Part shown: positions 1 through 64,000 of the stretch, one piece after another
Position numbering within the stretch: the stretch's first letter is position 1
Layout of the letters: each line of letters begins with the position of its first letter
Assembly (NCBI GenBank): GCA_000091205.1
Contig: AP006488.2
Source: Cyanidioschyzon merolae
Lineage: Eukaryota
Strand: one strand, 5' to 3'
Length of the DNA stretch: 64,000 nucleotides
Notes under the pieces: generated by a model
The model's input: the letters and a program-made list of their open reading frames with translations, nothing else
What the model was told of the DNA's origin: nothing
Databases searched by the model: none
Made by a program: the position numbers and the translations under genes

Positions 1-249
1 AGGCAAGCGCACGCTGGTTCTCTCAGTCGAGGATTTCTGAAACGCGATGTTGGCCATAACGAAGCAGGTACCGCAGGGGCGGGTATCCAAACCGGAGAGC
101 AACTCGAGGTATTCGATCGGTGGACGCTCCCTTCTTGCACAGCTTCGACGCACGCTTCACGAAAAGCGATCGCTGCGATAACTCATGTCCGAGTCCAGGC
201 TTCATTTTCGTGAAGACTCAAGAGATCCAAGCCTCCAGGCACGTAATCC

Positions 250-480
250 GTGAGTAGTATGGCGCGGCTCCTGTGGAATCCAGTATCGTCGACGGCCAAA
301 AGATAGGAGGATATGTATGTCTCGAACGGATTCCATTGTTTGATTTGTCAAGTTCAATGAACTTTGAGCATGAGCTTGTGAACAGTTCACAAAGAGAAGA
401 CGTCCTCGCGTATTTTTCCTCGTTATTCGGGCGGCGCGAATTGCTGCGCTCACAAGTTGCCTTGAAAAATGGTAGATCGA
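250..480 (+). repeat. Copy 1 of a short low-copy repeat (second family); homologous to 6405-6610
   Basis: Direct nucleotide similarity of about 75% over about 200 bp between 300-470 and 6440-6600, e.g. gcatgagcTtgtgaaca...tcgttattc...attgctgcgc shared. Small ORFs 273..488 and 6408..6650 are similar only as a consequence. Confidence 0.55.
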
Positions 481-1462
481 AAACATGAAGCTCCCGTGGT
501 CTGAGCAAACGACACCTGAACGGGACGCGGGCAGTGGGCTTCTTTCTAATCATTAAATCATGATAAGGGTTATTTTACGAGAGCGTATTGAAAGGCATCG
601 CGAATCATTTTGATTCTGGTGTCGTCAAGAATTCTAGTAGCGAAACGTCGAAGATGCCACCCCAGAAAAGTACCAAGAAGCATCGTAAAACTACGTATGC
701 GCGCGGAAGCCCTCGTTGCTGCGCATCGAATGTCGCAGCTGCACATGTGGCAAAAGAAACGCCCCGAGAAAAATCGAACTGCAGGAAGCATCAAGCATTT
801 GAATGTTCCGTCTTCATCTGACACGGGTAGAGCCGGCGTCCTCTGTTCATGAATCAAGACCCAAATGCAAGGCGCGTACCTTCCGACACTTTCCGCTATG
901 GTCTTGTTAGGCGCGACGGCGCACCTGATGGCATCGCTTTGGATACACGAAGCCCATGTTCTTTGGTTTGATGCTGGGAAGCCGCGGATGCCACCCATGC
1001 CTTACCCGTCGGGGCAAGAGCGGTGTCGCTGCTGTGCTCGTACGCGACGACGGAACGCAGTCCGAGTTCCACTGGTGCTCGACGTGTGCCTTGGGCATGT
1101 GCACAATGCACCGCGCATATGCTTGCTCTTTGTTTTTTTCGCATGATGCGGTCGTAGCAAACCGTAAGCACGTGCAAAGTTGCCGTGCAGGGCGCTCGGT
1201 ACCTGGAACCTCATTAGGCATCTTCGTGGCATTTTCAGGTCAATCATTATCACGTCAAAACATCGGTCGTTGCCGGGTCGCAGCACCGACGCTGAATATG
1301 TTAATGGTGCGAACACATCCATGCGTCAGCTCACGTCCACGCGCACGTTCCTCGACAGTTCCGTGCGAAGCCAGCTCGCCAGCGCGCACAGCCACAAACA
1401 AAGGCTTGCGCGCAGTCTCGATTCTTAAGAAGGCTAAACCAGATCCATTGCCCCAATTCCAT

Positions 1463-1915
1463 CTATGGAAGCTCCTCAAGCGGCGCTAACCAGCTCGCTA
1501 TGAAGCCAGAGCCCGCGCACCGCGTGCAGCGTTGCTGGCCCCTGGCGCGACACGCGTAGCAGTCGCAGTTCCGGGCAGTCACAGAGCAGGCGAGTCGGTC
1601 GCCAAGGGCCATCACGCCGGTGCCGTGACAGAACCTACAAGGCACTGAACCGCTCCCGCGACAAACACGACACACTACTGGTGGTGCTTGACGGTCTCGT
1701 GTCTGGTACGCCCAACCGAGCTCGAGGGAACGGCGCTGCTGCCAGAGCTGCGTCCCGTGCCCTACCGCCCTCTCGTCTATCCAGTCACCCTCAGAGGCGT
1801 TTTCTCCACCGTCTGTCACAGCGGTTAACTTGCAACCTTTAAACGGAGTTAAGATGAACATGTGTTCAGAGGGCACCACCGCTTGGCAGTGGACACCGTA
1901 CCTGTGAAACACCAA
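1463..1915 (-). CDS. Small DnaJ-type zinc-finger protein with four CxxCxGxG repeats; BSD2-like plastid chaperone candidate
   Basis: 150-aa ORF containing CRVCRGSG...CRFCHGTG...CDCYACRARG...CTRCAGSG, the DnaJ-type Zn-finger module found in BSD2/PSA2/LQY1-type proteins. N-terminal region may be a targeting peptide. Confidence 0.5.
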   Translation of the reverse strand: MVFHRYGVHCQAVVPSEHMFILTPFKGCKLTAVTDGGENASEGDWIDERAVGHGTQLWQQRRSLELGWAYQTRDRQAPPVVCRVCRGSGSVPCRFCHGTGVMALGDRLACSVTARNCDCYACRARGQQRCTRCAGSGFIASWLAPLEELP

Positions 1916-2747
1916 AGTTTCTAGAGCACGCTGTATTCAATGTTTTTGCGCACGCGATGCTCCTTGTTCGCGACTGCCGTTGCCGCTCGCCGTGTACGCA
2001 TGCACGGCTGCCGCCCCACTGCTCCATGATGCAGACGAGTTTCTATCGCCAGCGCAAAACACCTTCATGTCTATCACGATCGAGCAACCACGTCTGACCT
2101 CCTTTCTTTGCAGAAACAACGTGCTCGCCTCTGCATAGCTGCAGCTGACGTTCAAGATATTCCAGTGCCTGGCAACCTACCGAGCGACGCGCTTCACCAG
2201 GCCAGTCTCCAAACAGCACAGCAAGAACGGATCATTTCATGAATAGGAGCTGGTGCGTTTCCAGGCACCGACGACGTCAGGCGTAGCTACCCATCAACTG
2301 CGATCGCTGCTGTTTTGATGAGCGCTTGCTGATGGTGATCCTCCGAGACCCACATCAACGTCAACTGGAGCACGCCCTGGCAATGCGATCGCCAGCAGCA
2401 ATGTGCCTGAGCAAAGCGCCAGCGGGCAACGGGTTTACCGCGAATTGCAGGCGCTGCGGCATCACCGCCTTGTTCAGCGTGACACGTAACAGCGGCATAC
2501 ACGCATGCACGCACGCATACACGCATCCACGCACGCATCCACAACCGGCGTACGAGCGCTTTGAACCCGCTCTGCTTTGCCTACAGCGTGCTGGTGTACT
2601 AGACGTGTGGTTTGTTCGCTTCTTCGCGTCATCTGGTTGCTTTCTAGGGCATCAGGAGGGGCAGCGACCGCCGAGACGATACAAAAAAGTTTACTGCACG
2701 CAGAAGGACCCTAAGCGCGGTCCTAGTGTACACTGCTCGTGGAGGCA

Positions 2748-2779
2748 GTGGTGGTGGTGGTGGTGGTGGTGGTGGTGGT
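2748..2779. repeat. (GGT/TGG)n microsatellite, about 10.5 units
   Basis: Perfect ggtggtggt... run that generates the poly-W stretch in the spurious upstream part of ORF 2326..4437. Confidence 0.95.
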
Positions 2780-2904
2780 ATCGGTGTTCGCGGTGGTGTC
2801 GGACTTTACCCTTGCTGGGTGCAGTCAAGCCGCGGGGCTTGTCATCATCCGTTTGTCGATCGTGCGCGTCGGTCTGCGTACCAACTGGTGTTTGTGTGTT
2901 GCGA

Positions 2905-4437
2905 ATGTTTGCGACACAGGGCACAGCTCGGATAATTTTAGACTATGTCGTACCGTCTATAGGGATCGTTTTGTCCTTTCTTCTGTTTTTGGCACCCTTT
3001 CCGCGTGTGCTCGCAGTGCGACGTCGCCTTACTGCGGTAGCGAATAGTGTGCGCGTCAGCGCTGAACGCGCTCGCTGCGATGCTCCGTTGCCAACGCAGC
3101 CAGCTGCTACGCCCATGTTCTCTGAAACGATTCTCGAGTACAATGTCCATAGCAATGTGGCTACGGGACATCATAGTGGAGCGGACTCGAGTGATCTGGC
3201 CTCCGTGCCGAGCACCGGGGATAGCACGGAACTCGCCCCCGTCGAGCTGGTTCTTCAGGTGACCCCAAACGAGCTGAATGGCCGCATAGCGGGGATTCCA
3301 ATGAACGAGGTGCCTACTCCTTTGAGTTCAAAATTTGGCCCAACAATGGACGAACCATCTGTCGATGAAAATATCCTGGGTCCGGTGAATCCGCTGCCGT
3401 ACCCGCTCATGTTAGGCAACGCCATTGGCTGGATTTCCTATGCATTTGTGCAGAGCGATTATTTCGTGTTTTGGGCAAATGCGCCCGGAATGATGCTTTG
3501 CATATTTTACGTTGTGGTTGCGTATGCTGCATTACGCCTCGATGAGTGGCGCAAGCGTCAAATCACGTCCGGCGAGCGGCAGCGACCGGAAGCGGTGCGG
3601 GCGCTTCCGCTGGCACCCGCTTCTAGTGGGCACTGGTGGACCCACATCCGCAACGCCTCAGGTCTTTTAAATCGTCGCAACGCAACGGGTGCCGTTTCTG
3701 GAACCCAGTCCGAGAGCAACACGGGTTTGCCACCCCGGATAGAGGATCCTTTGCGTCCAACTGACTTACCGATCGGGAACGGGGCACTGACAAGTTCTCT
3801 GGTGCGCTCCGACACCACGGAGTCTTTGGTTCCCAAGCCGTTGCCTGCTGAGTTGCAGCGGCATCCGTGGGTTGCGGGACTCTCCATGCGTCGGATGTTT
3901 GAAGGCCTGCTCTTCATTATCGCCCTGGTCCTGACCGTATCCGCATTCTTTGTATTCATCCCGTTGGCGAGCAATGGTGTTTGGCGCAACCAAAGCGCCC
4001 GAGTCTTGATCTCAGGGCTCGTCGCGAATATTATTCTCGGATTCATGTACAGTTCACCCCTGTTTCTTATTCGTACTGTTTTCCGCACTCGCGATGCTTC
4101 CATGATCGACCGTAACCTGGCAATCATGTCGCTTGTGAACGGAACACTGTGGACGGCCTACGGCTTCGCAAAGCAGGAACCCTTCATTTATGTCCTGAAT
4201 ATTTTTGGCGCATCGCTTGGAGCCATTCAACTTGCACTCATTGGAATTTTTGGTGGAAGACGCTCTCACCGCAATCCGGCTGTCGTGCAATCCGGGGTCG
4301 AGCCGGCCTTCACGACAGCGCCTGCACAACTGGTCAATGTGGCTCGGAATGAGCCCGACACGACGATGCCATCGACGACGCTGGTTCTCGCTGAGCGCCC
4401 CCTGCACCTTCCTGTTGCAACTGTTGTGGTATCGTGA
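2905..4437 (+). CDS. SWEET/MtN3-family sugar transporter with two MtN3/PQ-loop repeats and long inserted loops
   Basis: First repeat: GIVLSFLLFLAPFPRVLAVRRR (TM1) then PYPLMLGNAIGWISYAFVQSDYFVFWANAPGMMLCIFYVVVAY (TM2-3). Second repeat: SGLVANIILGFMYSSPLFLIRTVFRTRDASMIDRNLAIMSLVNGTLWTAYGF...NIFGASLGAIQLALIGIF. Start taken at the first in-frame ATG after the microsatellite leader (MFATQG); the ORF upstream of 2905 is low-complexity. Confidence 0.6.
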   Translation: MFATQGTARIILDYVVPSIGIVLSFLLFLAPFPRVLAVRRRLTAVANSVRVSAERARCDAPLPTQPAATPMFSETILEYNVHSNVATGHHSGADSSDLASVPSTGDSTELAPVELVLQVTPNELNGRIAGIPMNEVPTPLSSKFGPTMDEPSVDENILGPVNPLPYPLMLGNAIGWISYAFVQSDYFVFWANAPGMMLCIFYVVVAYAALRLDEWRKRQITSGERQRPEAVRALPLAPASSGHWWTHIRNASGLLNRRNATGAVSGTQSESNTGLPPRIEDPLRPTDLPIGNGALTSSLVRSDTTESLVPKPLPAELQRHPWVAGLSMRRMFEGLLFIIALVLTVSAFFVFIPLASNGVWRNQSARVLISGLVANIILGFMYSSPLFLIRTVFRTRDASMIDRNLAIMSLVNGTLWTAYGFAKQEPFIYVLNIFGASLGAIQLALIGIFGGRRSHRNPAVVQSGVEPAFTTAPAQLVNVARNEPDTTMPSTTLVLAERPLHLPVATVVVS

Positions 4438-4608
4438 GTAGTGGCAGCGGCTATTCCCGCGTGCCTGGTCGTAATAGAGTTTGTCCGAGTAACAGCAAAG
4501 CGATGCAAAGAGGTGCGCGCATCTTTGCACGCGCGATACAATGTTCATCACGTGTACAAGACCCTTCTTCCATCCCCACAAGCAGAATAGGACACAACTG
4601 TGTCCGTC

Positions 4609-4628
4609 TGTGTGTGTGTGTGTGTGTG
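4609..4628. repeat. (TG)10 microsatellite
   Basis: tgtgtgtgtgtgtgtgtgtg about 170 bp downstream of the SWEET stop. Confidence 0.95.
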
Positions 4629-6404
4629 CATCTAACCTTTCGATTCGAAGATCATTCGGGTAATGCTGCGGCGGCGAACTCCCGGCATCATACCATTTTG
4701 TTAGGGATGCGACTGCTTGGTGCATACACTACTCTGTTTGAAAACGGAAAACAAGCTGTTGCCGAGTAAGGTCGCTGACGGACCATGACAAGGACGCCTT
4801 TGCATATCTGGGTATTTGTGACCCGTAAATTCTATGATTCGCCCTCTGTATATTCCGGAAAACTGAACAGTTGAACGCTCTCCTGGTTCACCATTTGTGC
4901 TGGAAAAATGCTCCCGGTTCATTCAAGCGACGTTATAAACTTTCCGGCCAGCTGACCGGCACCATAGCAATGCCGAGCTTCGTGCGAGACTCCAGTCTCC
5001 TGGCGACTTTTGTTTCCTACGGAAATGCCGAGGATTTCCGCACAAAACCCACTCGGAATACGAAACGTTGCCGCGGAGGTTTCGCTCCCTGCAAAGCCGC
5101 TGGGCGCTCTATGGGCACGAGACATTGCCGGATGTTGATCGAGGAGTAAAGGTGTCAGAGCGGAAACTGCTTGCAAGCATTTAACCTGGTGGAATCATTC
5201 TGTGGCAAACCCCTCACCTTGGATTGCCTCGGAATTTGATGTATCGCTCGGTTTACTGGACCGCTGTCTTGGTTCAGGATCCCCATGTTTATTCTTCTAC
5301 CCACGCGCTTCTTTGTTTTATCCAGGTTCCTCTTACTTGCCCAGCGATTCAAACCTCTGACGTCCCCAGAGCGAATCATATGCGGAGACGAAGTACGAGC
5401 GGCGAGGATGAAAACACGGAGCAGATAACGAGTTTGTGGATTGTGCTCAAGGAGAATGATGACATGACGTGCCGCTGTGTGTCACTTGCGCATCTGAGAA
5501 GTTCTCCACTTTTCCAGTGTCCTCGACACACTGGAAGGACACTAACCTGAGAGTGAGCAGAGCACATTGCCGCGGCCGAGTGCGATGCCATGCATAATCC
5601 TCTACGAGCGCTCTGTGTTCCGGCAACAGCAATGACACTCCGGGGTACTCCTTAACGACCCTAGTGCCTGAGTTTAGCGATGCGCGCAGCTTCTCGTCTG
5701 AGAAGACACCCAAGCGATGAGCTCCGTCCAGCAATGCTTTTCGTCCGAGAGTAGTAACGTTCTCTGGGAACGCTATACATCCTGCGTGCGGAACGCTCCA
5801 GGATATCTGTGAAGCTCTCACACCGCTGCTTCTTCGGCGTAATTGGTATGCACGGACACTGCATTTCCGTTGTGAACCATGTAATTCATATTTATTCTTC
5901 ATACATTTTTGACCTCTCTTCTCTATCGCTCTTCGGAAAATGCGATCTGCAAACCTGACCAAGTGTTGCAAACAAAGCGTTGAGCCCTGCAGCCCCGGTC
6001 GTTGAGCCCAAAGCATCGAGCACCAATCCACGTCGGGGACGGTACGCGTTATCGAATATGTATTTGCTGAACTGAGCCCTTGCTTCACGGCCTCGATGAC
6101 CCTATCAATAGGGTCTTAACCACAGAGAGCAATTTGTGGTGTCTAAGATAACCCATCCTCCGATCTCTGCTGTTTTCCAAAAAAGAGGATATGTGGAACA
6201 CGATGTTGTCCACCGTGCGACAAGCACCGAAACCAAATCCAGACTGGAGAACACGTTGGACCATTTCGATTGGTCTGCATTCCCATCGTGCAAAGCGATG
6301 ACACAATCTCCTCTGGGAAGCGATCGCTGCAACGACTGTAGTCTGAATCCATTGCCCATTTCCATGCAAGAACAAGAGCCGGGCGTCTCTGAAAGCATAT
6401 CCAC

Positions 6405-6610
6405 TTATTGATATCGAGCTGCAGTCGAATGGCGTTCCGTCGATGTCTACAAAGAGAAAAGAAGTCGGCTTTCGAACAGATTGAATTTTCTGACGTTCCA
6501 AGTTTCAGAAGCTTTCTGCATGAGCCTGTGAACATGTCGTCCATTCTCGACGCCAATGGTTTTTCTTCGTTATTCCAGCAGCATGCATTGCTGCGCCCAG
6601 CGGATGTCTT
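6405..6610 (+). repeat. Copy 2 of the short low-copy repeat (second family)
   Basis: Homologous to 250-480 (see that entry). Same orientation, 6.1 kb apart, flanking the DnaJ-like and SWEET genes. Confidence 0.55.
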
Positions 6611-7741
6611 AAGACACACCGATCAGAGACCTGAGGCATGCGTTATCTGAGCATGCTATACGGACGGAGCAGAGAAGCGTTGAGTCTCGTTCCAAAAACT
6701 TGGATAATGAAATCAAGTATTTTGCGAATCCTGAGTTCGAGGGCGTTGCGAATCATTCTGATACCGTTGACAAGACGCATTCCAGCGAGCGGCGTCGAAG
6801 GAGCCACTCCGAAACCCCGACCGAGAATACTCAAACTATTTATGCATTCGAAAGCCCGTATGGCTGCACTGCGAAGGCTGCAAGCGTAACTCTAAAAAAG
6901 CGCGAGCGACATATCGGAATGCACGATCAGAAGAACCAGTTTTGTTTTCCACGTTCATCTGATCGCTGTAGCATGGTGCAGACGGGTGCAGGCCTAGCGC
7001 ACCATCGACGGGATATCCTTGACGCTATGCTATGGGTGCCACTCGGGTACAACGCCTACGTTTCAAGCGAATCATTAAGAATCGCTCTTATTGGAAGCGC
7101 GTCCCCCATAAACGCATCGCTCGGCGCTGAATCGCAGATGAGCAGTCTGCGTACTAGCGAACGCAGGCTTTCTCGTGAAACTCATTGGTCAGCACTCACC
7201 TGCGGTTCAAAAAAGAACGGCGCAGCGCCGACACCGCAATCAAGTGCGCTTGACTCGTGCAGGAATAAACCACTTGGACCCTGCTATCGGTTGTATAAAG
7301 CGTGAAAGCTCGTATAGACGTCTTGCTCCCCGGCGTTGTTCAGAACAGCACGCTGCGCTGCTGGGCGCTTCCCTGGAACACGTGTCGACGCAGCCGAGGA
7401 GCGCCATCCTTGCTCTACGAAACATATTGACCAGCAGCGAAAATTGCGTGCCATGGCATACACTTGAAACTGCATTTCGCTCTATCGAAACTGCAGACAA
7501 ACCCTAGATAAGCCCGCTACCTATGCCTCGAGTCCAGCCTCTGAGCCAACGCCAAGGCCAACCACTGGGGTTATCCGTAAAGCGCCGCCCCGCCCCGCGC
7601 TGCACCGCACCCGCTTCAACGTTCGAACGTTCGACTGTTGCCGCTGTAGAGTTGCACTTGTTAGGGACACACTTGAGCACTTGCCTACGGTCGGAACGAA
7701 TTTGCAACGGCTGTCAGAGGCCGACACACGCTGTGAAAGGC

Positions 7742-9943
7742 ATGCCAGGGGCGTCTGGTCCCAAACGGGATGCAGCGGATCGCGTGCAAGACGGCGACTT
7801 TGTTATTCTGCAGTACGGAGAAGGTCGCTATGAGAAACATCGCAAGATCCTGCAAGTTCGGAAGACTACAGCGACTTTGCAAGACGTGCATGACGCTGCA
7901 GGCACTGCTGCTGCTGCGGACACACTGATCAGAGTTGGTACCAGGTACGTGCACCCAAGTGCACTGATCGGCGTTCCGTGGGGCGTGCGTCTCTCTTACC
8001 CGGATCCAGCTGAACAAGCGGTATCGCCTGCACCGCAGGCAACAGACAAACAGATGTTACTCGCTTTGCGAACTGATGCCGATGCCGTTGCAACAGATGG
8101 GCAGGACGTGGACGCGGAGGCACCTGAACAACGAAGCAACCCTAGCGCGACAGCGTGCGCTACGACCGAAAAGCCTCCAACGCTTACCCAGGTCGTTCCT
8201 GGTACCAGTCAGGAAAGTTTCACGTCCCAGTTTCGTGGCACCAATCATCAAACTCGAGCCACAGCGGAAACGGTTTCAGAACGCGTATCCGCTGCACAGT
8301 CCAAACGCTTGGAGCGAAAACATCAGCGGCACGGATTCTCCTTGCGCGTCATCCGTCCTAGTTTATGCACACTTACAGACACCCTTTACCAGAAAATGGA
8401 AGGCAAATCATTGTGGATGCATGCCGAAGCGCTTGGGTTTGTTCTTCTGCAGGCCGGCGTCTGGGCGGGTACCAAACGCGTGTTGATCCTCGAGGAGCTC
8501 GCAGAACGAACAGGTCTTGTAACCGCGGCGTGCACCCAACGGATGCGCTATCCTGGACGAGTTCCAAATCCTGCAGAGGGTATTCTGGTCATCACAGCTG
8601 CAGGAGTTGGCATGAAGACCAGTCATGGTGCTGCACTGCGGATACTTGGCTTACGTCGATCGAAACGAGCTGAGCACAGCGCATCCACTGATCCGTTACG
8701 AGGTGATGCGGAGAACGCATCGAGACAATCGTATTCAAATTCCACTTCAGAAGATCGCCTGGAAGCAGCTGGTCTACCGCTGATTCAGCATCTGCCCTTG
8801 GAATGGTTACAGAAGACGCCAGGGTCATTCGGAGGCCGTCCTCGTGGACATCTCCATGACGCCCGGGCGCCAACCGGGGGCACGGTACCGCCTATGGGTA
8901 CGGACGGTTCGATCGGGGCGGAAAATTCTGGCGATGTGGATGCCCAGCTCCTCGAAGTGAACGATCATCTGCAACATCATGCTGTCAAGAGATCGCCGGA
9001 AGGACCAGAGGAACGCGAGGAGCGTCCCGAATCATCTAAAACGATGGATGTACTGGAATCCTCTGTGCAGAGGTGGCTCGACAATGCCGATCGGGGAAAT
9101 GAGGCAATCATTATTGCCTTCAAAGAGCAGGTCCCTGGTGGAGCAGGCGATCTGGTTCAGCTCATGGCACTGCTTCTTCCATTACTATCGCCTGGTTATC
9201 CCTTTGTCATCTGGAGTCCATGGCTACAGCCTCTGGCGGAACTGCAAGCGTTTATGAGCATTTCAGATGATTCTCGCAGCGAGTCAGCGCCAGTTTCCAT
9301 CGATGCACCTGGGAATCTAGCCAGTTCAGCTCGAAAACTGGATACGAGCACGTGGCAAGGGGTCGGTATCGAAGCGATCGACGATGCGAAACTCGATCAG
9401 TGGAAGCGAAGCAGACGGCAGCCGTTTGTAAACCGACCGGAACGCGAGCGCATGGTGACGACACCGGACAGCATCGCGGTTGCAGAGATACCTCGGAAAC
9501 CTCCAGGGATTCCAGAGGGATCCACTCGCCCCGCACACGCTCCAGACGAATCGTCTGTGAACCGAGCAGTCATGTCAGCGGCAGAGCATCCTGCAGATAC
9601 GGAGTCGCTTATTCCGGCGGCAGAGCGAATAGCGCAGCGTGAATCCCCTTCAACACAGTCTCTATCGATGGACGCTGTGGCAGATTCGCGTCAGGCTCAT
9701 GTCAAGGATCCAAATCCGGTGCCTGTGGGTCACGTTGGGCAGGTTTTCCAAGACGATCACGCGGGTACGACCGATGACGCAACTGGAGACGTGGACCTGC
9801 GTGTGTTACAGCAGGTCGCGCACGTTCGTTTGACGGAAATCACGACGTTTGGGCACCAGTTTGCAGCCGAAAGAACGCACCCCTGGATGTCGCAGACACC
9901 ACCCAGCGGATTCGTGCTGTCCGGGTTCCGAATCCAGCCATGA
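7742..9943 (+). CDS. TRM6/GCD10-like protein (non-catalytic subunit of tRNA m1A58 methyltransferase) with large low-complexity insertions
   Basis: N-terminal block RVQDGDFVILQYGEG...IRVGTRYVHPSALIGVPWGVRLSY resembles the Gcd10/Gcd14 N-terminal barrel. Mid block GTKRVLILEELAERTGLVTAACTQRM and C-terminal block GGAGDLVQLMALLLPLLSPGYPFVIWSPWLQPLAELQAFM resemble TRM6 regions. Start set at the in-frame ATG at 7742 (MPGASG) rather than the ORF-track start 7523. Assignment is tentative. Confidence 0.4.
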   Translation: MPGASGPKRDAADRVQDGDFVILQYGEGRYEKHRKILQVRKTTATLQDVHDAAGTAAAADTLIRVGTRYVHPSALIGVPWGVRLSYPDPAEQAVSPAPQATDKQMLLALRTDADAVATDGQDVDAEAPEQRSNPSATACATTEKPPTLTQVVPGTSQESFTSQFRGTNHQTRATAETVSERVSAAQSKRLERKHQRHGFSLRVIRPSLCTLTDTLYQKMEGKSLWMHAEALGFVLLQAGVWAGTKRVLILEELAERTGLVTAACTQRMRYPGRVPNPAEGILVITAAGVGMKTSHGAALRILGLRRSKRAEHSASTDPLRGDAENASRQSYSNSTSEDRLEAAGLPLIQHLPLEWLQKTPGSFGGRPRGHLHDARAPTGGTVPPMGTDGSIGAENSGDVDAQLLEVNDHLQHHAVKRSPEGPEEREERPESSKTMDVLESSVQRWLDNADRGNEAIIIAFKEQVPGGAGDLVQLMALLLPLLSPGYPFVIWSPWLQPLAELQAFMSISDDSRSESAPVSIDAPGNLASSARKLDTSTWQGVGIEAIDDAKLDQWKRSRRQPFVNRPERERMVTTPDSIAVAEIPRKPPGIPEGSTRPAHAPDESSVNRAVMSAAEHPADTESLIPAAERIAQRESPSTQSLSMDAVADSRQAHVKDPNPVPVGHVGQVFQDDHAGTTDDATGDVDLRVLQQVAHVRLTEITTFGHQFAAERTHPWMSQTPPSGFVLSGFRIQP

Positions 9944-11118
9944 TACAGCCAGACTAGTAGATTCCTCTGTCTAGTGCTACTGCTGCCGCTGCTGCTGAAG
10001 AGATCCACAGATGCAGCGTGTCTCGTATGGGGGTTTGGCGTTTCACGCCACCCATCGCTAGTCACACACAGCTGAAGCGAAGATCATCAGCAGTCCATGC
10101 AATTCCAAGGCAAACGGCAGGCCAAAGATGGAAACCTTCTTGTCCGGGAAGCGACATCTTCGTAACGTATCCTCCCTGCCGTTGAGTGGTGGCACCTGAG
10201 GTTGGACGCGTCACGACGTCGTCGTCTGTTGCTGCGGCCGCCGCCACCAAACATGAAAGCGTAGACGAAAGTAGGTACGTTTGCCTGCGCGAGACCCGAT
10301 TCTCGTCATGAATGGGTATCAAGGCCCTGGCCAGATTACGACCCGGCAAAGGCGGAGCACCTTGGATTGCACCATTTGGTTTGTAGCGCTTCGTACAGGC
10401 TGCGTTACCCGGACGCTGGACATGGCGCGGCTTGCGTTTTACGCGAACCTTTCATCCGCAGCGCAGCAGTCGTGTCCATAGGTACCATTCCCTCGTATCC
10501 TTGCTGTTCATGCCTCGAATACACATGTTCCAGTAGCTCTATGCCCCCAAAGGACGATATCTATTGTTCGCGTACCTGCTTTGAATCGCCTTTGTGCTCT
10601 TCGTGATTGCGCCGCTATGCAGCACCAGCAGAAACTCGTCTTGCAGTAGCCTCCGCGGTGCTTTTCACTGGTACCTAGGAACTCGCGCAGCATCGTTCCC
10701 AGCGTGAATTATCACACCGCAGTACCGTACGAGCGGTCTGGACGCGTCGCCAGCAATCGTTTTTTTGCATCCCTACTGACGCTAGCTCTACGACCCGCCA
10801 CCGTTTCGCTCCCGGATGACAGTTTCTGGTGTCAGGCTGCAAAACGGCATTTGGGGCACGTTCCTGTGCGTCGCCGCCGTGCAGTGATCGAGACAAGTTT
10901 CCCTCCTGCCGCAACCCAAGCGCATTGCTCTAATGCATTCGCTGAGCTTTCCCGCCGCCCTCATGCTCTTCTGCCTGACTAAAAGATAGCCACGACTGCC
11001 AACAAATCCAATGCGAGCGCTACGTACCTGCAGGCCGATGCATGCCCTATGAGAATGTGTCTGCAGCTCTTCCAGATTGCTGGACGGACACTCTCGAGAC
11101 CTCCAGCACTTTCGAGTG

Positions 11119-12021
11119 CTAGCGCCGGGCAGCCATTTGCATCCGGAACGCAAGCACCTGTTGCCGTTGATCCGGAGGCAGCGCTTGAATCTGCGCTGGG
11201 GTCAGCGACATTAACTGTTGAATCAGAGCCTCTTCAGTCGCAGCGCCTTGACCCGGAACGATGCCTCCAGGCAGCGGTGCAGCAGCGCCGGCTGCAGCAC
11301 CAGACTGCACCCTCTGCATCGCCGCCAGGCTCGCATTCGTAGTCACCGATGCCGTCATACTCTGCAGATATTGCTGTGCCTGTTGAGCGCTGAGCAGGCC
11401 CAGTAAAACCTGGGCTTGGAGAATCGCATGCGCTATCGGTGGATGCGCAGCCAACATCGCGCGTACTTCATTGGGATTCTGCTGGGCGATCGTCTTCAGT
11501 TCAGCGAGCACATCGAAGATCTGCTGGAGACTGAGACCCTGCAGAGATGGCTGTCCGCTTGGGAGCAAAAACGGTTGAACTACCTGTGCAGCCGTCACTG
11601 TCGGTCCAGTCGGCTGTGACGGTGCGGTAGCGTCCGCAAGAGCGTCGTAAGCGCCCCAGGATGCTGCTGAAGCTCCAGGACCCAGCCCAGGGCCCGATCG
11701 TCCGCCCTCGGGCGCTGCTCCTGCCCCCGGTGCAGTGGACCCGCCAGCACTTGCCTGATTCCGAGTCTGCGAACTCGGGGCGATCCGCAGCATTCGTCCT
11801 CCGAACTCTATGCGCTCATTGAGGTTCCGTACAGCACTCTCAGCTGTCTCAGGGTCGCGGTACTCACAGAAACCGTAGCCCTTCGGTTTGCCGGTCTCTT
11901 TGTCGTAAAGGATGCGTAGACTCACCACCGGACCTACTTGCTGCAAGCGTTCTAGCAGCATATCCTCCGTGACTCCATAGGGTATGTTTCCGATAAACAC
12001 AGTGCAGGAACCGCGACTCAT
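11119..12021 (-). CDS. Cleavage stimulation factor 64 kDa subunit (CstF-64/CSTF2-like; Rna15 family)
   Basis: RRM: CTVFIGNIPYGVTEDMLLERLQQVGPVVSLRILYDKETGKPKGYGFCEYRDPETAESAVRNLN. Hinge: PNEVRAMLAAHPPIAHAILQAQVLLGL. C-terminal domain: LTPAQIQALPPDQRQQVLAFRMQ. Start at the MSRGSC ATG (12021); the ORF is open upstream to 12303. Confidence 0.75.
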   Translation of the reverse strand: MSRGSCTVFIGNIPYGVTEDMLLERLQQVGPVVSLRILYDKETGKPKGYGFCEYRDPETAESAVRNLNERIEFGGRMLRIAPSSQTRNQASAGGSTAPGAGAAPEGGRSGPGLGPGASAASWGAYDALADATAPSQPTGPTVTAAQVVQPFLLPSGQPSLQGLSLQQIFDVLAELKTIAQQNPNEVRAMLAAHPPIAHAILQAQVLLGLLSAQQAQQYLQSMTASVTTNASLAAMQRVQSGAAAGAAAPLPGGIVPGQGAATEEALIQQLMSLTPAQIQALPPDQRQQVLAFRMQMAARR

Positions 12022-12240
12022 TGCGGTTCCGAAGCCAGCGTAACCCGAAGAGGACTGCCAGTGTTCCCAGAACCTCCCTGAACTATTCCGCCTCGACTTT
12101 GCAAGGCAGAGAGCCGCAAGAACGCCACCTTGTTGACCTGGTGTGCGTACACTGTTCGTTCGACTTGGAGGCGGATCAGTGTCAAAATAAGAACACCAGA
12201 TGTGAGCGTGCAATTGTGGCGAGCTAGTCGATGCCACAAC

Positions 12241-12262
12241 GGCAGGCAGGCAGGCAGGCAGC
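12241..12262. repeat. (GGCA)n microsatellite
   Basis: ggcaggcaggcaggcaggcagc just upstream of the CstF-64 start region. Confidence 0.85.
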
Positions 12263-12562
12263 CAGGCAGCAGGATAGGAAAACGTCAGTCGTTTCCGCGA
12301 CAATTGCGAATGCTGTACGAGCCTGCGAGCGCTTCCTGCTTAGCGGTGTCAGCAGGGCGAAGGCCCGTTGACGGAAATTCTTCTCGACTGTTTAGCAGAA
12401 GACCGAGACGCTGGTCTAAAAGCACAGTATGTTTGTGTGCTCCGTTCAAGAAACACGAGGAAGCGGCAGAGAACTTTTCACCAGCTTCGTTGCTGGCGTC
12501 AGTTCCTGTGTGATCAGGAAAACGAACGACGTTTCACGACCACAGTGTAACTGTGTATATGT

Positions 12563-13950
12563 CCAATCACAGACGCCTCCCAGCCTTTTTTGATCGGTTG
12601 CATGCTATCGATTTCTCCTTCTCCTTATACACTTTGACCTTGAGAGGCGGCCCGACGACGTTGGATCGCGTCAGCTCCCCTGGTCTCGTCTTCAGAACTG
12701 CACATCTCCTAATATTGACAGCGGCACTGAAGTCTCCGTTCACGAACTCCATGCGTTAATCGCCGTTGGTGGAACTCGTTTTTTTCGAGCATTCCTGGGA
12801 CTCGTGCCTTCTGACCCATTTCCGGGTCTGTCAGCTCTCCGTGCTTTCGCATCGCCGAGGCGCTCCGCTCCTGTTCCTCCATCTCGATCTTCTAAAGCGT
12901 GCACCGCTGCCCATCTTTTGGACTCTTCATTTCTTCTAATGAACGCACTTGTTCGTATGCTTCGGTGAGGAACTTCCCAGATCGGAAAGGACTTGCACAA
13001 GAACGACGACATGTGCCCCGGTGTCAACGTGTGGTGAGCGCTTCAGCGACTCGCCCAGTGGAGCGAACACTGCGTTTCACGATACAAAACCCTCCCTCGA
13101 TGTGGATCAGCCACGGAGCGTACGCAGGAATCCAGAGCAGCTCTACTCCCAAAAGAAGAATTGGCAAAAGCCCGAACGCAAAGTGAAATGTCTTGAATGA
13201 TTCGACGAAATGGTTGGTGTTGATGGATAAGCCTTCTCTAGGAGCGAAACCGAGGTCGCCAAATGAAGCCACTGCAGCTAGAACAGATGACGATGTCGTC
13301 GTTCTCTTCGAGACTGATCGTCAATGCAACGGGCTCCCTGCTCCGCGAGTACCCATAGACACTCTGGGCGCTTCGTCCGAAGAAAGCCTCATCAACTGAA
13401 AAACAAACCAACCGATATTCCTGTGCTTTACACAGATCGTGACTTTCCAGGAACGCTGCAGTCGTTGGGAGTTCGGCGGAAGATGGCCGAGCGTGAACTA
13501 GGACTTTATTGCGACTGTGTCCCAGTGTTTTCAGGACCGCACGAGCCGGCTGTTGAGAATGAGTGTCGCCCCTGGTGGCTGTTATCATCGCTTCTGCCGT
13601 CCGCAAGTAGATCAAGGGGTCGTTTTCTACCAGTAACCGGCAGCAATTTTTGAGAACGTTGGTTATTTGCATAGAGCGCATATCCTGCTTTTTTCAGTGT
13701 TCCTCAGCCATCTGAGAACTCTGGTACGACTGGCGTTGAGGAGGAATGCAATCTTCCAAGCACGGCTCAGTAAAGAACATATCCTAAAGGAGATTCTTCT
13801 ATGATCTTTATGGTGCGTTGAAACGTGATGCTTATCCCGAGCTCTACACAGCGAAGAAGCATTCCATTCCATGGCTCGGCAGGGGAAACAGAATTGAGTT
13901 GAAAGACTGGAAACAGTACTGGCGCGAAAAAACTGGCCATTTCAATCGAT
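12563..13950 (-). repeat. Copy A of the ~1.4-kb noncoding dispersed repeat family (element reads on minus strand); left arm of inverted repeat
   Basis: About 98-99% identical to copy B over about 1.2 kb with no indels (A position x pairs with B position 31580-x; checked at four ORF pairs). 3' terminus ccaatcacagacgcc is the reverse complement of ...ggcgtctgtgattgg. Inner (5') end diverges from B beyond about 13750, but the shared 5' landmark gtctttcaactcaa is present in reverse complement at about 13891-13907. Confidence 0.85.
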
Positions 13951-14199
13951 GTCCCACGGCGGGCTAGAACTGAGCAAACAAGCTATTATCCTCGTATTCA
14001 AGCCTGGCTTTTACGTGTTGGGTGCCCCGTTATCCGGAGCAAAGTGTTGCGTACTTCTTTAGCTGCGGATAACCGGCGTGCACCAAGGGATCTTCGGTTA
14101 GCTTCAACGAACCCAAACTAGCGAAAAAATCAGCACGAGGTTTGCTCATTGCGTTGCCATTCAACGAAGAGCTGCGCACTTTGATAAAAGCACTGTTAA

Positions 14200-15198
14200 A
14201 TGCTTGATCATCAACCATGGATTGAGAAATACAGACCACGGACGCTCTCTGAAGTCGTCGGCAACCAACCAGTTGTCGAACGACTGCGAGCACTGGCTCT
14301 TAGCGGGAACGTGCCGCACTTGCTGCTCGTTGGTCCACCGGGCGTCGGCAAGACGACCGTAGCGCTTGCTTTGGCGCGGGATACTCTGGGCGATGCGCTC
14401 ATCCAGCAAGCAGTTTTAGAATTGAACGCATCAGATGAACGAGGTATTGACGTGGTGCGAAACAAGATCAAAATGTTTTGCCAACAGCACGTGACCTTGC
14501 CGCCGGGACGACATAAGCTCATCATTCTCGACGAAGCGGACTCGATGACGCCCGCAGCACAGCAAGCTCTACGCCGTATCATGGAACTCTACTCAAGTAC
14601 CACACGATTCGCGCTTGCCGCAAACGTCTCCAGCAAAATCATCGAACCAATACAGAGTCGTTGTGCTGTCATTCGGTTTCGTCGTCTTGGCGATGAAGCG
14701 GTGCGCAGTCGCCTTGTCAGCGTTCTGGAAGAAGAGCACGTTCCGTACGAGCCGGACGGAATCGAGACCATTGTCTTCACGGCCGATGGTGATATGAGGC
14801 AGGCCCTGAACAACGCCCAAGCGACGTGGTTTGGTTTCGGAGTCATTACAACGGAGCATGTGCTGCGTGTATGTGACTCACCGTCGCCAGCACGGCTGCG
14901 TCGATTTCTCGAATTATGTGAGACACAGAAATTTGAGCAAGCAGTTGGCGAGATTGAGGCGATCTGGCGTAGTGGGTACGCAGCGTCGGACCTAGTTGCC
15001 ACGCTGTTTCGGGTGGCTCGAACTCAGGCCATGATCACCGAAGGTGGAGAGCGTGGGCGAGACCTGCGGCTCGAGTTCCTGCGTGAGATCGGTCTAACGC
15101 ATATGCGGATCACGGACGGCTTATCAAGTCTGCTGCAACTCACTGCATTGGCATCGAAGCTGGTCCGTTGTGCTGAACGTATCCACACAGCCCAATAA
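14200..15198 (+). CDS. RFC2: Replication factor C small subunit (human RFC2 / yeast Rfc4-like AAA+ clamp loader subunit)
   Basis: Walker A GPPGVGKTT, DEAD-like ILDEADSMT, SRC motif IIEPIQSRCAVIRF, and C-terminal DGDMRQALNNAQATWFGFG. Full-length 332-aa single ORF. Confidence 0.85.
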   Translation: MLDHQPWIEKYRPRTLSEVVGNQPVVERLRALALSGNVPHLLLVGPPGVGKTTVALALARDTLGDALIQQAVLELNASDERGIDVVRNKIKMFCQQHVTLPPGRHKLIILDEADSMTPAAQQALRRIMELYSSTTRFALAANVSSKIIEPIQSRCAVIRFRRLGDEAVRSRLVSVLEEEHVPYEPDGIETIVFTADGDMRQALNNAQATWFGFGVITTEHVLRVCDSPSPARLRRFLELCETQKFEQAVGEIEAIWRSGYAASDLVATLFRVARTQAMITEGGERGRDLRLEFLREIGLTHMRITDGLSSLLQLTALASKLVRCAERIHTAQ

Positions 15199-16167
15199 GT
15201 TGGAACTGAGCGTGTGCGTTGGTCTCCGAACCAGGGCGAGAACTTGCTTCGGCGGTTGCAACATGCTCTGCGGGACTGGGCTCTAGCGAAACAAGCGGGT
15301 GCGTTCCAGTGGGAAGATGTTATTCAAGCCTGGTCCAGCATGGCTGCCGCACCACAACTAGCAACTTTGTATCTGTTTTGATTTATCCGTGTTCGTGTGT
15401 GGATCGCTCAGTGAAGCAGCATGGGCGTTCTGCCGGCATATCCAGCGTGATGTTGGGGGCGCTGCTATCTTTGGGTGACGATTTCACCATGCGCGTTAGA
15501 ACACGAGCTGGGTATTCGAATGCAGTCTGGTACAGGAGTCGAGCTCGGGCGTATGCATGACCTTCAGTCGACACATGCTTTTGAGCTTTATCGAAGGCAT
15601 GGTTCAGCTGCAAAGGCGACACGGGGCAGAATGTATTTGCGTTCGTGAGGCATACCCACCCGCGGGCTCGATGGCGTCGATGCTCGGGAGAAGCATCCGC
15701 CTCACGTACGTCCCGATTTGGCGCCCTGCAGTCGTCAAGAACTCATGGGTAGCTCGAGTGCCAGGGAGAAGCATCCGCCTTGGGAGGAAACGCTTCGAAG
15801 ACCCTTGAATCGTCAGAAAATGGCTGGTAGCTCGACATAGACAGCGGCTTCTTGCGTACATGGCCTTTCTACATTCGTCGCTGTGCAGAGTATCGGAAGC
15901 TTCAGGCTTCAGCGCGTCACACCATGCGACTAGACGCCGCCTCAACCCAATCATCTAAATACCAGTGCGCTTTGTGGATGCGACAGCGCCAAATAACATA
16001 TCCATACACAACGACTGCGCGCGCTCGCATCAGTGCAGCCTTGCACGGTCAGTGCGAACCTGACGCTGTATGCCCCATTGCCTCTACAGAGGCGCTCATC
16101 GAGGCTCTCTGAGCTCATTCACCAGGATGCACCATCTTTCGGATCATATGCGAAAAATTGAGCCGAA

Positions 16168-16881
16168 TCAGGTAAAACCTGCAGTGGCACCTCGCCCACG
16201 TAGCTTGAAAAACCACAAGAGTACCGCAATGATGACCAAAATCACCATCATAGGCCCGTACTGTCGAATCCGTAGCATCCAACGAGCATGTTTCGCTCGA
16301 CGGAGGTACTTGCGCGACTCTGCTGATAGCATGGCGCTGGTATTCTGCAGTGATTCGAGACGTTCGCCCCGTCCAAGCACTTCCTGAATACTCCTCGTCA
16401 TGATGTCGCGCACATCCAAAAGCTCTGAGTTGAGGCGTTCCAGGTTTCGGACAGCACTGGCGTCCAAGTACACTTTCTTCGTCTTTTGGATGAAGCTGTC
16501 GAAGCGAATCATCTCATAGGGTCGGTTCGCCAGTGCCACCTGGGCTCCATAAACTGCTTCAAACTCCCGTCGAAGTTCGTCGAGAAACGCGAACGCCAAC
16601 TTTCGCGGATAAGCTTTTTCGCTCAGCGTCAAGAAAGCCACCTGGTCACCAAGCAAATAGTGAAACGTGAAGGCGCCCGATTCGATGCTGGCGGCTTTCC
16701 GAGAAGCCGGAACGCTGCCGCGTCCGCCAGCCAAGTACTCGGCAGTGAGACCCTTGAGGATCCGTTTCGCCTGTCGCTCGTACTCTTGAAGCTCTAGCGC
16801 GAACGCGTCCTTTTCGTCGGCCAGGGAAGCTGCGAGCGGCAGTCCATCCGTCAATCGCGAGATGAACGTTATCTTTGGCAT
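16168..16881 (-). CDS. SEC22: SEC22-type R-SNARE (longin domain, SNARE motif, C-terminal TM)
   Basis: [20 protein letters not shown] (longin N-terminus as in Sec22b [20 protein letters not shown]), FTFHYLL...[33 protein letters not shown], SNARE heptads, then hydrophobic tail [15 protein letters not shown]. Start moved to the internal ATG at 16881. Confidence 0.75.
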   Translation of the reverse strand: [237 protein letters not shown]

Positions 16882-17649
16882 CAAAACCTGTTGCGAAGCG
16901 TCACTAGATGTGGTTGTTCGGAGAGCGGGCCACAGCGATGCCAACGATACATCGGAAAGTGCTGGATTGCCCAGCGGACCCTAGTGCGATGCCTAGCGCT
17001 GCGGCTGACTCTGAACCGAGTACCGTTCGCGAATGGAAGCGATGAGCCTAAGTCTTCGGTCGCTACGGAACGAGTTCTGGAATCTTACACAGTTCTCGCA
17101 AGATTTCGTGTCACAGGATGGAATACAGAGCGGAAGCACACATGGAACGCGCTCTCAGGGACTGGGGCGTAGTGTCTGCGTCACCAGCCTCGATTCTCGA
17201 ACACTACATCGGTAACGTCTCTAGTCTCAATAAAGAGGATCGTCCGGTACAGGCTGCGCTTTATTACGGTCTTTGTGCCTCGTTCGCATGCATATTCGGG
17301 GACAATACGGAGGCTGAGTAGAAGACATGCCTGTTTCGATCGAAGGGAGATCGCGACGTAGGTATTCTCGCGATGGTGACAAGCATCCCTGGCCAGCTTT
17401 TACCTGTGTCATGGTGAAAATCGAGGCAAGCAAACGATTCGCAACGAGTACGCAATATGCAAGTGTAGCAACGCTGCATAGAACAGGGCATGCAAAGAGG
17501 TTGCATCTCATGGCGAGAAGCTTGGCGGTGAAGCGCGCATTCCAATGCACTCGAGAAGCGAGTTTTCCCAGTACACGTATTTCAAGATCATAGCGTTACG
17601 GTCTTTTGAGTTTCAAAGCTTTGAATATGGTTGGGAAGCAGACCTGAGG

Positions 17650-19017
17650 ATGAGTAGCGCTGCAGAGGTAACGCGATACCGGCCTTTGTTAACGTCTTTC
17701 AACTCAAATTTTGTTCGGCCCCGGTTTGGTGAATAGCAGGAGATCGAAATGACCAAGCAATGTACCCTATAGATCGAGGACGAATTGCCCGTACGGTATA
17801 CAATCTTTACTGAACAGTGCATGGAAGATTGCATTCCTCCTCAACGCCAGTCGTACCAGAGCTCTCAGATGGCTGAGGAACACTGAAAAAAGCAGGATAT
17901 GCGCTCTATGCAAATAACCAACGTTCTCAAAAATTGCTTCCGGTTACTGGTAGAAAACGACCCCTTGATCTACTTGCGGGCGGCAGAAGCGATGATAACA
18001 GCCACCAGGGGCGACACTCATTCTCAACAGCCGGCTCGTGCGGTCCTGTAAACACTGGGACACAGTCGCAATAAAGTCCTAGTTCACGCTCGGCCATCTT
18101 CCGCCGAACTCCCAACGACTGCAGCGTTCCTGGAGAGTCACGATCTGTGTAAAGCACAGGAATATCGGTTGGTTTGTTTTTCAGTTGATGAGGCTTTCTT
18201 CGGACGAAGCGCTCAGAGTGTCTATGGGTACTTGCGGAGCAGGGAGCCCGTTGCATTGACGATCAGTCTCGAAGAGAACGACGACATCGTCATCTGTTCT
18301 AGCTGCAGTGGATTCACTTGGCGACCTCGGTTTCGCTCCTAGAGAAGGCTTATCCATCAACACCAACCATTTCGTCGAATCATTCAAGACATTTCACTTT
18401 GCGTTCGGGCTTTTGCCTATTCTTTTTTTGGGAGTAGAGCTGCTCTTGATTCCTGCGTACGCTCCGTGGCTGATCCACATCGAGGGAGGGTTTTGTATCG
18501 TGAAACGCAGTGTTCGCTCCACTGGGCGAGTCGCTGAAGCGCTCACCACACGTTGACACCGGGGCACATGTCGTCGTTCTTGTGCAAGTCCTTTCCGATC
18601 TGGGAAGTTCCTCACCGAAGCATACGAACAAGTGCGTTCATTAGAAGAAATGAAGAGTCCAAAAGATGGGCAGCGGTGCACACTTTAGAAGATCGAGATG
18701 GAGGAACAGGAGCGGAGCGCCTCGGCGATGCGAAAGCACGGAGAGCTGACAGACCCGGAAATGGGTCAGAATGCACGAGTCCCAGGAATGCTCGAAAAAA
18801 ACGAGTTCCACCAACGGCGATTAACGCATGGAGATCGTGAGCGGAGACTTCAGTGCCGCTATCAATATCAGGAGATGTGCAGTTCTGAAGACGAGACCAG
18901 AGGAGCTGACGCGATCCAACGTCGTCGGGCCGCCTCTCAAGGTCAAAGTGTATAAGGAGAAGGAGAAATCGATAGCATGCAACCGATCAAAAAAGGCTGG
19001 GAGGCGTCTGTGATTGG
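17650..19017 (+). repeat. Copy B of the ~1.4-kb repeat family (plus orientation); right arm of inverted repeat
   Basis: See copy A. 5' landmark gtctttcaactcaa at 17694. 3' terminus ...aaaaaaggctgggaggcgtctgtgattgg at 19017. Small ORFs inside mirror those in A on the opposite strand. Confidence 0.85.
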
Positions 19018-21765
19018 GTATATAGACTCTCTATGGTCATGAATCGTTTAACTAATCAATGATCGAATATCACGAATGCTTTTGTGTAGTCTATGCTAGT
19101 TTCAGATTATACTGGAACACTGAATCACGCACTCTGTTCCTGCCTTGCGAATGTTTGAGAGCATATTTAAAGATAAAGCCTCGAGATTCGAAGTTGAACA
19201 GAAAGGCTTCGCGGATGCATGCGTGGTAGTAGAATTCCCGGGCGTCTTCTCGGAAAGGCAACTGTCAACTTCTGCCTCTGGAATCCGTTACAGTACCATA
19301 ATCAGGATATTTCGAGGCATTCTCGAACAAGAGTTCTTCAAGTATGCCATGTCATTATCCAGCCCATTCATGCAAGCCCCCAGGCGGCTCCTTTCCTGAC
19401 ATGTTGCATCGCTCAAATGAAGCAGTCTTCAATGTTTCGCTCTTTCTGCTTCAAGGCAGCTCGTGTCCGCAGTGATTCGCATCTCTGGACGGTTACGGAA
19501 AAATCTTGAATTGGTCCCTTGATAACTTATCCGCAAGCTCATGCCAAATATTCTCTGAGCTTCTAACTTCAAAAAACGAATTCCATTCCAAAGATAGTTC
19601 CTGATCTTCTTGTGCGCATCAACGATACAGCGTCGGACTGCACCGAGATCCATTCTCAGGATATACTCTCAAAGCCTCCTGTCTCTTCTGTATGCGTGGA
19701 ATTGGGTCTTGCGCTTGGGCTTTAGTCATCGCAGCGATCATGTGTAGTGGAAATAGCGTCACCGCAGTGAATGCAGGAGGCGCAGAAGTATCAAAAGGTG
19801 CTGGCATTTTCTGCGCCATGGCAGTTTCCGTCCGATACTTGTTCCATCGTGGACAACATCGTTTGCCAAGAATCCTATATACAAATCGGAATACCGTGCC
19901 CACGCATGTGCAGCGGACAGAGAACGTACCAATGGGATCGTCCGATGAATCCTGTGATCTTAGGGTACAGCACGGATTACGGAAACTGAGAAGAGCATGC
20001 GGGAGTGCTTTCCCCATCCGTCATGGATACGTACCTAGCGATGTAACAAGCTTTTGCGCGCGACAAGGCACCTCTCGGAGAACAAGGTAAGGTGGATGTA
20101 TGCTAATAACTCAGTACAATCAAGTGCCACCGGTGCGTAGAACGCACCAAGGATGTATACTAGGACGGGAATCGGCAAGCGGACCTTAGAACGCAACTTG
20201 TTCGAGAGCATGGAACTCGTCGACGAGTGCTGGAAGCTACAAAATGGGGACTCGGACGCTTTTAGCAACATACTTCGACTGCCGAATATGGAGCCGGAGG
20301 AAAATGAGAGACTCGAGCTTTTAACGCCAGAAATAAACGAGCAAACTTGAGATCAATCGCAGAAAACGCACGTAAGGTCCAGTTTTGATGAAAATAGGAA
20401 GAGTCCAAAACTTTAGAGTGCACGCCCGGGTCACTGAACCCGTTCATCTTTCATCCACCCTGGTTGTAGGAATGATTTTATGAACCAGGAGTCCCACAAG
20501 GGTGCTCCTAATCGATACTCAGAGAAGTGCCCTCTACACTGCTCTGCTCCGACGCCCCGGCGCTCCATTTGCCACAGACCGGACTTGTCTTTGGGGCAGG
20601 GGCATGAAAAACCAAGGAGCACCTCGTATGAAGCATTGATCCTCTGGCAGCGACACAGTGAACGATGCAGTCTGCGAGTCGACGTCCGCAGAATTATGCA
20701 TGAAGATGTAGCCGTCTCTAAGTGCGCCCCATCAGAGCCTTGAAGTCTTAAGTCCGTGAGTAAGCGTCCGCAAGGATGTGTCCTAAGTTACTGTGAAATT
20801 TCCGTATAATAGAGCTGTTGTTTTCGGCACTCCAAGAGTCAGGAAATCGATCAGAGCTCTTTTCCTGAGGAGAATGCTGCCGAGCTGGAGCTACTGGGAT
20901 ATAAAGGCGTTTCCGGAGGAGCCAGTACCTCTTGTTCTAATAAACGGCAGCAGTTGCATATCCTGCAGGTTCTCGTTAGATACACCGATGGTGCCTCAAT
21001 TTAAATAGGAATCTGCACCTGCACGCGAAACGCTGTGTTGTCCAGTAGCTCGGCTGCAGCGAGCTTCCTGGGGCGGCACAGGGCAGCTTGTAGACGAGTT
21101 TACACAAATTGCGATGCCGTAGACGCTCGCCTCGTTCGACTCCAGTCCTGACTGCAGGCAGTAACGAGCGCTTGCATCGGTGCCGATAAGAAGCACAGAC
21201 CTTTACGTTTCGACCGCTGATGCATTGTGGATTCGACTCGAGCCAACGACCAACTGAGCAGGCGACGTCTTGAGAAACAAGCAAACGGCACACTGGTCAT
21301 GTAATGAAAAGCAAGTTGCGAGCATTTCTCGTCGGGCTCCGGACGTGGCGAGAGCAGGTCTCAACGCGAAAGCCAACGTCCAAGTGGCGCAGCCGAAGCT
21401 TGGTATTCGACTCTGCTTCATCGAACCAAACTGAGGTATATACTTTTAAAAAAAAAGTAATGTGACTGTCATTGCAACAAACAGTCCCTTTAAGGATCAA
21501 TACAGGTAGCAAAGCCGTAAGGTCAGGCTCCTGCCATCGAATGCCCACCAGAACGATTGTATCGCAAGGTCATCCTTCGCTGCAAAAGGTACAGTGCGCA
21601 GTAGTGGTGCCGCTCTCCTCGTATGCATTTTACCAATAGATTCGTCAGACGCTTATTTCCTGATGTGAACGGCAGGCACGACAACCGCTTAACGGACCTT
21701 GGACGCCGACAGGCACAAAACCTGTTCTCGTAGAGCTCCAAATCTACACAAACATACAAAAGCAT

Positions 21766-22398
21766 TCACACTAGCGCCGGACTTTTCGCTCCGCTTTCGT
21801 TTGTTTTGTTGAGCGTCCCTTGCTTTGTATCGACTAGCTCGATGGTTTCGCGCTCGGTGCCATCGCCATCGTTGCTGATCGAGTGGCTTCGTGAACTCGA
21901 CTGCCGTGTTGCGGCTGCTTTCGCTTCAGCGGTGTACGCCCGTCGCCTCTGGAGTTTGTCCCAGCCAAGCCTTACGCAGTTCACCGCAGAGAAGAAGCAC
22001 CAGATTCCCTCGTAGACAACAAAAGGCCAATAGAAAATCATAGCTGCTGCAGCTGTCGCTAACGCTCCGCCCAGAAAGTTCGCAAATGAATAAAGAATCG
22101 AATCCGGCCAGCGCTCCAGTCGCCATACTCGAAACAGGTTCAACAAGAATGCTAGTAGCATCAGTGCGACGCCTACTGCGCCTATCGCCGTGGAAGCGGG
22201 ACTCTCCGTACTGAACATTTCACTGAAAAGCGAAACATAAAACCTTGAATAGATTCTGAACGCAAACAGAACCAACCCCAAGACTCTTTGCGTTGCAAGG
22301 CGACTTGGAAATCTAGTTTGTATCAAGAAATGAGTCCCAAGGCCAAAGCTTGTAAAGCACGCGGGCAGTGTTCCGCGTTCACGACTCCAAATTTGCAC
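21766..22398 (-). CDS. Hypothetical small membrane protein (several predicted TM helices)
   Basis: ORF with hydrophobic segments LGLVLFAFRIYSRFYVSLF, AIGAVGVALMLLAFLLNLF and FANFLGGALATAAAAMIFYWPFVVY plus a hydrophilic C-terminus. No recognisable family; may be non-coding. Confidence 0.25.
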   Translation of the reverse strand: MQIWSRERGTLPACFTSFGLGTHFLIQTRFPSRLATQRVLGLVLFAFRIYSRFYVSLFSEMFSTESPASTAIGAVGVALMLLAFLLNLFRVWRLERWPDSILYSFANFLGGALATAAAAMIFYWPFVVYEGIWCFFSAVNCVRLGWDKLQRRRAYTAEAKAAATRQSSSRSHSISNDGDGTERETIELVDTKQGTLNKTNESGAKSPALV

Positions 22399-23689
22399 AA
22401 GTGCTTCCCAAATGAGTTGTGCAAGCAGTGTTTCGAAAACTGGATTCTATGCTGATTACGGCGAGTTTGCTTCGCCCAAATTTAGAGTGAGGATACGAGC
22501 TATGCAATGTTCGTCGACGTTAGTCGCTAGCATGCCAACACGTCCCGGACGTATCTCACTCTTCTCAAAGCGTCGAGCGACACGCGTTCTCGGCGGTAGA
22601 ACGGTGTCCGTTGGATCGATCCCGGCGGATGCCGCCGTAGAAGTTCCGCTTTGTACTACACTGTCTCAGGTGCCTCGCGCACTCGTGATGCGAATCCCTG
22701 AACGCTGTCTGCCTTCGACAGGGTATAAGCTACCACGCATGAAGAGGTGGATGGATTTGCAATTCGTGAGTTGTGCGTTGCCATGCATCAAACGATGTAC
22801 GCAGCTATGCATTGCAAGAAGTATGCGCTTTCGTGTGTGAAAACGAAAAAGCAGCCATGTCGTGAAGCGCTCCTGGTAAACAGCTGGTAGTGGGCACTGA
22901 CTGCATATCTCTTGTATGGTGATCTCCGCAATCGACATGTGACGGAAACGGTGTGGAATCTCGCAAAGCATGCGAAACTCGGCAGTATCTGATGGGATGT
23001 CTCTTGCAAGCGGACTCGGGAATTCCTCTGGAAATGATTGACAGTCTTTATTAATGTTAGTCGCGGGTCTTTTGTGAGACACAACATTTCGTTGCACAGG
23101 CGCAGTTGCGACTCGGGCTTTACCCGAATGTTGCAAGAGCCTCACAGGTGATTACAGAGTATTCGATGTTGTTTTGCATGCATGCCATTATGGGCATGAA
23201 AAGCCATTGCTGTCGGTTTCGATGCAGTCGTCGTCAATGACGAGTGTTCATCGGACGCTTGCTCACAGAACAGAGCATCCCTTGCGAATCACACCTGAAA
23301 ACTCGGATAGGTGCACGCGCGATAGGAAACGTGGTATCACTTGTGTGCGCTGGGCTCCGTTTCAATCGATTTGGACAACGCGTATCCTCGCATGAACCTG
23401 CACCCAGAAGAATAGGGCTCTGTTCAAAGAGCTTTCTTTGAGGCCCAAGATCGGCATTCGTCTAGCCCATGAACGAGCTGCATATAGTCTCTCACCTCAG
23501 TTGAGTTCCGCCTCCAGGTGCATACCATCAAGTGCTGTCTCGCGGTACATAGCAGATGTGCTCGATGTGCAGTCGTTTCCACAAATCAAGTATCCGACGT
23601 AAAGTATGGACATGGTAGTCAAGGATCCTGGCGGGCCGTCATCTCCAGGTGTTTGAAAAAACGAAAATTCCCCTTCTCGCCAAACATCG

Positions 23690-24035
23690 AACGAAGAAGA
23701 GCAAGTGGCGAAGAAAAGGAATGAGCAGATAGACCAGAAAAAGTGTTTGCCCGACGGGCTGATGACTGTACTCTAGTGGCACAGAGGGCATGAGTTCTAG
23801 TAATTCGTACCAATGTGCTTTCAGCCAGTGTCAAGAAACGCAAGGTGTTGGTGAAGTGAAACCTCAGCGCCGCCATCAATATCAGAAAATGTGTGGTGCT
23901 GAAGACGAGACACGAAGAGCTGACGCGATCCAACTTCACGGAGCAGCCTCTAATACTCGAAATATACACGGAAAAGCTGAGGCCTATTGCGGGGAGGCGG
24001 TCAACATAAGGCTGCGAAGTGTCTGTGAGTTGGCG
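23690..24035 (+). repeat. Copy C: 3'-terminal fragment (about 350 bp) of the repeat family
   Basis: Shares the conserved block ccgccatcaatatcag...tgaagacgagac...gagctgacgcgatccaac and the terminus gtgtctgtgagttgg, then tatac. Ends about 495 bp upstream of the co-oriented kinase start. Confidence 0.7.
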
Positions 24036-24529
24036 TATACGCATATATACGCTATGGTCGCGAAAAGTTTTCCCTTCATTGTCCCGAACACCAGATATCG
24101 TGAGAACTCATGACAGGCTTTTCCGCAACAGTCCATAGAAACCAGTATTGTAGGTCGTGGTTCCGGGTGCTGTACCTAGTTACCAGCGCAGTACTGAGAC
24201 AAGGCGAATGGCCCGTATCCGATGCTCGCAATTCGCTTCCCCGTGAACACCGTTCGAGAGTTCTTGTCGGGTACACGTTTGCTCTGGTCGTCGAAGGCGC
24301 CGTCGTTGGTATACTGGCTACTGGCTAGCGGAGAAATAGAGCATTCTGGGTACAGGTTGCTTCTGAGGGTACTCGAGGCTTCGAAGCGATAGGGCAGGTG
24401 TCATGCCTGGGTGAGTCAGCTGATCGGCAACCGCGCAGCGCTTCGTGTCATCCACACGGGAACGAAGCGAAATTGCTGCGGTTTCTGCACCCTAGTCGTG
24501 CGATCGCGCTGTTCTACATTCGTGGGTGA

Positions 24530-26641
24530 ATGATAAGATCGCATACGCGACGTATGGAATCAGCTGCTTCGGTGCCTTCGGTTTTCGCTGTTCCGATAGA
24601 GGACGTTCTGGCCGCTGTTCAGGGTACACGCGTTCAGTGCATAGATCCTAGTTTCTTTTCGTGTTGGGGTCGCCAAGAACGAGCACGATCGTATCGAGTC
24701 TGGGTGACAGACGACTTTCTGGAGTTACGCAGTTGCCCGTCGTGGCCAAACCTCTTCTGTCTATTCGATCTTGTCGCTGTGCGTGCTGATACGTGTGCGC
24801 TATCTCTTGAGTTCCAGGTATCGAGTATGCGCCTGGAGCGCAGCAATAGCGGCTCGCTGAATTCCTTTGTCGATGAAACCGTGCCGGCAAGTCGAGGTCA
24901 TACGAATTCTGTTCCCATCGCAAAAGTACGACGACTTGTTCTCGTCTTTGAACAACAGCGGATCATGCATCAGTGGTTGAACGCATTAACCGCATGTGCA
25001 CCCTCGTCATGTCAGTTTATGCTGCATGCGCTACCAGTCCAGGGATCAAGGAGGTCGAGCAATGAGCGGCGTTGGCAGGGAGCACACATTCTCGGATTCC
25101 ACGACGAGCTGGGCCCCATCGATGGACTCCACTGGCGCGGGAAACCCTTGACCAATTATCCTAAACACGGCGCTGACGGGCGTTACGTGTTCTTACGTGT
25201 CCTTGGTCGCGGATCGATGGGGGAAGTCCTACTCGCGATGGACTTGTATTCCCGTCGCTTCTACGCTGTGAAACAAGCTATTCTTCGTTGTAGATTTGAT
25301 GCGCAAACGGGCTCGCTCCGTGATACGAGCGCTTGCTGTGACCACAACAACGAGCGAATGTTGATGGAAATGGAGCTCATGCGAGGTCTCCGACACCCTA
25401 ACCTCGTGGAGTTGATCGATATCCTACCCGCTGAACGTCGAGATGCCTCACAGGCACCATCGGACGCCGGCACTGAAGCGATCGTGAATGGCGACACTGG
25501 CCGCGATTCCGCGCAGCCTCTGCCGCCTTTGTTTCATGGCGCTGGTGACCGTCGCACTTGGCAAAAAACTGATGCGAGCCTGGTGTCGAGCACAGATCCC
25601 AAGTCTTGTAGTGCTTCACCCACAGAGCAAATGAACGGTCAGTCGATGGATTCGGATCTGCCTACTGCGAGTGATTCACTCGTGCTTGCTCGCGAGCGTG
25701 ATCGTTTGCGTTGGATCCGCGATTCGGGGCTGAAGCCTCTAGTATCCGATGGGTCATCGCGAGAGCTGAGTGTACCGCTCCAATTGGTCGTCGAGTTTGT
25801 ACCCGGCTTCCCGGTGCTTCAATCCAACCAACTCGTGATGAATCAGTCTTTATCGGAAGATGTTGCGCTTTTCGTACTCTGGCAGGTTGCGAACGGTCTT
25901 GCTACCTTGCATGCTCGAAACATCGTTCATCGCGACATCAAACCGGATAACCTGCTGCTCCATGTGGACGGCACCATTAAGCTGAACGATTTTGGCACAG
26001 CATGCGTCGCCGATGCACCCGATGTCCAATGTCTGGTCGGGGCACCCGCTTTTGTGGCGCCCGAAATTATTTCCAGAGTGTGCCAGATCTGCGATGAAGA
26101 GGACGACGACGTGAGTACGCACACAGCGAGATCCCTGGTTATCGATCCAATAAGAAATCCCGGAGAGCGCGGCGCTCCCCAGTGCCCTACCAGTGGAGCA
26201 ACCCCGGATTCCGAGATCAGTAAGCGGAGCGACATCTGGTCGTTAGGGGCAACGCTCTATTACCTTTTGTTTGGTCGACCACCATTTCTCGGGGACACCC
26301 TATACGAACTCTGTGAGAACATCATGCATCAGTCGGTATCTTTCGACCGAGAGCTTCACCGAAAATGGAGCAACTCGAGCGGGCGTAGTACGGATCGGGC
26401 ACGACCTGCACCCTGGTATCGCAGGCGCCTGTCGCGTACCCGTTCTAACGCGCTCAGCGAAGCGTGCACTGCGCTTCTCCAGGGCATGCTCACAAAAGAC
26501 CCGCGAATCCGACTTGATATTCACGGTGTGCTTGCTCATGCAGCACTGGATAGGTATAGACACATGACCGTTACCGAAATGGAGTACTTTACAGAACGCC
26601 TGCGCGACCAATCAACCAAATCAGGTGCGTTCCGTCGGTAA
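24530..26641 (+). CDS. Serine/threonine protein kinase (CAMK/AMPK-like catalytic domain with a large activation-segment/N-lobe insertion)
   Basis: GxGxxG: LGRGSMGEV. VAIK-like: YAVKQ. HRDIKPDNLL catalytic loop. DFG: NDFGTA. APE: VAPEII. SDIWSLGATLYYLLFGRPPF. About 130-aa low-complexity insert between subdomains IV and V. Confidence 0.8.
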   Translation: MIRSHTRRMESAASVPSVFAVPIEDVLAAVQGTRVQCIDPSFFSCWGRQERARSYRVWVTDDFLELRSCPSWPNLFCLFDLVAVRADTCALSLEFQVSSMRLERSNSGSLNSFVDETVPASRGHTNSVPIAKVRRLVLVFEQQRIMHQWLNALTACAPSSCQFMLHALPVQGSRRSSNERRWQGAHILGFHDELGPIDGLHWRGKPLTNYPKHGADGRYVFLRVLGRGSMGEVLLAMDLYSRRFYAVKQAILRCRFDAQTGSLRDTSACCDHNNERMLMEMELMRGLRHPNLVELIDILPAERRDASQAPSDAGTEAIVNGDTGRDSAQPLPPLFHGAGDRRTWQKTDASLVSSTDPKSCSASPTEQMNGQSMDSDLPTASDSLVLARERDRLRWIRDSGLKPLVSDGSSRELSVPLQLVVEFVPGFPVLQSNQLVMNQSLSEDVALFVLWQVANGLATLHARNIVHRDIKPDNLLLHVDGTIKLNDFGTACVADAPDVQCLVGAPAFVAPEIISRVCQICDEEDDDVSTHTARSLVIDPIRNPGERGAPQCPTSGATPDSEISKRSDIWSLGATLYYLLFGRPPFLGDTLYELCENIMHQSVSFDRELHRKWSNSSGRSTDRARPAPWYRRRLSRTRSNALSEACTALLQGMLTKDPRIRLDIHGVLAHAALDRYRHMTVTEMEYFTERLRDQSTKSGAFRR

Positions 26642-29600
26642 ACTGCGTTTCACGCAGCACTTGGATTTTATGGAGGTCGTCACCAGCGCGTACCCCATGA
26701 CATTGTAAACTGTACCCTAAATGTCGAGTGACCGCGAATTGCCTCCCCATGCAATCCGGAGCATAGATAACCTCTGTGCTTCGACCATTCCACTCTAAAA
26801 TTCCGAAAACTAGTTTGCACTTGATCACTGGATTCGCTGTGGTGCACATGCTGCGTTGTGTCATTCGAGTCGTCTTGTGCAACGACGGTGAGGTTTGCTC
26901 CAAACCCGTCTCAGATTGCAATGGGTTTCCGAACCGCTCGATCTGTTCATGACCAGCGCTTTTTCTCGAACTTTTTCTCAGAAGTAAGTTCCCGACATTG
27001 GAAGTGCAGCGAGAATTGCGTATGCATTCATACGTAGGTTACGGTTTTTCGGTCATCTTTTGCAGTGGCTCCTTCGATGCTGTGCCGCTGAAATCCGTTA
27101 CGTTACCGCCACCAAAATGAGTTAGGATGTCCTCAAACTAGGGTTCTTAAACTAATTGATTCCATTGTCCAGTTTATTCGTCCGAGCGTCCACATTTATC
27201 CATATCTTACGAGTGGGATGCTCAAATCGCCCATTCTTGAACTTGTCGATCTGTCTGTTTCAAAGCAACTCGCGATCACAGTCATTCGCGCCACTGGATT
27301 GACGACGATTAAAACTCGACGTGAGCCTTGATGACTTGTTTACAAGCTCGTGCTATACGTTCACTGACCGTGTCGCGCCAAAGAAACGATTCCGTTTGAA
27401 AAACGAATCCGCTCTTCTTTGTCGCCATCAACGAAACAGCATTCAACAGCAGTGAGATACCGCTCACGGCATATGCTCCAAGCGGGTCAAGTCTCCTCAG
27501 GTTTGCGTGGGAAAGGGTCGTTGACCTGTACTTGAGTCATCGCAGCGATTGCTTCCAGTGCAGCGTGCGTGACCGTTTTACACGAAAGAAGCGTAGATCG
27601 GTAGAGATGTTTTGGTTGCTCCTGTAATCTGGATTCTCAGTAAGGTACTTGTTTCGTTATGGACATCATCGCGCCCAAAAATCCTCTGTCAAATGGAACA
27701 GCATGCAAGTGCGTCGGACAAAGCTCTCGCGGATGGCATCACCCAGAGCAAACCCGTTGTCACAGGATAAGGCACCGGACATGGCAACGGAGGAAGGCAT
27801 CGAGGCGAGCCTTCTGTACATGTCAAGTCCATGAACCGAGCGATGAAGCAGGCGTTCACGCACCACAGAACTGACTTCGGAGAAAAAGATGTAGTGGCCG
27901 CACGGGAATACCCGACTATAGTGAATCGTGATCGTTGTGAAAAACGCACAGAGGCTCCATACATCTAAGAAGAAAGTTGAAAACGATGCGTAGATCGCAA
28001 CGTTTGCCCTTGAATGAAAAGCGTGAACCAGAACCTGAAAAAGCATCATCAGAACTTTGACGCTACCATCAACATCTTGCGACTGCTTACAATCAAGAGT
28101 GACAAACAGTATAGATAGCTGTTTTTAAACCCGGATATAATACGCAGCAGAATGAAGCAGTTGCAGAAACTGCCCGCCAAGGCTCGTGTTGATGCTGATG
28201 TGAAGAGACCCCAACGTTCGCATCTGCGCTCGACTAAGCTGAGTTTACCTGTTCCATACTAATCTGACATGGGTGTTAAATCTGTGCGGCAAGGCGTACA
28301 TTGACAGCTACAGACGCACTTGGCTAGTGTCCGCATGTGGGACAACGCCCGTATTTCGAGCATGCCTACGCAGGATAAAACCCCGAGGGCACCCAACGAG
28401 GTCGGGCGTGCATCCACCAGCATAGCAAGCGATACCGCTCTCGCTGCTTCGCTCTTCGGCTAGCCCAGGTTCCTGGTGTTGAGTCACGTACCGTGCGAAA
28501 GCCGCGCGCGAGCAGTTCACTTTTTTTCACGTATACGCAGTCATATCGAGTGATGGAAAATCATTTTTTCTATAATTGCCCAGGAAATACGTTCTTGGTT
28601 TATGCATTCGGCGCTCGAGCCGCACCATTCCAGAGCCTTGCTCCAGGTGAGAACGCATGCCTCAGTGTTGGCGAGGAAAATCGAAAGCGCTCATCCAACG
28701 CTCGCTGTGAATTTATTCGAAAGCCTCGTGCTCGCTCGCCGAGACCAGGCCAAACAGAATAGCTTATAAACACAGAATCGTCTAGGGGATATCATGCACT
28801 TTGAAGCGATATATGACAACCACATTGAAGAGGCGCTTGAGGAAGCATTGGGGCTCGCATTCGCGAAGGAAATCTGCTTCGCGCTCGAGCGCTGTATTCA
28901 AGACCGCATGTTATCCCAAGATGCAATGAAGTCAGTTATCGTGTTTCGCAAATTCTTCGGATACCACATCCATCCGTCCGAGGCCGAGATGCACACGACA
29001 AACATCGACCATCTGAAACGGTTCTCGGGAACTTTGCAGCGTCTCTTCCGAACCTGCTGCCACCGCGATCTCCTCAGTCACTATTTCGTCGTTTGTCTCC
29101 ATCGACGCCCATGTATCGCTTCCGCCAGTCCCCCAGGTCTGGGGTTACCAGGGTTCGGGTCCAACGCCAAAAGGGTGCGCCTCATGTAGCGCTCAAAATT
29201 AACCTACGTACGCTAGGGCTTATTGAGGTTGGTTTGATCCTATCGGGAGCTGTGCTCTGGATCTTCCGATCGCTGAAGTAACAGGGGGCGCATCAAGAGA
29301 CTCCATGAAGGCCGTGTTCAAGTCTCTGAACCTGCGATCAGGCCGCGCTCCATCTTGTGTCCCGAGCGTGCCTTCAATTGTCAAACGAAGGTTCGATCGA
29401 AACCCTTCCAGAGGATTATGGACAACTAGCAGCGCTGCGTCCGGAGCTCCTACAAGCAGTTGCTTGGCAAGGTACGTCAACCGGAGAGCAGCTGGGCGTG
29501 GCTTGCTTGAGAAAGAAGCTATGCAATCTGGGACGGCGTGTTGCATCTCACGTTGTTTGGAATATTCTTCCTATTGACATGTTTTCGTAGGGATGCTTCA

Positions 29601-30926
29601 GCAATAGCCTCAGACTGATTCTTCTGCTCCGACAGGTTTTGTCTCCTGTTACGCAAGGTCCTTTCATTCAAGAAGAACTTGCTCTTCATTGTATGGTGGA
29701 CTCTATGCCTTCTCCTGTGCTTCTCCGGGTGAGATGGCTGCGGTCGCTGCACCCATCTCCCACTGTACCATCGGAATTCAGATGGTCTGGGTGTAGAGCG
29801 TGCCCGGAATTCTTCCTTTTCTAAGTTCGTGCTATCGACTATCCCTCGAATATGTTTTCATTACCGTTACCCTGCCGAGCACATCAGCGGACTGAATCGC
29901 ACGTTTTCGCTCCCTCCCGCGAACGAGAAGAGCAGCAACAGAGCAGTTGTCAGCTAATGAGCATCGAGAACGACTTTTCTTGAGAAGAATTATCAAAGAA
30001 TGGCATCACGAATGCGAAGGATCCGTCCCTTAGTCCCTGAGCGTGAAAATGGTGTTTGACAAATACGACAGCGCCGTCGACTCGATTGAGACAGCAGGAA
30101 AATCTTGGAAACGAGCTGCTCTCCGCCAGTCTCAGGTGTGTACTCCTTGACCGCTTTTGAATGACAGGAAGCAACGCAGTCGATGAGAATGACACAAGAG
30201 CTTAGGAAGGAGAGGCCATGAAACGCGTCGTCGAAGGATGAGATGTTGGACGATTCTGTCCGTTTGCCGAGTCATTTGCGACGAAACACTTGAATCGCCG
30301 CCAGCTCTAATGTTGTCGGAATGCTCGCTTGCGTCTTCTTTAAAAAACGGCGGTTTGTCTCTCTTTGGCCACTCATGCGCAGGTCTATCTTTTCTCCCGA
30401 ATGCAGTCTCATCGAGTGAGAAGAACACTCGTCCCAGCTGAAAGAAGCGTTCGTGTTTCAGTACTATATCGATAGCGTGTGCTCTTCAAGGCGCGAATTT
30501 ATCGCATACAAGCGCACGTCTTCCACTGTCAATCCGCGTCTCTCCATCACCGCTGTATAAATGGTATGGAAACACTACATCCTGTGGCTTCTCTGACGGT
30601 ACCTCTCAGAGAGCGTAACGAACGGAGAGGATTCATCACGAGACTGCCGTGGACGTAGCGTTTGGTGCGTTACGTGTCGAGTGCACGACGTTCAGAATAT
30701 GGACAAGAAAAAGAATCCACCATCCACGTGCTTACCTTTGCAAGATTGACTTGCATAATTGAGGTCGTTTTTCGCAAGCCAGCGGTGGCAGCATCAAGTC
30801 ATTCTGCGACTTTTCTCTAATCTACAGGATGCATTGCTTTTCTTGGGACCCTGCGAGAAAGACAAACCAAAACGAAAAGCGCGTGCTGTACACGTGTTCC
30901 AGAATTCACTGGTCTGAGTATAACGA

Positions 30927-31766
30927 CTACAAATCTTTCTTGGTATAGGATGGAGGTACCAGTGTGCGGCTATCTTTGGATGCTGCTAGGCGCGGGCGTG
31001 GCGTCATGGCCAGCCGGGGCTCCACATCATGCTGTGGGCGATCCCAGGCCTGCTCCGAGGCGTCGGATGATTCTGGTGCTGTTTCGGAGTGCTCCTCGCT
31101 CATAACCTCGGGGATGGCGTAATTATGCGGTGGCCCAACAAAGGGATCCTCCTGAGGCGGTGCACGAGTAGAGCGAGACGCTGAACGATACTCACCGACC
31201 CAGGACTGCACCGTGTCCTTGACGCCGTGCCACCAGTGGCTTATCGTTTCTTGGGCTTGATCAAGCACCTCTCGCACATCTGTGCTCAGCGATCGGTCCG
31301 TTTCTTGGGGTCCACGATGCTGCTCGCCAGGCGTAGGCGGCGAGGAGGTTCCGCGCGACCCCAATCCGTCTCGGTTGCGCTCTCGAACGCTAAGTGCGAC
31401 TGCCCACTCGCGATCGAACTCTGCTTGTAGGTGGCGAGCTAAAAGGGCGTCCTCGTCAACAACGTTGTCGTCTGTGCCTGCTACAGGTTCCGCGTCGTTA
31501 TCCACGCTCCCGGACGTGCACTGTACTAGGTCACAGTCCCGCAACACTTCTTCGACATTCTGCGGTTCAGAGTTACCTTCTTCCGGTTCGGAAAGGTTGA
31601 CAGCGCTTAGATGCCCCGTGTCATGCGCTTCCTCCAGGAGATAAGCCGCAGCCCGCTCCACGTTGTTTCGATGAGCTTCAAGCACTAGCTCCAGCTCCTT
31701 TCTACTGCGTTGCGGAAAGAGCGCCGCTAGCGCCTCGAGCGCGTCTGTCATGCCGCTGACGTCCAC
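30927..31766 (-). CDS. CUE-domain (ubiquitin-binding) protein
   Basis: N-terminal ALEALAALFPQRSRKELELVLEAHRNNVERAAAYLLE fits the CUE consensus (L..MFP...I...L..T..NVE.A...LL). Remainder acidic and low-complexity. Confidence 0.5.
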   Translation of the reverse strand: MDVSGMTDALEALAALFPQRSRKELELVLEAHRNNVERAAAYLLEEAHDTGHLSAVNLSEPEEGNSEPQNVEEVLRDCDLVQCTSGSVDNDAEPVAGTDDNVVDEDALLARHLQAEFDREWAVALSVRERNRDGLGSRGTSSPPTPGEQHRGPQETDRSLSTDVREVLDQAQETISHWWHGVKDTVQSWVGEYRSASRSTRAPPQEDPFVGPPHNYAIPEVMSEEHSETAPESSDASEQAWDRPQHDVEPRLAMTPRPRLAASKDSRTLVPPSYTKKDL

Positions 31767-33059
31767 CAGCCGCCTTGTTCACTAGACACGCACTCACGAG
31801 TGAGAAAATACACCCGGTTACGTTCGCAACTGCTTCTCGGCGAATGCCCTGTTCACAAGACACGCAATCACGCGTACGATGCTCAGAGTCGTGGCGTTCC
31901 TAATTTCTATTCAACGAATGCCGTGTCGATCGCCTCACGAGCATTCAATGCATCTCGATTGTTTGCAGAAGCGTGGGGGCGTCTCCGATAGCGAGTTCTG
32001 CTAGACGAAGGCTTTTGGATCTGGAGGATGATTGGAGTTCGGTAACGAACGTGGTATGACATGAATTTGAGGCGCCTTTCGAGCACATATGGGTCTTTTC
32101 GATGACCGCTCTCCCCGAGCAGTATGATCTAGTTTTGCAGTCTTGGGTAAGCCATGGGCATCGCGTATGCGTTGCTTATCAGAAGAAGCGGTGTATATGC
32201 TGTTGGATTGAGAGGTATACGTGATTGCCGAGATCGAGCTCGCTCTCGAGAGGGTACGCTACGAGCGGTCCGGTAACGCTCCTTCTAGCGATTGGCCCGG
32301 GGAGGTCCTTGCGCAAGTCGCATCGCTCATCCTGTATATATGTAGCTGTTCACGATGATACCCCGTCACGTCGAACGTGTGCATCCACCTGTCCGCCGTT
32401 CACAAGGAATAGAGCGTAACAAGCAGCAGCACGTGCGCTATAGTTGAGGGAGTTGTTGTTTGTGTCCTACTCACTCTTCTTCTTCTGCTACTGCTGCTGA
32501 TGCTAAAGGACTATATTGGTATTGGATGCGACGGAACAAGCGGTAGGAATGGACGGGAAATCGATAGCTTCATGGAAGAACTTTCATGGATGAAAAGTGG
32601 ACATTAAATGATCGCGCGTTTCCGCCTTCTCGGCACAGTGATATTTTCACCTTAAAAAGAGATATCCAATAGCAGATACCGTAACACTGGAACAGGAGCG
32701 GCATCTCGACCAGATGCGCACGAGATCACGGGCGCATGCCTTCACCACAAGGGCTCATGCTTCAGTTTCTAACACGTTCCTCTGACTTTTTCCACGGTAT
32801 AAGATCCATGATCCCAACCAGATTTCCTCTGGTGGCGCTCAAGCTACAGAGGAAAATGATAGAGGCCTCTGTGATTCGATCATATGGCTGCTCCAAGAAA
32901 TGACGCACCTGTTCACGAGCGAAGACTCTGTCGACGGAAACGCAAACTGTACATGGAGTCCACGCATGTCTAGAGGTTTCCATTGATGGTGTAAAGAATC
33001 CTGGATCCAAACAAGGAATGTCTGGGGTGGCTATGTGTAGTAACCTCAAGCGCTCGAAC

Positions 33060-34455
33060 ACCTACAGGTTCCTATACTCTTTCAACTCAAGTACGTATCA
33101 TCCTTGAAGTGTCGTATACCACGAGATCAAAATCTCAACGCAATATACCGCACAGATCCAGGACGCATTGCCTCTAGTATATGTTCTTTACTGAACGGTG
33201 CAACGAGGACTGCACTTCTCTTTCTGGTCAGTCGTACCGCAGTACTCAGACCGTGGAAGAACGCTGGAAGAAAGAAGTATATGCGCTCCCCGCAAAAAAA
33301 CTGTCATTGTCAAAGCGTGAACGCGGCCAATTGTGGAAAACAACCTGTTGATTACATTACGGAAAGCAAAAGCGACGATGGTAGCCACCACGGAGTCCCT
33401 GTTTCTCAAGAGCTTGTTCCCGTGATCCTAAAAAAACTGGGGTGCAGTCGCCTAGAAGAGCCCTCATTCATGCACGGCTACATTGCATCGAAATCGCAAC
33501 GACAGCGTTCCTCGAACGCCGCGAACGGTATGAAGAACAGGTACGTTGGTTGGTTTTTTCAGTTGATGGGACTTTCTTCGGATGAAACGGCAAGAGCATA
33601 TGCGGGTATGCGCGGAGCAGGGAGCTCGTTATATTTACGATCAATCTCGAAGAGAGCGACGACGACGTCGACATCTGCTCTAGCTGCACTGAATTCATTT
33701 GGCGACCTCAGTTTCGCTCCTAGAGAAAGCTCATACAACAGCACCAATCACTTTGTCGAATCATTGAAGACTTTTCCTTCGCGTCTGGCCACGGCCTTCT
33801 CTTCAACAACGTGGTATTCAACCATTCTTCTTGCGTACAACCGTTTGATGAAGCTATCGGAGAAGAATTGAATTTCGTTCATCTGTGCTCTCCGTGGTTC
33901 GACAGTTTCTTAGGAGTGTTTTCTATCGTGGAAGGTAATGCTCTTCCACTGGAAGAATCGCAGAAGCGTTCAGCTCACAGTGACACACCCGGGCACATTT
34001 CGTCTTTCGGCCGCAAGTCCTTCTTCTTCAGGGAAGCTCCGCAACTAAAGACACCAATAGGTGCGTTCATTTGAAGAAATAAAAAGTCCAAGGGATGAGC
34101 TTGCGAGGGAGGGGGGCGGGAACACACCAGAAGGTCGAGAAGGAGAAAAGACAGCCGAGCGCCTCTGCGATAGAAAAGCATGGACTGCTGGCAGAGCCGC
34201 AAATGGGACGGATGGCACGAGTTCGAGGACTATTTGCATTGATGAACTCAGCTAGCGGCAAGAAATGCATGGAGTTTCTGAACCGAGTCTTCAGCGCCGC
34301 CATCATGATCAGGAGATGTGCGTTGCTGGAGATGATACGCGCAGCTGACGCGAAGCAACTCTATCGGGCAATGTCCCAGGTTCGAGGTACGCTGGAATAG
34401 ACTGAAACCGCTAGCAGGGGCTGGCAATTTTTACTGGAAAGCGTCTGTGAGCAGA
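33060..34455 (+). repeat. Copy D of the ~1.4-kb repeat family (diverged, roughly 75-80% to B)
   Basis: 5' landmark tactctttcaactcaag at about 33066. Internal blocks ctttactgaacggtgca, gatggtagccaccacgg, tctagctgcactgaattcatttggcgacctcagtttcgctcctagagaaagctcatacaacagcaccaatcactttgtcgaatcattgaagac. 3' terminus gcgtctgtgagcag at 34441-34454, about 80 bp upstream of the MOSC ATG. ORF 33104..33871 lies entirely inside it. Confidence 0.8.
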
Positions 34456-34533
34456 TAGTCATTTAACCTATCGTCGCGAAACTTTTCCGCTCTACTGACT
34501 TGACTTCGTGGCACACACGCGCAGCGTACTAGG

Positions 34534-35583
34534 ATGAGGTGCGAAACGCGAGCTGTCGTTACTGGACTCTTTGTGTACCCCATAAAGTCGTGTCGAGGTA
34601 TCGCCATAGAGCAGAGCGCGCTCAGTCTTACGGGTTTGGCTTACGATAGGCTCTACGTCATCGGTCGCCCCGGGGTAGAGGACGGAGGCCGTACGGCGCG
34701 CTTCGTGTCTCAAAGACAAGAGCCGCAGCTATGCCAGCTTGTTCCCGAGCTCGACCTCGAGAGCAGCACCTTGAGGGTGCGCTCGAAGGTAAGACCCGAG
34801 CTGGAGCCGCTGGAGCTGCCATTGGAGGTGTCCAAGGAACGCACCGCCGACACTCAAGTGCGCATCTGGAGCGACATCGTACCCGCAATCGACTTTGGCG
34901 GTGAAGACTGGTTCGCTGCTGCGCTGGACGATCAACTGTCGTATCCAGTTCATATCTACCGAATGCCGGCGACGTTCGAGCGGACTGTTGACCCGGAGCG
35001 GGCGTTCCTGTCGCCGTCATTCGACAGCGTGGTGGGCTTTGCCGACGCGTTTCCCGTATTGCTAACCTCGATGCAGTCGCTTGCGGAGTTAAACCGACGA
35101 ATAGCTTCTCAGTCTGGGGTGGCCCACCAAGTGCCCATGAGTCGCTTCAGACCAAATATTGTCATTGACGCGCTGCCGCTCAATGAGGAACGAGTCTCAG
35201 CAGTGCAGCGCAGGTCTCTGGAGCCCTTCGAGGAGGACACCTGGAAACGAATCCAAATCGGAGAGCAGGTCACGCTTCTAGTCGCGAAGCCTTGCAGTCG
35301 TTGCCGAATCACGACGACAGATCAGGATACCGGCCGGGTAGATGATGCATTTCGGGAGCCGCTGCGCACCCTAGAAACTTTTCGCAAACAACCCCTTGGG
35401 CTGATATTTGGTCAGAATTTGGCACCGGAATACCCACGGCGATCTGGACAGCTTCTTCGTGTCGGTGATGTAGTGCAGGTGCTCGAGTGGCAGACCAACG
35501 ATTCTTCACCGTGGTGGTGGCAGCGGCTCTATCGCGGTTTCTGGGGACGTGCGTCCCGCCCTGAGCGTCCAACGGCGTCGTAG
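34534..35583 (+). CDS. MOSC-domain protein (MOSC_N beta-barrel plus MOSC; mARC/YcbX-like molybdenum cofactor sulfurase C-terminal domain family)
   Basis: N-terminal LFVYPIKSCRGI (MOSC_N hallmark), FADAFPVLLTSMQSLAEL, RFRPNIVID, and conserved Cys in LLVAKPCSRCRITTTDQDTG. Confidence 0.8.
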   Translation: MRCETRAVVTGLFVYPIKSCRGIAIEQSALSLTGLAYDRLYVIGRPGVEDGGRTARFVSQRQEPQLCQLVPELDLESSTLRVRSKVRPELEPLELPLEVSKERTADTQVRIWSDIVPAIDFGGEDWFAAALDDQLSYPVHIYRMPATFERTVDPERAFLSPSFDSVVGFADAFPVLLTSMQSLAELNRRIASQSGVAHQVPMSRFRPNIVIDALPLNEERVSAVQRRSLEPFEEDTWKRIQIGEQVTLLVAKPCSRCRITTTDQDTGRVDDAFREPLRTLETFRKQPLGLIFGQNLAPEYPRRSGQLLRVGDVVQVLEWQTNDSSPWWWQRLYRGFWGRASRPERPTAS

Positions 35584-37581
35584 CGAAGGAGCGCGCGACT
35601 GCTGCCTCACAGAGCAGGGACTCGCGGACACCAAAACCAGCTTGAACGTGGCATGCCGTTGATCTGGACAGGTTATGAACGCTCGTGACACCCATCTGGG
35701 CACCATGGTTGTGCAACCTGTACCGGACACGGTTCATTTTGCGCTGCAAGCGACCTGTATGCATTCGGGCGGAGGCGATCCTGCCCGATACGCAAGTCCA
35801 AAGCGTGTCCGCAGCAGCGCTCGGCCCGTGGTGCACACCACGTCGCATACGCTGCGCACTGGATTCACGATACATAGTCTGGCAACGCAGTCAGCAGTGT
35901 AGGCGTCGCATGGGCTGCGCACTGAGGTCACGTCAGTAACATGGGATAGGCTCCGGTTGCACAGGAGACGCATGATCCCCAGCGCAAGCTGCAGTATCCT
36001 CGCCGTCGATGCGGATCATCGCGCGCATACAGGCCTCCATGTGAGCAACTTTGTCAACAGCAATCCCTGGACAAACACACCACAACAGTTCGGCAGCGGT
36101 ACGCAGCGGGACGGGGTATGAAACACCCTCATTCTTGTCCAGAATCGATGCTCGCGGCAGGGAGCGTACATCCACGTGCTGCAGTTCGATAGCGCGCGGC
36201 GTGTGACAAACCCACTGATGCACTCGTCGGCGACGCACAACGCTATTGCTTCGACTGGTGTGAACGCCGTACCGCGCTCGTTGCGTCAAGCGTGAAGCCT
36301 GCACCGTGTCCTCAGGGACCTGTTCCCCGAACCGGGCAACCGCAAGCGTAACCGATGCGCAACGTCCGCAACGCTACGTTGCCCAGCACGGTGTCATATA
36401 CCGAAAGCCGAGTGCATGGTATCGGGATTCGCAGTTTGCACGAACTGAAAAGCGAACGTAAACGTCAGTTTTATGCAGTCATTCACTTCATGTTTTCAGC
36501 GACTGAGTTCATCCCAAATGGTTTATCTCTACGCCTGCACAGAAACGCCACCAAACACTCGCCCTAGCCTGCAAGGCACTGTTGCGATCGCCATCACTAT
36601 GAGATGAGCGAAATGGCCTCCAAACGCATACCGTGGCACGCGCACAGCACGCTTTCGCTGCACCGATATGGATTTCGTTGCTAGCACTCTGTGGCATCCT
36701 GGAATTTGTGTTGATCGCCTCAAAAGCGAACCAAAGCAAGAGATGTGCTGGAAACCTTGGCAAGGGTTCCGCGTACCGACCAGAGCAGTCTGGCGGGAAG
36801 CTCCCGACGATCTGCCGGCAATGTAGGCACTCGATTTTACATCATGCTCGAAGACTCGCTTTTTATCCTGCAGGTGCACGTAGATGTGCGACAAGCGCAT
36901 GAACAGTAGCTGAAACCGCAATTGCCTCACCAGGAAACCTAATAAATTCACAATGCGTCAATGCACAAGCACTCAACTACACATACCATCAGTCTACTAT
37001 CGTACGTTGCATCCATCAAACAAGGCGTCCTCTGAGCGCGCACATGCCCTGGTACCCAAGGCCAGCACGTCCACCCGATCGTTCGATATCCATGCGCATC
37101 CATCCAGGTTGCGTGTCCTTCTAGTGCGTGCCCGCGCTCGCATACGCAACTGCAGCACACGCAGCTGGGAAAAGAATGCCCCCGCGCATGATCATCGCCA
37201 TCATGATCTGTATGCTTGCACAGTCGTATGCGCAGACGCAGCAGCATCACGAAGTCCTATATGGCATACATGAACCCTAAATGATTAAGATCTCTACATC
37301 GCCGGCGATTGATGCGCGCGGCCTCACGTCGACGACGGGCGATGCGATCGCAGGCGAGCGCGTCTGGCCTCCGTCGATGCTCGACGGAAGGCGCCGCAGC
37401 GAGCACGCACACAACGAGCCGCAGCGAATTGCGCAGCGCCTTGGACGATCCCGTAGACACTTGGCGTGTTGGTGTCGATATCCCCAAACGCGCGATAGGC
37501 CTACCGCTCGAGGGCGTGGTCCGTGTCTGTGTGTGTCGAGGTAATTTGTTTCAACATTCCTTACTTAAATTGAAGCGCAAA

Positions 37582-38916
37582 ATGGTGCTGGGCTTTAACG
37601 TTGCTGGAGCTGTGCGAACAACAGCGGTGCGGGAGCGGCCACCGGTCTGCGGTGTAGGGGCTCAGAGCTCGCGCTTTCGCGGTGACACTATGGTAAGCGT
37701 GGCGAGGACTCGCGCGTTTCTCGCGGTGCCGCCTTTGCGCAGTACACGCTTGCCCAAACCAACACGACAGACATGGCTGCACATGCAAACGTCGACGATG
37801 CAGAAAGCGCGCTATGCGGAGAAAGCACCGCGAGGCGTCCACAAAGAAGCTGCCGTCGGTGCTGTCAAGTCGGAGGCGCTTCAGCGCAAAAACATTCAGC
37901 GTCCAGTGATGGTCGGCGTTGCGGCTGACTCTGGGGCGGGCAAGTCTACCTTCTTGCGCCGTGTGATGCGCATGTTCGGCTCCGATATACCCAAAGGTCA
38001 TACGCCGCAGGGTGAGCTTATCACGGTTATCTGCTTGGATGATTGGCATAATCGCGATCGCCAGGGCCGCAAAGAGGATAACATCACGGCTTTGGATGAA
38101 AACTGCCAGAATTTTGACCTGATGGCAGAGCAGCTTGAGGCGCTCAAGAATGGATTCGATATCATGAAGCCTATCTACAACCATGAGACCGGGCGGATCG
38201 ATCCACCCGAGCTCGTTTCTCCGAACCACATCGTGGTTGTCGAGGGTCTACACCCCATGTACGATGAACGAGTGCGCAAACTGCTGGATTTCTCGGTATA
38301 CCTCGACCTGGATGATGAAGTGAAAATCGCGTGGAAGATCCAGCGTGATATGGCAGAGCGTGGCCACACACTGGAGGCCATCCTTGCATCTATAGAGGCC
38401 CGCAAACCCGATTTTGAACGGTTTATCTTGCCGCAACGACAGTATGCGGATGCCGTCATCCAAGTGAAGCCAACCGAGCTCATACCAGAGGACAAAGAAC
38501 GGAAGATTCTGAAAGTTCGCCTCTTGCAACGCGAAGGCGTGCAAGGTTTCAAGACCGCCTACCTCTTTGATGAAGGATCGACGATCGAATGGATCCCATG
38601 CGGACGACGTCTGACCTGCTCCTACCCTGGCATCAAGTTCCACTACGGCCCCGAGAGCTTTTACGGTGCAGACTTTTCGACCATTGAGGTGGACGGCGAG
38701 TTTGCCAAGCTCGAGGAGCTCGTCTACATTGAGTCACATCTGTCAAACACCGGTACCAAATACTATGGTGAGCTCACCCAGCTCATGCTGGCAGCGCAGA
38801 ACACGCCCGGAGCCTACAACGGAACAGCATTATTCCAGACGATCATCGCTTTGAAGATTCGTGAGATCTACGAACAATTAACTGGTCGCAAGGTGGACCC
38901 CGTGGTGCGATCGTGA
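37582..38916 (+). CDS. PRK: Phosphoribulokinase (class II, eukaryotic Calvin-cycle PRK) with an N-terminal transit-peptide-like extension
   Basis: VMVGVAADSGAGKSTFLRRVMRMFG (P-loop), ITVICLDDWH, KPIYNHETGRIDPPELV, VVVEGLHPMYDERVRKLLDFSVYLDLDDEVKIAWKIQRDMAERGHTLE, IEARKPDFERFILPQRQYADAVIQVKPT, YLFDEGSTIEWIPCGRRLTCSYPGIKF, YIESHLSN, LFQTIIALKIREIYEQL. All are closely collinear with plant or red-lineage PRK. The ORF is open from 37309; the start is chosen at the in-frame ATG 37582 (alternative 37690 MVSVARTRAF). The leader is R/S/T/A-rich. Confidence 0.85.
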   Translation: MVLGFNVAGAVRTTAVRERPPVCGVGAQSSRFRGDTMVSVARTRAFLAVPPLRSTRLPKPTRQTWLHMQTSTMQKARYAEKAPRGVHKEAAVGAVKSEALQRKNIQRPVMVGVAADSGAGKSTFLRRVMRMFGSDIPKGHTPQGELITVICLDDWHNRDRQGRKEDNITALDENCQNFDLMAEQLEALKNGFDIMKPIYNHETGRIDPPELVSPNHIVVVEGLHPMYDERVRKLLDFSVYLDLDDEVKIAWKIQRDMAERGHTLEAILASIEARKPDFERFILPQRQYADAVIQVKPTELIPEDKERKILKVRLLQREGVQGFKTAYLFDEGSTIEWIPCGRRLTCSYPGIKFHYGPESFYGADFSTIEVDGEFAKLEELVYIESHLSNTGTKYYGELTQLMLAAQNTPGAYNGTALFQTIIALKIREIYEQLTGRKVDPVVRS

Positions 38917-39830
38917 CCATCCTGAACCGAAACGTTGCTCGTTTCGACATTTAGCTCACGTGAGTGCGCTCTATCACGGCAAAGGTAAAGTTGGTTCGGA
39001 ACGACGTTCGTTTCCTCCCGTACTGAGACTTGATTTCGTTGCGGAACACGGCAGTGATACCGTGTTCCCTGAGGACGCGCAGCCATTTTCGCAGGTACTA
39101 TGGCTGTGCGCCGGGCGTCTCAAAAGCACTGCAGACGATCTGTGCAGAGGCTGGCGCTTCCTTTCAGCGGCTGCTATGCACTCAACCTGTGCGATGGAAA
39201 CCTGCTGTACAGCCTCGAGTCGTGCTCCAGGGCGAGAACGCAACTAGACACGCGTCCAAGGTTCGCTTACGCTCGAAAGCATCATCGACTCAAATCTGGA
39301 AGTTGAAGCGAGCGTTTGGGGCCAAACGCAGCCTTGTTCTTCTATAAAAGTGTCACACCAGTAGGAATAAGCAGTCGTGAGAAGATGCATCGCGCAGCGA
39401 GACTGTGTCGCATCAATCGTTATGCGAGGTCCACGAACTCGCTGCCTCGTTTGGAGTCTCCCTTAACCGTTTCCAGTGCAAAAAAGGTATCGTTGCAGTC
39501 GATGAACTTCAGGATAAGCAGCTAGAGCGCTAGGGGACCTCTCGTAACCGATTCGTAACGACGTCACTCGTTTCCGGCGCGACAAGCCACCGTTGCTGCG
39601 TATGGACAGAAGCAACTGCTGCTGCAGGCGCAGAGCTACAGAACAGTTCGAAGCAGGATCACCTGCACTTGGACGTCCTGAGAAACAAGCTGTAGTCTCG
39701 CTGTGAACACTAGGGAGACCGCCAGTTTTGCAGGGCGATCGCACTGCAGATACCAAGCACCAGACACACCGTTAGCTCGACAGCCTGCAACCGACCTTTA
39801 GAATACTCTTCAGAGGCACTAGGCCGTCTC

Positions 39831-41945
39831 ATGGGTGTCTGTTGGAGTGATTCGGAGGAATCCAGTACGAAAAAACGGCCTCGTTCGAGAGTGGTCCCTG
39901 AATTAACGCTGCAACCTCGAGGCAGGACGAGCCCTGAGGAGCGTGCTCAGGGAAACGTTCGCTCCGCAGCCGCAGCTACAACCTTCGTACTGCATAGCGT
40001 GAGCCGGAACGCACTTTCCACTTCGCAGCACGAGCAGCACGAGCAGCAACCGCAGCAACCGCAGCAACCGCAGCAACAGCAGCTATGGGGACACCCGCTA
40101 AAGCCCAAGGCGGCAGAGACCATCTTCAACCTTCCGTCTTGCGACTTGGTGCGATTTCTTGGCCAGGGGATGCTCGGTACCGTGGTATTGGTGCGCGAAC
40201 GCGCGACTGGCAAGTTCTATGCCGTCAAAGTCATGTCGCTGCAACGTGTGCGGCAACGCGGGCAGGAACGCAACGTCCAGCTGGAACTTGAAATAGTGCG
40301 CAACTGCGGGGCACACCCATTTATCGTGAAAGTCGAGGCCGGGTACCAGACTCGCCAGGCGCTGGTGCTGGTGCTCGAGTATGTCAGCGGAGGCGACATG
40401 TACAACCTACTAGAGCGCTACCGATGCATTCCAGAGGACGCACTTCGTTTCTATGTCGCTGAGTTAGCGCTGGCACTCGGGCATTTGCATGCGCGCGGTT
40501 ATGTCTGCCGCGACCTCAAAGTGGAGAATGTACTTATCGATAGCCGAGGTCATGTGCGTCTAACGGACTTTGGCTTGGCAGGTCGCGATGCCGACGGCTG
40601 CACTGATCGCAGTGGCACACCGATCTACCAGGCACCAGAGGTGCTGCGAGGCGAACGCCATGGCCGTCAAGTCGACTGGTGGGCACTCGGCATTCTCGCC
40701 TACTTCTTGCTGGCAGGTACACCGCCCTATTACGCGCCAACCGAGCGGGAGGTCTATCGCATGATTCTGGACGAACGCTCCGAGCCAGCGTGGCAAGGTG
40801 GTTACATGACCGGGGCCAGTGCGGTATGCAAGGATTTCCTGCGTCGTCTTATGGATCGAAATCCGCGGACTAGGCTCGGCAGCGGGGCCAGCGGCACAGC
40901 TGACGACGTCGACGAGGTCTTGGCACATCCGTTCTTCTCTGGGGTCTCTCGACGGTGGCTCACGGAACGCGGGAATGTGTCACCCACACTGCTTAGTATG
41001 ATGAGGGACGATGATCAGCCTGGCATTGATGTGGATAAATTCTTACGATATCAAGTGGTTCCACCGCTGGAGCCGGCAAAGCAACCAGCAGCGGATTTTG
41101 AACCTGTAGATGAGGATGTTCTACGAGCGGATGAGAATTTGTACGCTGCGCTGACGGGTGATAATCGCCCCCAGGCCCAGCATCTTGCCAATATGGTTCA
41201 AACCTCCACTGAATCGATGGCTAGGGCGAAGCTGACCACTGAGAACGCGTTCGTTCCCGGTTACAAGGTGTATTTCTGGGGGGAGCACCATGGCGATGTG
41301 GTCGCCAACAGAGCGACCCGCCGCAGCCCATGGAGGTCGGGGTCCAGGCACGGGTTGGGACGACGCTCACCTCTAGCTCACGCAAGAGCCAGTGAAGTTG
41401 CTGTGCCACCTCTCGCCGTCCAGCGGACATACTCGATGCCTGCCTGGATTGGAACAGTTGACCAGGACAGGGCCGAGCGGTCTCCGACGGAGCGTCGCCC
41501 GTATAGCGGTCGCACCGATCAGAACAGCGCCGTTGCTCAGGCGTTCGGAATCACATCCACGACTGGCAGCAGTATTCAGCGTCACCGAGAGCATGACTTG
41601 AAAGCATTTCGTTCAGCGAAGACGCTCGGAAAGCTGTGGATGCGACTGGGTAGGCAGCAACGCTTGGCGATCCGCTCTGACGGAGATGCGGAAGAGTTGG
41701 TGCTACCCACGTCCGTATCCAGCTCTGACGTTAGCGCTATGCATGGAAACGTGGATAACGACGCAGACGAGGAGTCGAGTGGCATATGGGAAATTTCGGA
41801 GGCACAGGAGACGCCCCATGCGGGCGCGAGTCGATCACGTACTTCGATCGGCTTGAATTTTAGCCGCACCCGTCAGTATCTCTTCGAGCGGACCTGGACG
41901 GGCACCGATGATGACGAAGGTCGCGTCTACCGCCTAGCGGGGTAG
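39831..41945 (+). CDS. AGC-family Ser/Thr protein kinase with Q/P-rich N-terminus and long C-terminal tail
   Basis: LGQGMLGTV, YAVKVM, YVCRDLKVENVLID, LTDFGLAG, GTPIYQAPEVL, DWWALGILAYFLLAGTPPY, AGC-type C-terminal LAHPFFSGVSRRWL. N-terminal coding (CAGCAACCG)n gives QQPQQPQQPQQQQ. Confidence 0.8.
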   Translation: MGVCWSDSEESSTKKRPRSRVVPELTLQPRGRTSPEERAQGNVRSAAAATTFVLHSVSRNALSTSQHEQHEQQPQQPQQPQQQQLWGHPLKPKAAETIFNLPSCDLVRFLGQGMLGTVVLVRERATGKFYAVKVMSLQRVRQRGQERNVQLELEIVRNCGAHPFIVKVEAGYQTRQALVLVLEYVSGGDMYNLLERYRCIPEDALRFYVAELALALGHLHARGYVCRDLKVENVLIDSRGHVRLTDFGLAGRDADGCTDRSGTPIYQAPEVLRGERHGRQVDWWALGILAYFLLAGTPPYYAPTEREVYRMILDERSEPAWQGGYMTGASAVCKDFLRRLMDRNPRTRLGSGASGTADDVDEVLAHPFFSGVSRRWLTERGNVSPTLLSMMRDDDQPGIDVDKFLRYQVVPPLEPAKQPAADFEPVDEDVLRADENLYAALTGDNRPQAQHLANMVQTSTESMARAKLTTENAFVPGYKVYFWGEHHGDVVANRATRRSPWRSGSRHGLGRRSPLAHARASEVAVPPLAVQRTYSMPAWIGTVDQDRAERSPTERRPYSGRTDQNSAVAQAFGITSTTGSSIQRHREHDLKAFRSAKTLGKLWMRLGRQQRLAIRSDGDAEELVLPTSVSSSDVSAMHGNVDNDADEESSGIWEISEAQETPHAGASRSRTSIGLNFSRTRQYLFERTWTGTDDDEGRVYRLAG

Positions 41946-42805
41946 CACGAGTGTCGGGCAACCAAGAAATACCCATATGTTCATGTTTTTCCCAAAAGCT
42001 GTGTGCAGGCAGGAAACGTTACGAGCACTGCGTTTGTCGCAAAACAGCGAACGGCGACACCGAGCCACCCTTCGGTATGCTCTGATCGATCCAGGCTGTG
42101 TCGCCTTCTTCTGCCACGACGATGGGGTCGGAGGTATCTAGAACTAGATATCCGTGAGTTCAGTGTATTCAGCAAAGCTGGGAGCGCACCTGCTTCCCCA
42201 ACCATCATGGGACGCTCATAAGGACACCAGCCACGGCTACAGCACAGGGCCAAGCTACTGGACTACTCTACCAGCAGATGCAGCGGTAGAGCTGACGGAC
42301 TCTGGCGCGCGCTGTCCGGGTGTACACTCATATGCAACACAAAACCCTGGTAGCCACTGGTGGATCCATTAATCGTATCCTTATTCACGACCCCGAGACG
42401 TGTTTGGAGTTCGTGAAACGCAAAAGCCGCTGTATACTGGAGCGATGGACTTCAGGATTTGGCCACCAGCATCAGTGGCGAACCTATGTGGATATGAATT
42501 GCTGTATTCATTCCACATCTTAAAGAGCTTTCTAACCATCGCCGCACACTGGAACAGTGGCTTGGCCGGGAAATACCTCTGCTTTTTCGCCTTTGTGATC
42601 AGTTTGTGGCGGCGGTAGCAGTGGCTGCGAATCCAGCGTCTGAGGCATGTTTGTTCGTGCAGGGTCGCTAGAGCAATCCAGCCTCTACCCCCTATGAGAG
42701 CGCTTCTCTAGGACTAGAGAAAATACCTCATATTCAGGGCGGAGGCGTGGTCTATTTCCGGGTTGTAGGCAAAAGCAGTGGATCCGGAGTAACCCAGCCC
42801 GAGAC

Positions 42806-42960
42806 ATCGATTCGCTGATAATCATAACAGCGTTTCTCTGGGATCCAATATCGTTTAAATGAAGCAGGGATCATCGATTCGCTGATAATCATAATAGCGT
42901 TTCTATGGGATGCAATTTCGTTTAAATCAAGCAGGGATCATCGATTCCACGATGACCATC
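42806..42960. repeat. Tandem repeat: 67-bp unit, about 2.3 copies
   Basis: atcgattcgctgataatcataa[c/t]agcgtttct[c/a]tgggat[c/g]caat[a/t]tcgtttaaat[g/c]aagcagggatc repeated at 42806, 42873 and 42939 (partial). Confidence 0.85.
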
Positions 42961-43813
42961 GAGGTGTTTCCACGGGGCGCATAGATGCACGCTCCCAGAT
43001 GGGCTCGATACTGTACGACTGCCTCTGGCACACACACTGCGAACGCAAGGCGCCAATCCTGCATAGGAGAAAAGGTTTTGTGGCGTTTCGTCTAGCTACC
43101 CAGCGTTTACAAGGTACCTCTCACGAGCTCAAGTAAAGGGTTACCTGACGCGGCTCCAGGTGCTTATCCGGGGCGGCAAAAGAGTGGTTCCTCGCGCTGC
43201 ATCTCAGCGTGAAGATTTCTTGGTGGAAAACGCGTTGGCGCAGCGCGCTCCGTCGTTTGCTTCTCCGCGAGGTGCAGCATCGATATCCTTCAAACCCTGA
43301 TGACTCCCTGGCCGGACTGGCGGGAGGCGTTCCCGAGCTGGGCGCGGCAGTTCCGATACGGTGTTTGGATATTGCTGGCAGTCTTGCTATTTATCCATAT
43401 TTTGGCGTTCTGGGGTACTTTGTGGCTGCTTCAGAACCAGTCCAACCGCACAGAGCGACCAAAGCAGGAATAGAGAACGCTGCTCAGTACTGGGCGGCCT
43501 TATGGCACTCTACCAGAGATGCGAGCGGGCATACTTCGGATGAAAATGGTTACCAAGTTGCTGCAACAGGTCTTTGTGCTGGAGCAAGCGCGTGCTAGGC
43601 CTGGGCCAGGGGATTGAACGCGGAAATACTTTAAAACTCTCAAAATTGCGAGCGAGCCGTTGCACATACGGTGCGGAGCCGGAGGTCACGCCCTAAATTA
43701 GTGTCTAACAGGCTGTGGATGCGATCTGAAAAGCGCTTTGCACCGCTGTGCAGGCTTTTGCCCTCGCAATGCGCTCCGCTTCGACTCATGGTTCGCGTTT
43801 CACATCCTGCTTT

Positions 43814-44761
43814 TCAAGGAGTCCTGTTATGGCCAACCCATCTGCCGAGCAGACATGGGGCATTCGCTGAACGTTGACGAGCTTCTGCGGTGATCACTCG
43901 AAAGCCCGCTCGCTTGTAAAGAGAGAGTGCCCCAGCGTTTTCTCTCTCTACGTGGAGATAGATTGTGCGATGCTGCCACGCTCTGGTCTGCGACTCGCAC
44001 TGCGCCAATAGATATCGGGCAATGCCGCGTCGACGATAGTCCGGATGCGTCGCAAGGTTGTACAAGTACACGCGCCGCACGATTCCCTGGTTACAATTGC
44101 GGCCGTGTGCGCGTCCGGAAACATTCTTACCCGCTATACGTTCGAGAAGATCAAGCAACGCGGCCGTGAATGACGTCACCTGGACTCGCACAGGTTCGAG
44201 CGACATTTCCACTATACCGACAACCATCTCTGCAACTGGCTCCGAAGCGCCCCCTGGTGCATGCAGACTATCGCGCGGCGGTCGCGGCGTAAGCGCTTTG
44301 TCTTTCGAGCATACAGACGCCTTTGCTATGAAAAGTCGGTGGTTATTTGGCCGAAACTTCATGCGTAAGCGGAAACCTAGCCAAGCCTCTAGCGTCAACA
44401 AAAAGAGCTCCCACTCTTCTCGCCAGCCGCGGTAGAAGGACTCAGGTGCGCCAGCTGAAGACTGATTATCTTTCACTTGGTGCGCAGAATCCTGTGTGGC
44501 GTTACTGCGGAAACAGATTGCGTAAACCTGAGCGGCCTTCCAGACCTCATCAGCCGTGCAGGCCTCCTGCACACGAACTAACGAACCGCTGCCTGTTGTC
44601 GACAGCAACGGTGCGCCCTGAATTGCAGCTTCCGGTACCTTGACCAACGGTTTCTTCGATTTATTCTCCGTCGCCAGTGTGCATTTGGCCGCTTTATACT
44701 GAGCACACAATCGGGCTCTGATAATAGAGCTCTGGAACGCTGCGAATAGCTTGCGAGCCAT
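43814..44761 (-). CDS. GNAT-family N-acetyltransferase (acetyl-CoA binding motif in C-terminal half)
   Basis: VVGIVEMSL...RRVYLYNLATHPDYRRRGIARYLLAQCE (motif A, R-x-x-G-x-A) ...IYLHVERENAGALSLYKRAGFRV (motif B). N-terminal about 180 aa has no recognisable domain, and the start is uncertain. Confidence 0.55.
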   Translation of the reverse strand: MARKLFAAFQSSIIRARLCAQYKAAKCTLATENKSKKPLVKVPEAAIQGAPLLSTTGSGSLVRVQEACTADEVWKAAQVYAICFRSNATQDSAHQVKDNQSSAGAPESFYRGWREEWELFLLTLEAWLGFRLRMKFRPNNHRLFIAKASVCSKDKALTPRPPRDSLHAPGGASEPVAEMVVGIVEMSLEPVRVQVTSFTAALLDLLERIAGKNVSGRAHGRNCNQGIVRRVYLYNLATHPDYRRRGIARYLLAQCESQTRAWQHRTIYLHVERENAGALSLYKRAGFRVITAEARQRSANAPCLLGRWVGHNRTP

Positions 44762-47700
44762 GGTAAACGGAGATCACCAGACGAATCTTAGGCTGAAGAC
44801 GCCTCGCACTGGGTGCGCACGCGCGCGCTCCTCTGGATGTCTGGATTGTCCAGTCCTTCTTGTTTCTCCCGTGATCTCGGTTTGCGTGGCCCCTGGCCCT
44901 CTGATGTGTCGTGTAGCTCTATTGGTATACTTGTCCAGCTTTTGGGACAATCAAAAGATTCGGTTTCTTTGTCATCTGATCCACACCAGACCTTGAAAGT
45001 TTTATCTGTGACTGTTTTCTTTTGTTATCTTACATTTGGGGTTTCAAATTTGCCGATTTCTCCTGTTACTCCAGCACCATTGTCATCCGTGGAACGATAT
45101 TGGGAGCATTTTGCAAGTACCGATTTCACAGCTTCTTGCCACTTTCTCCGGATTTATTGCATAGACGGAAGTTGCGATCTACGCCTCGCTCACCATTATC
45201 ATATTCGATGTATACAGGCTCGATACGCGGTTGGTAGGCGTGAGATTTGGCTCTGGTCAGCAGCACCCATATATCCAGAACATTGCCTGCTTCAATCGCC
45301 GTCCTGTGGCAGGTGAATGCTTGCTTCCTCGCTCGGTGAAAATCCTCTACGGGCGCAGAGGGCTCTCCTCGATGTGCTCCTCCATTTTCGCGTCCGACGC
45401 CGTATTCTATGATCGCGAGCATCTTTTGGACGCCCCCTCGGTAAGTGCTCTGTCCGCTGCACACGTGATTGCACATTGTTCAACTCGATATTCTAGCATC
45501 CGATTCCGTGCACGCTCCTCGTTTTTCTACGTACCCTTCTTAAAAAGCTGACCCATACAGGCAACGGGCATCGATATAACTTAGCCATATGCGAGAATCT
45601 TGTCCACAATTTCCAACCGCTTGCGGCGATGCGGCGTAGGCTCCAGAGACTCACTTTTGCTTCGCTCGCTAGTTTGCCAGACCGTTCCTTCACTCGTGCC
45701 CGTCCGCTGGGACGATTATGACAGGCGCGGAGTTGAGCTTCACGACCGCACATGAAAGTCGGAGTGATCGAAAGTTACTCCACCAAAGCGTTGGCCGTTT
45801 CCATAGGGATGTCGGCCAGCTATTTGAGTCTCACGGAAGCGCAAATCTAGACGCACGTAGTCCTTCGTTCGAGGCCGATGTAGACCGCATTTTGGTGAAT
45901 CTGTGCGAGACCATGCGTGTGCGAATCTCACCGCTCGTCCGAGTGTTTCGTATTCTGATCCTTCTTGCGTTTCTAGCCCTCATAAGAGTTTGATATCTGT
46001 GGGAACTTCGAGTTGTTGACGAACGATTCCCACTTGCAATTGACTTCGACGGAGCACAGTTCGCCACCTGGCTGTTGCGCAAACCTCTAGTTCGCCCATT
46101 TATTCTCCGCATATGCATCTTTCTTTGTCTTATGTCGCTCCTTGTTTGTCTCCTAGTTCATGCATACCTTCGATTCTTCGGGCAAAAATGCATACTTAGC
46201 TTCATGAACTCGATATCATCGAGCAGTCCTTCCTCTTCTTCGACGCTCTTGTTCTGCATTTGATGCAAATTTCGTACCTCAGCGTGAATGCCAACCCAGA
46301 ACGAATCGAAAAAGACGCGCAGTGAAGCGCTTGTCAGAGCGATCTAGAGGCGCGTTTGCAAAAGTCTATTATACTCTTCCAATGGAAAACTGGAAAAGCA
46401 CTCCAAATGCAGAACCATCATCGCTTTTGTGGGCGGGATATCCCCCGGCAGCAGATCCGTCTTGTCCCTCACATCTTCGTCTTCCATGGACATTCAACGG
46501 AGATGTGTCGCGCTATCTACATCCTCCGCGCCGACGGGCTTCGACGAAGCTCCTGCCATGAGGAGCTCTCTCATGCCGTTGCACCTTGTGATCGAGTCAT
46601 CGCCCGCTGGTCTCTACGTCATAGAATCCTTTGTCCGCCTGTGTCGCTGCGCGCTGAAACACCTCAGGATTGGCATGAGAACTTTCACATCATGGTGCAC
46701 CTTTGCGCCATCGAAGTCGTTTTGATTCACAAATCAAGAGCGGCCTTTGACATCGCAAAGACGCTCAGCAGGGAAACGAAATGCGTGCGGGGTTGGTGAC
46801 GGAAGGAAGCGAATGACGTGCATTCGGTATGTGCTCGGGTAGACTGAGGACAAGAAAAGCCGTCGGTTTCTGTAGCACCTCTAATAAGTCCTCCATTTTG
46901 ACATGGGCTCCGACACACCCGAAGAACAAGGTCATGAGCGTGAAGTACGTACGTTCCGGGAGTATGCTCTGAAGAAGCACTTGTTCTATGACGTTGTCAA
47001 CATGTTTCGGCTACGGCAAATACGTTCCGGGATGTACCTTAACGACCGCTGCGTTGTGGTGTAGCGATGAGCGCGTCTCCTCGTCCGACAGAACACCCAA
47101 GCTATGAGCGTCGGTTAACTGGGTATTACATCCAAGCGTGACGAGTTTTGCTGGGGACGGTATCTACCTCCGTGCCAAACACTCTAGGATTTCTTGAATG
47201 CTCTCACAGAATCATTATCCTAAAATGCCGGGTGCGCTCAGAATGTGCATGCTACTTGATGGATAGAGTGTCTCTACTTACGCTTTACGGATTGTCCATC
47301 TCTGTTTCTCATGCATAATCGTAATTCAGCAATCCACAAACGTTAGGGAATATTGTCAAACAAGCGTCAACGATCCCAAGGGCCGCGGTCGCCGCAACAA
47401 AAGAGTCGAGCACCAGTCCATTTCGAGGAGGATCCAAGCTCTCGAACAAGCATTTGCCTTTCTGAATCTGCGCATAGTAGCCCGAAAACGTTTTCAGTCT
47501 GGTCGAACCATGAAGAATACGTTGGGGCGCATAAGTTGGTCCATCTCCTATTCTTTGCTCTTTTCCAAATGGAAGATGATTTATAGAAAGCAATTTTGTT
47601 TCTGATGATACAAGTACTGGAAGAAAAATCCGTATCGTAGATGTCCAGGAATTTCGAACTCTCGATGCTTTTTTGATGCAAAGCTATGGTGCAGTTTCCA

Positions 47701-48571
47701 TTGGACACGATTTCCGCGATGGCTCAATTCCAAGACACTGTTCCGTGCTAACAGAAAACAAAGAAGGCTCTGGGAGCGTATCCAGTGAGAGGTTTCCTGC
47801 CGCCTTTAAATGCAGTTTTCTCGATGGCTACATACTGAAAAGGATTTGTCATTCGAATGGAGTCGGGTATTTCAAGCGATACCTTCAGAGTACGTTCGGC
47901 ATGAGCCAGTCAAGGAGTCTTTATATATCGACGTCAAATGCTTCCCTTCTTCCACCTCGCGTCACGAACTGCTGCATTCACGAGTTGCTGTTCAATGAAA
48001 AGATCAAAACATGGGTAATACGCAATTTGAGCATGCTACTCGTAAGGAATAGAGAATCATAGACGCCTGTGCGTATGCATTTGATCATCATTTGGGTTAT
48101 TTGACGAACCTTTGTTCAACGGCGCCACGATGCATCTTAAAGGCGGCGACTTGCTGAATTCTAGCGGCGAAGATTCAATGGAGCCGTTCCGAACATATGA
48201 CCAATAATCCCAGAGCTAGGTATGCATCCGTATGCCATAATTGCTGTATCTTGAATGTCTAAGCTGTGCAAATAACAAAAGTTGGGAATAAACGAAATGC
48301 AGGAACAGAGCGAGCGCTTTACGATTCCACAGTCAACTGACACGGGTGTGGAGGCGTGCTCGCGGTTCCGCCATCGCGTCCGTCTGCTGGAACCCGAACC
48401 CTAAATCCATCGGTTTATCGAGCTCCGTCACGATCACTTTTATCATCAGCTCATTTTCCATAACGATTTCCTTGAGACCATATGCTTCGCACCCTTGCAG
48501 TGTTGCAGCAGAACTATGTGGTCTTCCGTTCATTGATGAGAAGACGCCCCGCAGCGGATAACAGATGAAGC

Positions 48572-48584
48572 GCCCCCCCCCCCC
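48572..48584. repeat. Poly-C homopolymer (13 C)
   Basis: gccccccccccccccggtt in a gene-poor interval. Confidence 0.9.
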
Positions 48585-50629
48585 GGTTACGCTACAGCGT
48601 CGATATCTTCAGGTTTCGAGGCTTTAGAGGTACATAACGACCCACTGGCCTCCATAGAGCAGCATGCATTTGGCTGTATTCACAGCATGCCAGCTGGTCA
48701 TCCTCGGCATGGAGCATGCGCAAGCTTTTTGGCAACAGCCGTATCGGCGGGATATATTTCGCGGGGATTTTTCTGCCGGAGCAGAAATTCTTGTGAAATT
48801 TTCACATGATCGTGGCGGCGTCGGGAGCGCACACTGATCGACAGGCGAATAAACGCTGAAGGTACGAAACAAGCGTAGATTCTGCTGCGTCCGTTGCTTC
48901 TGTCGCCAGTGCAGCAGGTAGTGTGCACGAGCAAGCTACCTTTTCGATCGAACCAGATTCATGGCTCGCTCGGGCGCTCGCCAGCATCCAGCTGTAGTCT
49001 TACTTTTCATGGGACAGTAGCTCCGCTCTCTGTTAAGAAACAACTGCTTATATTCCCAGTCGAAGAGGTGTTCGATGACCATGGCTCTTGGGAATTTAGT
49101 CCATTGCACAAGAACCAAGTGAGGATCTTTATTCCGCGCTAGTTTTGTTGAAACGGACTCCTGCGAACAAAAAATGCACAACCATATTGCTACACATCGA
49201 TTACTGACTGAGGCGGATCACAAACTGAGGCTGCTTGCATGAACTTTCAGCGTCGCATGCCGGCGTCAGACTGAAATAGAACACTGAACTGCTCGCTGCG
49301 TTTGTGCCTTTTGTTTTTACAGACATTTTTATACTTACAGCTTCGACATTCGCCTTTTATCAATGATTGCTTGCGTATCCACACGTGGTTTCCAGAGTCT
49401 CGGTCGAGCTCCCCGAGTGGATAATTCGAGTCTCTGCCTCTGTACCTAGCTTCATTATCGTCATCGAAATCATTTGCTAAGCACTTGTAGAGAACTTTGT
49501 GAAAGAAACGAAATCACAAGCCGATTCATACTTGCAAGCGTCCACTCTTCCCTTTCCTTGAGTGAACCATGCTAAAATCACACGCTGCTCTTGGTATAGG
49601 TCTTTCTGTTTCAAAGTAACTCGTCCCGCAGCGATTCGGCCGACCAGATTGAGGAGCAAAGAGTACACGACGCTGGTCTAGAACGACTTTCAAAGGTCGT
49701 GCCGAAAGTTCGTTGATATTTAACGTAATGTGATCGATTCCGTTCGAAAAGCATGCTCTCCCCTCTTCGTGACGATTAACGATACGGGATTCGATACCGT
49801 CGTGGTACATCTCTCGAAATACGTCCTTAGAGGTTTCGGTCCTTTCTGCAAGCATGAATAAGGGTCGAGGGCTTAGAATTCAGTCACGGCGGCGATCGCT
49901 TTTTTCGGGGAGTGCGTCAACGCTCTTCACGACGGAAGCACAAGCGGATAGGAAGTACTTGGCATGGAGACCAGCATCGATATTCCTTCCAATGTTTTGT
50001 TCAGTCACGAACAACGGCGCATGCCACAAATCTGCTACAGAATCGAACAGTGTGGGTTCGCATACGCAACATGCCGAGCGCTTGTACAAAGTAGATTTCC
50101 CAAAAGAAGCCCTCAATCCCAGGTTACAGCTCAGGACGCGGAAATGGTAAAGAGCTTCCAGGGGAGCCTTCTGTACCCATAGCGGGCATGTAGCGAGTGA
50201 CGACGCAAGCTTTCACGTGTCACAGCGCGACCTTTGGAAGAGTAGGCTCGAGGAGGAATCGGATACCTGAGCATAGCCGAGTGTCATCGCTGCGAAGGGT
50301 GCACCGAGGCCGAATAGGAAGAAAATGATTATGGTACACGAGGCGAAGATCGCAACTTCTTCAAGTGCATGAGCTGCAATGACAACAGTCGGTAGCGGTC
50401 TCATCGTGGCGTATGCGCAACAATAGAAATCCTTCGACTGCTGGCAAAGGAGCTGGAGAAACAAAATTAACTGGCTACTGAAAATGGGAAATGAGAAACG
50501 CAAAGGAAGCAGTCGCGGTAAAAGTTCGCAGCCGCTCTTGTTGAAGACACTGGGAAGAAACCAAAACTTTCACGGGGACTCCTGTTTTGGCTAGGAGCAA
50601 CCTTTACATTTTATTCTGACCCGGTTGCA

Positions 50630-52086
50630 GAATATTATGGTCCTCAAATCAATCCTGTCCCACCCTGGCAGCGCTCTATAGCCTGAGATCTGAATCACTA
50701 TGCAATGCACCGTACATATGAATGGCGTATTGCTACTAGGATATCTATTCGTTCCTGAACAGTTCAAAGAGGACCGCATTCCTCCTTTAGGCTAGGTATA
50801 TCACAGTACTCAGATAGCCGACGAAGACGTAAGGGAGGAAGTAAACGCGCCCTGCGAAAAAAGCCGATACTCCCAAACACTCCTTGCCCGTTCATTGCAG
50901 AGAACGACCCGTTGATTAGTTTAAGGAAAGCAAAAGCCACAATAGTAGTCATCGCGGGTGTCTCTGTTCATCACCAGCTTGTTCGTATGGTCCTGGAAAG
51001 ACTTGGATACAGTCGCAAAAAAAAGAGTTCTAATTCGCCCAGGGGCATCTTTCAGGGAAATCGCAACCAAAGCGTAGCTAGGGAGTCACGATCCGCATGA
51101 AGACCAGGTACGTCGGATTTTTTCAGTCGATGAGACTTGCTTTTGATGAAACGGTCGGAAAGTATATGGGTATTCGTGGAGCGGGGAGCCCGTTGTACGT
51201 AAGGTTGAGCTGGTAGAGAACGACGACATTATCACCTGTTCTAGCTGCACTGTATTCATTCGGTCGCCTCAGTTTCAAACATAATTGAGGCTCAAACAAT
51301 AGCAACAACAGATTCGTCGAGTCACTAAACACTTTTCCCTAACGTCTGGCGACATCGCTCTATGGAACGGAGTTGTGTTGCATCGTTCCCCTTGTGTTTG
51401 AGCTTTTTGCCGAATCTATTGGGGTGGAGCTGATTGTCATTCCTCCTTTCTCATCGTAGCTCTACCCGATCGAACGAGTGTTTTAAGCCGCGAGACGTAA
51501 TGATCGCTCTACAGGGTGAATCGCTGAAGCTTTCAGCACGGTGACGAGTCGGGTCACTTGTCAACTTTCTTCCGCAAGTCCCTCTCCTTCCGGGCAGGTC
51601 CTCTTCGAAGGTCATAGAGAAAAGCGTTCACTTGAAGAAACATAAAATTCAAGGTAAAGTTTTTGACTTGAAAGTCGAGGTTCCTGGAGGCGCGTTTTCG
51701 CTGGTTTCGACACAAAACGGAACAAATCCTCTTCTCCCCGACCACCACGCAAAGAAGATCAAGTGAAGAAGAGGAAGAATGGAGGAGATGGGCGGAAAAA
51801 GATGTTTGCCCTTCAGAGCAATGAGGAGACGAGTGATACAGAGGTCATGATTTTTAGCAACTTTGTATTGATGAGTTCACCCAGCGGCTCTGCACGCATG
51901 AGGTTCGTGAATCGAGACTTCAATGCCTCCAGGCAATATCGGACGCCTTGTGGAGCTGAAGACGAGACCCCCAGAGCTGACGTGAGCGAACGTTGTGGCG
52001 ATCTCTGGTGCTCGAAGCGTAGAAGGTGAAGCTGAAGCCGATACCAACTGGCCGATCGAAAAAGTCTAAGAGGCGTCTGCGAGTGG
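50630..52086 (+). repeat. Copy E of the ~1.4-kb repeat family
   Basis: 5' tatagcctgagatctgaatcactatgcaat... . Internal blocks ggaaagcaaaagccacaatagtagtc, tctagctgcactgtattcattcggtcgcctcag, tgaagacgagacccccagagctgacg. 3' terminus ggcgtctgcgagtgg at 52072-52086, then atatgc. Abuts the 3' end of the GH31 gene (convergent). Confidence 0.8.
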
Positions 52087-52363
52087 ATATGCATTTACCC
52101 TGCACGGCCGTAAGGCATTATTTGTTTCAATAACATTTGTATCACGACCAAGGTAACAGAACTTTCGCTCAGTACCGACGAAAATCGATCCTCAAAACGC
52201 AGCCCAAACAACACACCCCTGGTCAAGCTCAAAATCTTGCGGACTGTGGCACAGTCGCCTTTAATCCTGAAAGTTCTTTGGTACCGCGGCGGCAGATGCA
52301 GGGTCGGCAACATCCGTTGCACACGAAGGTGTTGCTCATTCACGAAAAGGTCTTGCATTGCTT

Positions 52364-55300
52364 CTATGACTCTGCTTCTGCCTGATGTCGGCTAACACTA
52401 CTACCTAGAGCAGCAAGTGTGGTTCGAGCGGCATTGGAAGCTATATGGACTGCAAGATCCGGACCGTAGTGATATTCTAACGACCAATCATCCAGCGGAT
52501 CTGCTGGGAATACAAGCTCTTGATCACGTACCACGCGAAACCCAGCCAGCGCCGGATCGGGAAAAATGCCGCTCTGTGCAGGAGGCTTCCTCTCCGAATC
52601 TAAGCCTCCGATACCTGCGAACATGTTCAGTTGAGCAGCCTTATTCGTGAACGAACCACCGGGCGACGTTCCCGTAGACAGCGGTATACCGAGCTGCATC
52701 GGTGAACCAGGCTGGAGCCCAGACAATCTCGCGGCAAACGCCGACGGCACGCTTCCGGTTGTGAGCCCGATGTTGGACGAGCGTGAGGGTATTCGCGGTG
52801 GTAACGAGTCCGAGTAGCCTTCGGATTCGGCAGATGATACCGGCGGTGGTCGACTGAGTCGCCCGCCATCCGAAGCTTGACTCAAAGCGCGCTGCTCTCG
52901 CATGATCGCCTCAGCAAGCACTTCGTTGATCATCTGCAGCTCGCGTCGCTCAGAAAGATACCGCCCTCTGCGAATTTCAGGAGACGTTGATGTCGGAGCA
53001 ACAAACGCTACACTCCGCCGTGGATTCCAAGCGACCACTGGTGCTGGATGGGGCCACAACGGATGATAACCGGTCCGCAGCCACTCGACGCCACATTCGA
53101 ACCCGATTTCATACAAGGCTCGAATTTGCTCTTCGCTCAAATATCCCGCATATTCATAGTCCGTTAGCGTCGAGTCTTCCCTCAGTATATCGTGAATGGA
53201 CTTCATACCTTCGAGGAATGAGTGCAGCTCCCTTGCAAGACAAATTTTGGACCAGCAATCTAAGCGAAATCGCTGCAAAATATCCCTCAGTTTTTCAGAC
53301 CTGCGATCTCGAGCAGAAAGCAGCGCAGCACCGCATATCTCAATGCGGATCCGCGTGTCGAGACCGAGTTTCGGCAACGCACAGGTCCATGTCTCTCGGA
53401 AGGCATCATACGAAGTCTCGTATCCTTCAACAATCTCCCTGTACCCATGGCCGTCATCCACAGAGACGCGAATGTTTGCAGCCTCCCCACGTTGAGCCAG
53501 AGCATTCAGATCCACTACACCAACGAAATGGATCGTGAACTGCCGCATCGGGCTCCAGATGCTCCGCGCGGGATCCTGTCCGGCGTCTGGACCGACCGCG
53601 TCACTCCATATCTGTACGGTGAGTGTCTCACAGGCCGCCTTCCTGGACCCTGGATTCGAGTCGACAACTTGAAAATCTGTGCTAAAGCAGGTTACACGTG
53701 CGCATCGCAAAGGATCATCGCCGCCGCTGCCGTCGTCCTCAATCATCTGGAAGGTGTGTTCGCCTCCCGCTACAACCGTCACATCGAACATTTCGGGATT
53801 TTCCAGTCCAGCATCCGCGTCAAAATTCTGATCATCCATCAGGGCCGCAAAATCGTTCGCTATGCCGCTTCGACATCCCGGGGAGGATGCGAGAGGAACG
53901 ATCGCACCGGATGCTGCGAACACAGGCACATCGTCGACTCCGCCATAGACGCATATCCAGCGATTGCCAGCGTATGCCTCACCGGATGGCAAGTGGCGCC
54001 AAGTTCCCGGTGGTAGCCACAGGACGCGGCGAGCGCACCCCACAGAGGGCAGGATCGGTTCGAGGAAAGGCGCCACCAGCAGCTCATCCCCGAAAAAGTA
54101 CTGCGTACAGCACGCAGTGTACGCGAGCGGATTCTGCGTCGGATACTGGTAATACAATGGACGGCAAAGTGGGGTGCTTTTGAGCGAGGCCTTGACGCAC
54201 TGCGAGTATATATAGGGGATGAGGCGATGGCGGTAACGCAGCGCTGCCGTCGCCGCCACAGCATACGTTTTCTCGTAAGACCACGGCCAGCGTCGTATGA
54301 ATTCTGACTTGTGGCCATGGAGGCGAAGAATCGGTGAATATACGCCCAGCTGGACCCAGCGAACGTAAAGCTCGCCATCCGGCTGAACACCTCCCATAAA
54401 CCCGCCTATATCATGAGACCAGAAGAAGAACCCCACATTCGCTGCTGTTGCAGTGATCACTGGTTGCACCGCTAGTGATTCCCAGGTGCTGTGCGTATCA
54501 CCGGAGAATCCCACCGGGTAACGATGGTTCCCGAGACCTCCGTATCGAGAAAGGATCAGTGCTCGGGGCTCAGCACGCCCAAATTCTCGTGCAGAGTCCA
54601 GGCAGTGCAGATGATTCAGGTATATGAGCGGGTCCAGGCCAGCGACGCCTGACTGCGTTCCTTGCTGCCAATCGATCCACCAAAAATCCACGCCTATTCG
54701 TTCATGTGGATTATGCAGGAACTCAAAGTAGGCCTTCATGAAAGATGGCGAGGCGACGTTCAGGTACAGCGGTGTTCCACTGGAAGCATCGACGCCGAGC
54801 GCAGTGGCCATTGCCGTATACATTGATTCATGAGCATGGACTCCATCAGCGGGGTGAACATTTAACCCGATCCGAACACCCAATTGTTTCAGGGCCCTGA
54901 GTGCCTCGAGCGGGTCTGGGAACAGCTCTGGATTCCAAGTGTAACCGGTCCAACCGGGCAAGTGCCAATCCATATCCAGTATGCACACGGACAGTGGAAT
55001 GTTTCGACCATTTTTCCATTCATTGACCCACTGGATAATCTCCGATTGGGAGTAAGGCCACCAGCGAGACCACCAGTTGCCGAGAGCATATCGCGGCAGG
55101 AGTGGAACTTTTCCTGCGATGCTGGTGAACGTCTGCAGTGCACGGGAGTACTGGTCGCCATACGCAAATACATAGAGATCCACTGATCTCGGATCTCGCG
55201 CTCGCTCACAGATCCAGCCATGAGCATCGAAGATAGGTGATGTCGAGTCGTCAACAATCGCCCAACCTCGTCTCGAAATGATGCCGTTCCCAAGATCGAC

Positions 55301-56212
55301 ATACCTGCCAAAGTGGTACTCCCGTTGGGAGCGCTTATCGTACGCCCACCCGTTTGCCCCATCCAGTGTCCGGCATGTACCGCCACAGTTACCAATGCTG
55401 GGATCGGAGATTCCGAAGACAAACTCAAATGGATTCACCTCACCAACGGGCTGCGTTATCCAACCAGCAAGGTTGAAATCGCTTTGCAGGCCCGCAATCG
55501 GACCAATGTCATTGAGGATGATCCGCAGGGCTCCATTCTCGAAAGCACCATGAGACTTCGCGGGATCGTATAACAGCGTGAAGACTTTGGTTCTGATCAG
55601 GAGCAGGCCATCTTGCCTTCGACGAACGCTCATTTCAAACTCCTGCCCAAGATCGCGCCGCCAAAACCTCATCGTCGGGCGATCCTCGAAGCGATTGTGC
55701 GGCGGATTGAGCGGTACACACTCGCAACGCACTGCATATTCGTTTAAAACTGTAAATCGAGCTTGAAATTCGCTGATCCGATTCGGATCAATCCACTTCC
55801 CACTGACGATCCTCTCTTTCGGAGCCAGGGGCGAGCCCCAGCGCGCGAGGCAGAGTGCGGAGCTCGAAGAAGGCTGCAGCAAGTGCAGCGGCACACTCAA
55901 TAGCCCTGCTGCCTCCGCAGTTTCATTACAGGGGGCAACCGCGAAAGCCGCTGTTCCCGTACTAGCTCTAGCTGGTTCATCGGCGGCAGCGTTTGGGAGC
56001 GAGCTCACAGCGGGCAGTCCCAAGATACCCCGACGCCTACGATGCGATCGTTGAGAGAGCGCACCCAGGGAGCCCGTCAAACCAGCAGGGCTTAAAGGAG
56101 GCGTTGACTGCTGTCTTGGGGTGTCTCCATAACTTCCAATATTGTAGCTGTACCTACAATCCTCTTTAGAGATTTTGGAGTCACCGTTCAAACCCTGTTC
56201 CGAGGAAAACAT
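52364..56212 (-). CDS. Glycoside hydrolase family 31 enzyme (alpha-glucosidase/alpha-xylosidase-type) with N- and C-terminal extensions
   Basis: GH31 core: LGNWWSRWWPYSQSEI, IPLSVCILDMDWH (catalytic nucleophile region), FWWIDWQQG, FSGDTHSTWESLAVQ, FWSHDIGGF, LYVRWVQLGVYSPILRLHGH, PLYYQYP, and ELLVAPFLEP, collinear with YicI/GANAB-type enzymes. Single 1282-aa ORF. Confidence 0.85.
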   Translation of the reverse strand: MFSSEQGLNGDSKISKEDCRYSYNIGSYGDTPRQQSTPPLSPAGLTGSLGALSQRSHRRRRGILGLPAVSSLPNAAADEPARASTGTAAFAVAPCNETAEAAGLLSVPLHLLQPSSSSALCLARWGSPLAPKERIVSGKWIDPNRISEFQARFTVLNEYAVRCECVPLNPPHNRFEDRPTMRFWRRDLGQEFEMSVRRRQDGLLLIRTKVFTLLYDPAKSHGAFENGALRIILNDIGPIAGLQSDFNLAGWITQPVGEVNPFEFVFGISDPSIGNCGGTCRTLDGANGWAYDKRSQREYHFGRYVDLGNGIISRRGWAIVDDSTSPIFDAHGWICERARDPRSVDLYVFAYGDQYSRALQTFTSIAGKVPLLPRYALGNWWSRWWPYSQSEIIQWVNEWKNGRNIPLSVCILDMDWHLPGWTGYTWNPELFPDPLEALRALKQLGVRIGLNVHPADGVHAHESMYTAMATALGVDASSGTPLYLNVASPSFMKAYFEFLHNPHERIGVDFWWIDWQQGTQSGVAGLDPLIYLNHLHCLDSAREFGRAEPRALILSRYGGLGNHRYPVGFSGDTHSTWESLAVQPVITATAANVGFFFWSHDIGGFMGGVQPDGELYVRWVQLGVYSPILRLHGHKSEFIRRWPWSYEKTYAVAATAALRYRHRLIPYIYSQCVKASLKSTPLCRPLYYQYPTQNPLAYTACCTQYFFGDELLVAPFLEPILPSVGCARRVLWLPPGTWRHLPSGEAYAGNRWICVYGGVDDVPVFAASGAIVPLASSPGCRSGIANDFAALMDDQNFDADAGLENPEMFDVTVVAGGEHTFQMIEDDGSGGDDPLRCARVTCFSTDFQVVDSNPGSRKAACETLTVQIWSDAVGPDAGQDPARSIWSPMRQFTIHFVGVVDLNALAQRGEAANIRVSVDDGHGYREIVEGYETSYDAFRETWTCALPKLGLDTRIRIEICGAALLSARDRRSEKLRDILQRFRLDCWSKICLARELHSFLEGMKSIHDILREDSTLTDYEYAGYLSEEQIRALYEIGFECGVEWLRTGYHPLWPHPAPVVAWNPRRSVAFVAPTSTSPEIRRGRYLSERRELQMINEVLAEAIMREQRALSQASDGGRLSRPPPVSSAESEGYSDSLPPRIPSRSSNIGLTTGSVPSAFAARLSGLQPGSPMQLGIPLSTGTSPGGSFTNKAAQLNMFAGIGGLDSERKPPAQSGIFPDPALAGFRVVRDQELVFPADPLDDWSLEYHYGPDLAVHIASNAARTTLAALGSSVSRHQAEAES

Positions 56213-56329
56213 GATGCAACGAAAGTGGCTAAGCGCATTGACGTCGACTGCGAACAGGCGCAGTGGAACATCTTCGATTCCTTAGAGCTGCTCCTCTTTG
56301 CTGGGGCGCTGCGAAGGGGTTACACGACA
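56213..56329. promoter_or_regulatory. Putative bidirectional promoter / shared 5' region between divergent GH31 (minus) and IscA (plus) genes
   Basis: Inferred only from divergent start codons 118 bp apart (12 bp if the ORF-track IscA start 56225 is used). No motif evidence. Confidence 0.3.
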
Positions 56330-56824
56330 ATGCTGCTGCATCTGAGATGCTTGTGGCAAGCAGCATCTCGTGTACCGGAGCAGAAAGTCTCCGCGGCCAG
56401 TTTCAAACGGTTGCTGTCCACAGGAAGTTTTGCTAAAGAGTCTGCTGCATCGGGGACTGAAACCATGCGAGGCGCCGGAGGCTTCTCTCTTTCAGTCACA
56501 GAAGAGTGCGTGAGGCGATTGAGGGAACTTGCCACGCGTGCACCGAAGCACTTGCCTTTTGCGCTGCGGGTTACAGTCAACAGCGGGGGCTGTGCAGGTT
56601 TCCAGTACGAGTTTAAGCTTGAACACAGTGGACCCGCAGCGGAGGACGTTGTTTTCGAGAAAGACGGCGTTCGCGTTTATGTGGACGCGATCAGTGCTCC
56701 GTTGCTTTCTGGCGCAACAATCGACTATGAAGATGAGCTCATACGGTCAGCATTCAAGGTAGAGGGGAATCCTAACGCCGAAGCAAACTGCAGCTGCGGA
56801 ACAAGCTTTGCGCCCCGTTTTTAA
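56330..56824 (+). CDS. Iron-sulfur cluster assembly accessory protein (IscA/HesB/ISA family) with N-terminal targeting-like leader
   Basis: LSVTEECVRRLREL, RVTVNSGGCAGFQYEF, VFEKDGVRVYVD, GATIDYEDELIRSAFKVEGNPNAEANCSCGTSF (conserved C-x(n)-C-G-C-type ligands). Start placed at the internal ATG MLLHL because the first ATG would lie 12 bp from the GH31 ATG. Confidence 0.75.
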   Translation: MLLHLRCLWQAASRVPEQKVSAASFKRLLSTGSFAKESAASGTETMRGAGGFSLSVTEECVRRLRELATRAPKHLPFALRVTVNSGGCAGFQYEFKLEHSGPAAEDVVFEKDGVRVYVDAISAPLLSGATIDYEDELIRSAFKVEGNPNAEANCSCGTSFAPRF

Positions 56825-57602
56825 CGTGTTTCAGGAAAATATCGTTCGAAACAATCGAGTCGCTGAACTTCCATGCGACGTGGCATGAGCCGTCTTCATA
56901 GTCGCTGTACGTATCCCGCGTGTCGGCTATTGAAGTCTTCAGCTCTACATGGATGTTGCGACGCAGCTGCTTTGGCTTATGGCAATGGGGTCCCTTCAAT
57001 CGTCGAAGTTGTCGTCAACCAAATCGCTCTGACCCACAACCAGCTTCTTTCCGATTGCAAATTATGCGCTGAGACAGCATAGAGTCTTAGAAGAACTCTT
57101 GATAAGCATATTCAATTTCGACGAAAGGGCTGAGCGCCTGCGTTGGCCATCAAGCGCTGAGGTCAACAAGGCTGGGTACCATTGAGGCACCTGACAGATT
57201 CACTCGCACGGGCTTTTTGCTATCCTTGCTTTCAAAAGGAAGACTTTTAGAAGGGTCCACACGTTGATCCAGTAGAACTAGGACTCGCATTCGTCTGTTG
57301 GAGGAGAACACCTACAAGCAAGGAAAGCCCTCCAGTCTGCGTAGTTCCCTGTTCTGCTTTGCAGGCCCATTTTGTATGCTGTTGTAAATTTGTCCATAAT
57401 ACCATGGAACCATGCTTGCGCATATACAGAAAGCTAATGAAGCTGGCGCATAGCACCTTTGCTCCACATTAGTACTGTTCAGGGGTCGCAGCATTTGCTA
57501 TGACGTAGCGGCGTCGCTCAAGCGCGTTCGCCTGCAATCGGAGCCACTGCAACGCTGCAGACATCGCTGCAACATGGATAAGGGCGCTCGGCGAAGCTCA
57601 TA

Positions 57603-58390
57603 GCGTCTTTCAACTCAATCCGGTAACACCCGGCAGCGGTTTATAGCAAGAGATCTAAATGTCTGTGAAGTGTACCGTACAGATCACAAACGATTTGCCT
57701 GTGAGACATATTCTTCCGGAAAAGTGCATGGAGGACTGCATTGCTCGTTCAGGTCCGTCATACCAGAGTACTCAGATGGTAGAGGAACACTGAAAGAAAC
57801 AAAGATATACATGCTGTGCCAAAAACCGATGTCCTCAAAGACTGCTTGCGGTCCATGGTAGAAAGCGACCGGTCGATCAACTTACGGTTAGCAGCTGCCA
57901 CGATGGTAGCCACCACGGGAGTCGATGCTTCTCACCAGCTTGTTCGTGTGGTCCTGAAAACACTGGGGTGCAGTCGCCGAAAAGAGTCCTAATTCACGCA
58001 CGACTATCTTCGATTGAAAACGCAACGACACCGTTCTGAAAACTTAGCGATCAGCACGAAGCACATGGACGTCGATTTGTTCTTTCAGTTAATGAGAATT
58101 GCTTCCGACGAGACTGTCGCTGCCTATGTGAGTTTTCGCGGAGAGTGAGCCCATTGCATGTACGATCGAGCTCGTGGAGAACGACGACATGTTCATCTTT
58201 TCTAGCTGCAGTATATTCATTTTGCGGCCTCGGTTTCGCTCACAGAGGAGGCTCATACAACAGCACCAACCAGTTCGTCAAATCGTTGGAGAAAGTTCTC
58301 TAACGTCTCGCGACGACCCTCCACCGGAAATTGTGATGTCTCAGCATCCTTCCTGCATTCGAGCCTTTGCCGATGCTATCGGGTAGAGCT
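57603..58390 (+). repeat. Copy F1: 5' portion (about 790 bp) of the repeat family, truncated where it meets F2
   Basis: 5' landmark gcgtctttcaactcaatcc at 57603, tatagcaagagatctaaatg, gtgcatggaggactgcattgctcg, gatggtagccaccacggg, tctagctgcagtatattcattttgcggcctcggtttcgctc. Ends near gagcctttgccgatgctatcggg. Confidence 0.75.
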
Positions 58391-59515
58391 GCCCGTTTAA
58401 AATGGTATCGCACCAGAAACAGGGTCTCGTCTCCAGCACCGCACATGGTCTGGTATTCAAAGCAGCGTTAAACTCGCGGCCTACAAACTGCTTGCATGCA
58501 TTGACGTTATTGGAATGCATCAATGCGAGGATTCCTCGAACTCCTGCCCTCCGTGCCACCAGTGTGTCGTTATAGTTCCCTCGGGCATATACTTTTCTCG
58601 TCTACCTCCTTCTTCTTCAGCTTTTTCGTCACTTCCTCTTCATCGCTCGATGGTCGGCGAGAGGAGGTTTTTTCGTTCTTTCCCAGCAACCGACGATGAC
58701 AGGCCTCCTGGATCCTCGAATTCCATGTTCATTCCTATCCGGCGGATTTTATATTTCTTCAAAATGAACGCACTTCGTTATGCTCATAGGCAAGGACCTG
58801 CCCAGACGGAGACGGACTTGCGAAGAAAGACAAAATGTCCTCCCATGTCGCCGGGTGCTGAACGCTTCAGCGATTCACACAGTAGAGCGATCATAATTTA
58901 TCTCGATAGAAAACACTCCTTCGATGCGGTTCAAACACGAAGCGTACGGAGGAATGAAATACACTTCAACCCTCCGAGAGATTCTGCAAAAGCTCGAACG
59001 CAAGGGTAAAAGTGGAACACCATGTTGTCCACTGGAGGAACGTCGAAAGACGTCGGGTGAATGTCTTCAACGATTCGTTTTAGAGGGTGTTGTTGTTCTA
59101 TGAGCCTTCTCTTCGAGTGAAACTCAGGCCGCCATGTGAATCTCAACTGTTAGAACAATTGATACCCTTGCTCGCTTCGAGTTCACCACAAGCTGTTGGT
59201 AAACAGAGACGCCAGTGGTGGCTACTAACGTCGCTTTTGCTTTCTGCGTGGTGATCGACAAGTCGTTTTCTACCATTTGCCGAAAAGACGCTCTAAAAAT
59301 ATCGGATTTGGCACTGGGCGCAAATAATTGTTTCCTTCAGTGTTCTTGAACAATCTCAGTACAGTGGTTCTTCCGAACTGAACGAGGAATGCTGGCCTCT
59401 ATGCGCTGTTTAGTTAAGAATATATCCTACAGGAAATTAATCCATGAGCTATAGGGTATATTGCATAGTGATGTAGATCTTCTGCTCTATACTGCAAGAA
59501 AGCATTCGATTGGAC
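58390..59515 (-). repeat. Copy F2: near full-length copy on minus strand with an internal deletion of about 230 bp; tail-to-tail with F1
   Basis: Reverse complement of 59440-59500 reads tatagagcagaagatctacatcactatgcaatatacc... (strong match to the E 5' end). Reverse complement of 59150 reads tgttctaacagttgagattcacatggcggcctgagtttcactcgaagagaaggctcatagaac. The 3' region includes ggagacgagaccc. Its 5' end is about 100 bp from the GST start. Confidence 0.75.
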
Positions 59516-59612
59516 ACAGCGAGGAAAAATAGAATCGTATTGCACAGCGGCAAGGAGGATTCTCAGTCTTAGGCACTGTTTACGCGTGGGGACTCCAACT
59601 TCGGTGTGAAGG

Positions 59613-60278
59613 ATGGAGCGCGCTGTACTCTATTCATATTGGAGGTCATCATCTTCATACCGAGTGCGCATTGTACTAAACCTGAAAAAGGTGGACTACG
59701 AGTACCGCCCTATAAACCTTCTGAAGCTCTCGCAGGGCGAGCAACCGCCTGCAGAGTTTCTGCGCTTGAACCCTGGAGGCCAAGTGCCTACGCTTTTGAT
59801 TGATGGTCACGTACTCACGCAGTCCGTTGCAATTTGCGAATATCTCGAGGAAGCAGTAACTGGGGGTGTGAAGCTTCTGCCTGAGGACCCCGCTCAACGT
59901 GCTCAAGTCAGGCGCGTTGTGGAGATTGTGAACTCTGGCATACAGCCGCTCCATAATAGTGCAGTACTTGACTACCTTAGCTCAAAATTCGGTGACGCCG
60001 CCAGAACAGAGTGGTCGAAGCATTGGATCCATAAGGGGCTGATCCAACTAGAGACGATATTGCAACACTCTGTAGGGCAAGGGCCGTACAGTTTCGGGAA
60101 ACAGCTGACACTCGCTGACGCGTTTCTTGTACCACAGATCGGTCATGCTGAGCGTTTCGGCGTCAACATGGAGGAGTTCCCCACATTGCGAAAAATATAC
60201 CATACTTTGATAGAACTGCCGGAGTTCGCTGCTGCGCATCCATCACGACAGCCGGACGCAGAAGAACATCTCGCTTAA
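59613..60278 (+). CDS. GSTZ1: Glutathione S-transferase zeta class / maleylacetoacetate isomerase
   Basis: N-terminus LYSYWRSSSSYRVRIVLNLKKVDYEYRPINL...LNPGGQVPTLLIDGHVLTQSVAICEYLEE matches the GST-zeta signature (SSCSWRVRIAL) and thioredoxin-fold N-domain. C-terminal alpha domain present; 221 aa. Confidence 0.85.
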   Translation: MERAVLYSYWRSSSSYRVRIVLNLKKVDYEYRPINLLKLSQGEQPPAEFLRLNPGGQVPTLLIDGHVLTQSVAICEYLEEAVTGGVKLLPEDPAQRAQVRRVVEIVNSGIQPLHNSAVLDYLSSKFGDAARTEWSKHWIHKGLIQLETILQHSVGQGPYSFGKQLTLADAFLVPQIGHAERFGVNMEEFPTLRKIYHTLIELPEFAAAHPSRQPDAEEHLA

Positions 60279-60887
60279 TCGCGCCGTCAAACTCATTTTA
60301 CTCGATTTATCGAAACTGTCCGAATAGCTGGAGGCAGAGCGTGTGTCTACCGGGCAAAGGACAAAGGAGCTGCCTTGTGACAACAAGAACCAAATACATC
60401 TGCTTCACGTGAAAAATTCAGCTCCGCAACGACCTCTCCATGCGTCTTGCGGAGCGTCTTCCCTTTGTAACCCAAGCCTGCTATGCGGCGGACCGATGCT
60501 ACTGCGGTAACTTGAGTGACGGAAAGGCATGTTAACGTATAAGGAGGAACGGTTTGCGCACTACACTGCTGGTGGGGACAAAGATTGCGATAAGGCTTTT
60601 CAAAAAGCGAACCTTTAGCACGAGTTTCGGCCGCTTCGACTCTTTCAAAGGATCGTAGGCGTCTTCTTGCACGCCAACGCGGCCAAATGATAGCCATATC
60701 TTGGAAATGCTCACATACCAAAGGGTGCCCACCACCTCGCCGAGAACTTCCAGAGATCTCCTAGAGCAACCGCTTCACCCGCCTGCGGCCTCAGCAGTGT
60801 CGATCTCATTCGCAGTGCTGCACAAGCTGCCGGACGGCTTTACGGTCGTATAAACTGCGGTTTCTGTTTCTCGCGCATAGTCTCTGT

Positions 60888-63800
60888 TTACCTCTTAGGG
60901 TCGCGAGAGATAAGGAATACATCCAGCTGAGCATCTGACGCAAACTTTCGCAGCGCAACTGACTTGAAGATGTGTCCGCTCCAGACTGCAAAGTCTGACG
61001 GTATTTTCGATGTATCGACACATGCGAGCGAACTATAAGCGTTGTTCTTGGGAACCAGAACCTCGCCGCGCACACCATGCTCGCAAGGAACGATCGCTAG
61101 AGTATCCGCGGCGAGCAGGAGAGATTCTTCCTTCTGGACATAATCGTTGGTTTGCGGAGGCCGCTGCGCGGCCGTAATATTCAGCGCAGTCAAGCCAGTG
61201 CGTTGCCCTCCATCTCCGTTATCTAGGGTGCGCCAGAAGAGGCACACAAACAAGTCGTCGAGATCAAAAGGTTTTCTCGTTGTTCCCGGCTCACTTGGGA
61301 ATATTTCAGGAAGGAATACCTCGAAATCTGTACCGGAGACGAAGCTCAAGAGCTCCGGATCATCACCGCTGTGGCTCGTCTCAGGTTTTGAATGTAGCAG
61401 CAGATTTGCCTTGTCATACTGCTGCAGTGCAAGTTTCGGAGATGCGAAAGTGAACAATGGCTCGTACCAAAGATACTGTCCTCGATGGCAAGCGTGCAGA
61501 TGTTGAATTTCTAGTGTCATTCCGTTTGGATTGACGTTTTGAATCTGTAGCCCGATAATGGTACCATCACAGTTTCCATAAGAAACAGCGGATCCTTGTC
61601 CTGTGATGGAACTTGGGCTGGTCGTCTCCAAAGCTAAGTGCTCAAGGTGGCATGGTAGAACGCTAACCGAGTCTTCAGCAAGGACCCCAATTCTGACAGG
61701 CAACAGCTTTGACCTGCGAGCCGTTGGTGTTTCAGAGGTCGAAAAAATCAGAAGTCGAAGAAAACGTGGAGCTATCCTCAAGTCCATACTCCGTTCGGAT
61801 ATATGGTGACGACACCAGAGCGCAACCTTGAATTCGAGGGAGTCGCCATGCTGCAACGTGCATCGAACTGAAACCACGCGGCGACCATGCTGTACAGTGA
61901 CCTCCGTGCTTGATGACGTGCACTGCATGACGCGCATCGACAGGTCAGACTCTGGGCTCCAGCTCAGAGATATGTTGTGAATATCCACCAGTGAAGAATT
62001 CGCAAGCGTTATGCTTGTGTGCCAAATCTCGCCGTTCATCACAGTTTTCGGAATCAGCGGAGTGTTCAAAGTAAGAAGAGGTGCAGGCGGACCAACCTCA
62101 ACTGCTAGGTGACCGCACGATTCGCGTGAAGATGCCCCCAAACCTTTCCTCAAATCCTTTGAATTCATGGCTTTTGGCGATTCATTAAGCTCGTAAAACG
62201 CGTAGCATATTAGACTAGGCTCGAAGAGAGGCGAATGCACCCTCCAGCTGATGCCCTCGACCTCGAATGCCCCGCTCTCTGATATTGCAAATACGCCACG
62301 TAGAAGCCCGTCACTGTTGTGTGAGATGCGGACGGTCTCTGCGGTCTCTACTGGCACACAAAGTCTCGCTGAAGATCCAGATTCACGCAGTAAATGATTC
62401 ATAGAAACTCTACGCATTCGGAGTATGATATCGTCCAGCTCGATTGGCGCTCGCAGCGGATTCTCCAGCCGACACGTTACGACAATTTTTTCTCCAGCGG
62501 AGACCCGGAGCATGCCGTGGACGTGGCGCTCCTGTCCGCCAAGCAAATCCATCACAGTATCGAGAGAAGTGAGCTCTGCATCCCAATGCTGTTGATCAAT
62601 ACTGGCTCCAGCCGCTTCCAATGTGCGCTGTGCTTCGCGGAATGCATCCAGTGCTCCCCACATTGCCTTCCACTCACTCAATTGTGGAGACTCGAGAATG
62701 CGGTTTTCCTCCGCAAAAACGATGCTTCGATGATCAAGAAGCGGGAAACGACAGCTAGATGCTCGAGTTGCTTCACCGAGAGCCGATGCGACTAACACGG
62801 TTTCCCGAAGGACAGCGATATCGTCAACCCTTGAGGGCTTCAAATCCGAGAGAAAGGCTGTGTAACGTTGGTATGCATCGGAAATGTTTCCGCACATCCA
62901 CGCGGTGCGTCCAGTGCAAAGATTCACGTACGCTTCTATCCAGGACCAAGATTTTTTTGCCAAGTGATCGCAAATCCGGGCGAACAATCTATGCCCCTCG
63001 TCAAAAAATTTCGCAGCGGTGAAACACTCCGCCGCCATAGAGAGGCACATCTGACATGTACGATGGCGTCGCGGTCGTCGCAGGACTCTGAAGCATTCTC
63101 CAGCGAGCTCCAAGCAGGCAGCTGTACACAATTTGCGCAAACGTCCCAGTGCATTTGGAGCTTTGCGCAACCAGTCTATTTCGGGTAGACTTTCTTCTAG
63201 AAGCAAATCCGCCGCACGTGATAGATTATTGTATTCGATGCAGGTGGTTGCCAACAGAGTAAGCGTTCTTACCGCATCTAGAAACCTTCCAGCATTTCGG
63301 TAGTTTTCCGTTGCATGTTGTAAGAGTTCCATTACTTCCAAACTTTCGTTGGAACCTTTGAGGATAAGCGCGATCGCTTGGCATTCAGAAGCAGCCGCTG
63401 AATATATCAAACTGTGATCGGCCCTGAAATCCGATGAGAGCATTCGAAAGACGGCTAGCGCCTCTGAATATTTCTCCTGAGCAACGAGCATATACCCTAA
63501 GAAAAAAGCTCTCATTTCAGCCGAATTCCATAAATAGATATAAGGCATAACGCGGGGACTAAGTCCCAGTCGATGACCAGGGATGACCCCTTCGCGAGTC
63601 TTTGACTGTCCGGAAGAGAACCAGGCTCTGAACTGGTTGCGGACGATTCTTCCCGCGCGATCTCTTTGATCCACGCGTGACTCGATTTCACTCTGAATAA
63701 TCGAATGAATCCATCGCCCGAAATAAAGTGAAATATATTCACGAAGATCCGCAGATCTCGACCATTCTGCAGCATCCACCATAATTCGGGTGCCCCGTGA

Positions 63801-64000
63801 TCCATCTTGAGTGCTGAACTCTATTTCAGTCCGCTTCATGCCATCGCTACCGGCTGATGATTCCGCAGAAATTTCCAAAATGAATAGAGGTCGTCGTGAA
63901 TCCAGCGTACCTGTATGAAAGCGACAACCCGAAGCATCGTCACGAAGAAGACAATTTAAAATGTCATCTTCGGAGTCATTCACGCTCGCAAACACGACCT
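60888..64000 (-). CDS. Large (>1035 aa) alpha-solenoid/TPR-like protein, N-terminally truncated by the window; possibly a TRAPP-complex-type trafficking subunit
   Basis: Long uninterrupted ORF open to the window edge. N-terminal two-thirds is helical-repeat-like (e.g. ALAVFRMLSSDFRADHSLIYSAAASECQAIALILKG). C-terminal third is beta-rich. Family assignment is a guess. Confidence 0.4.
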   Translation of the reverse strand, partial: VVFASVNDSEDDILNCLLRDDASGCRFHTGTLDSRRPLFILEISAESSAGSDGMKRTEIEFSTQDGSRGTRIMVDAAEWSRSADLREYISLYFGRWIHSIIQSEIESRVDQRDRAGRIVRNQFRAWFSSGQSKTREGVIPGHRLGLSPRVMPYIYLWNSAEMRAFFLGYMLVAQEKYSEALAVFRMLSSDFRADHSLIYSAAASECQAIALILKGSNESLEVMELLQHATENYRNAGRFLDAVRTLTLLATTCIEYNNLSRAADLLLEESLPEIDWLRKAPNALGRLRKLCTAACLELAGECFRVLRRPRRHRTCQMCLSMAAECFTAAKFFDEGHRLFARICDHLAKKSWSWIEAYVNLCTGRTAWMCGNISDAYQRYTAFLSDLKPSRVDDIAVLRETVLVASALGEATRASSCRFPLLDHRSIVFAEENRILESPQLSEWKAMWGALDAFREAQRTLEAAGASIDQQHWDAELTSLDTVMDLLGGQERHVHGMLRVSAGEKIVVTCRLENPLRAPIELDDIILRMRRVSMNHLLRESGSSARLCVPVETAETVRISHNSDGLLRGVFAISESGAFEVEGISWRVHSPLFEPSLICYAFYELNESPKAMNSKDLRKGLGASSRESCGHLAVEVGPPAPLLTLNTPLIPKTVMNGEIWHTSITLANSSLVDIHNISLSWSPESDLSMRVMQCTSSSTEVTVQHGRRVVSVRCTLQHGDSLEFKVALWCRHHISERSMDLRIAPRFLRLLIFSTSETPTARRSKLLPVRIGVLAEDSVSVLPCHLEHLALETTSPSSITGQGSAVSYGNCDGTIIGLQIQNVNPNGMTLEIQHLHACHRGQYLWYEPLFTFASPKLALQQYDKANLLLHSKPETSHSGDDPELLSFVSGTDFEVFLPEIFPSEPGTTRKPFDLDDLFVCLFWRTLDNGDGGQRTGLTALNITAAQRPPQTNDYVQKEESLLLAADTLAIVPCEHGVRGEVLVPKNNAYSSLACVDTSKIPSDFAVWSGHIFKSVALRKFASDAQLDVFLISRDPKR

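Follow-up and report, generated by a model that had tools for sequence, protein, structure and literature searches.

In Cyanidioschyzon merolae, the apparent transcription start of the conserved MOSC gene and at least 260-287 nt of its 5' UTR are supplied by a transposon relic, copy D, which almost certainly supplies the promoter as well. This relic belongs to a set of repeated elements in the analyzed stretch of 64,000 nucleotides (contig AP006488.2, here called the window) that are identified by their sequence as old, non-coding remains of a composite DNA transposon. In an intact sister family, CMe-1A, the right ends of the elements adjoin co-oriented host start codons far above chance. The explanation which we favor, and which as a whole is probably correct, is that the window elements are Fanzor composite relics, that D drives MOSC and that the right-end unit of such elements favors sense insertions 5' of genes. 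A preliminary description of the same DNA had proposed an element-derived MOSC start and gene-start-proximal placement of the elements. Both proposals find support in other data, its window statistics do not hold, and the elements to which it gave no identity can now be read as Fanzor composite relics.

Identity of the repeated elements

The relic copies are ~30% diverged from one another, and the six reading frames score equally between copies, so that no copy is coding. An intact transposase is present in no single copy; the consensus of the copies restores HTH and DDE_3 domains. Against Pfam, the consensus translation matched DDE_3 (PF13358) with E=1.2e-12 and 48.3 bits at a cutoff of 28.6, and HTH_Tnp_Tc3_2 with E=8.6e-4, which is under the cutoff for that domain. 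Intact transposases of ~300 aa match the consensus at 35-39% identity, and its last ~85 aa match Fanzor proteins bearing the motifs GADPGNTN, DEFRTS and NRDFNAAINI at 64-76% identity. Near the C-terminus the RuvC-III motif (R-D-x-N-A-A-x-N-I) is present and reads FVNRDFSAAINIRRC in the consensus. Copies A, B, C, D and F2 align to residues 310-421 of one Fanzor protein (P0124) with 40-60% identity. The predicted ancestor is a composite in which the gene for a DDE transposase of IS630/Tc1-mariner type precedes one for Fanzor1, a eukaryotic TnpB-like RNA-guided nuclease.

In the window-type copies ~aa 1-638 of Fanzor1 are deleted, leaving the transposase pseudogene, a variable linker, the last ~85-110 Fanzor codons and a tail of ~50 nt. 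When the window was searched by tblastn with a 723-aa Fanzor, only aa ~639-723 were matched, and a complete nuclease with RuvC-I Asp, RuvC-II Glu and zinc-finger region was not found there. The full set of GADPGNTN, DEFRTS and NRDFNAAINI occurs only in relatives (L018, P0124-P0131 and L087). L087 is an intact transposase-Fanzor1 composite and L085 a full composite that has decayed; these two and the inferred ancestor of the window copies have the same architecture as the published composites of Mariner/IS630-type transposase and Fanzor1. Unlike the latter, the window-type elements have a transposase of bacterial-like DDE_3 type. The published composites furthermore have TIRs of 24-33 bp and TA target-site duplications, neither of which was found in the window copies: in A, B, D and E, local alignment of the 5' ends with the reverse complements of the 3' ends gave only chance-level matches, and no TA duplication could be recognized where the copies approximately end.

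The C-terminus and tail of the CMe-1A Fanzor1, the 'WSV486-like interspersed repeat' of C. merolae (PMC3627910, PMC1955436), are homologous to the 3' module of the window copies with 51-66% amino acid identity (alignment A3) and ~70-75% nucleotide identity. The window copies differ from CMe-1A in carrying a DDE transposase pseudogene and in lacking ~640 aa of Fanzor. We considered whether they are themselves CMe-1A/WSV repeats and rejected this on account of their length of 1.4 kb (~3.2 kb in CMe-1A), the presence of only a C-terminal remnant of the ~730-aa Fanzor1 and the DDE transposase pseudogene.

Copies in the window and their orientation

The preliminary description had taken the motif GCGTCTGTGA as the 3' terminus of the elements. 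It lies at 12576-12567 on the minus strand in A, at 19004 in B, 24019 in C, 34441 in D and 52073 in E, encodes ...RRL-stop and represents the decayed Fanzor stop region. Homology among the copies runs ~50-57 nt beyond it, which puts the real 3' ends at approximately 12510 (A), 19064 (B), 24083 (C), 34499 (D) and 52134 (E). The coordinates given earlier for this motif and for the start codons of the CstF-64 (12021), kinase (24530), MOSC (34534) and GST-zeta (59613) genes were correct. Five copies (A, B, C, D and E), not four as first counted, have an intact 3' end. The finding that the ends of A, C and D lie upstream of co-oriented start codons holds, with the distances revised to ~488, ~446 and ~35 nt, respectively.

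Copy A (12510-13890, minus strand), a full-length relic delimited by blastn, the 3' alignment and the 5' motif TCTTTCAACTCAA, has its 3' end upstream of the CstF-64 gene (11119-12021, minus strand; Pfam RRM_1, CSTF2_hinge and CSTF_C) and its 5' end ~310 nt from the RFC start codon. Copy B (17733-19064, plus strand; blastn and 3' alignment) is 97-98% identical to A from 17804 on. Beyond its 3' end come 2.7 kb in which no gene could be recognized, and then the 3' end of a CBU_0592-like gene. Copy C (23777-24083, plus strand), recognized by homology to the other copies and the 3' alignment, is 5'-truncated, consists of the Fanzor remnant and tail only and precedes the protein kinase gene (24530-26641, plus strand; Pfam Pkinase), the start of which agrees with relatives. 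Copy E (50640-52134, plus strand; same evidence) is a counter-example, because its intact 3' end is convergent with a GH31 gene whose stop codon is 229 nt away. Homology to the other copies also delimits F1 (57601-58390, plus strand), which is 3'-truncated, and F2 (58353-59540, minus strand), which lacks the 3' tail; comparison of 5' ends confirmed that the 5' end of F2 is near the GST-zeta start codon, at ~75-125 nt. Within the window only D is tightly placed.

The arrangement had been held unlikely by chance. Where genes are densely packed, however, an element can only lie between them, and the flanking gene is therefore co-oriented with a probability of 0.5. Three co-oriented cases in five give p=0.5, even three in four would give p=0.31, and A and B are recombined arms and hence not independent. 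The window by itself thus accords with the view that relics survive only in intergenic DNA, that their ends face gene starts and gene ends equally, that spacers bound the distances and that the 3' module is without a host role. The convergent position of E and the distances of A and C, which at ~450-490 nt fall inside the normal spacers of 400-1700 nt in annotated Cyanidiococcus loci, also agree with chance. As a general account we nevertheless regard it as unlikely: it is already contradicted for D, since MOSC transcripts begin within this copy, and for the sister family by the counts given below.

Copy D and the MOSC gene

Copy D (33070-34499, plus strand), a full-length relic defined by homology to the other copies and by synteny, is located between a CUE gene on the minus strand and MOSC on the plus strand. 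It is an insertion, since Cyanidiococcus and a second relative lack it at their syntenic loci, and the CUE-MOSC spacer measures 2768 nt here versus 360-400 nt in the two relatives. The features given here for D and MOSC are on the plus strand. A frameshifted IS630/Tc1-like (DDE_3) transposase pseudogene at 33143-33940 was detected through the Pfam matches of the consensus of the copies and by tblastn with the intact transposases P0122 and P0123. It is followed at 34122-34450 by the Fanzor1 remnant, the last ~85-110 codons including RuvC-III, detected by tblastn with P0124 (aa 311-381, 59% identity) and the 723-aa Fanzor and contained in alignment A3; the motif reads N-R-V-F-S-A-A-I-M-I in D and NRDFSAAINI in the consensus. 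The non-coding tail (34451-34499) extends to the approximate right end, where homology among A, B, C, D and E stops. The MOSC reading frame (34534-35583, 349 aa) is intact and has 73% identity with a Cyanidiococcus protein.

Same-species transcript contigs (L090-L097) are colinear with 34247-36477 of the window. Five independent assemblies (L090-L094), 100% identical to the window, start at 34247, 34254, 34256, 34257 and 34275 and thus define a cluster at 34247-34275 where polyadenylated MOSC transcripts begin; non-templated poly(A) is present on L090 and L094, and the poly(A) addition site, taken from the transcript contigs, lies at 36470-36477. The mRNA 5' end is located ~250 nt upstream of the right end of D, where the conserved module begins. 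Since poly(A)+ transcripts begin inside D, the MOSC 5' UTR and almost certainly the promoter are largely element-derived, as had been proposed from the sequence; the transcript 5' ends called for as a check map, for MOSC, on the same strand inside the element. These 5' ends are ends of assembled contigs rather than cap-mapped sites and might reflect the processing of a longer RNA. Further discrete RNA 5' ends (L095, L096 and L097), alternative starts or processing sites, lie at 34372-34400: an Illumina adapter is joined directly at 34372 in L096 and at 34400 in L097, and L095 begins at 34400. The discreteness of the ends at 34372 and 34400 hints at processing.

It could accordingly be argued that the promoter lies further 5' in D or beyond it, that the ends at 34247-34275, 34372 and 34400 are cleavage products and that the element gives a leader and not a promoter. 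There are three distinct classes of 5' ends, two of them exact adapter junctions, and TnpB and Fanzor guide RNAs are processed from longer transcripts (PMC10530073). Against read-through, in none of eight assemblies do the transcript contigs reach further upstream than 34247, while same-species DNA contigs (L098-L104) do extend there and run unbroken through 34247-34275, 34372 and 34400. Furthermore, a leader of >1.4 kb through the decayed transposase would hold many upstream ATGs, and no intact Fanzor that could carry out the processing was seen in the window. Taken together, we consider read-through with processing quite unlikely.

Placement of the intact sister family relative to genes

The population test comprised 41 unique CMe-1A sites in Cyanidioschyzon-like metagenome contigs, from a species different from that of the window; the sites were drawn from the best 80 of 325 matches, and a crude ORF map served to call the genes. 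The loci (L005-L086) are ~3.1-3.2 kb long, show 83% identity with the published C. merolae CMe-1 Fanzor1 over 325 aa and match published CMe-1A, which is likewise ~3.2 kb in size, has no obvious TIRs, is mosaic at its 5' ends, occurs in many copies and is transcribed. The first downstream gene was co-oriented at 29 sites and opposed at 12 (p=0.012), or 28:13 in a conservative count (p=0.028), which is a modest bias of 68-71%. Distance was more telling. At 17 of the 41 sites the right end is followed by an ATG at no more than 60 nt, compared with an expectation of 15% or less (p=4e-5), versus three sites with a convergent stop codon this close (p=0.003), and the median distance is 54 nt to an ATG versus 208 nt to a convergent stop (Mann-Whitney p=0.007). 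The downstream genes are genuine host genes, including KTI12, the domain of which starts at residue 1, Tim10, Macro, M18 peptidase, kinesin, HCO3 transporter and CpcD. Gene-start-proximal, co-oriented placement, which could not be upheld from the window alone, is thus supported by the sister family. The positions of A before CstF-64 and of C before the kinase gene fit this tendency, although each alone is indistinguishable from chance.

A 99.25%-identical pair of elements (L079/L081) occupies two different sites, with host ATGs ~13 and ~28 nt past the end of identity, which is the right end plus 4 nt. A GT-rich run is present at the right-end junction at 11 of the 41 sites in the sense and at none in the antisense orientation. 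New elements have repeatedly inserted ~40 nt beyond the tail of older relics. A target motif, TSD or TIR was looked for and none was found, so that targeting is no more than putative.

Insertion preference and survivorship both fit the data at these sites and cannot be separated. Targeted integration without promoter function, in which the machinery recognizes a feature of the 5' UTR or TSS (open chromatin, R-loops or a motif), co-orientation follows from the mechanism and the genes are expressed otherwise, has in its favor that very recent copies such as L079/L081 are already tight against ATGs, as well as the GT-rich run and the insertions past older relics, but appears improbable: neither TSD nor consensus target was found, the D transcript does start in the element, and an insertion 12-60 nt from the ATG puts ~3 kb between gene and promoter, so that housekeeping genes such as Tim10 and KTI12 would seem to need some promoter activity from the element itself.

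Possible role of the right-end transcription unit

Transcription of the guide RNAs of TnpB and Fanzor (omegaRNA/fRNA) crosses the right end of the transposon (Jiang et al., 2023, PMC10530073), and for Fanzor fRNAs read-out transcription beyond this end is documented (PMC10530073). By analogy, the 3' module retained in the window relics may be the guide-RNA-encoding part of such elements. Like TnpB/IS200-IS605 and Fanzor guide-RNA modules, the relics keep the end of the nuclease ORF and a non-coding tail up to the right end, and in D the RNA 5' end ahead of the right end and the transcription into the flank are likewise as in omegaRNA/fRNA loci (PMC10530073). A conserved terminal hairpin, a possible further likeness to such loci (PMC10530073), is found in the intact sister family, where the CMe-1A tails keep it in two sequence variants and it is more stable as sense RNA; RNAalifold supported only a 4-bp stem. 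The tails of the window copies fold no better than shuffled sequence (z -0.4 to +1.4) and an Rfam search gave no match, so that for these copies the likeness lies in the position of the module and not in guide-RNA structure or covariation. Unlike omegaRNA/fRNA, the D RNA is a polyadenylated host mRNA of 2.2 kb and not a small guide RNA, and there is no nuclease in the window.

If the guide RNA must be transcribed outward over the right end into flanking DNA, sense insertions immediately 5' of a gene would be tolerated or favored because the element replaces the promoter that it displaces. A stronger version, which we put forward tentatively and consider doubtful, is that Fanzor1 elements of Cyanidiophyceae are directed, in sense orientation, to sites some tens of nucleotides before start codons, that their guide-RNA unit is a portable promoter and that a sizeable share of housekeeping genes is expressed from right ends. 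Each omegaRNA 'guide' would then be the 5' leader of a host gene, and Fanzor would have a built-in link, regulatory or addictive, to host gene expression.

Bacterial IS out-promoters, solo-LTR promoters and promoter-proximal MITEs are outward-reading and activate or replace host promoters. Similarly, a transposon end here apparently gives the TSS of an adjacent co-oriented host gene. The donor, however, is the predicted guide-RNA end of an RNA-guided-nuclease transposon and, unlike the sporadic IS, LTR and MITE cases, an ATG at ≤60 nt is the commonest single configuration in the sister family. Work on Fanzor has so far mainly concerned biochemistry and genome editing. The role and movement of Fanzor in natural eukaryotic hosts now become testable, given that at a large share of the sister-family sites a co-oriented housekeeping gene begins 12-60 nt beyond the right end, that a conserved gene apparently still takes its transcription start from a relic long dead, and that C. 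merolae is genetically tractable and has a finished genome with ~250 copies. This genome of 16 Mb is extremely compact and yet 5% of its DNA is one transposon family; tolerance of this load would follow if the element replaces the promoter displaced. CMe-1A has been described as 'distributed randomly' and of unknown class (Bao and Jurka, 2013, PMC3627910; Nozaki et al., 2007, PMC1955436), and in the literature on CMe-1A we found no published report of right ends abutting co-oriented start codons or of host mRNA initiating in the module.

Relic copies also reshape gene order, as seen from the RFC-VAMP7 block between A and B (14198-16881), which is inverted relative to relatives.

Element copies and their neighbours

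Seven copies of one ~1.4-kb element were defined in the window by blastn. Copies A (approx. 12510-13890, minus strand), B (approx. 17733-19064, plus), D (approx. 33070-34499, plus) and E (approx. 50640-52134, plus) are full length, C (approx. 23777-24083, plus) is 5'-truncated, and F1 (approx. 57601-58390, plus) and F2 (approx. 59540-58353, minus) are 3'-truncated. Pairwise identity between copies is 66-75%, with the exception of A and B, which share 97-98%. F1 and F2 abut tail-to-tail (57601-59540), both 3' tails being gone, and the GST ATG lies ~75 nt from the 5' end of F2 in divergent orientation. The window is nuclear DNA of a Cyanidioschyzon-like red alga, and its genes are intronless and tightly packed; Pfam identified CstF-64 (11119-12021, minus), a kinase (24530-26641, plus), MOSC (34534-35583, plus), RFC, a longin SNARE, a CUE protein, GH31 and GST, in agreement with the names used in the preliminary description.

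That description took the motif GCGTCTGTGA as the element terminus. The coordinates of the motif and of the ATGs proved correct on re-check; the end of the element had to be moved, as homology between copies extends ~50-57 nt beyond the motif. Accordingly, D ends ~35 nt from the MOSC ATG, A ~488 nt from the CstF-64 ATG and C ~446 nt from the kinase ATG. Five copies have intact 3' ends. Those of A, C and D point at a gene start in the same orientation, that of E faces the GH31 stop codon 229 nt away, and that of B is followed by 2.7 kb without a recognisable gene. Since surviving copies in such a genome are necessarily intergenic, co-orientation is expected by chance in half of the cases, and three co-oriented ends out of five (p=0.5) do not sustain the claim that the arrangement in the window is unlikely by chance. 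A and B, judging from their recombined arms, are moreover not independent events. The arrangement in the window is real and is not significant there.

Origin of the element

The preliminary description had not recognised what the element is. Long ORFs are missing from every window copy, and none of the six frames scores better than the others between copies, which indicates that the copies are decaying neutrally. Codon-phase periodicity of substitutions between copies was weak and uninformative, and Pfam searches with single-copy ORFs gave only a marginal DDE_3 match, so that a consensus was needed. The majority consensus yielded a plus-strand reading with few frameshifts. Its codons 1 to ~300 match Pfam DDE_3 above the curated cutoff (E=1.2e-12), with a weak Tc3-type HTH, and are 35-39% identical to intact transposases of ~300 aa. 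The final ~85 codons are 64-76% identical to the C-termini of metagenome proteins of 259-511 aa. These proteins contain GADPGNTN, PVDEFRTSY and NRDFNAAINIRRC, the three RuvC motifs of Fanzor/TnpB, and share 83% identity with the Fanzor1 'CMe-1' published from C. merolae. Translated, the motif GCGTCTGTGA reads ...RRL-stop, against ...GRRLHVSWRRFV in intact Fanzors. A minus-strand multicopy gene, which could be read from copies that start with TTACTGAAC (the reverse complement of ...CTVQ-stop), was rejected because all six frames are equal and the consensus codes on the plus strand.

When the window was searched with a 723-aa Fanzor, only aa ~639-723 were found. In contig L087, from an AT-rich organism (JGI sample 3300050213), an IS630-like transposase (295 aa) and a Fanzor1 (598 aa), both intact, occupy 402-3124 in this order with 39 nt between them; the pair is a candidate for an autonomous element that has the ancestral architecture. 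In the Cyanidioschyzon-like contig L085 a decayed transposase directly adjoins a full Fanzor. Given these composites and the restriction of window copies to the Fanzor C-terminus, the window-type element is an internal-deletion derivative of a transposase+Fanzor1 composite.

Neither TIRs nor TA duplications were found at the ends of the window copies. The metagenome proteins with the RuvC motifs belong to the intact sister family, the CMe-1A or 'WSV486-like' repeat, which has been described as ~3.2 kb long and without TIRs, its 150-253 copies accounting for 5% of the genome (PMC3627910; PMC1955436). The published 5' terminus of its consensus, CGATGACAAAACGTTTAC (Bao & Jurka Additional file 2), is found in reverse complement immediately before a left end in contig L005 (~8570-8603) and resembles the reverse complement of AAAGGCGTTTGTT at the right end; a short imperfect TIR of CMe-1A may thus have been overlooked so far. 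Searches by tblastn with intact transposases also revealed two more-diverged DDE_3 relics in the window (30318-30834 and 47475-48011, both minus), with no Fanzor remnant detected beside either.

Copy D and the 5' ends of MOSC transcripts

Cyanidiococcus and a second relative share the gene order kinase, CUE (minus), MOSC (plus), PRK at the syntenic locus. In both, the CUE-MOSC spacer measures 360-400 nt and holds no element copy, versus 2768 nt in the window, and by this comparison of gene order D is an insertion. Empty-site comparison for D and for a CMe-1A site at an M18 aminopeptidase gene gave no result, the relatives' intergenic DNA not being alignable (coding DNA is 67-75% identical). 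Between the CUE start codon and D lie 1.3 kb of unexplained DNA (31752-33069) with no Pfam match and no repeat, which may be another, fully decayed insertion.

The MOSC protein is 73% identical to its Cyanidiococcus yangmingshanensis counterpart, and hot-spring samples hold a MOSC sequence that is 99% identical (one residue different). The near-identical protein was encoded on 15 short contigs, eight of which were retrieved and aligned. All eight are colinear with 34247-36477 and 100% identical to the window upstream of the ATG. Two of them continue after 36477 with non-templated poly(A) where the genome reads GTCATTC, which identifies the contigs as plus-strand polyadenylated transcripts. Five independent assemblies start at 34247, 34254, 34256, 34257 and 34275. 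Further RNA 5' ends were seen at 34400 (one JGI contig start) and, as fused Illumina adapters in two Logan assemblies, at 34372 and 34400; these could reflect alternative initiation or processing of the omegaRNA kind. Same-species DNA contigs of 13-29 kb run unbroken across the start positions, showing that the breaks are RNA-specific. Thus, as read from the ends of assembled transcript contigs, the MOSC mRNA begins inside D, ~250 nt upstream of its right end; the codon with homology to the Fanzor 'MEFVNRD' stretch follows 21 nt after this start. The 5' UTR of 260-287 nt consists of element sequence except for its last ~35 nt. The 5'-end mapping proposed in the preliminary description was thereby obtained for MOSC from assembled poly(A) contigs, and transcript ends inside D bear out its idea of exaptation at this gene. 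Look-ups with the exact CstF-64 protein, the exact kinase protein and a 61-aa ORF in A found no transcript on record.

Conservation of the D 3' module among strains was discarded as evidence: the zero differences over 34122-34533 in three strains are biased, the loci having been pre-selected by exact match to the ORF at 34095-34400. The MOSC 3' UTR, 894 nt up to the poly(A) site at 36477 (35584-36477), is unusually long for so compact a genome and overlaps a 123-aa antisense ORF (35933-36304).

Placement of the sister family CMe-1A

When metagenome contigs were scanned for the Fanzor C-terminus, 325 matches were obtained, and 77 loci were retrieved from the best 80. In every retrieved CMe-1A copy the stop codon is followed by a common tail of ~65-75 nt, beyond which the flank is unique, and BLAST coverage drops at the tail end from ~80 loci to zero. 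Collapsing identical flanks left 41 unique sites, for which the first ORF of at least 150 aa past the right end was taken as the downstream gene. This ORF was co-oriented at 28 sites and opposite at 13 (p=0.028). The cutoff missed two small Pfam-supported genes, Tim10 (ATG 17 nt past the right end) and CpcD (90 nt), and with these included the count became 29:12 (p=0.012). More striking than the orientation bias is the proximity of the ATG. The median distance from right end to ATG is 54 nt and 17 of the 41 sites lie within 60 nt, which is expected at no more than ~15% of sites given native spacers of 400-1700 nt (p=4e-5). Convergent stop codons lie this close at only 3 sites, compared with the 17 ATGs (p=0.003). 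The downstream genes are ordinary host genes, including KTI12 (domain from residue 1), Macro, M18 aminopeptidase, kinesin, an HCO3 transporter and cytochrome b5. Left ends could not be defined as a left-side control, the 5' regions of CMe-1A being mosaic.

Two elements, L079 3312-6389 and L081 1-3078, are 99.25% identical over 3079 nt at different sites, one preceding the M18 peptidase gene and the other Tim10. Their identity stops 4 nt past the defined right end, and the host ATGs follow ~13 and ~28 nt further (17 and 32 nt from the right end). The pair is evidence of very recent mobility in the metagenome organism, and since it is already tight to ATGs, the tight arrangement was present from the outset. 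Full-length CMe-1A also starts ~40 nt past an older relic's tail, co-oriented with it (L012 ~3048-3183, L016 ~2675-3012, also L035 and L048), so that one gene-proximal spot has apparently been hit repeatedly. At L078 1-2032 / L079 5641-7992 the Fanzor frame of a CMe-1A copy, no longer closed by a stop codon, stays open across the tail and continues in-frame into the host M18 aspartyl aminopeptidase; the aminopeptidase ATG is located 97 nt past the former Fanzor stop.

The 41 independent sister-lineage sites uphold the preliminary description in that element 3' ends near co-oriented gene starts are a family trend. An insertion preference, which it also suggested, may act as well; CMe-1A sites showed no TSD or target consensus, only a GT-rich run at the junction. 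Upstream of native genes GT-rich runs showed no strand bias, and a target motif in native upstream regions was rejected because the enriched k-mers came mainly from the element tails. WSV repeats were reported as 'distributed randomly' by Nozaki et al. (PMC1955436), and our literature search found no paper describing CMe-1A right ends against co-oriented start codons.

The retained module

The module that is retained comprises the Fanzor 3' end and the tail, and the 5' end of a host mRNA lies at its upstream edge, the transcript exiting through the right end. Fanzor/TnpB guide RNAs are encoded exactly in such a module, with the guide extending beyond the right end (PMC10530073). A terminal hairpin persists in the CMe-1A tail as two versions that differ in sequence, CGTTCGA...TCGAACG and ACGTTTTTC...GAAAGGCGT. 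G-U pairs occur in this hairpin, and its sense strand folds more stably than its antisense strand; these features weakly favour a guide-RNA role of the module. RNAalifold on CMe-1A tails returned a 4-bp stem only, window tails folded no better than shuffled sequence, and an Rfam search gave no match. An outward transcription unit of this kind would replace the promoter displaced by the insertion, which would explain the persistence of sense-oriented insertions next to start codons. Transposon-derived promoters are a known theme; unusual here is the donor, a Fanzor transposon contributing the end that encodes its guide RNA.

The A/B inversion and a tandem repeat

The inverted arms of A and B span 12529-13776 and 17804-19047. 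Their 97-98% identity holds only from 17804 onward, while the 5' ~100 nt of both copies are as diverged as in unrelated copies. The RFC-VAMP7 block between them (14198-16881) is inverted relative to both relatives, all else being colinear. Together these patterns are what recombination between two old copies in inverted orientation leaves behind, and the history of A and B is most readily read as recombination or gene conversion with a transposon-mediated inversion. Elsewhere in the window, a 67-nt unit is present as a tandem duplicate, 93% identical, at 42805-42938.

Follow-up and report, generated by a model that had tools for sequence, protein, structure and literature searches.

How did two nearly identical inverted sequences come to flank a pair of essential genes in a compact algal genome, and has the block between them been turned around? 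The red alga Cyanidioschyzon merolae serves as the 'simplest' photosynthetic eukaryote and has been described as having a structurally very plain genome. The locus considered here lies on chromosome 6 of C. merolae 10D, within a stretch of 64,000 nucleotides that was analysed as a whole and is referred to below as the window. A preliminary description of the window had placed a near-perfect inverted repeat around two genes, called as an RFC small subunit and SEC22, and had proposed that this geometry is a substrate for inversion. Both gene calls were confirmed by protein identity and domain content. The genes needed to follow the argument are these:

7523..9943, + strand: Gcd10-like gene, synteny anchor on flank A (an ORF, with Gcd10p calls on syntenic contigs)
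11119..12021, - strand: CstF-64-like gene, the flank-A neighbour (RRM_1, CSTF2_hinge and CSTF_C domains); adjoins SEC22 in the outgroups and RFC2 in 10D
14200..15198, + strand: RFC2, gene for a replication factor C small subunit, part of the inverted block (its protein matches subunit 2 of C. merolae 10D replication factor C at 100% identity; domains Rep_fac_C and AAA)
16168..16881, - strand: SEC22-like longin SNARE, inside the inverted block (Longin and Synaptobrevin domains; BAM79483.1 / XP_005535769.1)
21766..22218, - strand: gene next to the cassette on flank B, for a small membrane protein like CBU_0592 (an identical protein is on record, PF26604; matches the outgroup loci); adjoins RFC2 in the outgroups

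Structure of the inverted arms

A repeat search of the 10-22 kb region reported a single inverted pair, 12553-13776 and 17804-19027, with arms of 1224 nt that are 98% complementary and 4027 nt apart. A base-by-base recount found 25 mismatches over the 1224 ungapped positions (97.96% identity), so the near-perfect repeat is real. When the core shared by the arms is counted from 12563, 22 of 1214 positions are mismatched (98.19% identity) with no indels, the longest perfect run is 234 bp, and paired coordinates sum to 31580 throughout, as the preliminary description had deduced. Its arm limits of 13950 and 17650 have to be drawn in, since high identity stops at 13776 and 17804 and the two copies are ~59% identical beyond. 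Self-blast and family alignment nevertheless trace each arm past these limits as a complete repeat element:

12530..13908, - strand: arm A, a full-length copy of a dispersed repeat of ~1.36 kb, with its outer end at 12530 and its inner end at 13908 (family alignment with copies B to E, self-blast)
12563..13776, - strand: arm A core, homogenised and matching that of arm B at 98.2% identity
13777..13908, - strand: inner terminal segment of arm A, family sequence that is not homogenised and is RFC2-linked in every contig
17692..19045, + strand: arm B, a full-length copy of the same repeat of ~1.36 kb, with its inner end at 17692 and its outer end at 19045 (self-blast, family alignment)
17692..17803, + strand: inner terminal segment of arm B, not homogenised and SEC22-linked in every contig
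17804..19017, + strand: homogenised core of arm B (repeat search and recount)

The edge of the core is sharp. Just beyond 13776 the ungapped identity of the two arms is ~30%, the random level, and when aligned their inner terminal segments are 59% identical over ~110-112 bp, compared with 57-66% for any pair of family members; the outer 28 bp are ~71% identical. The difference between the core (98.2%) and the inner terminus (59%) is highly significant (Fisher p = 1e-36). Both arms stay colinear with the family through these diverged ends and retain its inner and outer termini, and the identity therefore breaks off within homologous sequence, as at the boundary of a conversion tract. The preliminary description had overlooked this confinement of the 98% identity to the element interior.

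The repeat family

The arms belong to a family of non-coding dispersed repeats of ~1.36 kb, of which the window holds about six copies or fragments. The family alignment shows a conserved inner terminus, TCTTTCAACTCAA, and a conserved outer terminus, GGCGTCTGTGA...GGTCRTGAA. Three further copies were placed:

33078..34360, + strand: copy C, 71% identical to the A/B core; family reference
50644..52090, + strand: copy D, 65% identical to the A/B core
57601..58391, + strand: copy E (partial), 67-73% identical to the A/B core

The similarity of arms A and B is thus as unusual as had been claimed, with other copies in the window measured at 65-75% identity to them, a range slightly lower than the 70-80% first given.

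Mirrored pairs of ORFs in the arms had been offered as evidence of the mirror-image arrangement, but these ORFs proved spurious as genes. Mismatches are spread evenly over codon positions (125/117/110, 143/137/139 and 82/76/85), all six frames are similarly conserved without codon periodicity, the ORFs are not annotated in 10D, and they have no Pfam matches. They also have no homologues outside their own locus cluster, so the ORF search detected no other near-identical copies. Rfam and tRNA searches returned no matches in the window. The arm family does not qualify as an autonomous transposable element: Pfam found no transposase, reverse transcriptase or recombinase domain in it, and neither terminal inverted repeats nor target-site duplications were seen in the family alignment. 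It may still be a non-autonomous element. The family resembles the '253-copy novel interspersed repetitive element' of Nozaki et al. 2007 (PMC1955436) in being abundant, dispersed in C. merolae and devoid of an intact gene. As compared by description only, the two differ in that the published element averages 3.2 kb and includes a truncated ORF weakly similar to WSSV WSV486, whereas the arms measure ~1.36 kb and have no coding signal.

Homogenisation of the arm cores

The restriction of high identity to the element interior argues for gene conversion between two old copies and against a recent duplication. Variation among relatives points the same way. Environmental contigs, which are short-read metagenome assemblies from JGI samples with 98-99% identity to 10D, carry three outer-arm haplotypes that differ at 11 sites and one indel in ~205 bp, and each haplotype occurs on both flanks within a strain or sample. 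In these environmental strains the outer-arm type is common to both arms of a strain and different between strains, which is the pattern of concerted evolution. In one contig (L025) the flank-B arm matches flank-A arms at all but 3-4 of 1045 sites. Alleles at 18781-19019 that might be taken as flank-specific are strain-specific and present on both flanks. The inner 400 bp of the arms hold too few discriminating sites to phase the arms by overlap. From these patterns in the sequence, gene conversion would be the homogenising process. Strong suppression of homologous recombination is expected, however, where copies share only ~60-70% identity, which counts against the conversion model and against its first conversion in particular.

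If the arms were instead recent insertions of an active element, or a recent inverted segmental duplication, their identity would simply reflect youth. The absence of indels over 1.2 kb at 98% identity fits such an origin, as does the abundance of repeats in C. merolae, where they make up 12.7% of the genome compared with 0.59% in the sister genus (PMC9812998). A young copy, however, should keep its ~98% identity as far as the ends of the element or beyond, whereas here identity drops within the element, to ~71% over the outermost 28 bp and 59% on the inner side, with both arms still colinear with the family. Arm types differ between strains and yet match within a strain, and the ORF search described above yielded no further near-identical copies. 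We consider a recent origin of the arms quite improbable.

Gene order in related algae

Loci of three related algae, in which RFC2 is 85%, 82% and 69% identical, served as outgroups. All three share the gene order CBU_0592(+)-RFC2(+)-SEC22(-)-CstF64(+)-Gcd10(-). Relative to this order exactly the RFC2-SEC22 block is flipped in 10D, which is otherwise colinear with the outgroups over up to ~30 kb. In one outgroup locus (L014) the spacers are merely 326-446 bp, and no family copies were detected in any of the three loci (word size 7, E below 0.01). Comparison of orthologous loci, which the preliminary description had proposed, thus gave the opposite cassette orientation without detected arms in three outgroups. 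The idea that the arms are a substrate for inversion is borne out by a block that is flipped in 10D relative to these loci and to many contigs of environmental strains.

The 10D breakpoints fall inside the repeat cores. No gene is interrupted, so the inversion is probably neutral. Two features expected of non-allelic homologous recombination (NAHR) are present, namely highly similar inverted sequences at both breakpoints (1224 nt, 97.96%) and a block found in both orientations among related genomes with colinear flanks, the within-species part being provisional because it comes from short-read assemblies.

The bracketing of a cassette by inverted repeats could also suggest a switch inverted by site-specific recombination, or a transposon of the composite or foldback type that carries RFC2 and SEC22; the preliminary description had noted a resemblance to a foldback or composite structure. 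Beyond this geometry the locus does not behave in that way. The arms are 1.36 kb non-coding repeats, the ORFs at 11-22 kb show only RFC, SNARE and CstF Pfam domains and none of a recombinase or transposase, and the family alignment gives no sign of a target-site duplication at the outer ends. The cassette genes occupy the same ancestral locus, with the same neighbours, in the three outgroups without detected arms. The foldback or composite reading fails on these grounds, and a switch or transposon of either kind is so improbable as to be negligible.

Orientation in environmental contigs

'10D-like' Cyanidioschyzon is dominant in the Yellowstone Lemonade Creek metagenomes. Among contigs 98-99% identical to 10D, 18 carry the ancestral junction and three the 10D-type junction. 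The 10D orientation itself is based on the published reference assembly and two metagenome contigs, of which L015 is colinear with it for 13.7 kb across arm A and L039 for 4.8 kb across arm B. Searches for the RFC2-arm-flank B junction that were anchored on CstF64 gave nothing by exact look-up and one relevant contig, again L015, by metagenome scan. The short-read evidence is inconclusive and suggests that both orientations may exist in wild populations; strains 98-99% identical to 10D probably differ, judging from these assemblies, in the orientation of a block with two essential genes.

The arms at ancestral junctions join a B-type inner terminus to an A-type outer terminus and flank A, the re-association that NAHR within the arms would leave. 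RFC2-side pieces in all contigs have A-type alleles at the inner terminal segment. One contig with the ancestral junction (L003), colinear with the window across the Gcd10-like region, has an arm on the SEC22 side and a further arm piece 94% identical to it, which would place the repeat before the inversion. None of the contigs extends across both arms. The other junction expected of the ancestral order, RFC2-arm-flank B, did not turn up; ten of ten CBU_0592-anchored contigs end within the arm. Individual contigs that cross an arm could be mis-joined, because the arms are ~99.7% identical over more than 1 kb in one lineage.

Since inverted duplicated sequence sits exactly at both breakpoints, the inversion might itself have made the repeat, as happened with many inversions in Drosophila, by way of staggered breaks or repair that depends on replication. 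Both arms are, however, complete family elements with their own diverged termini. Contigs in ancestral orientation also bear the SEC22-side arm together with a similar RFC2-side arm piece, and flank-B contigs from the same sample series bear an arm. An inverted repeat created by the inversion is therefore very improbable.

A more dynamic possibility is that the cassette toggles, with mitotic or meiotic crossovers between the arms repeatedly switching its orientation within C. merolae lineages and populations and keeping the arms alike. Both junction classes do occur in one sample series (18 ancestral contigs versus L006), and arm SNPs are shuffled among contigs. L004 and L005, with the ancestral junction, share a cassette haplotype with L006, which has the 10D junction; only 3 sites differ in the 3.8 kb cassette between L004 and L006. 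A link between orientation and cassette haplotype is accordingly not supported. Outer-arm haplotype and orientation, on the other hand, are correlated, the ancestral junction occurring with type 1 and 10D junctions with types 2 and 3, so that one lineage-sorted inversion suffices and fits at least as well as toggling. The discordant contigs moreover change haplotype at ~18,780, where the strains share sequence, as chimeras of a strain mixture would, and the discordance of L004, L005 and L006 is probably due to such chimeras. Recurrent flipping of the block seems unlikely to us.

Proposed history and significance

We favour with good confidence a history in which old inverted repeat copies had their interiors homogenised by recombination, and an NAHR inversion of the RFC2-SEC22 block followed in the 10D lineage. 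Two old and independently diverged copies of ~1.36 kb would have lain in inverted orientation in the spacers on each side of the gene pair. Recombination between them, in the form of gene conversion and possibly repeated, would have homogenised the 1.2 kb interiors, and at least one crossover within the homogenised cores (NAHR) would then have turned the two genes round, as a block of 3.8 kb, on the branch that led to 10D. The order of events, repeat first and inversion later, is the one we infer. C. merolae is highly proficient in homologous recombination, and gene targeting has reportedly been achieved in it. A literature search for nuclear inversions or inverted repeats of C. merolae found nothing specific.

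The locus shows structural consequences of the repeat expansion in Cyanidioschyzon, in which dispersed repeats undergo concerted evolution and mediate micro-inversions. Such events are too small for gene-block synteny methods that require at least 5 genes, as do the synteny blocks of Cho et al. 2023. A difference in orientation between strains, if true, bears on reference-based mapping, on the design of gene targeting near the locus and on strain typing, and the locus offers a simple PCR-testable marker for ectopic recombination. A sexual cycle of C. merolae has recently been described. Should the cassette toggle after all, it would report, from within the genome, on ectopic homologous recombination and possibly on that cycle, and two essential genes might find their chromatin or transcriptional surroundings changed with it.

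Comparison with known systems

The mechanism is NAHR between inverted repeats, a fresh instance of a known process and not a new one. As in other inversions at segmental duplications or dispersed repeats, such as human inversion polymorphisms and those mediated by yeast Ty/delta elements and bacterial IS/rrn sequences, highly similar inverted repeats lie at both breakpoints, the breakpoints fall within repeats, termini and flanks are re-associated, genes stay intact and both arrangements occur among relatives. Unlike known inversions of this kind, the event is on a very small scale, with arms of 1.2 kb around two genes in a block of 3.8 kb; its arms are homogenised old copies, about 60-70% diverged, and not young duplicates, and the host genome is unusually compact and highly recombination-proficient. 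The staggered-break inversions of Drosophila likewise have inverted duplicated sequence exactly at both breakpoints, but here the repeats were probably present before the inversion, in the ancestral orientation, and each arm is a full element of a dispersed family. Human Y-chromosome palindromes and plastid inverted repeats also show concerted evolution of inverted arms, with arms closer within a genome than between strains, and arm-to-arm conversion in palindromes leaves a similarly sharp tract boundary. Plastid inverted repeats show an equilibrium of isomers, of which no sign was obtained here. Y palindromes have arm identities above 99.9%, in contrast to 98.2% in 10D, and the arms here are without genes.

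The inverted repeat and the genes it brackets

The sole long inverted repeat at 10-22 kb of the window pairs 12553-13776 with 17804-19027 (1224 nt, 98% complementary, 4027 nt between). An ungapped recount found 25 mismatches in 1224 positions, or 22 in 1214 (98.19%) when counted from position 12563, with a longest perfect run of 234 bp; just beyond 13776 ungapped identity drops to ~30%. The near-perfect repeat of the preliminary description and its coordinate sum of 31580 were both confirmed. No Rfam families or tRNAs were found in the window.

Features of the locus
7523-9943, plus: Gcd10
11119-12021, minus: CstF64
12530-13908: arm A, full length by five-copy alignment
14200-15198, plus: RFC2, between the arms
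16168-16881, minus: SEC22-type longin SNARE, between the arms
17692-19045: arm B, full length by five-copy alignment
21766-22218, minus: CBU_0592

RFC2 is 100% identical to C. merolae 10D replication factor C subunit 2. In three environmental contigs (L003, L007 and L041), a 1-bp insertion at 16886, shortly before the annotated start of SEC22, makes the called ORF 261 aa long instead of 237, and the real start codon may differ from the annotated one.

The arms belong to a dispersed non-coding family

Self-comparison of the window placed both arms in a dispersed family with further copies at 33078-34360, 50644-52090, 57601-59511 (rearranged) and 23599-24070, which are 65-75% identical. Alignment of five copies defined a repeat unit of ~1.36 kb whose termini, TCTTTCAACTCAA (inner) and GGCGTCTGTGA...GGTCRTGAA (outer), are both conserved. 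Mismatches among copies show no bias towards any codon position, and tblastn matches are weak and of similar strength in all six frames. The arm ORFs contain no Pfam domains and are absent from the 10D annotation, and the longest (147 aa), searched against 5.8 billion protein clusters, matched only the cluster of its own locus. We therefore rejected them as genes; the mirrored ORF pairs originally read as such are mirrored non-coding sequence. A 1-bp indel at 18794 (L003:5033-5479) presents the outer arm either as a single 148-aa ORF, in type 1 environmental arms (see below), or as ORFs of 95 and 61 aa, in 10D. Metagenome gene callers label these outer-arm ORFs hypothetical proteins, though the sequence evolves as non-coding DNA.

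The family forms a second inverted pair, 57601-58391 (+) and 59511-58583 (-), tail to tail with a near-zero spacer; in contrast to arms A and B it is only ~69% identical and not homogenised. Two other dispersed pairs, 19273-19738/27083-27549 and 5616-5822/47003-47208, are 66-68% identical and unrelated to the arm family. The 19273-19738 copy sits in the gene-poor, unusually long (2.7 kb) spacer between arm B and CBU_0592, and the 27083-27549 copy carries an indel polymorphism, with ~41 bp of 10D (27388-27428) missing from the environmental contigs L023 and L024. A short tandem duplication lies at 42805-42947 (76-bp units, 67 bp offset, 93% identical).

Probable homogenisation of the arm cores

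In global alignment the ~98% identity is confined to 12563-13776 of arm A and falls abruptly on either side, although both arms continue past these limits as family sequence.

Identity by segment in the family alignment (copy C, 33078-34360; D, 50644-52090; E, 57601-58391)
Core, 1214 bp: A-B 98.2%; A or B against C, D and E 65-71%
Inner terminal segment, 112 bp: A-B 59.1%; all family pairs 57-66%
Outer 28 bp: A-B 71%; against D 43-46%; segment uncovered by C and E

Core and inner terminus differ strongly in identity (Fisher p = 1e-36). Were the arms recent insertions or a duplication, they would stay ~98% identical to or past their ends; the discontinuity inside the elements contradicts such an origin. 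As judged from the alignment, the high identity instead fits a conversion tract rather than youth, with two old copies that would have overwritten each other's interiors.

Orientation of the cassette in related algae

Orthologous loci were obtained from three related algae: L013 (Logan SRR7903764; RFC2 85% identical), L001/L002 (JGI; 82%) and L014 (ENA ERZ1300892; 69%). All three have the order CBU_0592(+)-RFC2(+)-SEC22(-)-CstF64(+)-Gcd10(-), whereas the window reads Gcd10(+), CstF64(-), arm A, RFC2(+), SEC22(-), arm B, CBU_0592(-). DNA matches make these loci colinear with the window for up to ~30 kb, the sole exception being the RFC2-SEC22 block, which is in the opposite orientation. Because the outgroups all share that orientation, the 10D arrangement is derived, with breakpoints that coincide with the two repeat copies. 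The suggestion that the repeat geometry is a substrate for inversion of the cassette is thus supported by comparative data.

No copies of the arm family were detectable in the outgroup loci, where spacers are short (326-446 bp in L014, ~770 bp in L013). A published repeat expansion in Cyanidioschyzon fits this pattern, with repeats making up 12.7% of the genome compared with 0.59% in Cyanidiococcus; mean intergenic sizes in that study are 1890, 930 and 320 bp (PMC9812998). Its synteny blocks required at least five genes, so a two-gene inversion would have escaped it.

Junctions in environmental strains

Environmental contigs retrieved via RFC2, CBU_0592 and the arm ORFs are 98-99.6% identical to the window. 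Only contigs crossing a whole arm were counted; flank A is the CstF64/Gcd10 side and flank B the CBU_0592 side.

Junctions crossed by environmental contigs
J1, 10D, SEC22-arm-flank B: L006, L039
J2, 10D, RFC2-arm-flank A: L015, 13.7 kb colinear with window 17885-4123
J3, ancestral, SEC22-arm-flank A: 18 contigs from 18 samples (L003, L004, L005, L007, L029-L035, L042-L046, L049, L050)
J4, ancestral, RFC2-arm-flank B: no crossing contig among those retrieved

L015 and L039, from one JGI sample series, jointly reproduce the whole 10D arrangement, and the 12-kb L003 carries J3 and extends to Gcd10. J3 arms combine a B-type inner terminus with an A-type outer terminus and flank, which places the exchange point inside the homogenised core, as non-allelic homologous recombination (NAHR) predicts. 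In L003 a partial second arm, 94% identical to its SEC22-side arm, adjoins RFC2, and flank-B contigs of the J3 sample series stop within an arm. A highly similar inverted repeat is thus probably present in the ancestral orientation as well, which argues against the inversion having created the repeat. An origin of the repeat through staggered breaks is contradicted by these arms, unless all their contigs are mis-assembled, and by the structure of arms A and B as complete elements with independent termini.

The RFC2-side piece of L003 (L003:1-285, equivalent to 13403-13820) lacks 130 bp (13567-13695), is ~6% diverged from each 10D arm and shows 10 private differences over 164 bp. Either a deletion specific to that strain or a mis-join could account for it. 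In the JGI 33000503xx series (L003-L012, L019-L028), no contig crosses the RFC2-side arm (12530-13908), nor do flank-B contigs extend through theirs, against 18 across the SEC22-side arm.

The crossing contigs are short-read assemblies from mixed populations: L015 has Ns at polymorphic sites, and cassette haplotypes are mosaic. Between the L025 arm anchored in flank B and the J3 arms, only 3-4 of 1045 sites differ, so the arms of that lineage are ~99.7% identical and hard to phase, with few discriminating sites in the inner 400 bp of overlap. One cassette haplotype is common to L004/L005 (J3) and L006 (J1), which part only outward of ~18,780, as would be expected of a chimera between co-occurring strains. 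Random mis-joining is nevertheless disfavoured by the 18:1 ratio of J3 to J1 in that sample series (J3 in 11 of the first 12 crossing contigs, binomial p = 0.006) and by the independence of the samples, and the ancestral arrangement is what the outgroups lead one to expect. Natural C. merolae-like strains probably include both orientations.

Concerted evolution of the arms

Three arm types are distinguished by 11 sites and one indel at 18781-18986.

Arm types
Type 1, AACCACGCTCG, +1 bp: flank A, 24 contigs; flank B, L025 and L019
Type 2, CTG[T/C][G/A]GAGAGA: both 10D arms; L006 (flank B)
Type 3, AACC[G/A]GAGAGG: flank A, L015; flank B, L039 and L040

Several type-defining sites lie within ~100 bp of flank-specific sequence and hence are linked to it by single reads; since types occur on both flanks, the two arms of one strain have the same type. 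Types are 5-6% apart across this stretch, compared with ~1% for unique DNA of the same strains, a classical signature of gene conversion. We infer that the two paralogous copies already differed in the ancestor and that strains have since fixed these differences in opposing directions. At the 22 core differences in 10D, every environmental arm has the A allele at 7 and the B allele at 6, implying ~0.5% private changes per 10D arm since the last homogenisation. The conversion boundary is not fixed: on the RFC2 side, L010 and L041 have B-type alleles at 17814-17821.

Arm type tracks orientation, J3 contigs having type 1 and the contigs with J1 or J2 having type 2 or 3. A single lineage-sorted inversion suffices for this correlation; recurrent flip-flop of the cassette is possible and not required.

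Mechanism and comparison with known systems

We consider it highly probable that two old inverted non-coding copies underwent ectopic gene conversion and that a later crossover inverted the block in the 10D lineage. Copies only ~60-70% identical would first have been homogenised, and exchange inside their cores would then have flipped 3.8 kb (13909-17691). RFC2 (~290 bp) and SEC22 (~750-810 bp) both retain their own upstream regions, so the inversion was likely neutral in outcome. A recombinase switch or composite transposon, akin to the foldback or composite structure proposed earlier, is contradicted by the absence of recombinase and transposase domains from ORFs between 11 and 22 kb and by the ancestral, conserved location of the cassette.

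Nozaki et al. 2007 (PMC1955436) described a 253-copy interspersed element of C. merolae, on average 3.2 kb, with a truncated WSV486-like ORF. It is a candidate identity for the arm family, whose copies here measure ~1.36 kb and show no coding signal. In a genome famed for being simple, the locus adds a new, well-documented case of a known type of event: inversion by NAHR in which the flanking repeats evolve in concert.

Follow-up and report, generated by a model that had tools for sequence, protein, structure and literature searches.

Palindromes of primate Y chromosomes undergo arm-to-arm gene conversion, and their arms are large segmental duplications that bear genes. Ectopic gene conversion is also found between dispersed transposon copies, such as the Ty elements of yeast. 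In humans, the FLNA-EMD region of Xq28 and the int22h repeats of F8 are sites of inversions, which arise by non-allelic homologous recombination between flanking inverted repeats. Cyanidioschyzon merolae, a nearly intron-free red alga, serves as a minimal model eukaryote whose finished genome is called “simple”, and the locus described here lies in 64 kb of its nuclear DNA. This whole stretch is called the window in what follows.

The locus is formed by two inverted arms, A and B, which stand on either side of the gene for replication factor C subunit 2 (RFC2) and of a longin gene. Like the Y palindromes, it has inverted arms around a unique spacer, which appear to be kept near-identical by recurrent non-reciprocal exchange and whose identity stops abruptly, but A and B are the interiors of independently inserted, non-coding repeats of 1.4 kb, with diverged element ends on both sides. 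As in the conversion of Ty elements, an internal tract would move between non-allelic copies while ends and flanks remain unchanged, which gives mosaic elements; the organism and the element are different, and A and B are an inverted pair 4 kb apart that is associated with an inversion. As at FLNA-EMD and int22h, inverted repeats that seem to homogenise by conversion lie at both breakpoints of a gene-bearing inverted segment, while the RFC2-longin inversion is seen between species only. The interpretation favoured here, to which a probability of roughly three in four is given, is that A and B are separately inserted, already diverged members of one repeat family, whose interior 1.2 kb was homogenised by gene conversion and whose ends were left untouched. 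Its mechanism, the concerted evolution of inverted repeats, is textbook knowledge and is new for C. merolae only; in the literature searched, no paper on gene conversion or on the RFC2-longin inversion in this species was found.

Genes and dispersed repeats of the window

The open reading frame at 14200-15198 (+ strand) encodes a protein that is identical (100%) to RFC2 of C. merolae 10D. On the left of it are a Gcd10p-like gene (7523-9943, +) and a CSTF2-like gene (11122-12021, -), and on the right a longin/synaptobrevin Sec22-like gene recognised by Pfam (16168-16881, -), a CBU_0592-family gene (21766-22218, -) and a protein kinase gene (24530-26641, +). The segment between the two repeat elements (13908-17693), which carries RFC2 (+) and the Sec22-like longin gene (-), is inverted relative to the sister species by tblastn synteny. 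The spacer between arm A and the CSTF2-like gene contains a short GGCA/CAGG microsatellite-like run (ggcaggcaggcaggcaggcagccaggcagcagg) at 12245-12277, and a tandem repeat with a unit of 67 nt is present at 42805-42981 (about 2.6 copies, 83-93% identical). A search of the whole window for RNA genes, with Rfam at the gathering threshold and a tRNA scan, gave zero matches.

Arms A and B belong to an interspersed repeat family of about 1.4 kb, named M1 here, of which blastn and an nhmmer family profile detected seven copies or fragments in the window. Full-length copies are A (12490-13907, -; 13912-12485 by nhmmer), with its 5' end towards RFC2, B (17694-19090, +; 17687-19097 by nhmmer), with its 5' end towards the longin/Sec22-like gene, C (33077-34500, +) and D (50636-52170, +); A and B were found by blastn as well. 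Copy E (57598-58395, +) is a 5' half truncated at about family position 800, copy F (58388-59553, -) has an internal gap and copy G (23564-24124, +) is a 3' fragment. The initial annotation had noticed a 5' landmark in both arms, and both indeed keep it: GTCTTTCAACTCAA is found at 13894-13907 (-) in A and at 17694-17707 (+) in B, and again at 33077 (with one mismatch) and 57605, which makes four matches against 0.03 expected.

Apart from the A/B pair, the M1 copies of the window are 59-74% identical in their bodies and 57-68% in their 5' ends in the family alignment, and stretches of about 115 nt reach 82-86% identity between copies. Copies E and F form a tail-to-tail inverted pair with zero spacer, and their identity is no more than about 67%, which makes homogenisation particular to A and B and no general property of the family. 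At five of the five M1 5' ends that have a neighbouring gene, the gene is directed away from the element, in a divergent layout with spacers of 60-1400 nt (M1 5' end/gene start: 13907/14200, 17694/16881, 33077/31751, 57605/56212 and 59553/59613). This layout hints at insertion into promoter regions, or at the sharing of them.

M1 is treated as non-coding, because six-frame tblastn between copies scored all frames equally, the codon-phase variability between copies had no overall 3-base periodicity, the 255-aa ORF of copy C matched nothing beyond its own orthologue, a 68-aa ORF from the most conserved M1 block had zero homologues, and the minus-strand translations have stop codons common to the copies at conserved positions. 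A faint 3-base periodicity is seen at 17994-18293 and in the mirror region of A, and its phase fits a minus-strand ORF of 109 aa (17927-18256 in B, 13324-13653 in A), which may be what is left of the “truncated ORF” that has been reported for repeats of C. merolae.

A second dispersed repeat, M2, is about 1.3 kb long and 56-62% identical between copies. M2 copies are found on the plus strand at 19093-20420, 26898-28219 and 49257-50571 and on the minus strand at 47560-48353 and 44948-45481, with further matches at 6184-6899, at 29-843 and between 5384-6866 and 46772-48246. The first of these copies comes immediately after M1 copy B, and M2 also stands immediately before M1 copy D; the two families may together make up one larger composite element. 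Nozaki et al. (2007) described in C. merolae a “novel interspersed repetitive element” present in 253 copies, with a unit that averages 3.2 kb and a truncated ORF weakly similar to wsv486 of WSSV (PMC1955436). M1 probably belongs to this C. merolae-specific repeat, since it is likewise dispersed, multi-copy, devoid of an intact ORF and specific to C. merolae, although M1 measures 1.4 kb, and M1 plus M2 at B 2.7 kb, against 3.2 kb for the published unit.

The homogenised tract and the diverged ends of A and B

The single strong inverted repeat reported for the window, 12553-13776/17804-19027, has arms of 1224 nt that are 98% complementary and 4027 nt apart. In a base-level alignment read in sliding windows of 50 columns, identity between A and B is 0.92-1.00 across the arms and drops inward of A 13776/B 17804 to 0.74, 0.64, 0.58 and then about 0.45, so the profile along the pair is far from uniform. 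The limits of the near-identical tract were placed with the help of C. merolae-like strain contigs, which are about 99% identical to the window, come from many metagenomes and were found through exact matches to proteins and to one 31-mer. Arm-specific differences at B 17814, 17816 and 17821 on the inner side are fixed in every related contig, and those at B 19018, 19019 and 19025-19030 on the outer side are fixed in all contigs. The tract therefore covers 17822-19017 in B (+), which corresponds to 13758-12563 in A (-). Over these 1196 nt there are 19 evenly spread differences (98.4% identity), and the longest identical run is 235 nt. The mismatch rates of the tract and of the 5' segment differ with a Fisher p of 1e-25.

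At both tract ends, which adjoin the most conserved motifs of M1 (TCTTTACTGAAC and GGCGTCTGTGA), identity falls to the family level of about 55-70% within a few bases. The initial annotation had put the inner drop near A 13750/B 17830, a position now refined to about A 13758/B 17822, and its figure of about 60% likeness inward of the step agrees with the 60% given by the family alignment. It had also described an identity of about 98-99% from the outer termini inward, and this stands for the arms up to the inner step and fails for the outer termini themselves. The M1 family alignment extends about 60-70 nt past the outer end of the inverted repeat, and these tails are at family-level identity, so a second abrupt boundary exists on the outside (about A 12563/B 19017).

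Repeats of 1.2 kb are hard to assemble, and contigs built from short metagenome reads exit the arms in either direction, which would suit a collapsed or mis-joined repeat in the reference assembly. As an account of the step profile this is almost certainly wrong, since A and B, the diverged ends of each and the same boundaries are all seen in independent environmental assemblies, and since the 10D arms differ at 19 sites and have no identical run above 235 nt. The finished Sanger assembly of the 10D genome (PMC1955436) also counts against it.

Beyond the inner boundary, the diverged 5' segment of A (13759-13907, -) contains the landmark and a block of about 23 nt that is common only to copy F, and its portion next to the tract (13759-13776) is a conserved family motif with three fixed A/B differences. 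The corresponding segment of B (17694-17821, +), which begins with the landmark, is of a short subtype like those of C, D and E. A 5' profile built from copies C, D, E and F only, and run against the window, matches B at 17690-17799 (E = 2.7e-18) and A at 13908-13777 (E = 5.5e-12), in register to the boundary, so the inner segments are diverged element sequence and not unrelated flanking DNA. When A 13779-13907 is compared with B 17694-17801, identity is 69% over aligned bases and 55% with gaps counted, including an indel of about 23 nt, and the similarity has z = 7 against shuffles. The best partner of the A 5' segment is F, with a score of 33.5 against 9.5-16 for B, C, D and E, while the best partners of the B 5' segment are C (36.5) and E (31.5). 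The body of A is B-like and closer to C and E, with 70-74% identity to these two copies and 63-64% to F. The grouping of A is thus incongruent between the 5' flank (with F) and the tract (with B, C and E), with moderate support from six copies, all of them from the 64-kb window. Judged from these alignments, the 5' ends of A and B are different subtypes.

The diverged 3' tails lie beyond the outer boundary, at 12490-12562 (-) in A and 19018-19090 (+) in B. Against shuffles, tail similarity has z = 10 for A-G, 5.2 for B-G, 4.7 for A-C and 4.1 for A-B. The A-B score was reached in none of 500 shuffles, and the likeness of these two tails is only about 65-73%. The difference of subtype, the diverged ends in register with the family and the family-level divergence of these ends support the earlier view that the arms are independent, diverged family members.

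The simplest origin of an inverted repeat of 98% identity would be an inverted duplication of the whole unit, by transposition or as a segment, after which both ends diverged fast or were overwritten. For A and B this is extremely unlikely. Mismatches amount to 1.6% in the interior and to more than 30% at the ends, where the 23-nt indel is added, so a rate of divergence about 20 times higher would be needed at the ends; in addition, the 5' end of A resembles F and not B, and overwriting needs two further independent conversions, one for each end. An inverted duplication from staggered breaks was ruled out, since the block is bordered on either side by homologous element sequence, different in the two arms, and not by unique DNA.

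If the 1.2-kb body were a separate, recently active mobile unit, inserted site-specifically into two old short repeats, it would be clear why both arms have sharp ends at identical family positions and why a third partner is missing nearby. This is very unlikely as well, because all six matches of the 5' profile in the window are attached to a body and solo units are absent, and because bodies (59-74%) and 5' ends (57-68%) of all other copies are similarly diverged. Moreover, the tract ends have neither terminal inverted repeats nor target-site duplications, identity decays stepwise across a conserved motif and not at a clean junction, and haplotypes shared between the arms, which are described below, would be left unexplained. 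In the window, no copy besides A and B exceeds 74% identity, and an exact 31-mer scan of the metagenome contigs for a third near-identical copy matched loci of A context or B context only.

Inversion of the RFC2-longin segment

Two sister taxa were compared, one represented by L007/L008 (contigs of 233-313 kb, RFC2 82% identical to that of the window) and the other by L009 (RFC2 85% identical). Gene order in L008 is MOSC (-), CUE (+), kinase (-), CBU_0592 (+), RFC (+), Longin (-), CSTF2 (+), Gcd10p (-), MtN3 (-) and BSD2 (+). Read in reverse, the window has by tblastn the same order and strand for these ten genes, except for the flipped RFC/Longin block. L009 agrees with L008 for the genes covered, and both sisters have RFC on the plus and Longin on the minus strand. 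Compared with the two sister species, 10D has the RFC2/longin block inverted, with A at one breakpoint and B at the other. The inversion most likely took place by a crossover between the two arms. In the sister species no M1 is detectable in 49 kb of the orthologous region, and the spacers are about 1.4 kb shorter, which is roughly one M1 length. Target-site duplications, own or swapped between copies, were searched for, and no flanking direct repeat of at least 7 nt was found for any copy, so the swap test has no power.

Among the strain contigs, L004, L011, L013 and L015 follow the 10D arrangement. In L001 (4196-11037), L002 (5489-5614) and at the contig ends of L003 and L005, the Longin-side arm is joined to the CSTF2 flank, which is a junction of the ancestral type. 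These four junctions were dropped as evidence of an inversion polymorphism, because a repeat that is collapsed in a short-read assembly graph permits either exit. For further contigs across arm A, a search with the exact CSTF2 protein gave zero records. Contigs found via the CBU_0592-like protein all end inside arm B and are informative on haplotypes, not on arrangement. At the start of L001 (1-165, against window 13403-13695), 129 nt of arm A (13567-13695) are missing and errors are unusually frequent, as they are at the start of L003; the gap and the errors probably reflect poor quality at contig ends and not biology.

C. merolae has long been treated as clonal and genomically static. That the RFC2-Sec22 segment is a naturally flipping inversion in wild C. 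merolae, driven by an inverted repeat of transposon origin that frequent arm-to-arm conversion keeps competent for recombination, is a doubtful proposal. If it were true, the ancestral-type junctions of L001, L002, L003 and L005 would be real, and the segment would be a convenient natural reporter for ectopic and for sexual recombination.

Haplotypes on the two arms and the course of exchange

The arms were also compared between strains, with the main weight on sites within read or k-mer length of arm-specific bases, because short-read assemblies can mis-thread inside a 1.2-kb repeat. In the outer block at B 18913-18986, at a distance of 32-105 nt to the fixed differences of 19018-19030, there are three haplotypes, and each of them occurs beside A-type and beside B-type flanks. 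Haplotype G-A-GAG-A has the A-type flank in 10D and L015 and the B-type flank in 10D, L004 and L020. Haplotype G-A-GAG-G has the A-type flank in L013 and the B-type flank in L010-L012 and L017-L019, and haplotype C-G-CTC-G is beside the A-type flank in L014, L001-L003 and L005 and beside the B-type flank in L016 and L022. At the inner sites B 17829 and 17844, separated by 8-30 nt from the fixed bases of 17814-17821, TA and CG are the pairs seen, and each stands beside both types of inner flank.

The shared sites are 8-105 nt from arm-specific bases and thus within one read or k-mer, so mis-threaded assembly is no explanation for them. A linked haplotype of five bases cannot recur by chance and inversion crossovers leave a sequence with its own outer flank, which argues for repeated transfer from arm to arm. 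The proposal of the initial annotation that concerted evolution between the arms is ongoing is supported by these outer and inner haplotypes on both arm types. When 10D is set against a second strain, represented by L013 (arm A) and L011 (arm B), the result points the same way, with seven sites that are strain-specific on both arms and one that is arm-specific in both strains, a count that is less robust than the boundary haplotypes, as mid-arm sites in short-read contigs are not safely assigned and a collapsed assembly could inflate it. Within the L013/L011 strain the arms differ at 6 sites, while orthologous arms differ between strains at 16-21.

A single break-repair or template-switch event between diverged inverted elements could have produced the inversion and the copying of the body in one step, with no meaningful exchange afterwards. 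The coincidence of the arms with the inversion breakpoints speaks for such an origin, as do the tract boundaries, which are the same in all contigs and hence in every strain examined, and the conserved motifs TCTTTACTGAAC and GGCGTCTGTGA beside the tract ends, which could act as short homologies. As a complete account it is nevertheless unlikely, because three haplotypes at the outer boundary and two at the inner one, each seen on either arm in different strains, require later transfers. It is possible as a special case of gene conversion that concerns the first event only.

If gene conversion between separately inserted elements is taken as the course of events, A and B would have been inserted separately, in inverted orientation, in the two spacers that flank RFC2 and the longin gene. 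Ectopic gene conversion, that is non-reciprocal homologous recombination, would then have replaced the interior 1.2 kb of one element by that of the other and left unconverted the 5' segments of about 130 nt and the 3' tails of about 70 nt. The sharp steps at about A 13758/B 17822 and A 12563/B 19017 would be the limits of the converted region. The near-identical interiors would have kept exchanging sequence; in the most economical history, a crossover within the now identical tract would have given the RFC2-longin inversion, and conversion would have continued after it. Identical arms need non-reciprocal copying, since crossovers merely swap sequence between arms. Conversion probably stops at the same two boundaries because the ends, only 55-70% alike, are too diverged for strand exchange.

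The direction of the first conversion may have been from B to A, since the B 5' end and the shared body resemble C and E and the A 5' end resembles F; this assignment draws on small differences in identity. Other members of the family are 63-74% alike and are a poor substrate for homologous recombination, so conversion would have begun with a rare homeologous event, unless A and B were initially more alike than today's other copies are. GC-biased conversion was considered and rejected: the arms have 51.5-52.0% GC against 47.8-49.9% in the other copies, a difference that has the right direction and is too small.

At the A/B locus, rates of conversion and of inversion could be assayed compactly by PCR with four flank-specific primers. 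Beyond that, A and B are a clear but ordinary example of standard concerted evolution between inverted repeats. For C. merolae itself, the finding suggests that its abundant lineage-specific repeats are not inert, as they appear to take part in ectopic homologous exchange and lie at the breakpoints of at least one change of gene order. This alga is known for efficient homologous gene targeting, and ectopic exchange between M1 copies would fit that property.

Follow-up and report, generated by a model that had tools for sequence, protein, structure and literature searches.

The seven dispersed repeats in a 64-kb stretch of the genome of Cyanidioschyzon merolae (the window) are most probably (about 85%) the remains, long dead, of a DNA transposon of the IS630/Tc1/mariner superfamily that moved by cut-and-paste, and deletion derivatives of an ancestor with two genes. 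The first-pass annotation had described them as noncoding and of a class not assignable from sequence; transposase and Fanzor1 homology now assigns them, and they are composed of a decayed IS630/Tc1-type DD34E transposase gene and an internally deleted Fanzor1 gene. Its view that they form a genuine dispersed family of DNA-element type was borne out, and in line with its suggestion that the family was possibly undescribed, no description was found in the searchable literature.

Extent and structure of the copies

The window was identified as part of C. merolae 10D chromosome 6, its RFC2 and MOSC proteins being identical to BAM79482.1 and BAM79486.1. Self-BLAST and nhmmer confirmed exactly seven family members and detected no eighth in the 64 kb. 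Together they occupy 8128 bp, or 12.7% of the window (initially put at about 14%), with pairwise identities of 65–73% rather than the 70–80% first estimated, except for A and B, which are 98.2% identical across 1214 bp in inverted orientation (self-BLAST). Coordinates were refined by nhmmer with a 21-copy model, the numbering of which is used for model positions; all conserved blocks described previously were recovered, with the elements reaching about 50 nt further 3′. In the 21-copy alignment, column conservation rises sharply from approximately 0.45 in the flanks to 0.7–0.9 within the element, a jump far beyond chance, and homology ends at the element ends, the flanks of the copies being unrelated.

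Copies A (12509–13907, minus strand) and B (17694–19067, plus strand) are full length (model 1–1422) and of Fanzor-deletion class 1, as determined by nhmmer, by tblastn with P0002 and P0039 and by alignment to CMe-1A, a C. merolae Fanzor1 element published as being of unknown class (Bao & Jurka 2013, PMC3627910). A carries a 23-nt subfamily insertion in its 5′ UTR, and CMe-1A nt 2737–3083 align to 12914–12570. B consists approximately of transposase-derived sequence (17760–18640), Fanzor-derived sequence (18666–19013) and a 3′ tail (19014–19067); its Fanzor stop codon is TGA at 19011–19013, and the C-terminal end of the ORF at 18828–19013 reads ...SGDFSAAINIRRCAVLKTRP...GRRL-stop. Copy D (33073–34499, plus strand; nhmmer start 33078) is also full length and class 1, with CMe-1A nt 2751–2970 aligned to 34122–34338; its ORF of 255 aa (33104–33871) is the longest survivor and lies partly in the wrong frame, and N replaces its second catalytic D. 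Copy E (50643–52133, plus strand; nhmmer and CMe-1A alignment) is full length and class 2, with a Fanzor 5′ UTR and N-terminal stub at 51638–51704 and a C-terminal stub at 51863–52080.

Copy F1 (57605–58392, plus strand; nhmmer, tblastn with P0002) comprises the 5′ 56% of the element (model 1–797) and breaks off at F2, which it adjoins tail to tail. F2 (58390–59525, minus strand; class 2; nhmmer and CMe-1A alignment) covers model 25–345 and 572–1284, with an internal deletion at model 345–572, a 3′ truncation at model 1284 and Fanzor stubs at 58669–58775 and 58423–58558. Copy C (23483–24082, plus strand; nhmmer 23565–24082, model 984–1417) is a complete derivative of about 600 bp without transposase, consisting in order of a left-end motif (23483–23512, 21/30 match), a CMe-1A-type 5′ UTR from 23528, a Fanzor N-terminal stub, the class 2 deletion, a C-terminal stub and the 3′ tail, and aligns to CMe-1A nt 760–910, 832–968 and 2888–3038. 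The earlier label of non-autonomous DNA element therefore fits C only, the other copies being dead former transposase carriers.

The transposase part

The 21-copy consensus restores a 300-aa IS630/Tc1-type DD34E transposase. A six-copy consensus matches DDE_3 with E=1.3e-12, and for the protein reconstructed from 21 copies the scores are 81.4 bits against Pfam DDE_3 (PF13358) and 124.1 bits against NCBIfam IS630 (NF033545), above the curated cut-offs of 28.6 and 100 bits, respectively. It contains FSVDE, LLLDN and NPIE motifs, the second D and the E being separated by 34 residues, and shares 51% identity over its full length with the intact 302-aa transposase of L007 (brine metagenome, JGI 3300000575); N-terminal helix-turn-helix matches were sub-threshold. 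The likeness to IS630/Tc1 DD34E transposases consists in passing both cut-offs and in the D..D(34)E spacing, whereas the protein here is only a reconstruction from pseudogenes and the typical paired terminal inverted repeats (TIRs) were not found. In most copies the transposase carries the same two 1-nt indels, which offset each other, so that many may derive from a master copy that was defective to begin with and was mobilised in trans. A Helitron-like origin, one of the candidates raised initially, was unsupported, with no Rep/helicase domain in Pfam scans of the family.

The Fanzor1 part

The transposase frame is closed by a TAA stop codon of its own, shortly past which lie the remnants of Fanzor1: its 5′ UTR and its last ~128 codons, with the motif NRDFNAAINI. 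These remnants are 76–77% identical to CMe-1A (family nt 1077–1177 versus CMe-1A nt 869–969, 76%; nt 1276–1526 versus nt 2828–3083, 77%), and consensus residues 348–454 are 52% identical to the C-termini of P0038–P0050. A profile of 70 relatives matches the solved Fanzor1 structures 9cf0 (1.4e-19), 8gkh (6e-12) and 9cer (1e-5), and the AlphaFold model of the relative P0053 (pLDDT 87) matches the SpuFz, GtFz and PpFz Fanzor structures with E ~1e-16. The gene was internally deleted in two independent ways, in A, B and D (class 1) and in C, E and F2 (class 2), neither derivable from the other. Since both classes share the same transposase/Fanzor 5′ UTR junction and have incompatible deletion end points, a longer common precursor is required.

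CMe-1A, intact relatives and the two-gene ancestor

CMe-1A is equated here with the 'WSV repeat', for which 253 copies, amounting to about 5% of the C. merolae genome, were reported (Nozaki et al. 2007, PMC1955436). CMe-1A nt 786–815 match the family left end at 24 of 30 positions, colinearity extends through the 5′ UTR, and the two are of similar age, each copy being roughly 16–20% off its own consensus. CMe-1A differs in lacking a 936-nt transposase segment, which it skips exactly, in keeping the whole Fanzor gene, in 785 extra nt at its 5′ end, TE-N2_CMe included, and in a longer 3′ tail with a hairpin. The shared left end and the exact skip identify it, on sequence grounds, as the probable transposase-deleted sibling of the family; the conserved 785 nt that precede the shared left end in CMe-1A are not accounted for by a simple 'deletion derivative'.

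For both parts, the nearest intact relatives are uncharacterised transposase-then-Fanzor1 tandems in L007 and in two giant-virus contigs, L071 (IMG/VR UViG 3300045974_000323) and L072 (GVMAG-S-1092401-23). Their transposases are 51% (L007) and 33–38% (L072/L071) identical to that of the family, the L007 and CMe-1A Fanzors are 42% identical, and a left-end motif common to them and the family, TATAGTC...AATTCTG, lies about 55–70 nt upstream of the transposase start codon. Unlike the C. merolae copies, the tandems lie on low-GC viral or unassigned contigs and their genes are intact. The same layout, a DDE_3/IS630-type transposase followed by Fanzor1 on the same strand, is found in PUl-1 of Pythium ultimum, a Mariner/Tc1-type element (Bao & Jurka 2013, PMC3627910), and Mariner/Tc1–Fanzor1 associations were also reported by Jiang et al. 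2023 (PMC10530073). The likeness is one of layout: PUl-1 measures 3620 bp and has both genes intact, 24-bp TIRs and TA duplications, whereas the C. merolae copies, every one of them dead, measure 1.4 kb, lack ~1.8 kb of the Fanzor gene and show no right TIR that can be recognised.

A two-gene relic also lies within the window, at 28671–30834 on the minus strand, with a transposase (30098–30834) followed by the N-terminal half of Fanzor1 (28671–29561). In tblastn with the L007 proteins, its transposase matched with E=9e-21 and its Fanzor with E=2e-7 (residues 67–151) and E=7e-8 (residues 214–364), and, judged from the residue numbers matched, its genes are spaced about as in intact L007. The element from which it stems is related to the family and older. 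The two deletion classes, the three intact tandems and this relic point to a putative ancestor with a transposase gene followed by Fanzor1.

Such an ancestor would never have existed here if an IS630/Tc1-like element in or beside CMe-1A had been fused to it by deletion, as a one-time accident, and the chimaera then copied. Nested insertions are likely given the 150–253 CMe-1A copies in C. merolae (PMC3627910; PMC1955436), the 3′ tail of the family departs from that of CMe-1A after GGCGTCTG, and C. merolae yielded no intact transposase, no intact two-gene element and no copy combining a transposase with a full Fanzor gene. A chimaera is nevertheless unlikely: it conflicts with the longer precursor required by the two deletion classes, with three intact relatives that agree in gene order, strand and short spacer and of which both genes are homologous to the C. 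merolae parts (transposases 28–51% and Fanzors 28–42% identical), with the family left end and 5′ UTR in CMe-1A itself, and with the separate relic.

The two-gene ancestor would have been a single element with both genes on one strand: a left terminal repeat, a 5′ UTR of ~70 nt with a TATA-like box, a gene for a ~300-aa DD34E transposase, a short spacer, a gene for a ~730-aa Fanzor1 (a TnpB-like RNA-guided nuclease) and a 3′ tail. Relative to it, sequence comparison shows that most of the Fanzor gene was lost at least twice independently (once towards A, B and D, once towards E and F2), with the transposase and the last ~350 nt kept, giving the 1.4-kb family; loss of the 936-nt segment between short direct repeats gave the CMe-1A lineage, and both losses combined, copy C. 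The transposase-bearing derivatives would have multiplied in a single ancient burst of cut-and-paste transposition by the DDE transposase, with TA as the probable insertion site, after which all copies would have died and drifted neutrally to about 30% pairwise divergence.

Ends and mobility

The family left end matches that of L071 at 21 of 30 positions and the left and right TIRs of L072 at 19 and 17 of 30 (shuffle p ≤ 7e-4). Both TIRs are present in L072, the right one about 375 nt past the Fanzor stop. Within the C. merolae elements, no significant TIRs were found, the two ends not being significantly complementary (z about 0), and no right-hand partner of the left end was found; the initial reading that neither TIRs nor LTRs were evident holds. 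The movement of more than 30 copies is thereby left without explanation. Six of 24 5′ flanks end in TA and the 3′ boundary is too fuzzy for pairing, so that a TA target duplication is only suggested.

Decay, gene conversion and distribution

No ORF in the window copies exceeds 255 aa, and in related loci the longest is not above about 200 aa. Pairwise divergence is 0.30 at each of the three codon positions, and 0.24 in the central block versus 0.30 elsewhere. Every copy is thus dead and evolves neutrally, as expected of a transposon family rather than a host gene family. The annotated absence of a conserved reading frame holds for present-day ORFs, none being intact, and fails for the ancestral frame, which can be recovered; a coding frame across copies, foreseen as a sign of a gene family, reflects common ancestry.

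It is very unlikely that the family is a noncoding or RNA-derived repeat that retains its conserved blocks for an RNA or regulatory role today. The lack of intact ORFs, the less diverged central block and the retention in every copy of the gene 3′ end and the element right end, with which the guide RNA overlaps in Fanzor systems (PMC10530073), would fit such a role, but strong database matches show that the consensus codes for a transposase and a Fanzor C-terminus, divergence does not differ between codon positions and varies little along the element, as neutral decay predicts, and the short-tail copies lack the CMe-1A hairpin tail. The ncRNA-derived candidate also gained no support from Rfam (0 matches), and tRNA-like sequence was not found.

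A search of metagenomes returned 63 loci, ~24 of which were grouped as distinct non-window loci; these are metagenome contigs, assigned to C. merolae through flanking genes and not taken from the 10D assembly. In clusters at 90% identity, the flanks of 7 of 10 tested loci grouped with C. merolae 10D genes, two of them as exact matches, and the clustered genes are located on 10D records of 457,013, 866,983, 1,232,258 and 1,253,087 bp. As related copies adjoin genes of other chromosomes, the family appears to be genome-wide, and not a set of duplications confined to this locus, as the first-pass annotation had considered.

A and B form an inverted pair flanking RFC2 and SEC22, homogenised through gene conversion: the tract identified by self-BLAST spans 12563–13776 in A (minus strand) and 17804–19017 in B, and the first ~110 nt of the two copies belong to different subfamilies despite 98.2% identity beyond. 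A family of host genes, or a domesticated transposase–Fanzor C-terminal fusion, partly pseudogenised and spread by segmental duplication, is hardly credible: the transposase and Fanzor C-terminal frames coincide in the 21-copy consensus, seven copies cluster within 64 kb and A and B are 98% identical, but the transposase ends at its own TAA ahead of the Fanzor 5′ UTR, no ORF is intact, third-position change is not in excess, homology stops sharply between unrelated flanks, copies adjoin genes of other chromosomes and the A/B identity is a conversion tract inside elements with different 5′ ends.

No function is detectable in the copies today, and their present effects are structural, as in the A/B inverted pair. 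The region overall is a transposon graveyard and the family consists of ordinary genomic fossils, yet it gives CMe-1A a transposase-bearing relative and reveals the probable origin of the most abundant repeat of C. merolae.

Results

The family of seven dispersed repeat copies described in the first-pass annotation was reproduced by self-BLAST of the seven intervals against the window and by nhmmer with a model built from 21 copies. Copies A (12509-13907, − strand), B (17694-19067, +), D (33078-34499, +) and E (50643-52133, +) are full length, copy F1 (57605-58392, +) covers model positions 1-797, and copy F2 (58390-59525, −) carries an internal deletion and a 3′ truncation. Copy C was placed at 23565-24082 (+), its start moving to 23483 when the left end is counted. 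No eighth member was found in the window by nhmmer with the family profile. The family itself was thus real, but its identities and boundaries required small corrections: the ends were refined as given here, A and B share 98.2% identity over 1214 bp in inverted orientation, and the remaining pairs share 65-73% over lengths of up to about 1.4 kb, where roughly 70-80% had been proposed. The copies total 8128 bp, or 12.7% of the window. The density of the family in the window is unusually high.

Single copies contain many stops and frameshifts, and their three-frame translations matched Pfam DDE_3 only at E=0.02-0.045, below threshold, so that a consensus was needed. Long frames were restored in a plurality consensus of the window copies; the first of these, from six copies, matched DDE_3 with 48 bits (E=1.3e-12) and NF033545 with 68 bits (E=8.5e-19, under the cut-off). 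In a database search, consensus residues 1-278, counted from Met1, were 36-41% identical to transposases of ~295 aa with DDE_3 and HTH_Tnp_Tc3_2 domains. A metagenome scan supplied about 24 more loci, from which a 21-copy alignment with sharp element edges and a 1424-bp consensus were prepared. The 300-aa protein rebuilt from the 21 copies scored 81.4 bits (E=7.9e-23; cut-off 28.6) against PF13358 (DDE_3) and 124.1 bits (cut-off 100) against NF033545, the NCBIfam model of the IS630 family transposase, and was 51% identical end to end to the intact 302-aa transposase of a brine metagenome locus (L007). A family that had been regarded as noncoding is therefore one whose consensus restores a transposase above both curated cut-offs, together with a Fanzor1 stub.

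The catalytic triad of the consensus reads FSVDE ... LLLDNVAFHH ... PPYSPWFNPIE, with 34 residues from the second D to the E (DD34E), and its D, D and E align to the same residues of the related transposase P0002 and of the L007 transposase. The triad is damaged in single copies, the second D being replaced by N in copy D and the corresponding segment being absent from A and B. The N-terminus remained below the cut-offs of HTH_Tnp_Tc3_2 (20.7 bits; cut-off 31.5), HTH_33 (18.5 bits; cut-off 25) and HTH_Tnp_IS630 (13.2 bits); this region aligns end to end with relatives bearing helix-turn-helix domains. The conserved 5′ landmark block corresponds to the left terminus and a TATA-like 5′ UTR, the central conserved block encodes SVLAAV...NHFVESL of the catalytic core, and the transposase stop is a TAA directly before the Fanzor 5′ UTR.

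Two offsetting 1-nt indels, 165 nt apart, were located in the transposase of the 21-copy alignment at consensus nt ~820 and ~985. The first reads GGAG-AGGG in 8/21 copies and GGAGCAGGG in most, whereas at the second CCGCTG is kept in 2/21 copies and the others have CC-CTG; between them the frame is shifted for ~55 codons in most copies. Programmed frameshifting at these sites was ruled out, since the indels are polymorphic among copies and a stop codon lies in the out-of-frame stretch.

The element class had been left open, with a Helitron-like element and a repeat derived from a noncoding RNA among the candidates. The latter found no backing, as the window gave no Rfam match at gathering thresholds and no tRNA by ARAGORN, and a Rep/helicase remnant of the Helitron type was not among the Pfam matches of the family, which were to DDE and helix-turn-helix families only. 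A TnpB/Fanzor-only reading, suggested by the motif RDFNAAINI, was dropped because the N-terminal 280 residues align end to end with DDE_3 transposases.

The second gene was identified through its relatives. Consensus residues 348-454 align at 52% identity with the C-terminal ends of proteins of ~430-450 aa, which carry GxDPG, VDEFRTS and NRDFNAAINI and correspond to the protein that Bao & Jurka 2013 printed under the name CMe-1A. The 3′ conserved block of the family encodes LKTRPEELTRSN, and GGCGTCTGTGA is the end of the ORF (GRRL, then stop). At the DNA level, family nt 1077-1177 are 76% identical to nt 869-969 of the known C. merolae Fanzor1 element CMe-1A, and family nt 1276-1526 are 77% identical to CMe-1A nt 2828-3083. 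A shallow profile of eight close Fanzor-like proteins gave no matches in PDB, Pfam or PHROGs, and AlphaFold modelling from the eight-protein alignment gave a pLDDT of 33; both the profile and the model were resolved with a 70-sequence alignment. The profile of 70 full-length relatives matched the solved Fanzor1 structures 9cf0, 8gkh and 9cer (Parasitella, Spizellomyces, Guillardia), and the AlphaFold model of the Fanzor relative P0053 (pLDDT 87) matched SpuFz, GtFz and PpFz (E about 1e-16, TM 0.5-0.7). The Fanzor1 identity holds for the parent family, to which the window copies are linked by the 52% protein identity and the 77% DNA identity to CMe-1A.

Two internal deletions divide the Fanzor remnants. 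Class 1 (A, B, D) lacks roughly CMe-1A nt 898-2719 and retains the last ~128 codons (ELGCTLQ...NRDFNAAINI...GRRL), and class 2 (C, E, F2) lacks roughly CMe-1A nt 1005-2800 and retains about 55 codons of the N-terminus and about 95 of the C-terminus. The window copies have no complete RuvC active site (D, E, D) with its intervening zinc-finger region, and GxDPG and VDEFRTS of the relatives fall within the deleted segment. Both classes recur at other genomic loci. As neither could have arisen from the other, they require a precursor in which the Fanzor gene was longer. A ~23-25-nt insertion in the 5′ UTR (...CATCGAATGCTTTTT...) marks a subfamily that includes A (around 13850-13870), F2 and the metagenome loci L008, L014, L020, L042, L047, L051 and L058; it cuts across both deletion classes, a mismatch that suggests recombination or gene conversion between elements.

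Relatives in which the two genes are intact show the same order. In L007 the transposase is followed 157 nt downstream, on the same strand, by an intact 699-aa Fanzor1 that shares 41.6% identity with the CMe-1A Fanzor across 695 residues, and the tandem arrangement is repeated on two giant-virus contigs (L071 and L072). The layout is also that of PUl-1 of Pythium, in which transposase and Fanzor1 are carried by one element (Bao & Jurka; PMC3627910), and Mariner/Tc1-Fanzor1 associations were reported by Jiang et al. 2023 (PMC10530073). Upstream of the intact transposase, L007 1-540 contains a second left-end motif (TATACTCTGCCATGTGAATATTGAAAC) and a fragment of the transposase N-terminus (HMYSLLNSLCQTARLLQV...), which suggests nested or tandem copies in the organism of origin.

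The window itself also contains an older relic of a different element with this two-gene layout, at 28671-30834 (−). Its transposase (30098-30834, −) was picked up by tblastn with the L007 transposase (E=9e-21), and behind it comes the N-terminal half of a Fanzor1 (28671-29561, −), matched by tblastn with the L007 Fanzor (E about 1e-7). This relic resembles the L007 proteins more closely than CMe-1A. Its Fanzor part at 28.6-29.6 kb, found by tblastn, was missed when stop-to-stop fragments of the window were searched with the Fanzor profile in hmmsearch. A two-gene element was thus probably once intact in the C. merolae lineage. It would have been mobilised by DDE cut-and-paste with TA sites as targets, and the transposase and Fanzor may have cooperated in the past.

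In total, six relics in the window are transposase-bearing members of the family, and at least two more belong to other families. A decayed DDE_3/IS630-like remnant at 47475-48011 (−) corresponds to P0002 residues ~83-259 (E=2e-10); it does not belong to the 1.4-kb family, and no adjoining Fanzor stub was detected. A weak Fanzor C-terminal remnant at 5041-5241 (−), which matches residues 631-695 of the L007 Fanzor (E=7e-6; profile E=0.012), has a very weak DDE_3 match (E=0.047) upstream on the same strand at 6178-6624 (−), and the two may be a very old transposase-plus-Fanzor-tail relic. Weak DDE_3-like similarity (E=1e-4) was seen at 26611-27495 (+), and ~450-500 bp at 27026-27519 are 66-67% identical to the flanks of family copies at another locus (L067 2281-2777, L068 2185-2631), which suggests another old repeat family at 26611-27519 (+).

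None of the window copies contains an intact transposase, the longest ORF being 255 aa and partly out of frame, and an ORF of at least 200 aa over the transposase was found at 0/26 related loci. In the transposase, mean pairwise divergence is 0.30 at each codon position, and the Fanzor stub gives similar values. Because divergence is equal at all codon positions and the ORFs are lost, the conserved blocks are not a sign of present function, and the copies have decayed neutrally since an old burst.

About 11 of the 63 metagenome loci match window loci at 99-100% identity, flanks included, and the remainder were grouped into about 24 distinct loci that match inside the element only. Flanking genes were tested at 10 of the loci outside the window; at 7/10 they fall in 90%-identity clusters of C. 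merolae 10D proteins, two of them as exact matches, and the matched proteins lie on records of 457,013, 866,983, 1,232,258 and 1,253,087 bp. The family is accordingly dispersed genome-wide to other chromosomes, and the alternative of a segmental duplication confined to this locus is refuted.

Within the window, the ORFs that flank the copies are uninterrupted eukaryotic genes, and the RFC2 and MOSC proteins match BAM79482.1 and BAM79486.1 of C. merolae 10D exactly. RFC2 (14200-15198, +) and a SEC22-like gene (16168-16944, −) are both bracketed by the 1.4-kb inverted repeat of A and B (12509-19067). Since the 98% tract (12563-13776 and 17804-19017) is confined to the 3′ 1214 bp and the first ~110 nt at the 5′ ends represent different subfamilies, the tract indicates gene conversion between old copies. 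Inversion of the intervening 3.8-kb segment could occur between the two copies; in metagenome contigs L001-L003 the segment is oriented as in the window. F1, cut at model position 797, abuts F2, cut at 1284, tail to tail at a single point (58390-58392), and a similar truncated tail-to-tail inverted pair is present at an unrelated locus (L061/L064). Pairs of this type hint at a recurrent rearrangement or an aberrant transposition product.

The family left end, TATAGTCTTTCAACTCAATTCTGTTCCACC, shares 21/30 positions with the left end of L071, and 19/30 and 17/30 with the left and right arms of the 28-nt terminal inverted repeat (TIR) of L072 (shuffle p <= 7e-4). In the family, L071 and L072 it precedes the transposase start codon by about 55-70 nt. 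The right end, about 70 nt past the Fanzor stop, has no convincing TIR partner: in single copies and in the consensus, local alignment of the 5′ end with the reverse complement of the 3′ end gave no score above that of shuffled sequence, and a single weak similarity to the L007 end was obtained (z=2.9, p=0.016). TA stands directly 5′ of the element in 6/24 copies, against a rough expectation of about 6% at a random position, and CA or TG in 4 more; the 3′ boundary is too imprecise for the two flanks to be matched up. The 6/24 copies are suggestive of a TA target.

CMe-1A was printed in the supplement of Bao & Jurka 2013 (PMC3627910) as a C. merolae Fanzor1 element of ~150 copies and unknown transposable element class, and was equated here with the 'WSV repeat' of the genome paper (253 copies, about 5% of the genome; PMC1955436). 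The family is not colinear with the whole of its 3169-bp consensus, which has a 5′ region of 785 nt and a full Fanzor ORF. By BLAST, CMe-1A matched the window only with nt ~2737-3083, to which a more sensitive search added stubs of 832-969; nt 1-785 are absent from the window copies, and the transposase segment is present in the family but missing from CMe-1A. The two represent separate, if related, lineages and not a single family.

CMe-1A nt 786-815 match the family left end at 24/30 positions, the best match in the whole element (no shuffled query exceeded 21). Over the first 51 nt of the family the two sequences are colinear; CMe-1A then skips exactly the 936-nt transposase segment, which is flanked by the direct repeats ATAGCAG(G/A)AG and ATAAAGAAG. 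With the left end shared and the transposase segment exactly skipped, the CMe-1A core would be, as judged from these alignments, a transposase-deleted sibling of the transposase-plus-Fanzor1 element. Comparison of the CMe-1A 5′ end with the reverse complement of the family 3′ end was not significant (z=1.1).

Copy C, previously taken for a fragment, carries the left-end motif at 23483-23512 (21/30 match) directly followed by a CMe-1A-type 5′ UTR, and is therefore a complete ~600-bp derivative without the transposase. Every derivative retains the tail and the final ~350 nt of the Fanzor gene, that is, with both independent Fanzor deletions, in the transposase-less CMe-1A and in the doubly deleted copy C. 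A hairpin in the CMe-1A tail (GCCGCCA...TGGCGGC) is absent from short-tail copies. Unlike the short-tailed window copies, the transposase-bearing loci L051, L052 and L066 have 3′ ends with the long CMe-1A-type tail and its hairpin, so two kinds of tail circulate in the family. In the metagenome gene call P0049 (801 aa) the CMe-1A Fanzor C-terminal stub is fused in frame to glycerol-3-phosphate dehydrogenase; this looks like an annotation artefact from a repeat just upstream of the gene.

Discussion

C. merolae is a model alga with an extremely simple genome. Its genome paper lists eight class II elements 'related to bacterial transposases' (PMC1955436), and a later automated annotation with EDTA gives Mutator, Helitron, CACTA and unknown elements but no Tc1/mariner (bioRxiv 10.1101/2022.10.24.513474). 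The family was not found in the searchable literature, Repbase and Dfam lying outside the comparison, and no literature linking Cyanidioschyzon with IS630 or Tc1 was found. Tc1/mariner-type transposons carrying Fanzor1 were already known; what is new is the classification of the family and the placing of CMe-1A as its probable transposase-deleted sibling.

It is conceivable, if rather improbable, that the retained ~350 nt and tail formed both a cis-acting right end and a guide-RNA gene. If so, Fanzor1 protein made by CMe-1A copies could still have acted in trans on transposase-only derivatives, recognising, cutting or 'homing' them, and CMe-1A copies would in turn have relied on the transposase of the 1.4-kb family. 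The work of a DDE transposase and of an RNA-guided nuclease would then have been divided between two lineages in one small genome, and a giant virus with the two-gene unit may have been the source of such a system.

Knowledge of transposon mechanism is unchanged by these results, and their significance lies in annotation and evolutionary history. The relics in the window and the at least 24 loci elsewhere imply that the DNA transposons of C. merolae have been under-counted and mis-classified, and the family provides a likely class and origin for the CMe-1A 'WSV repeat', the published class of which is unknown.
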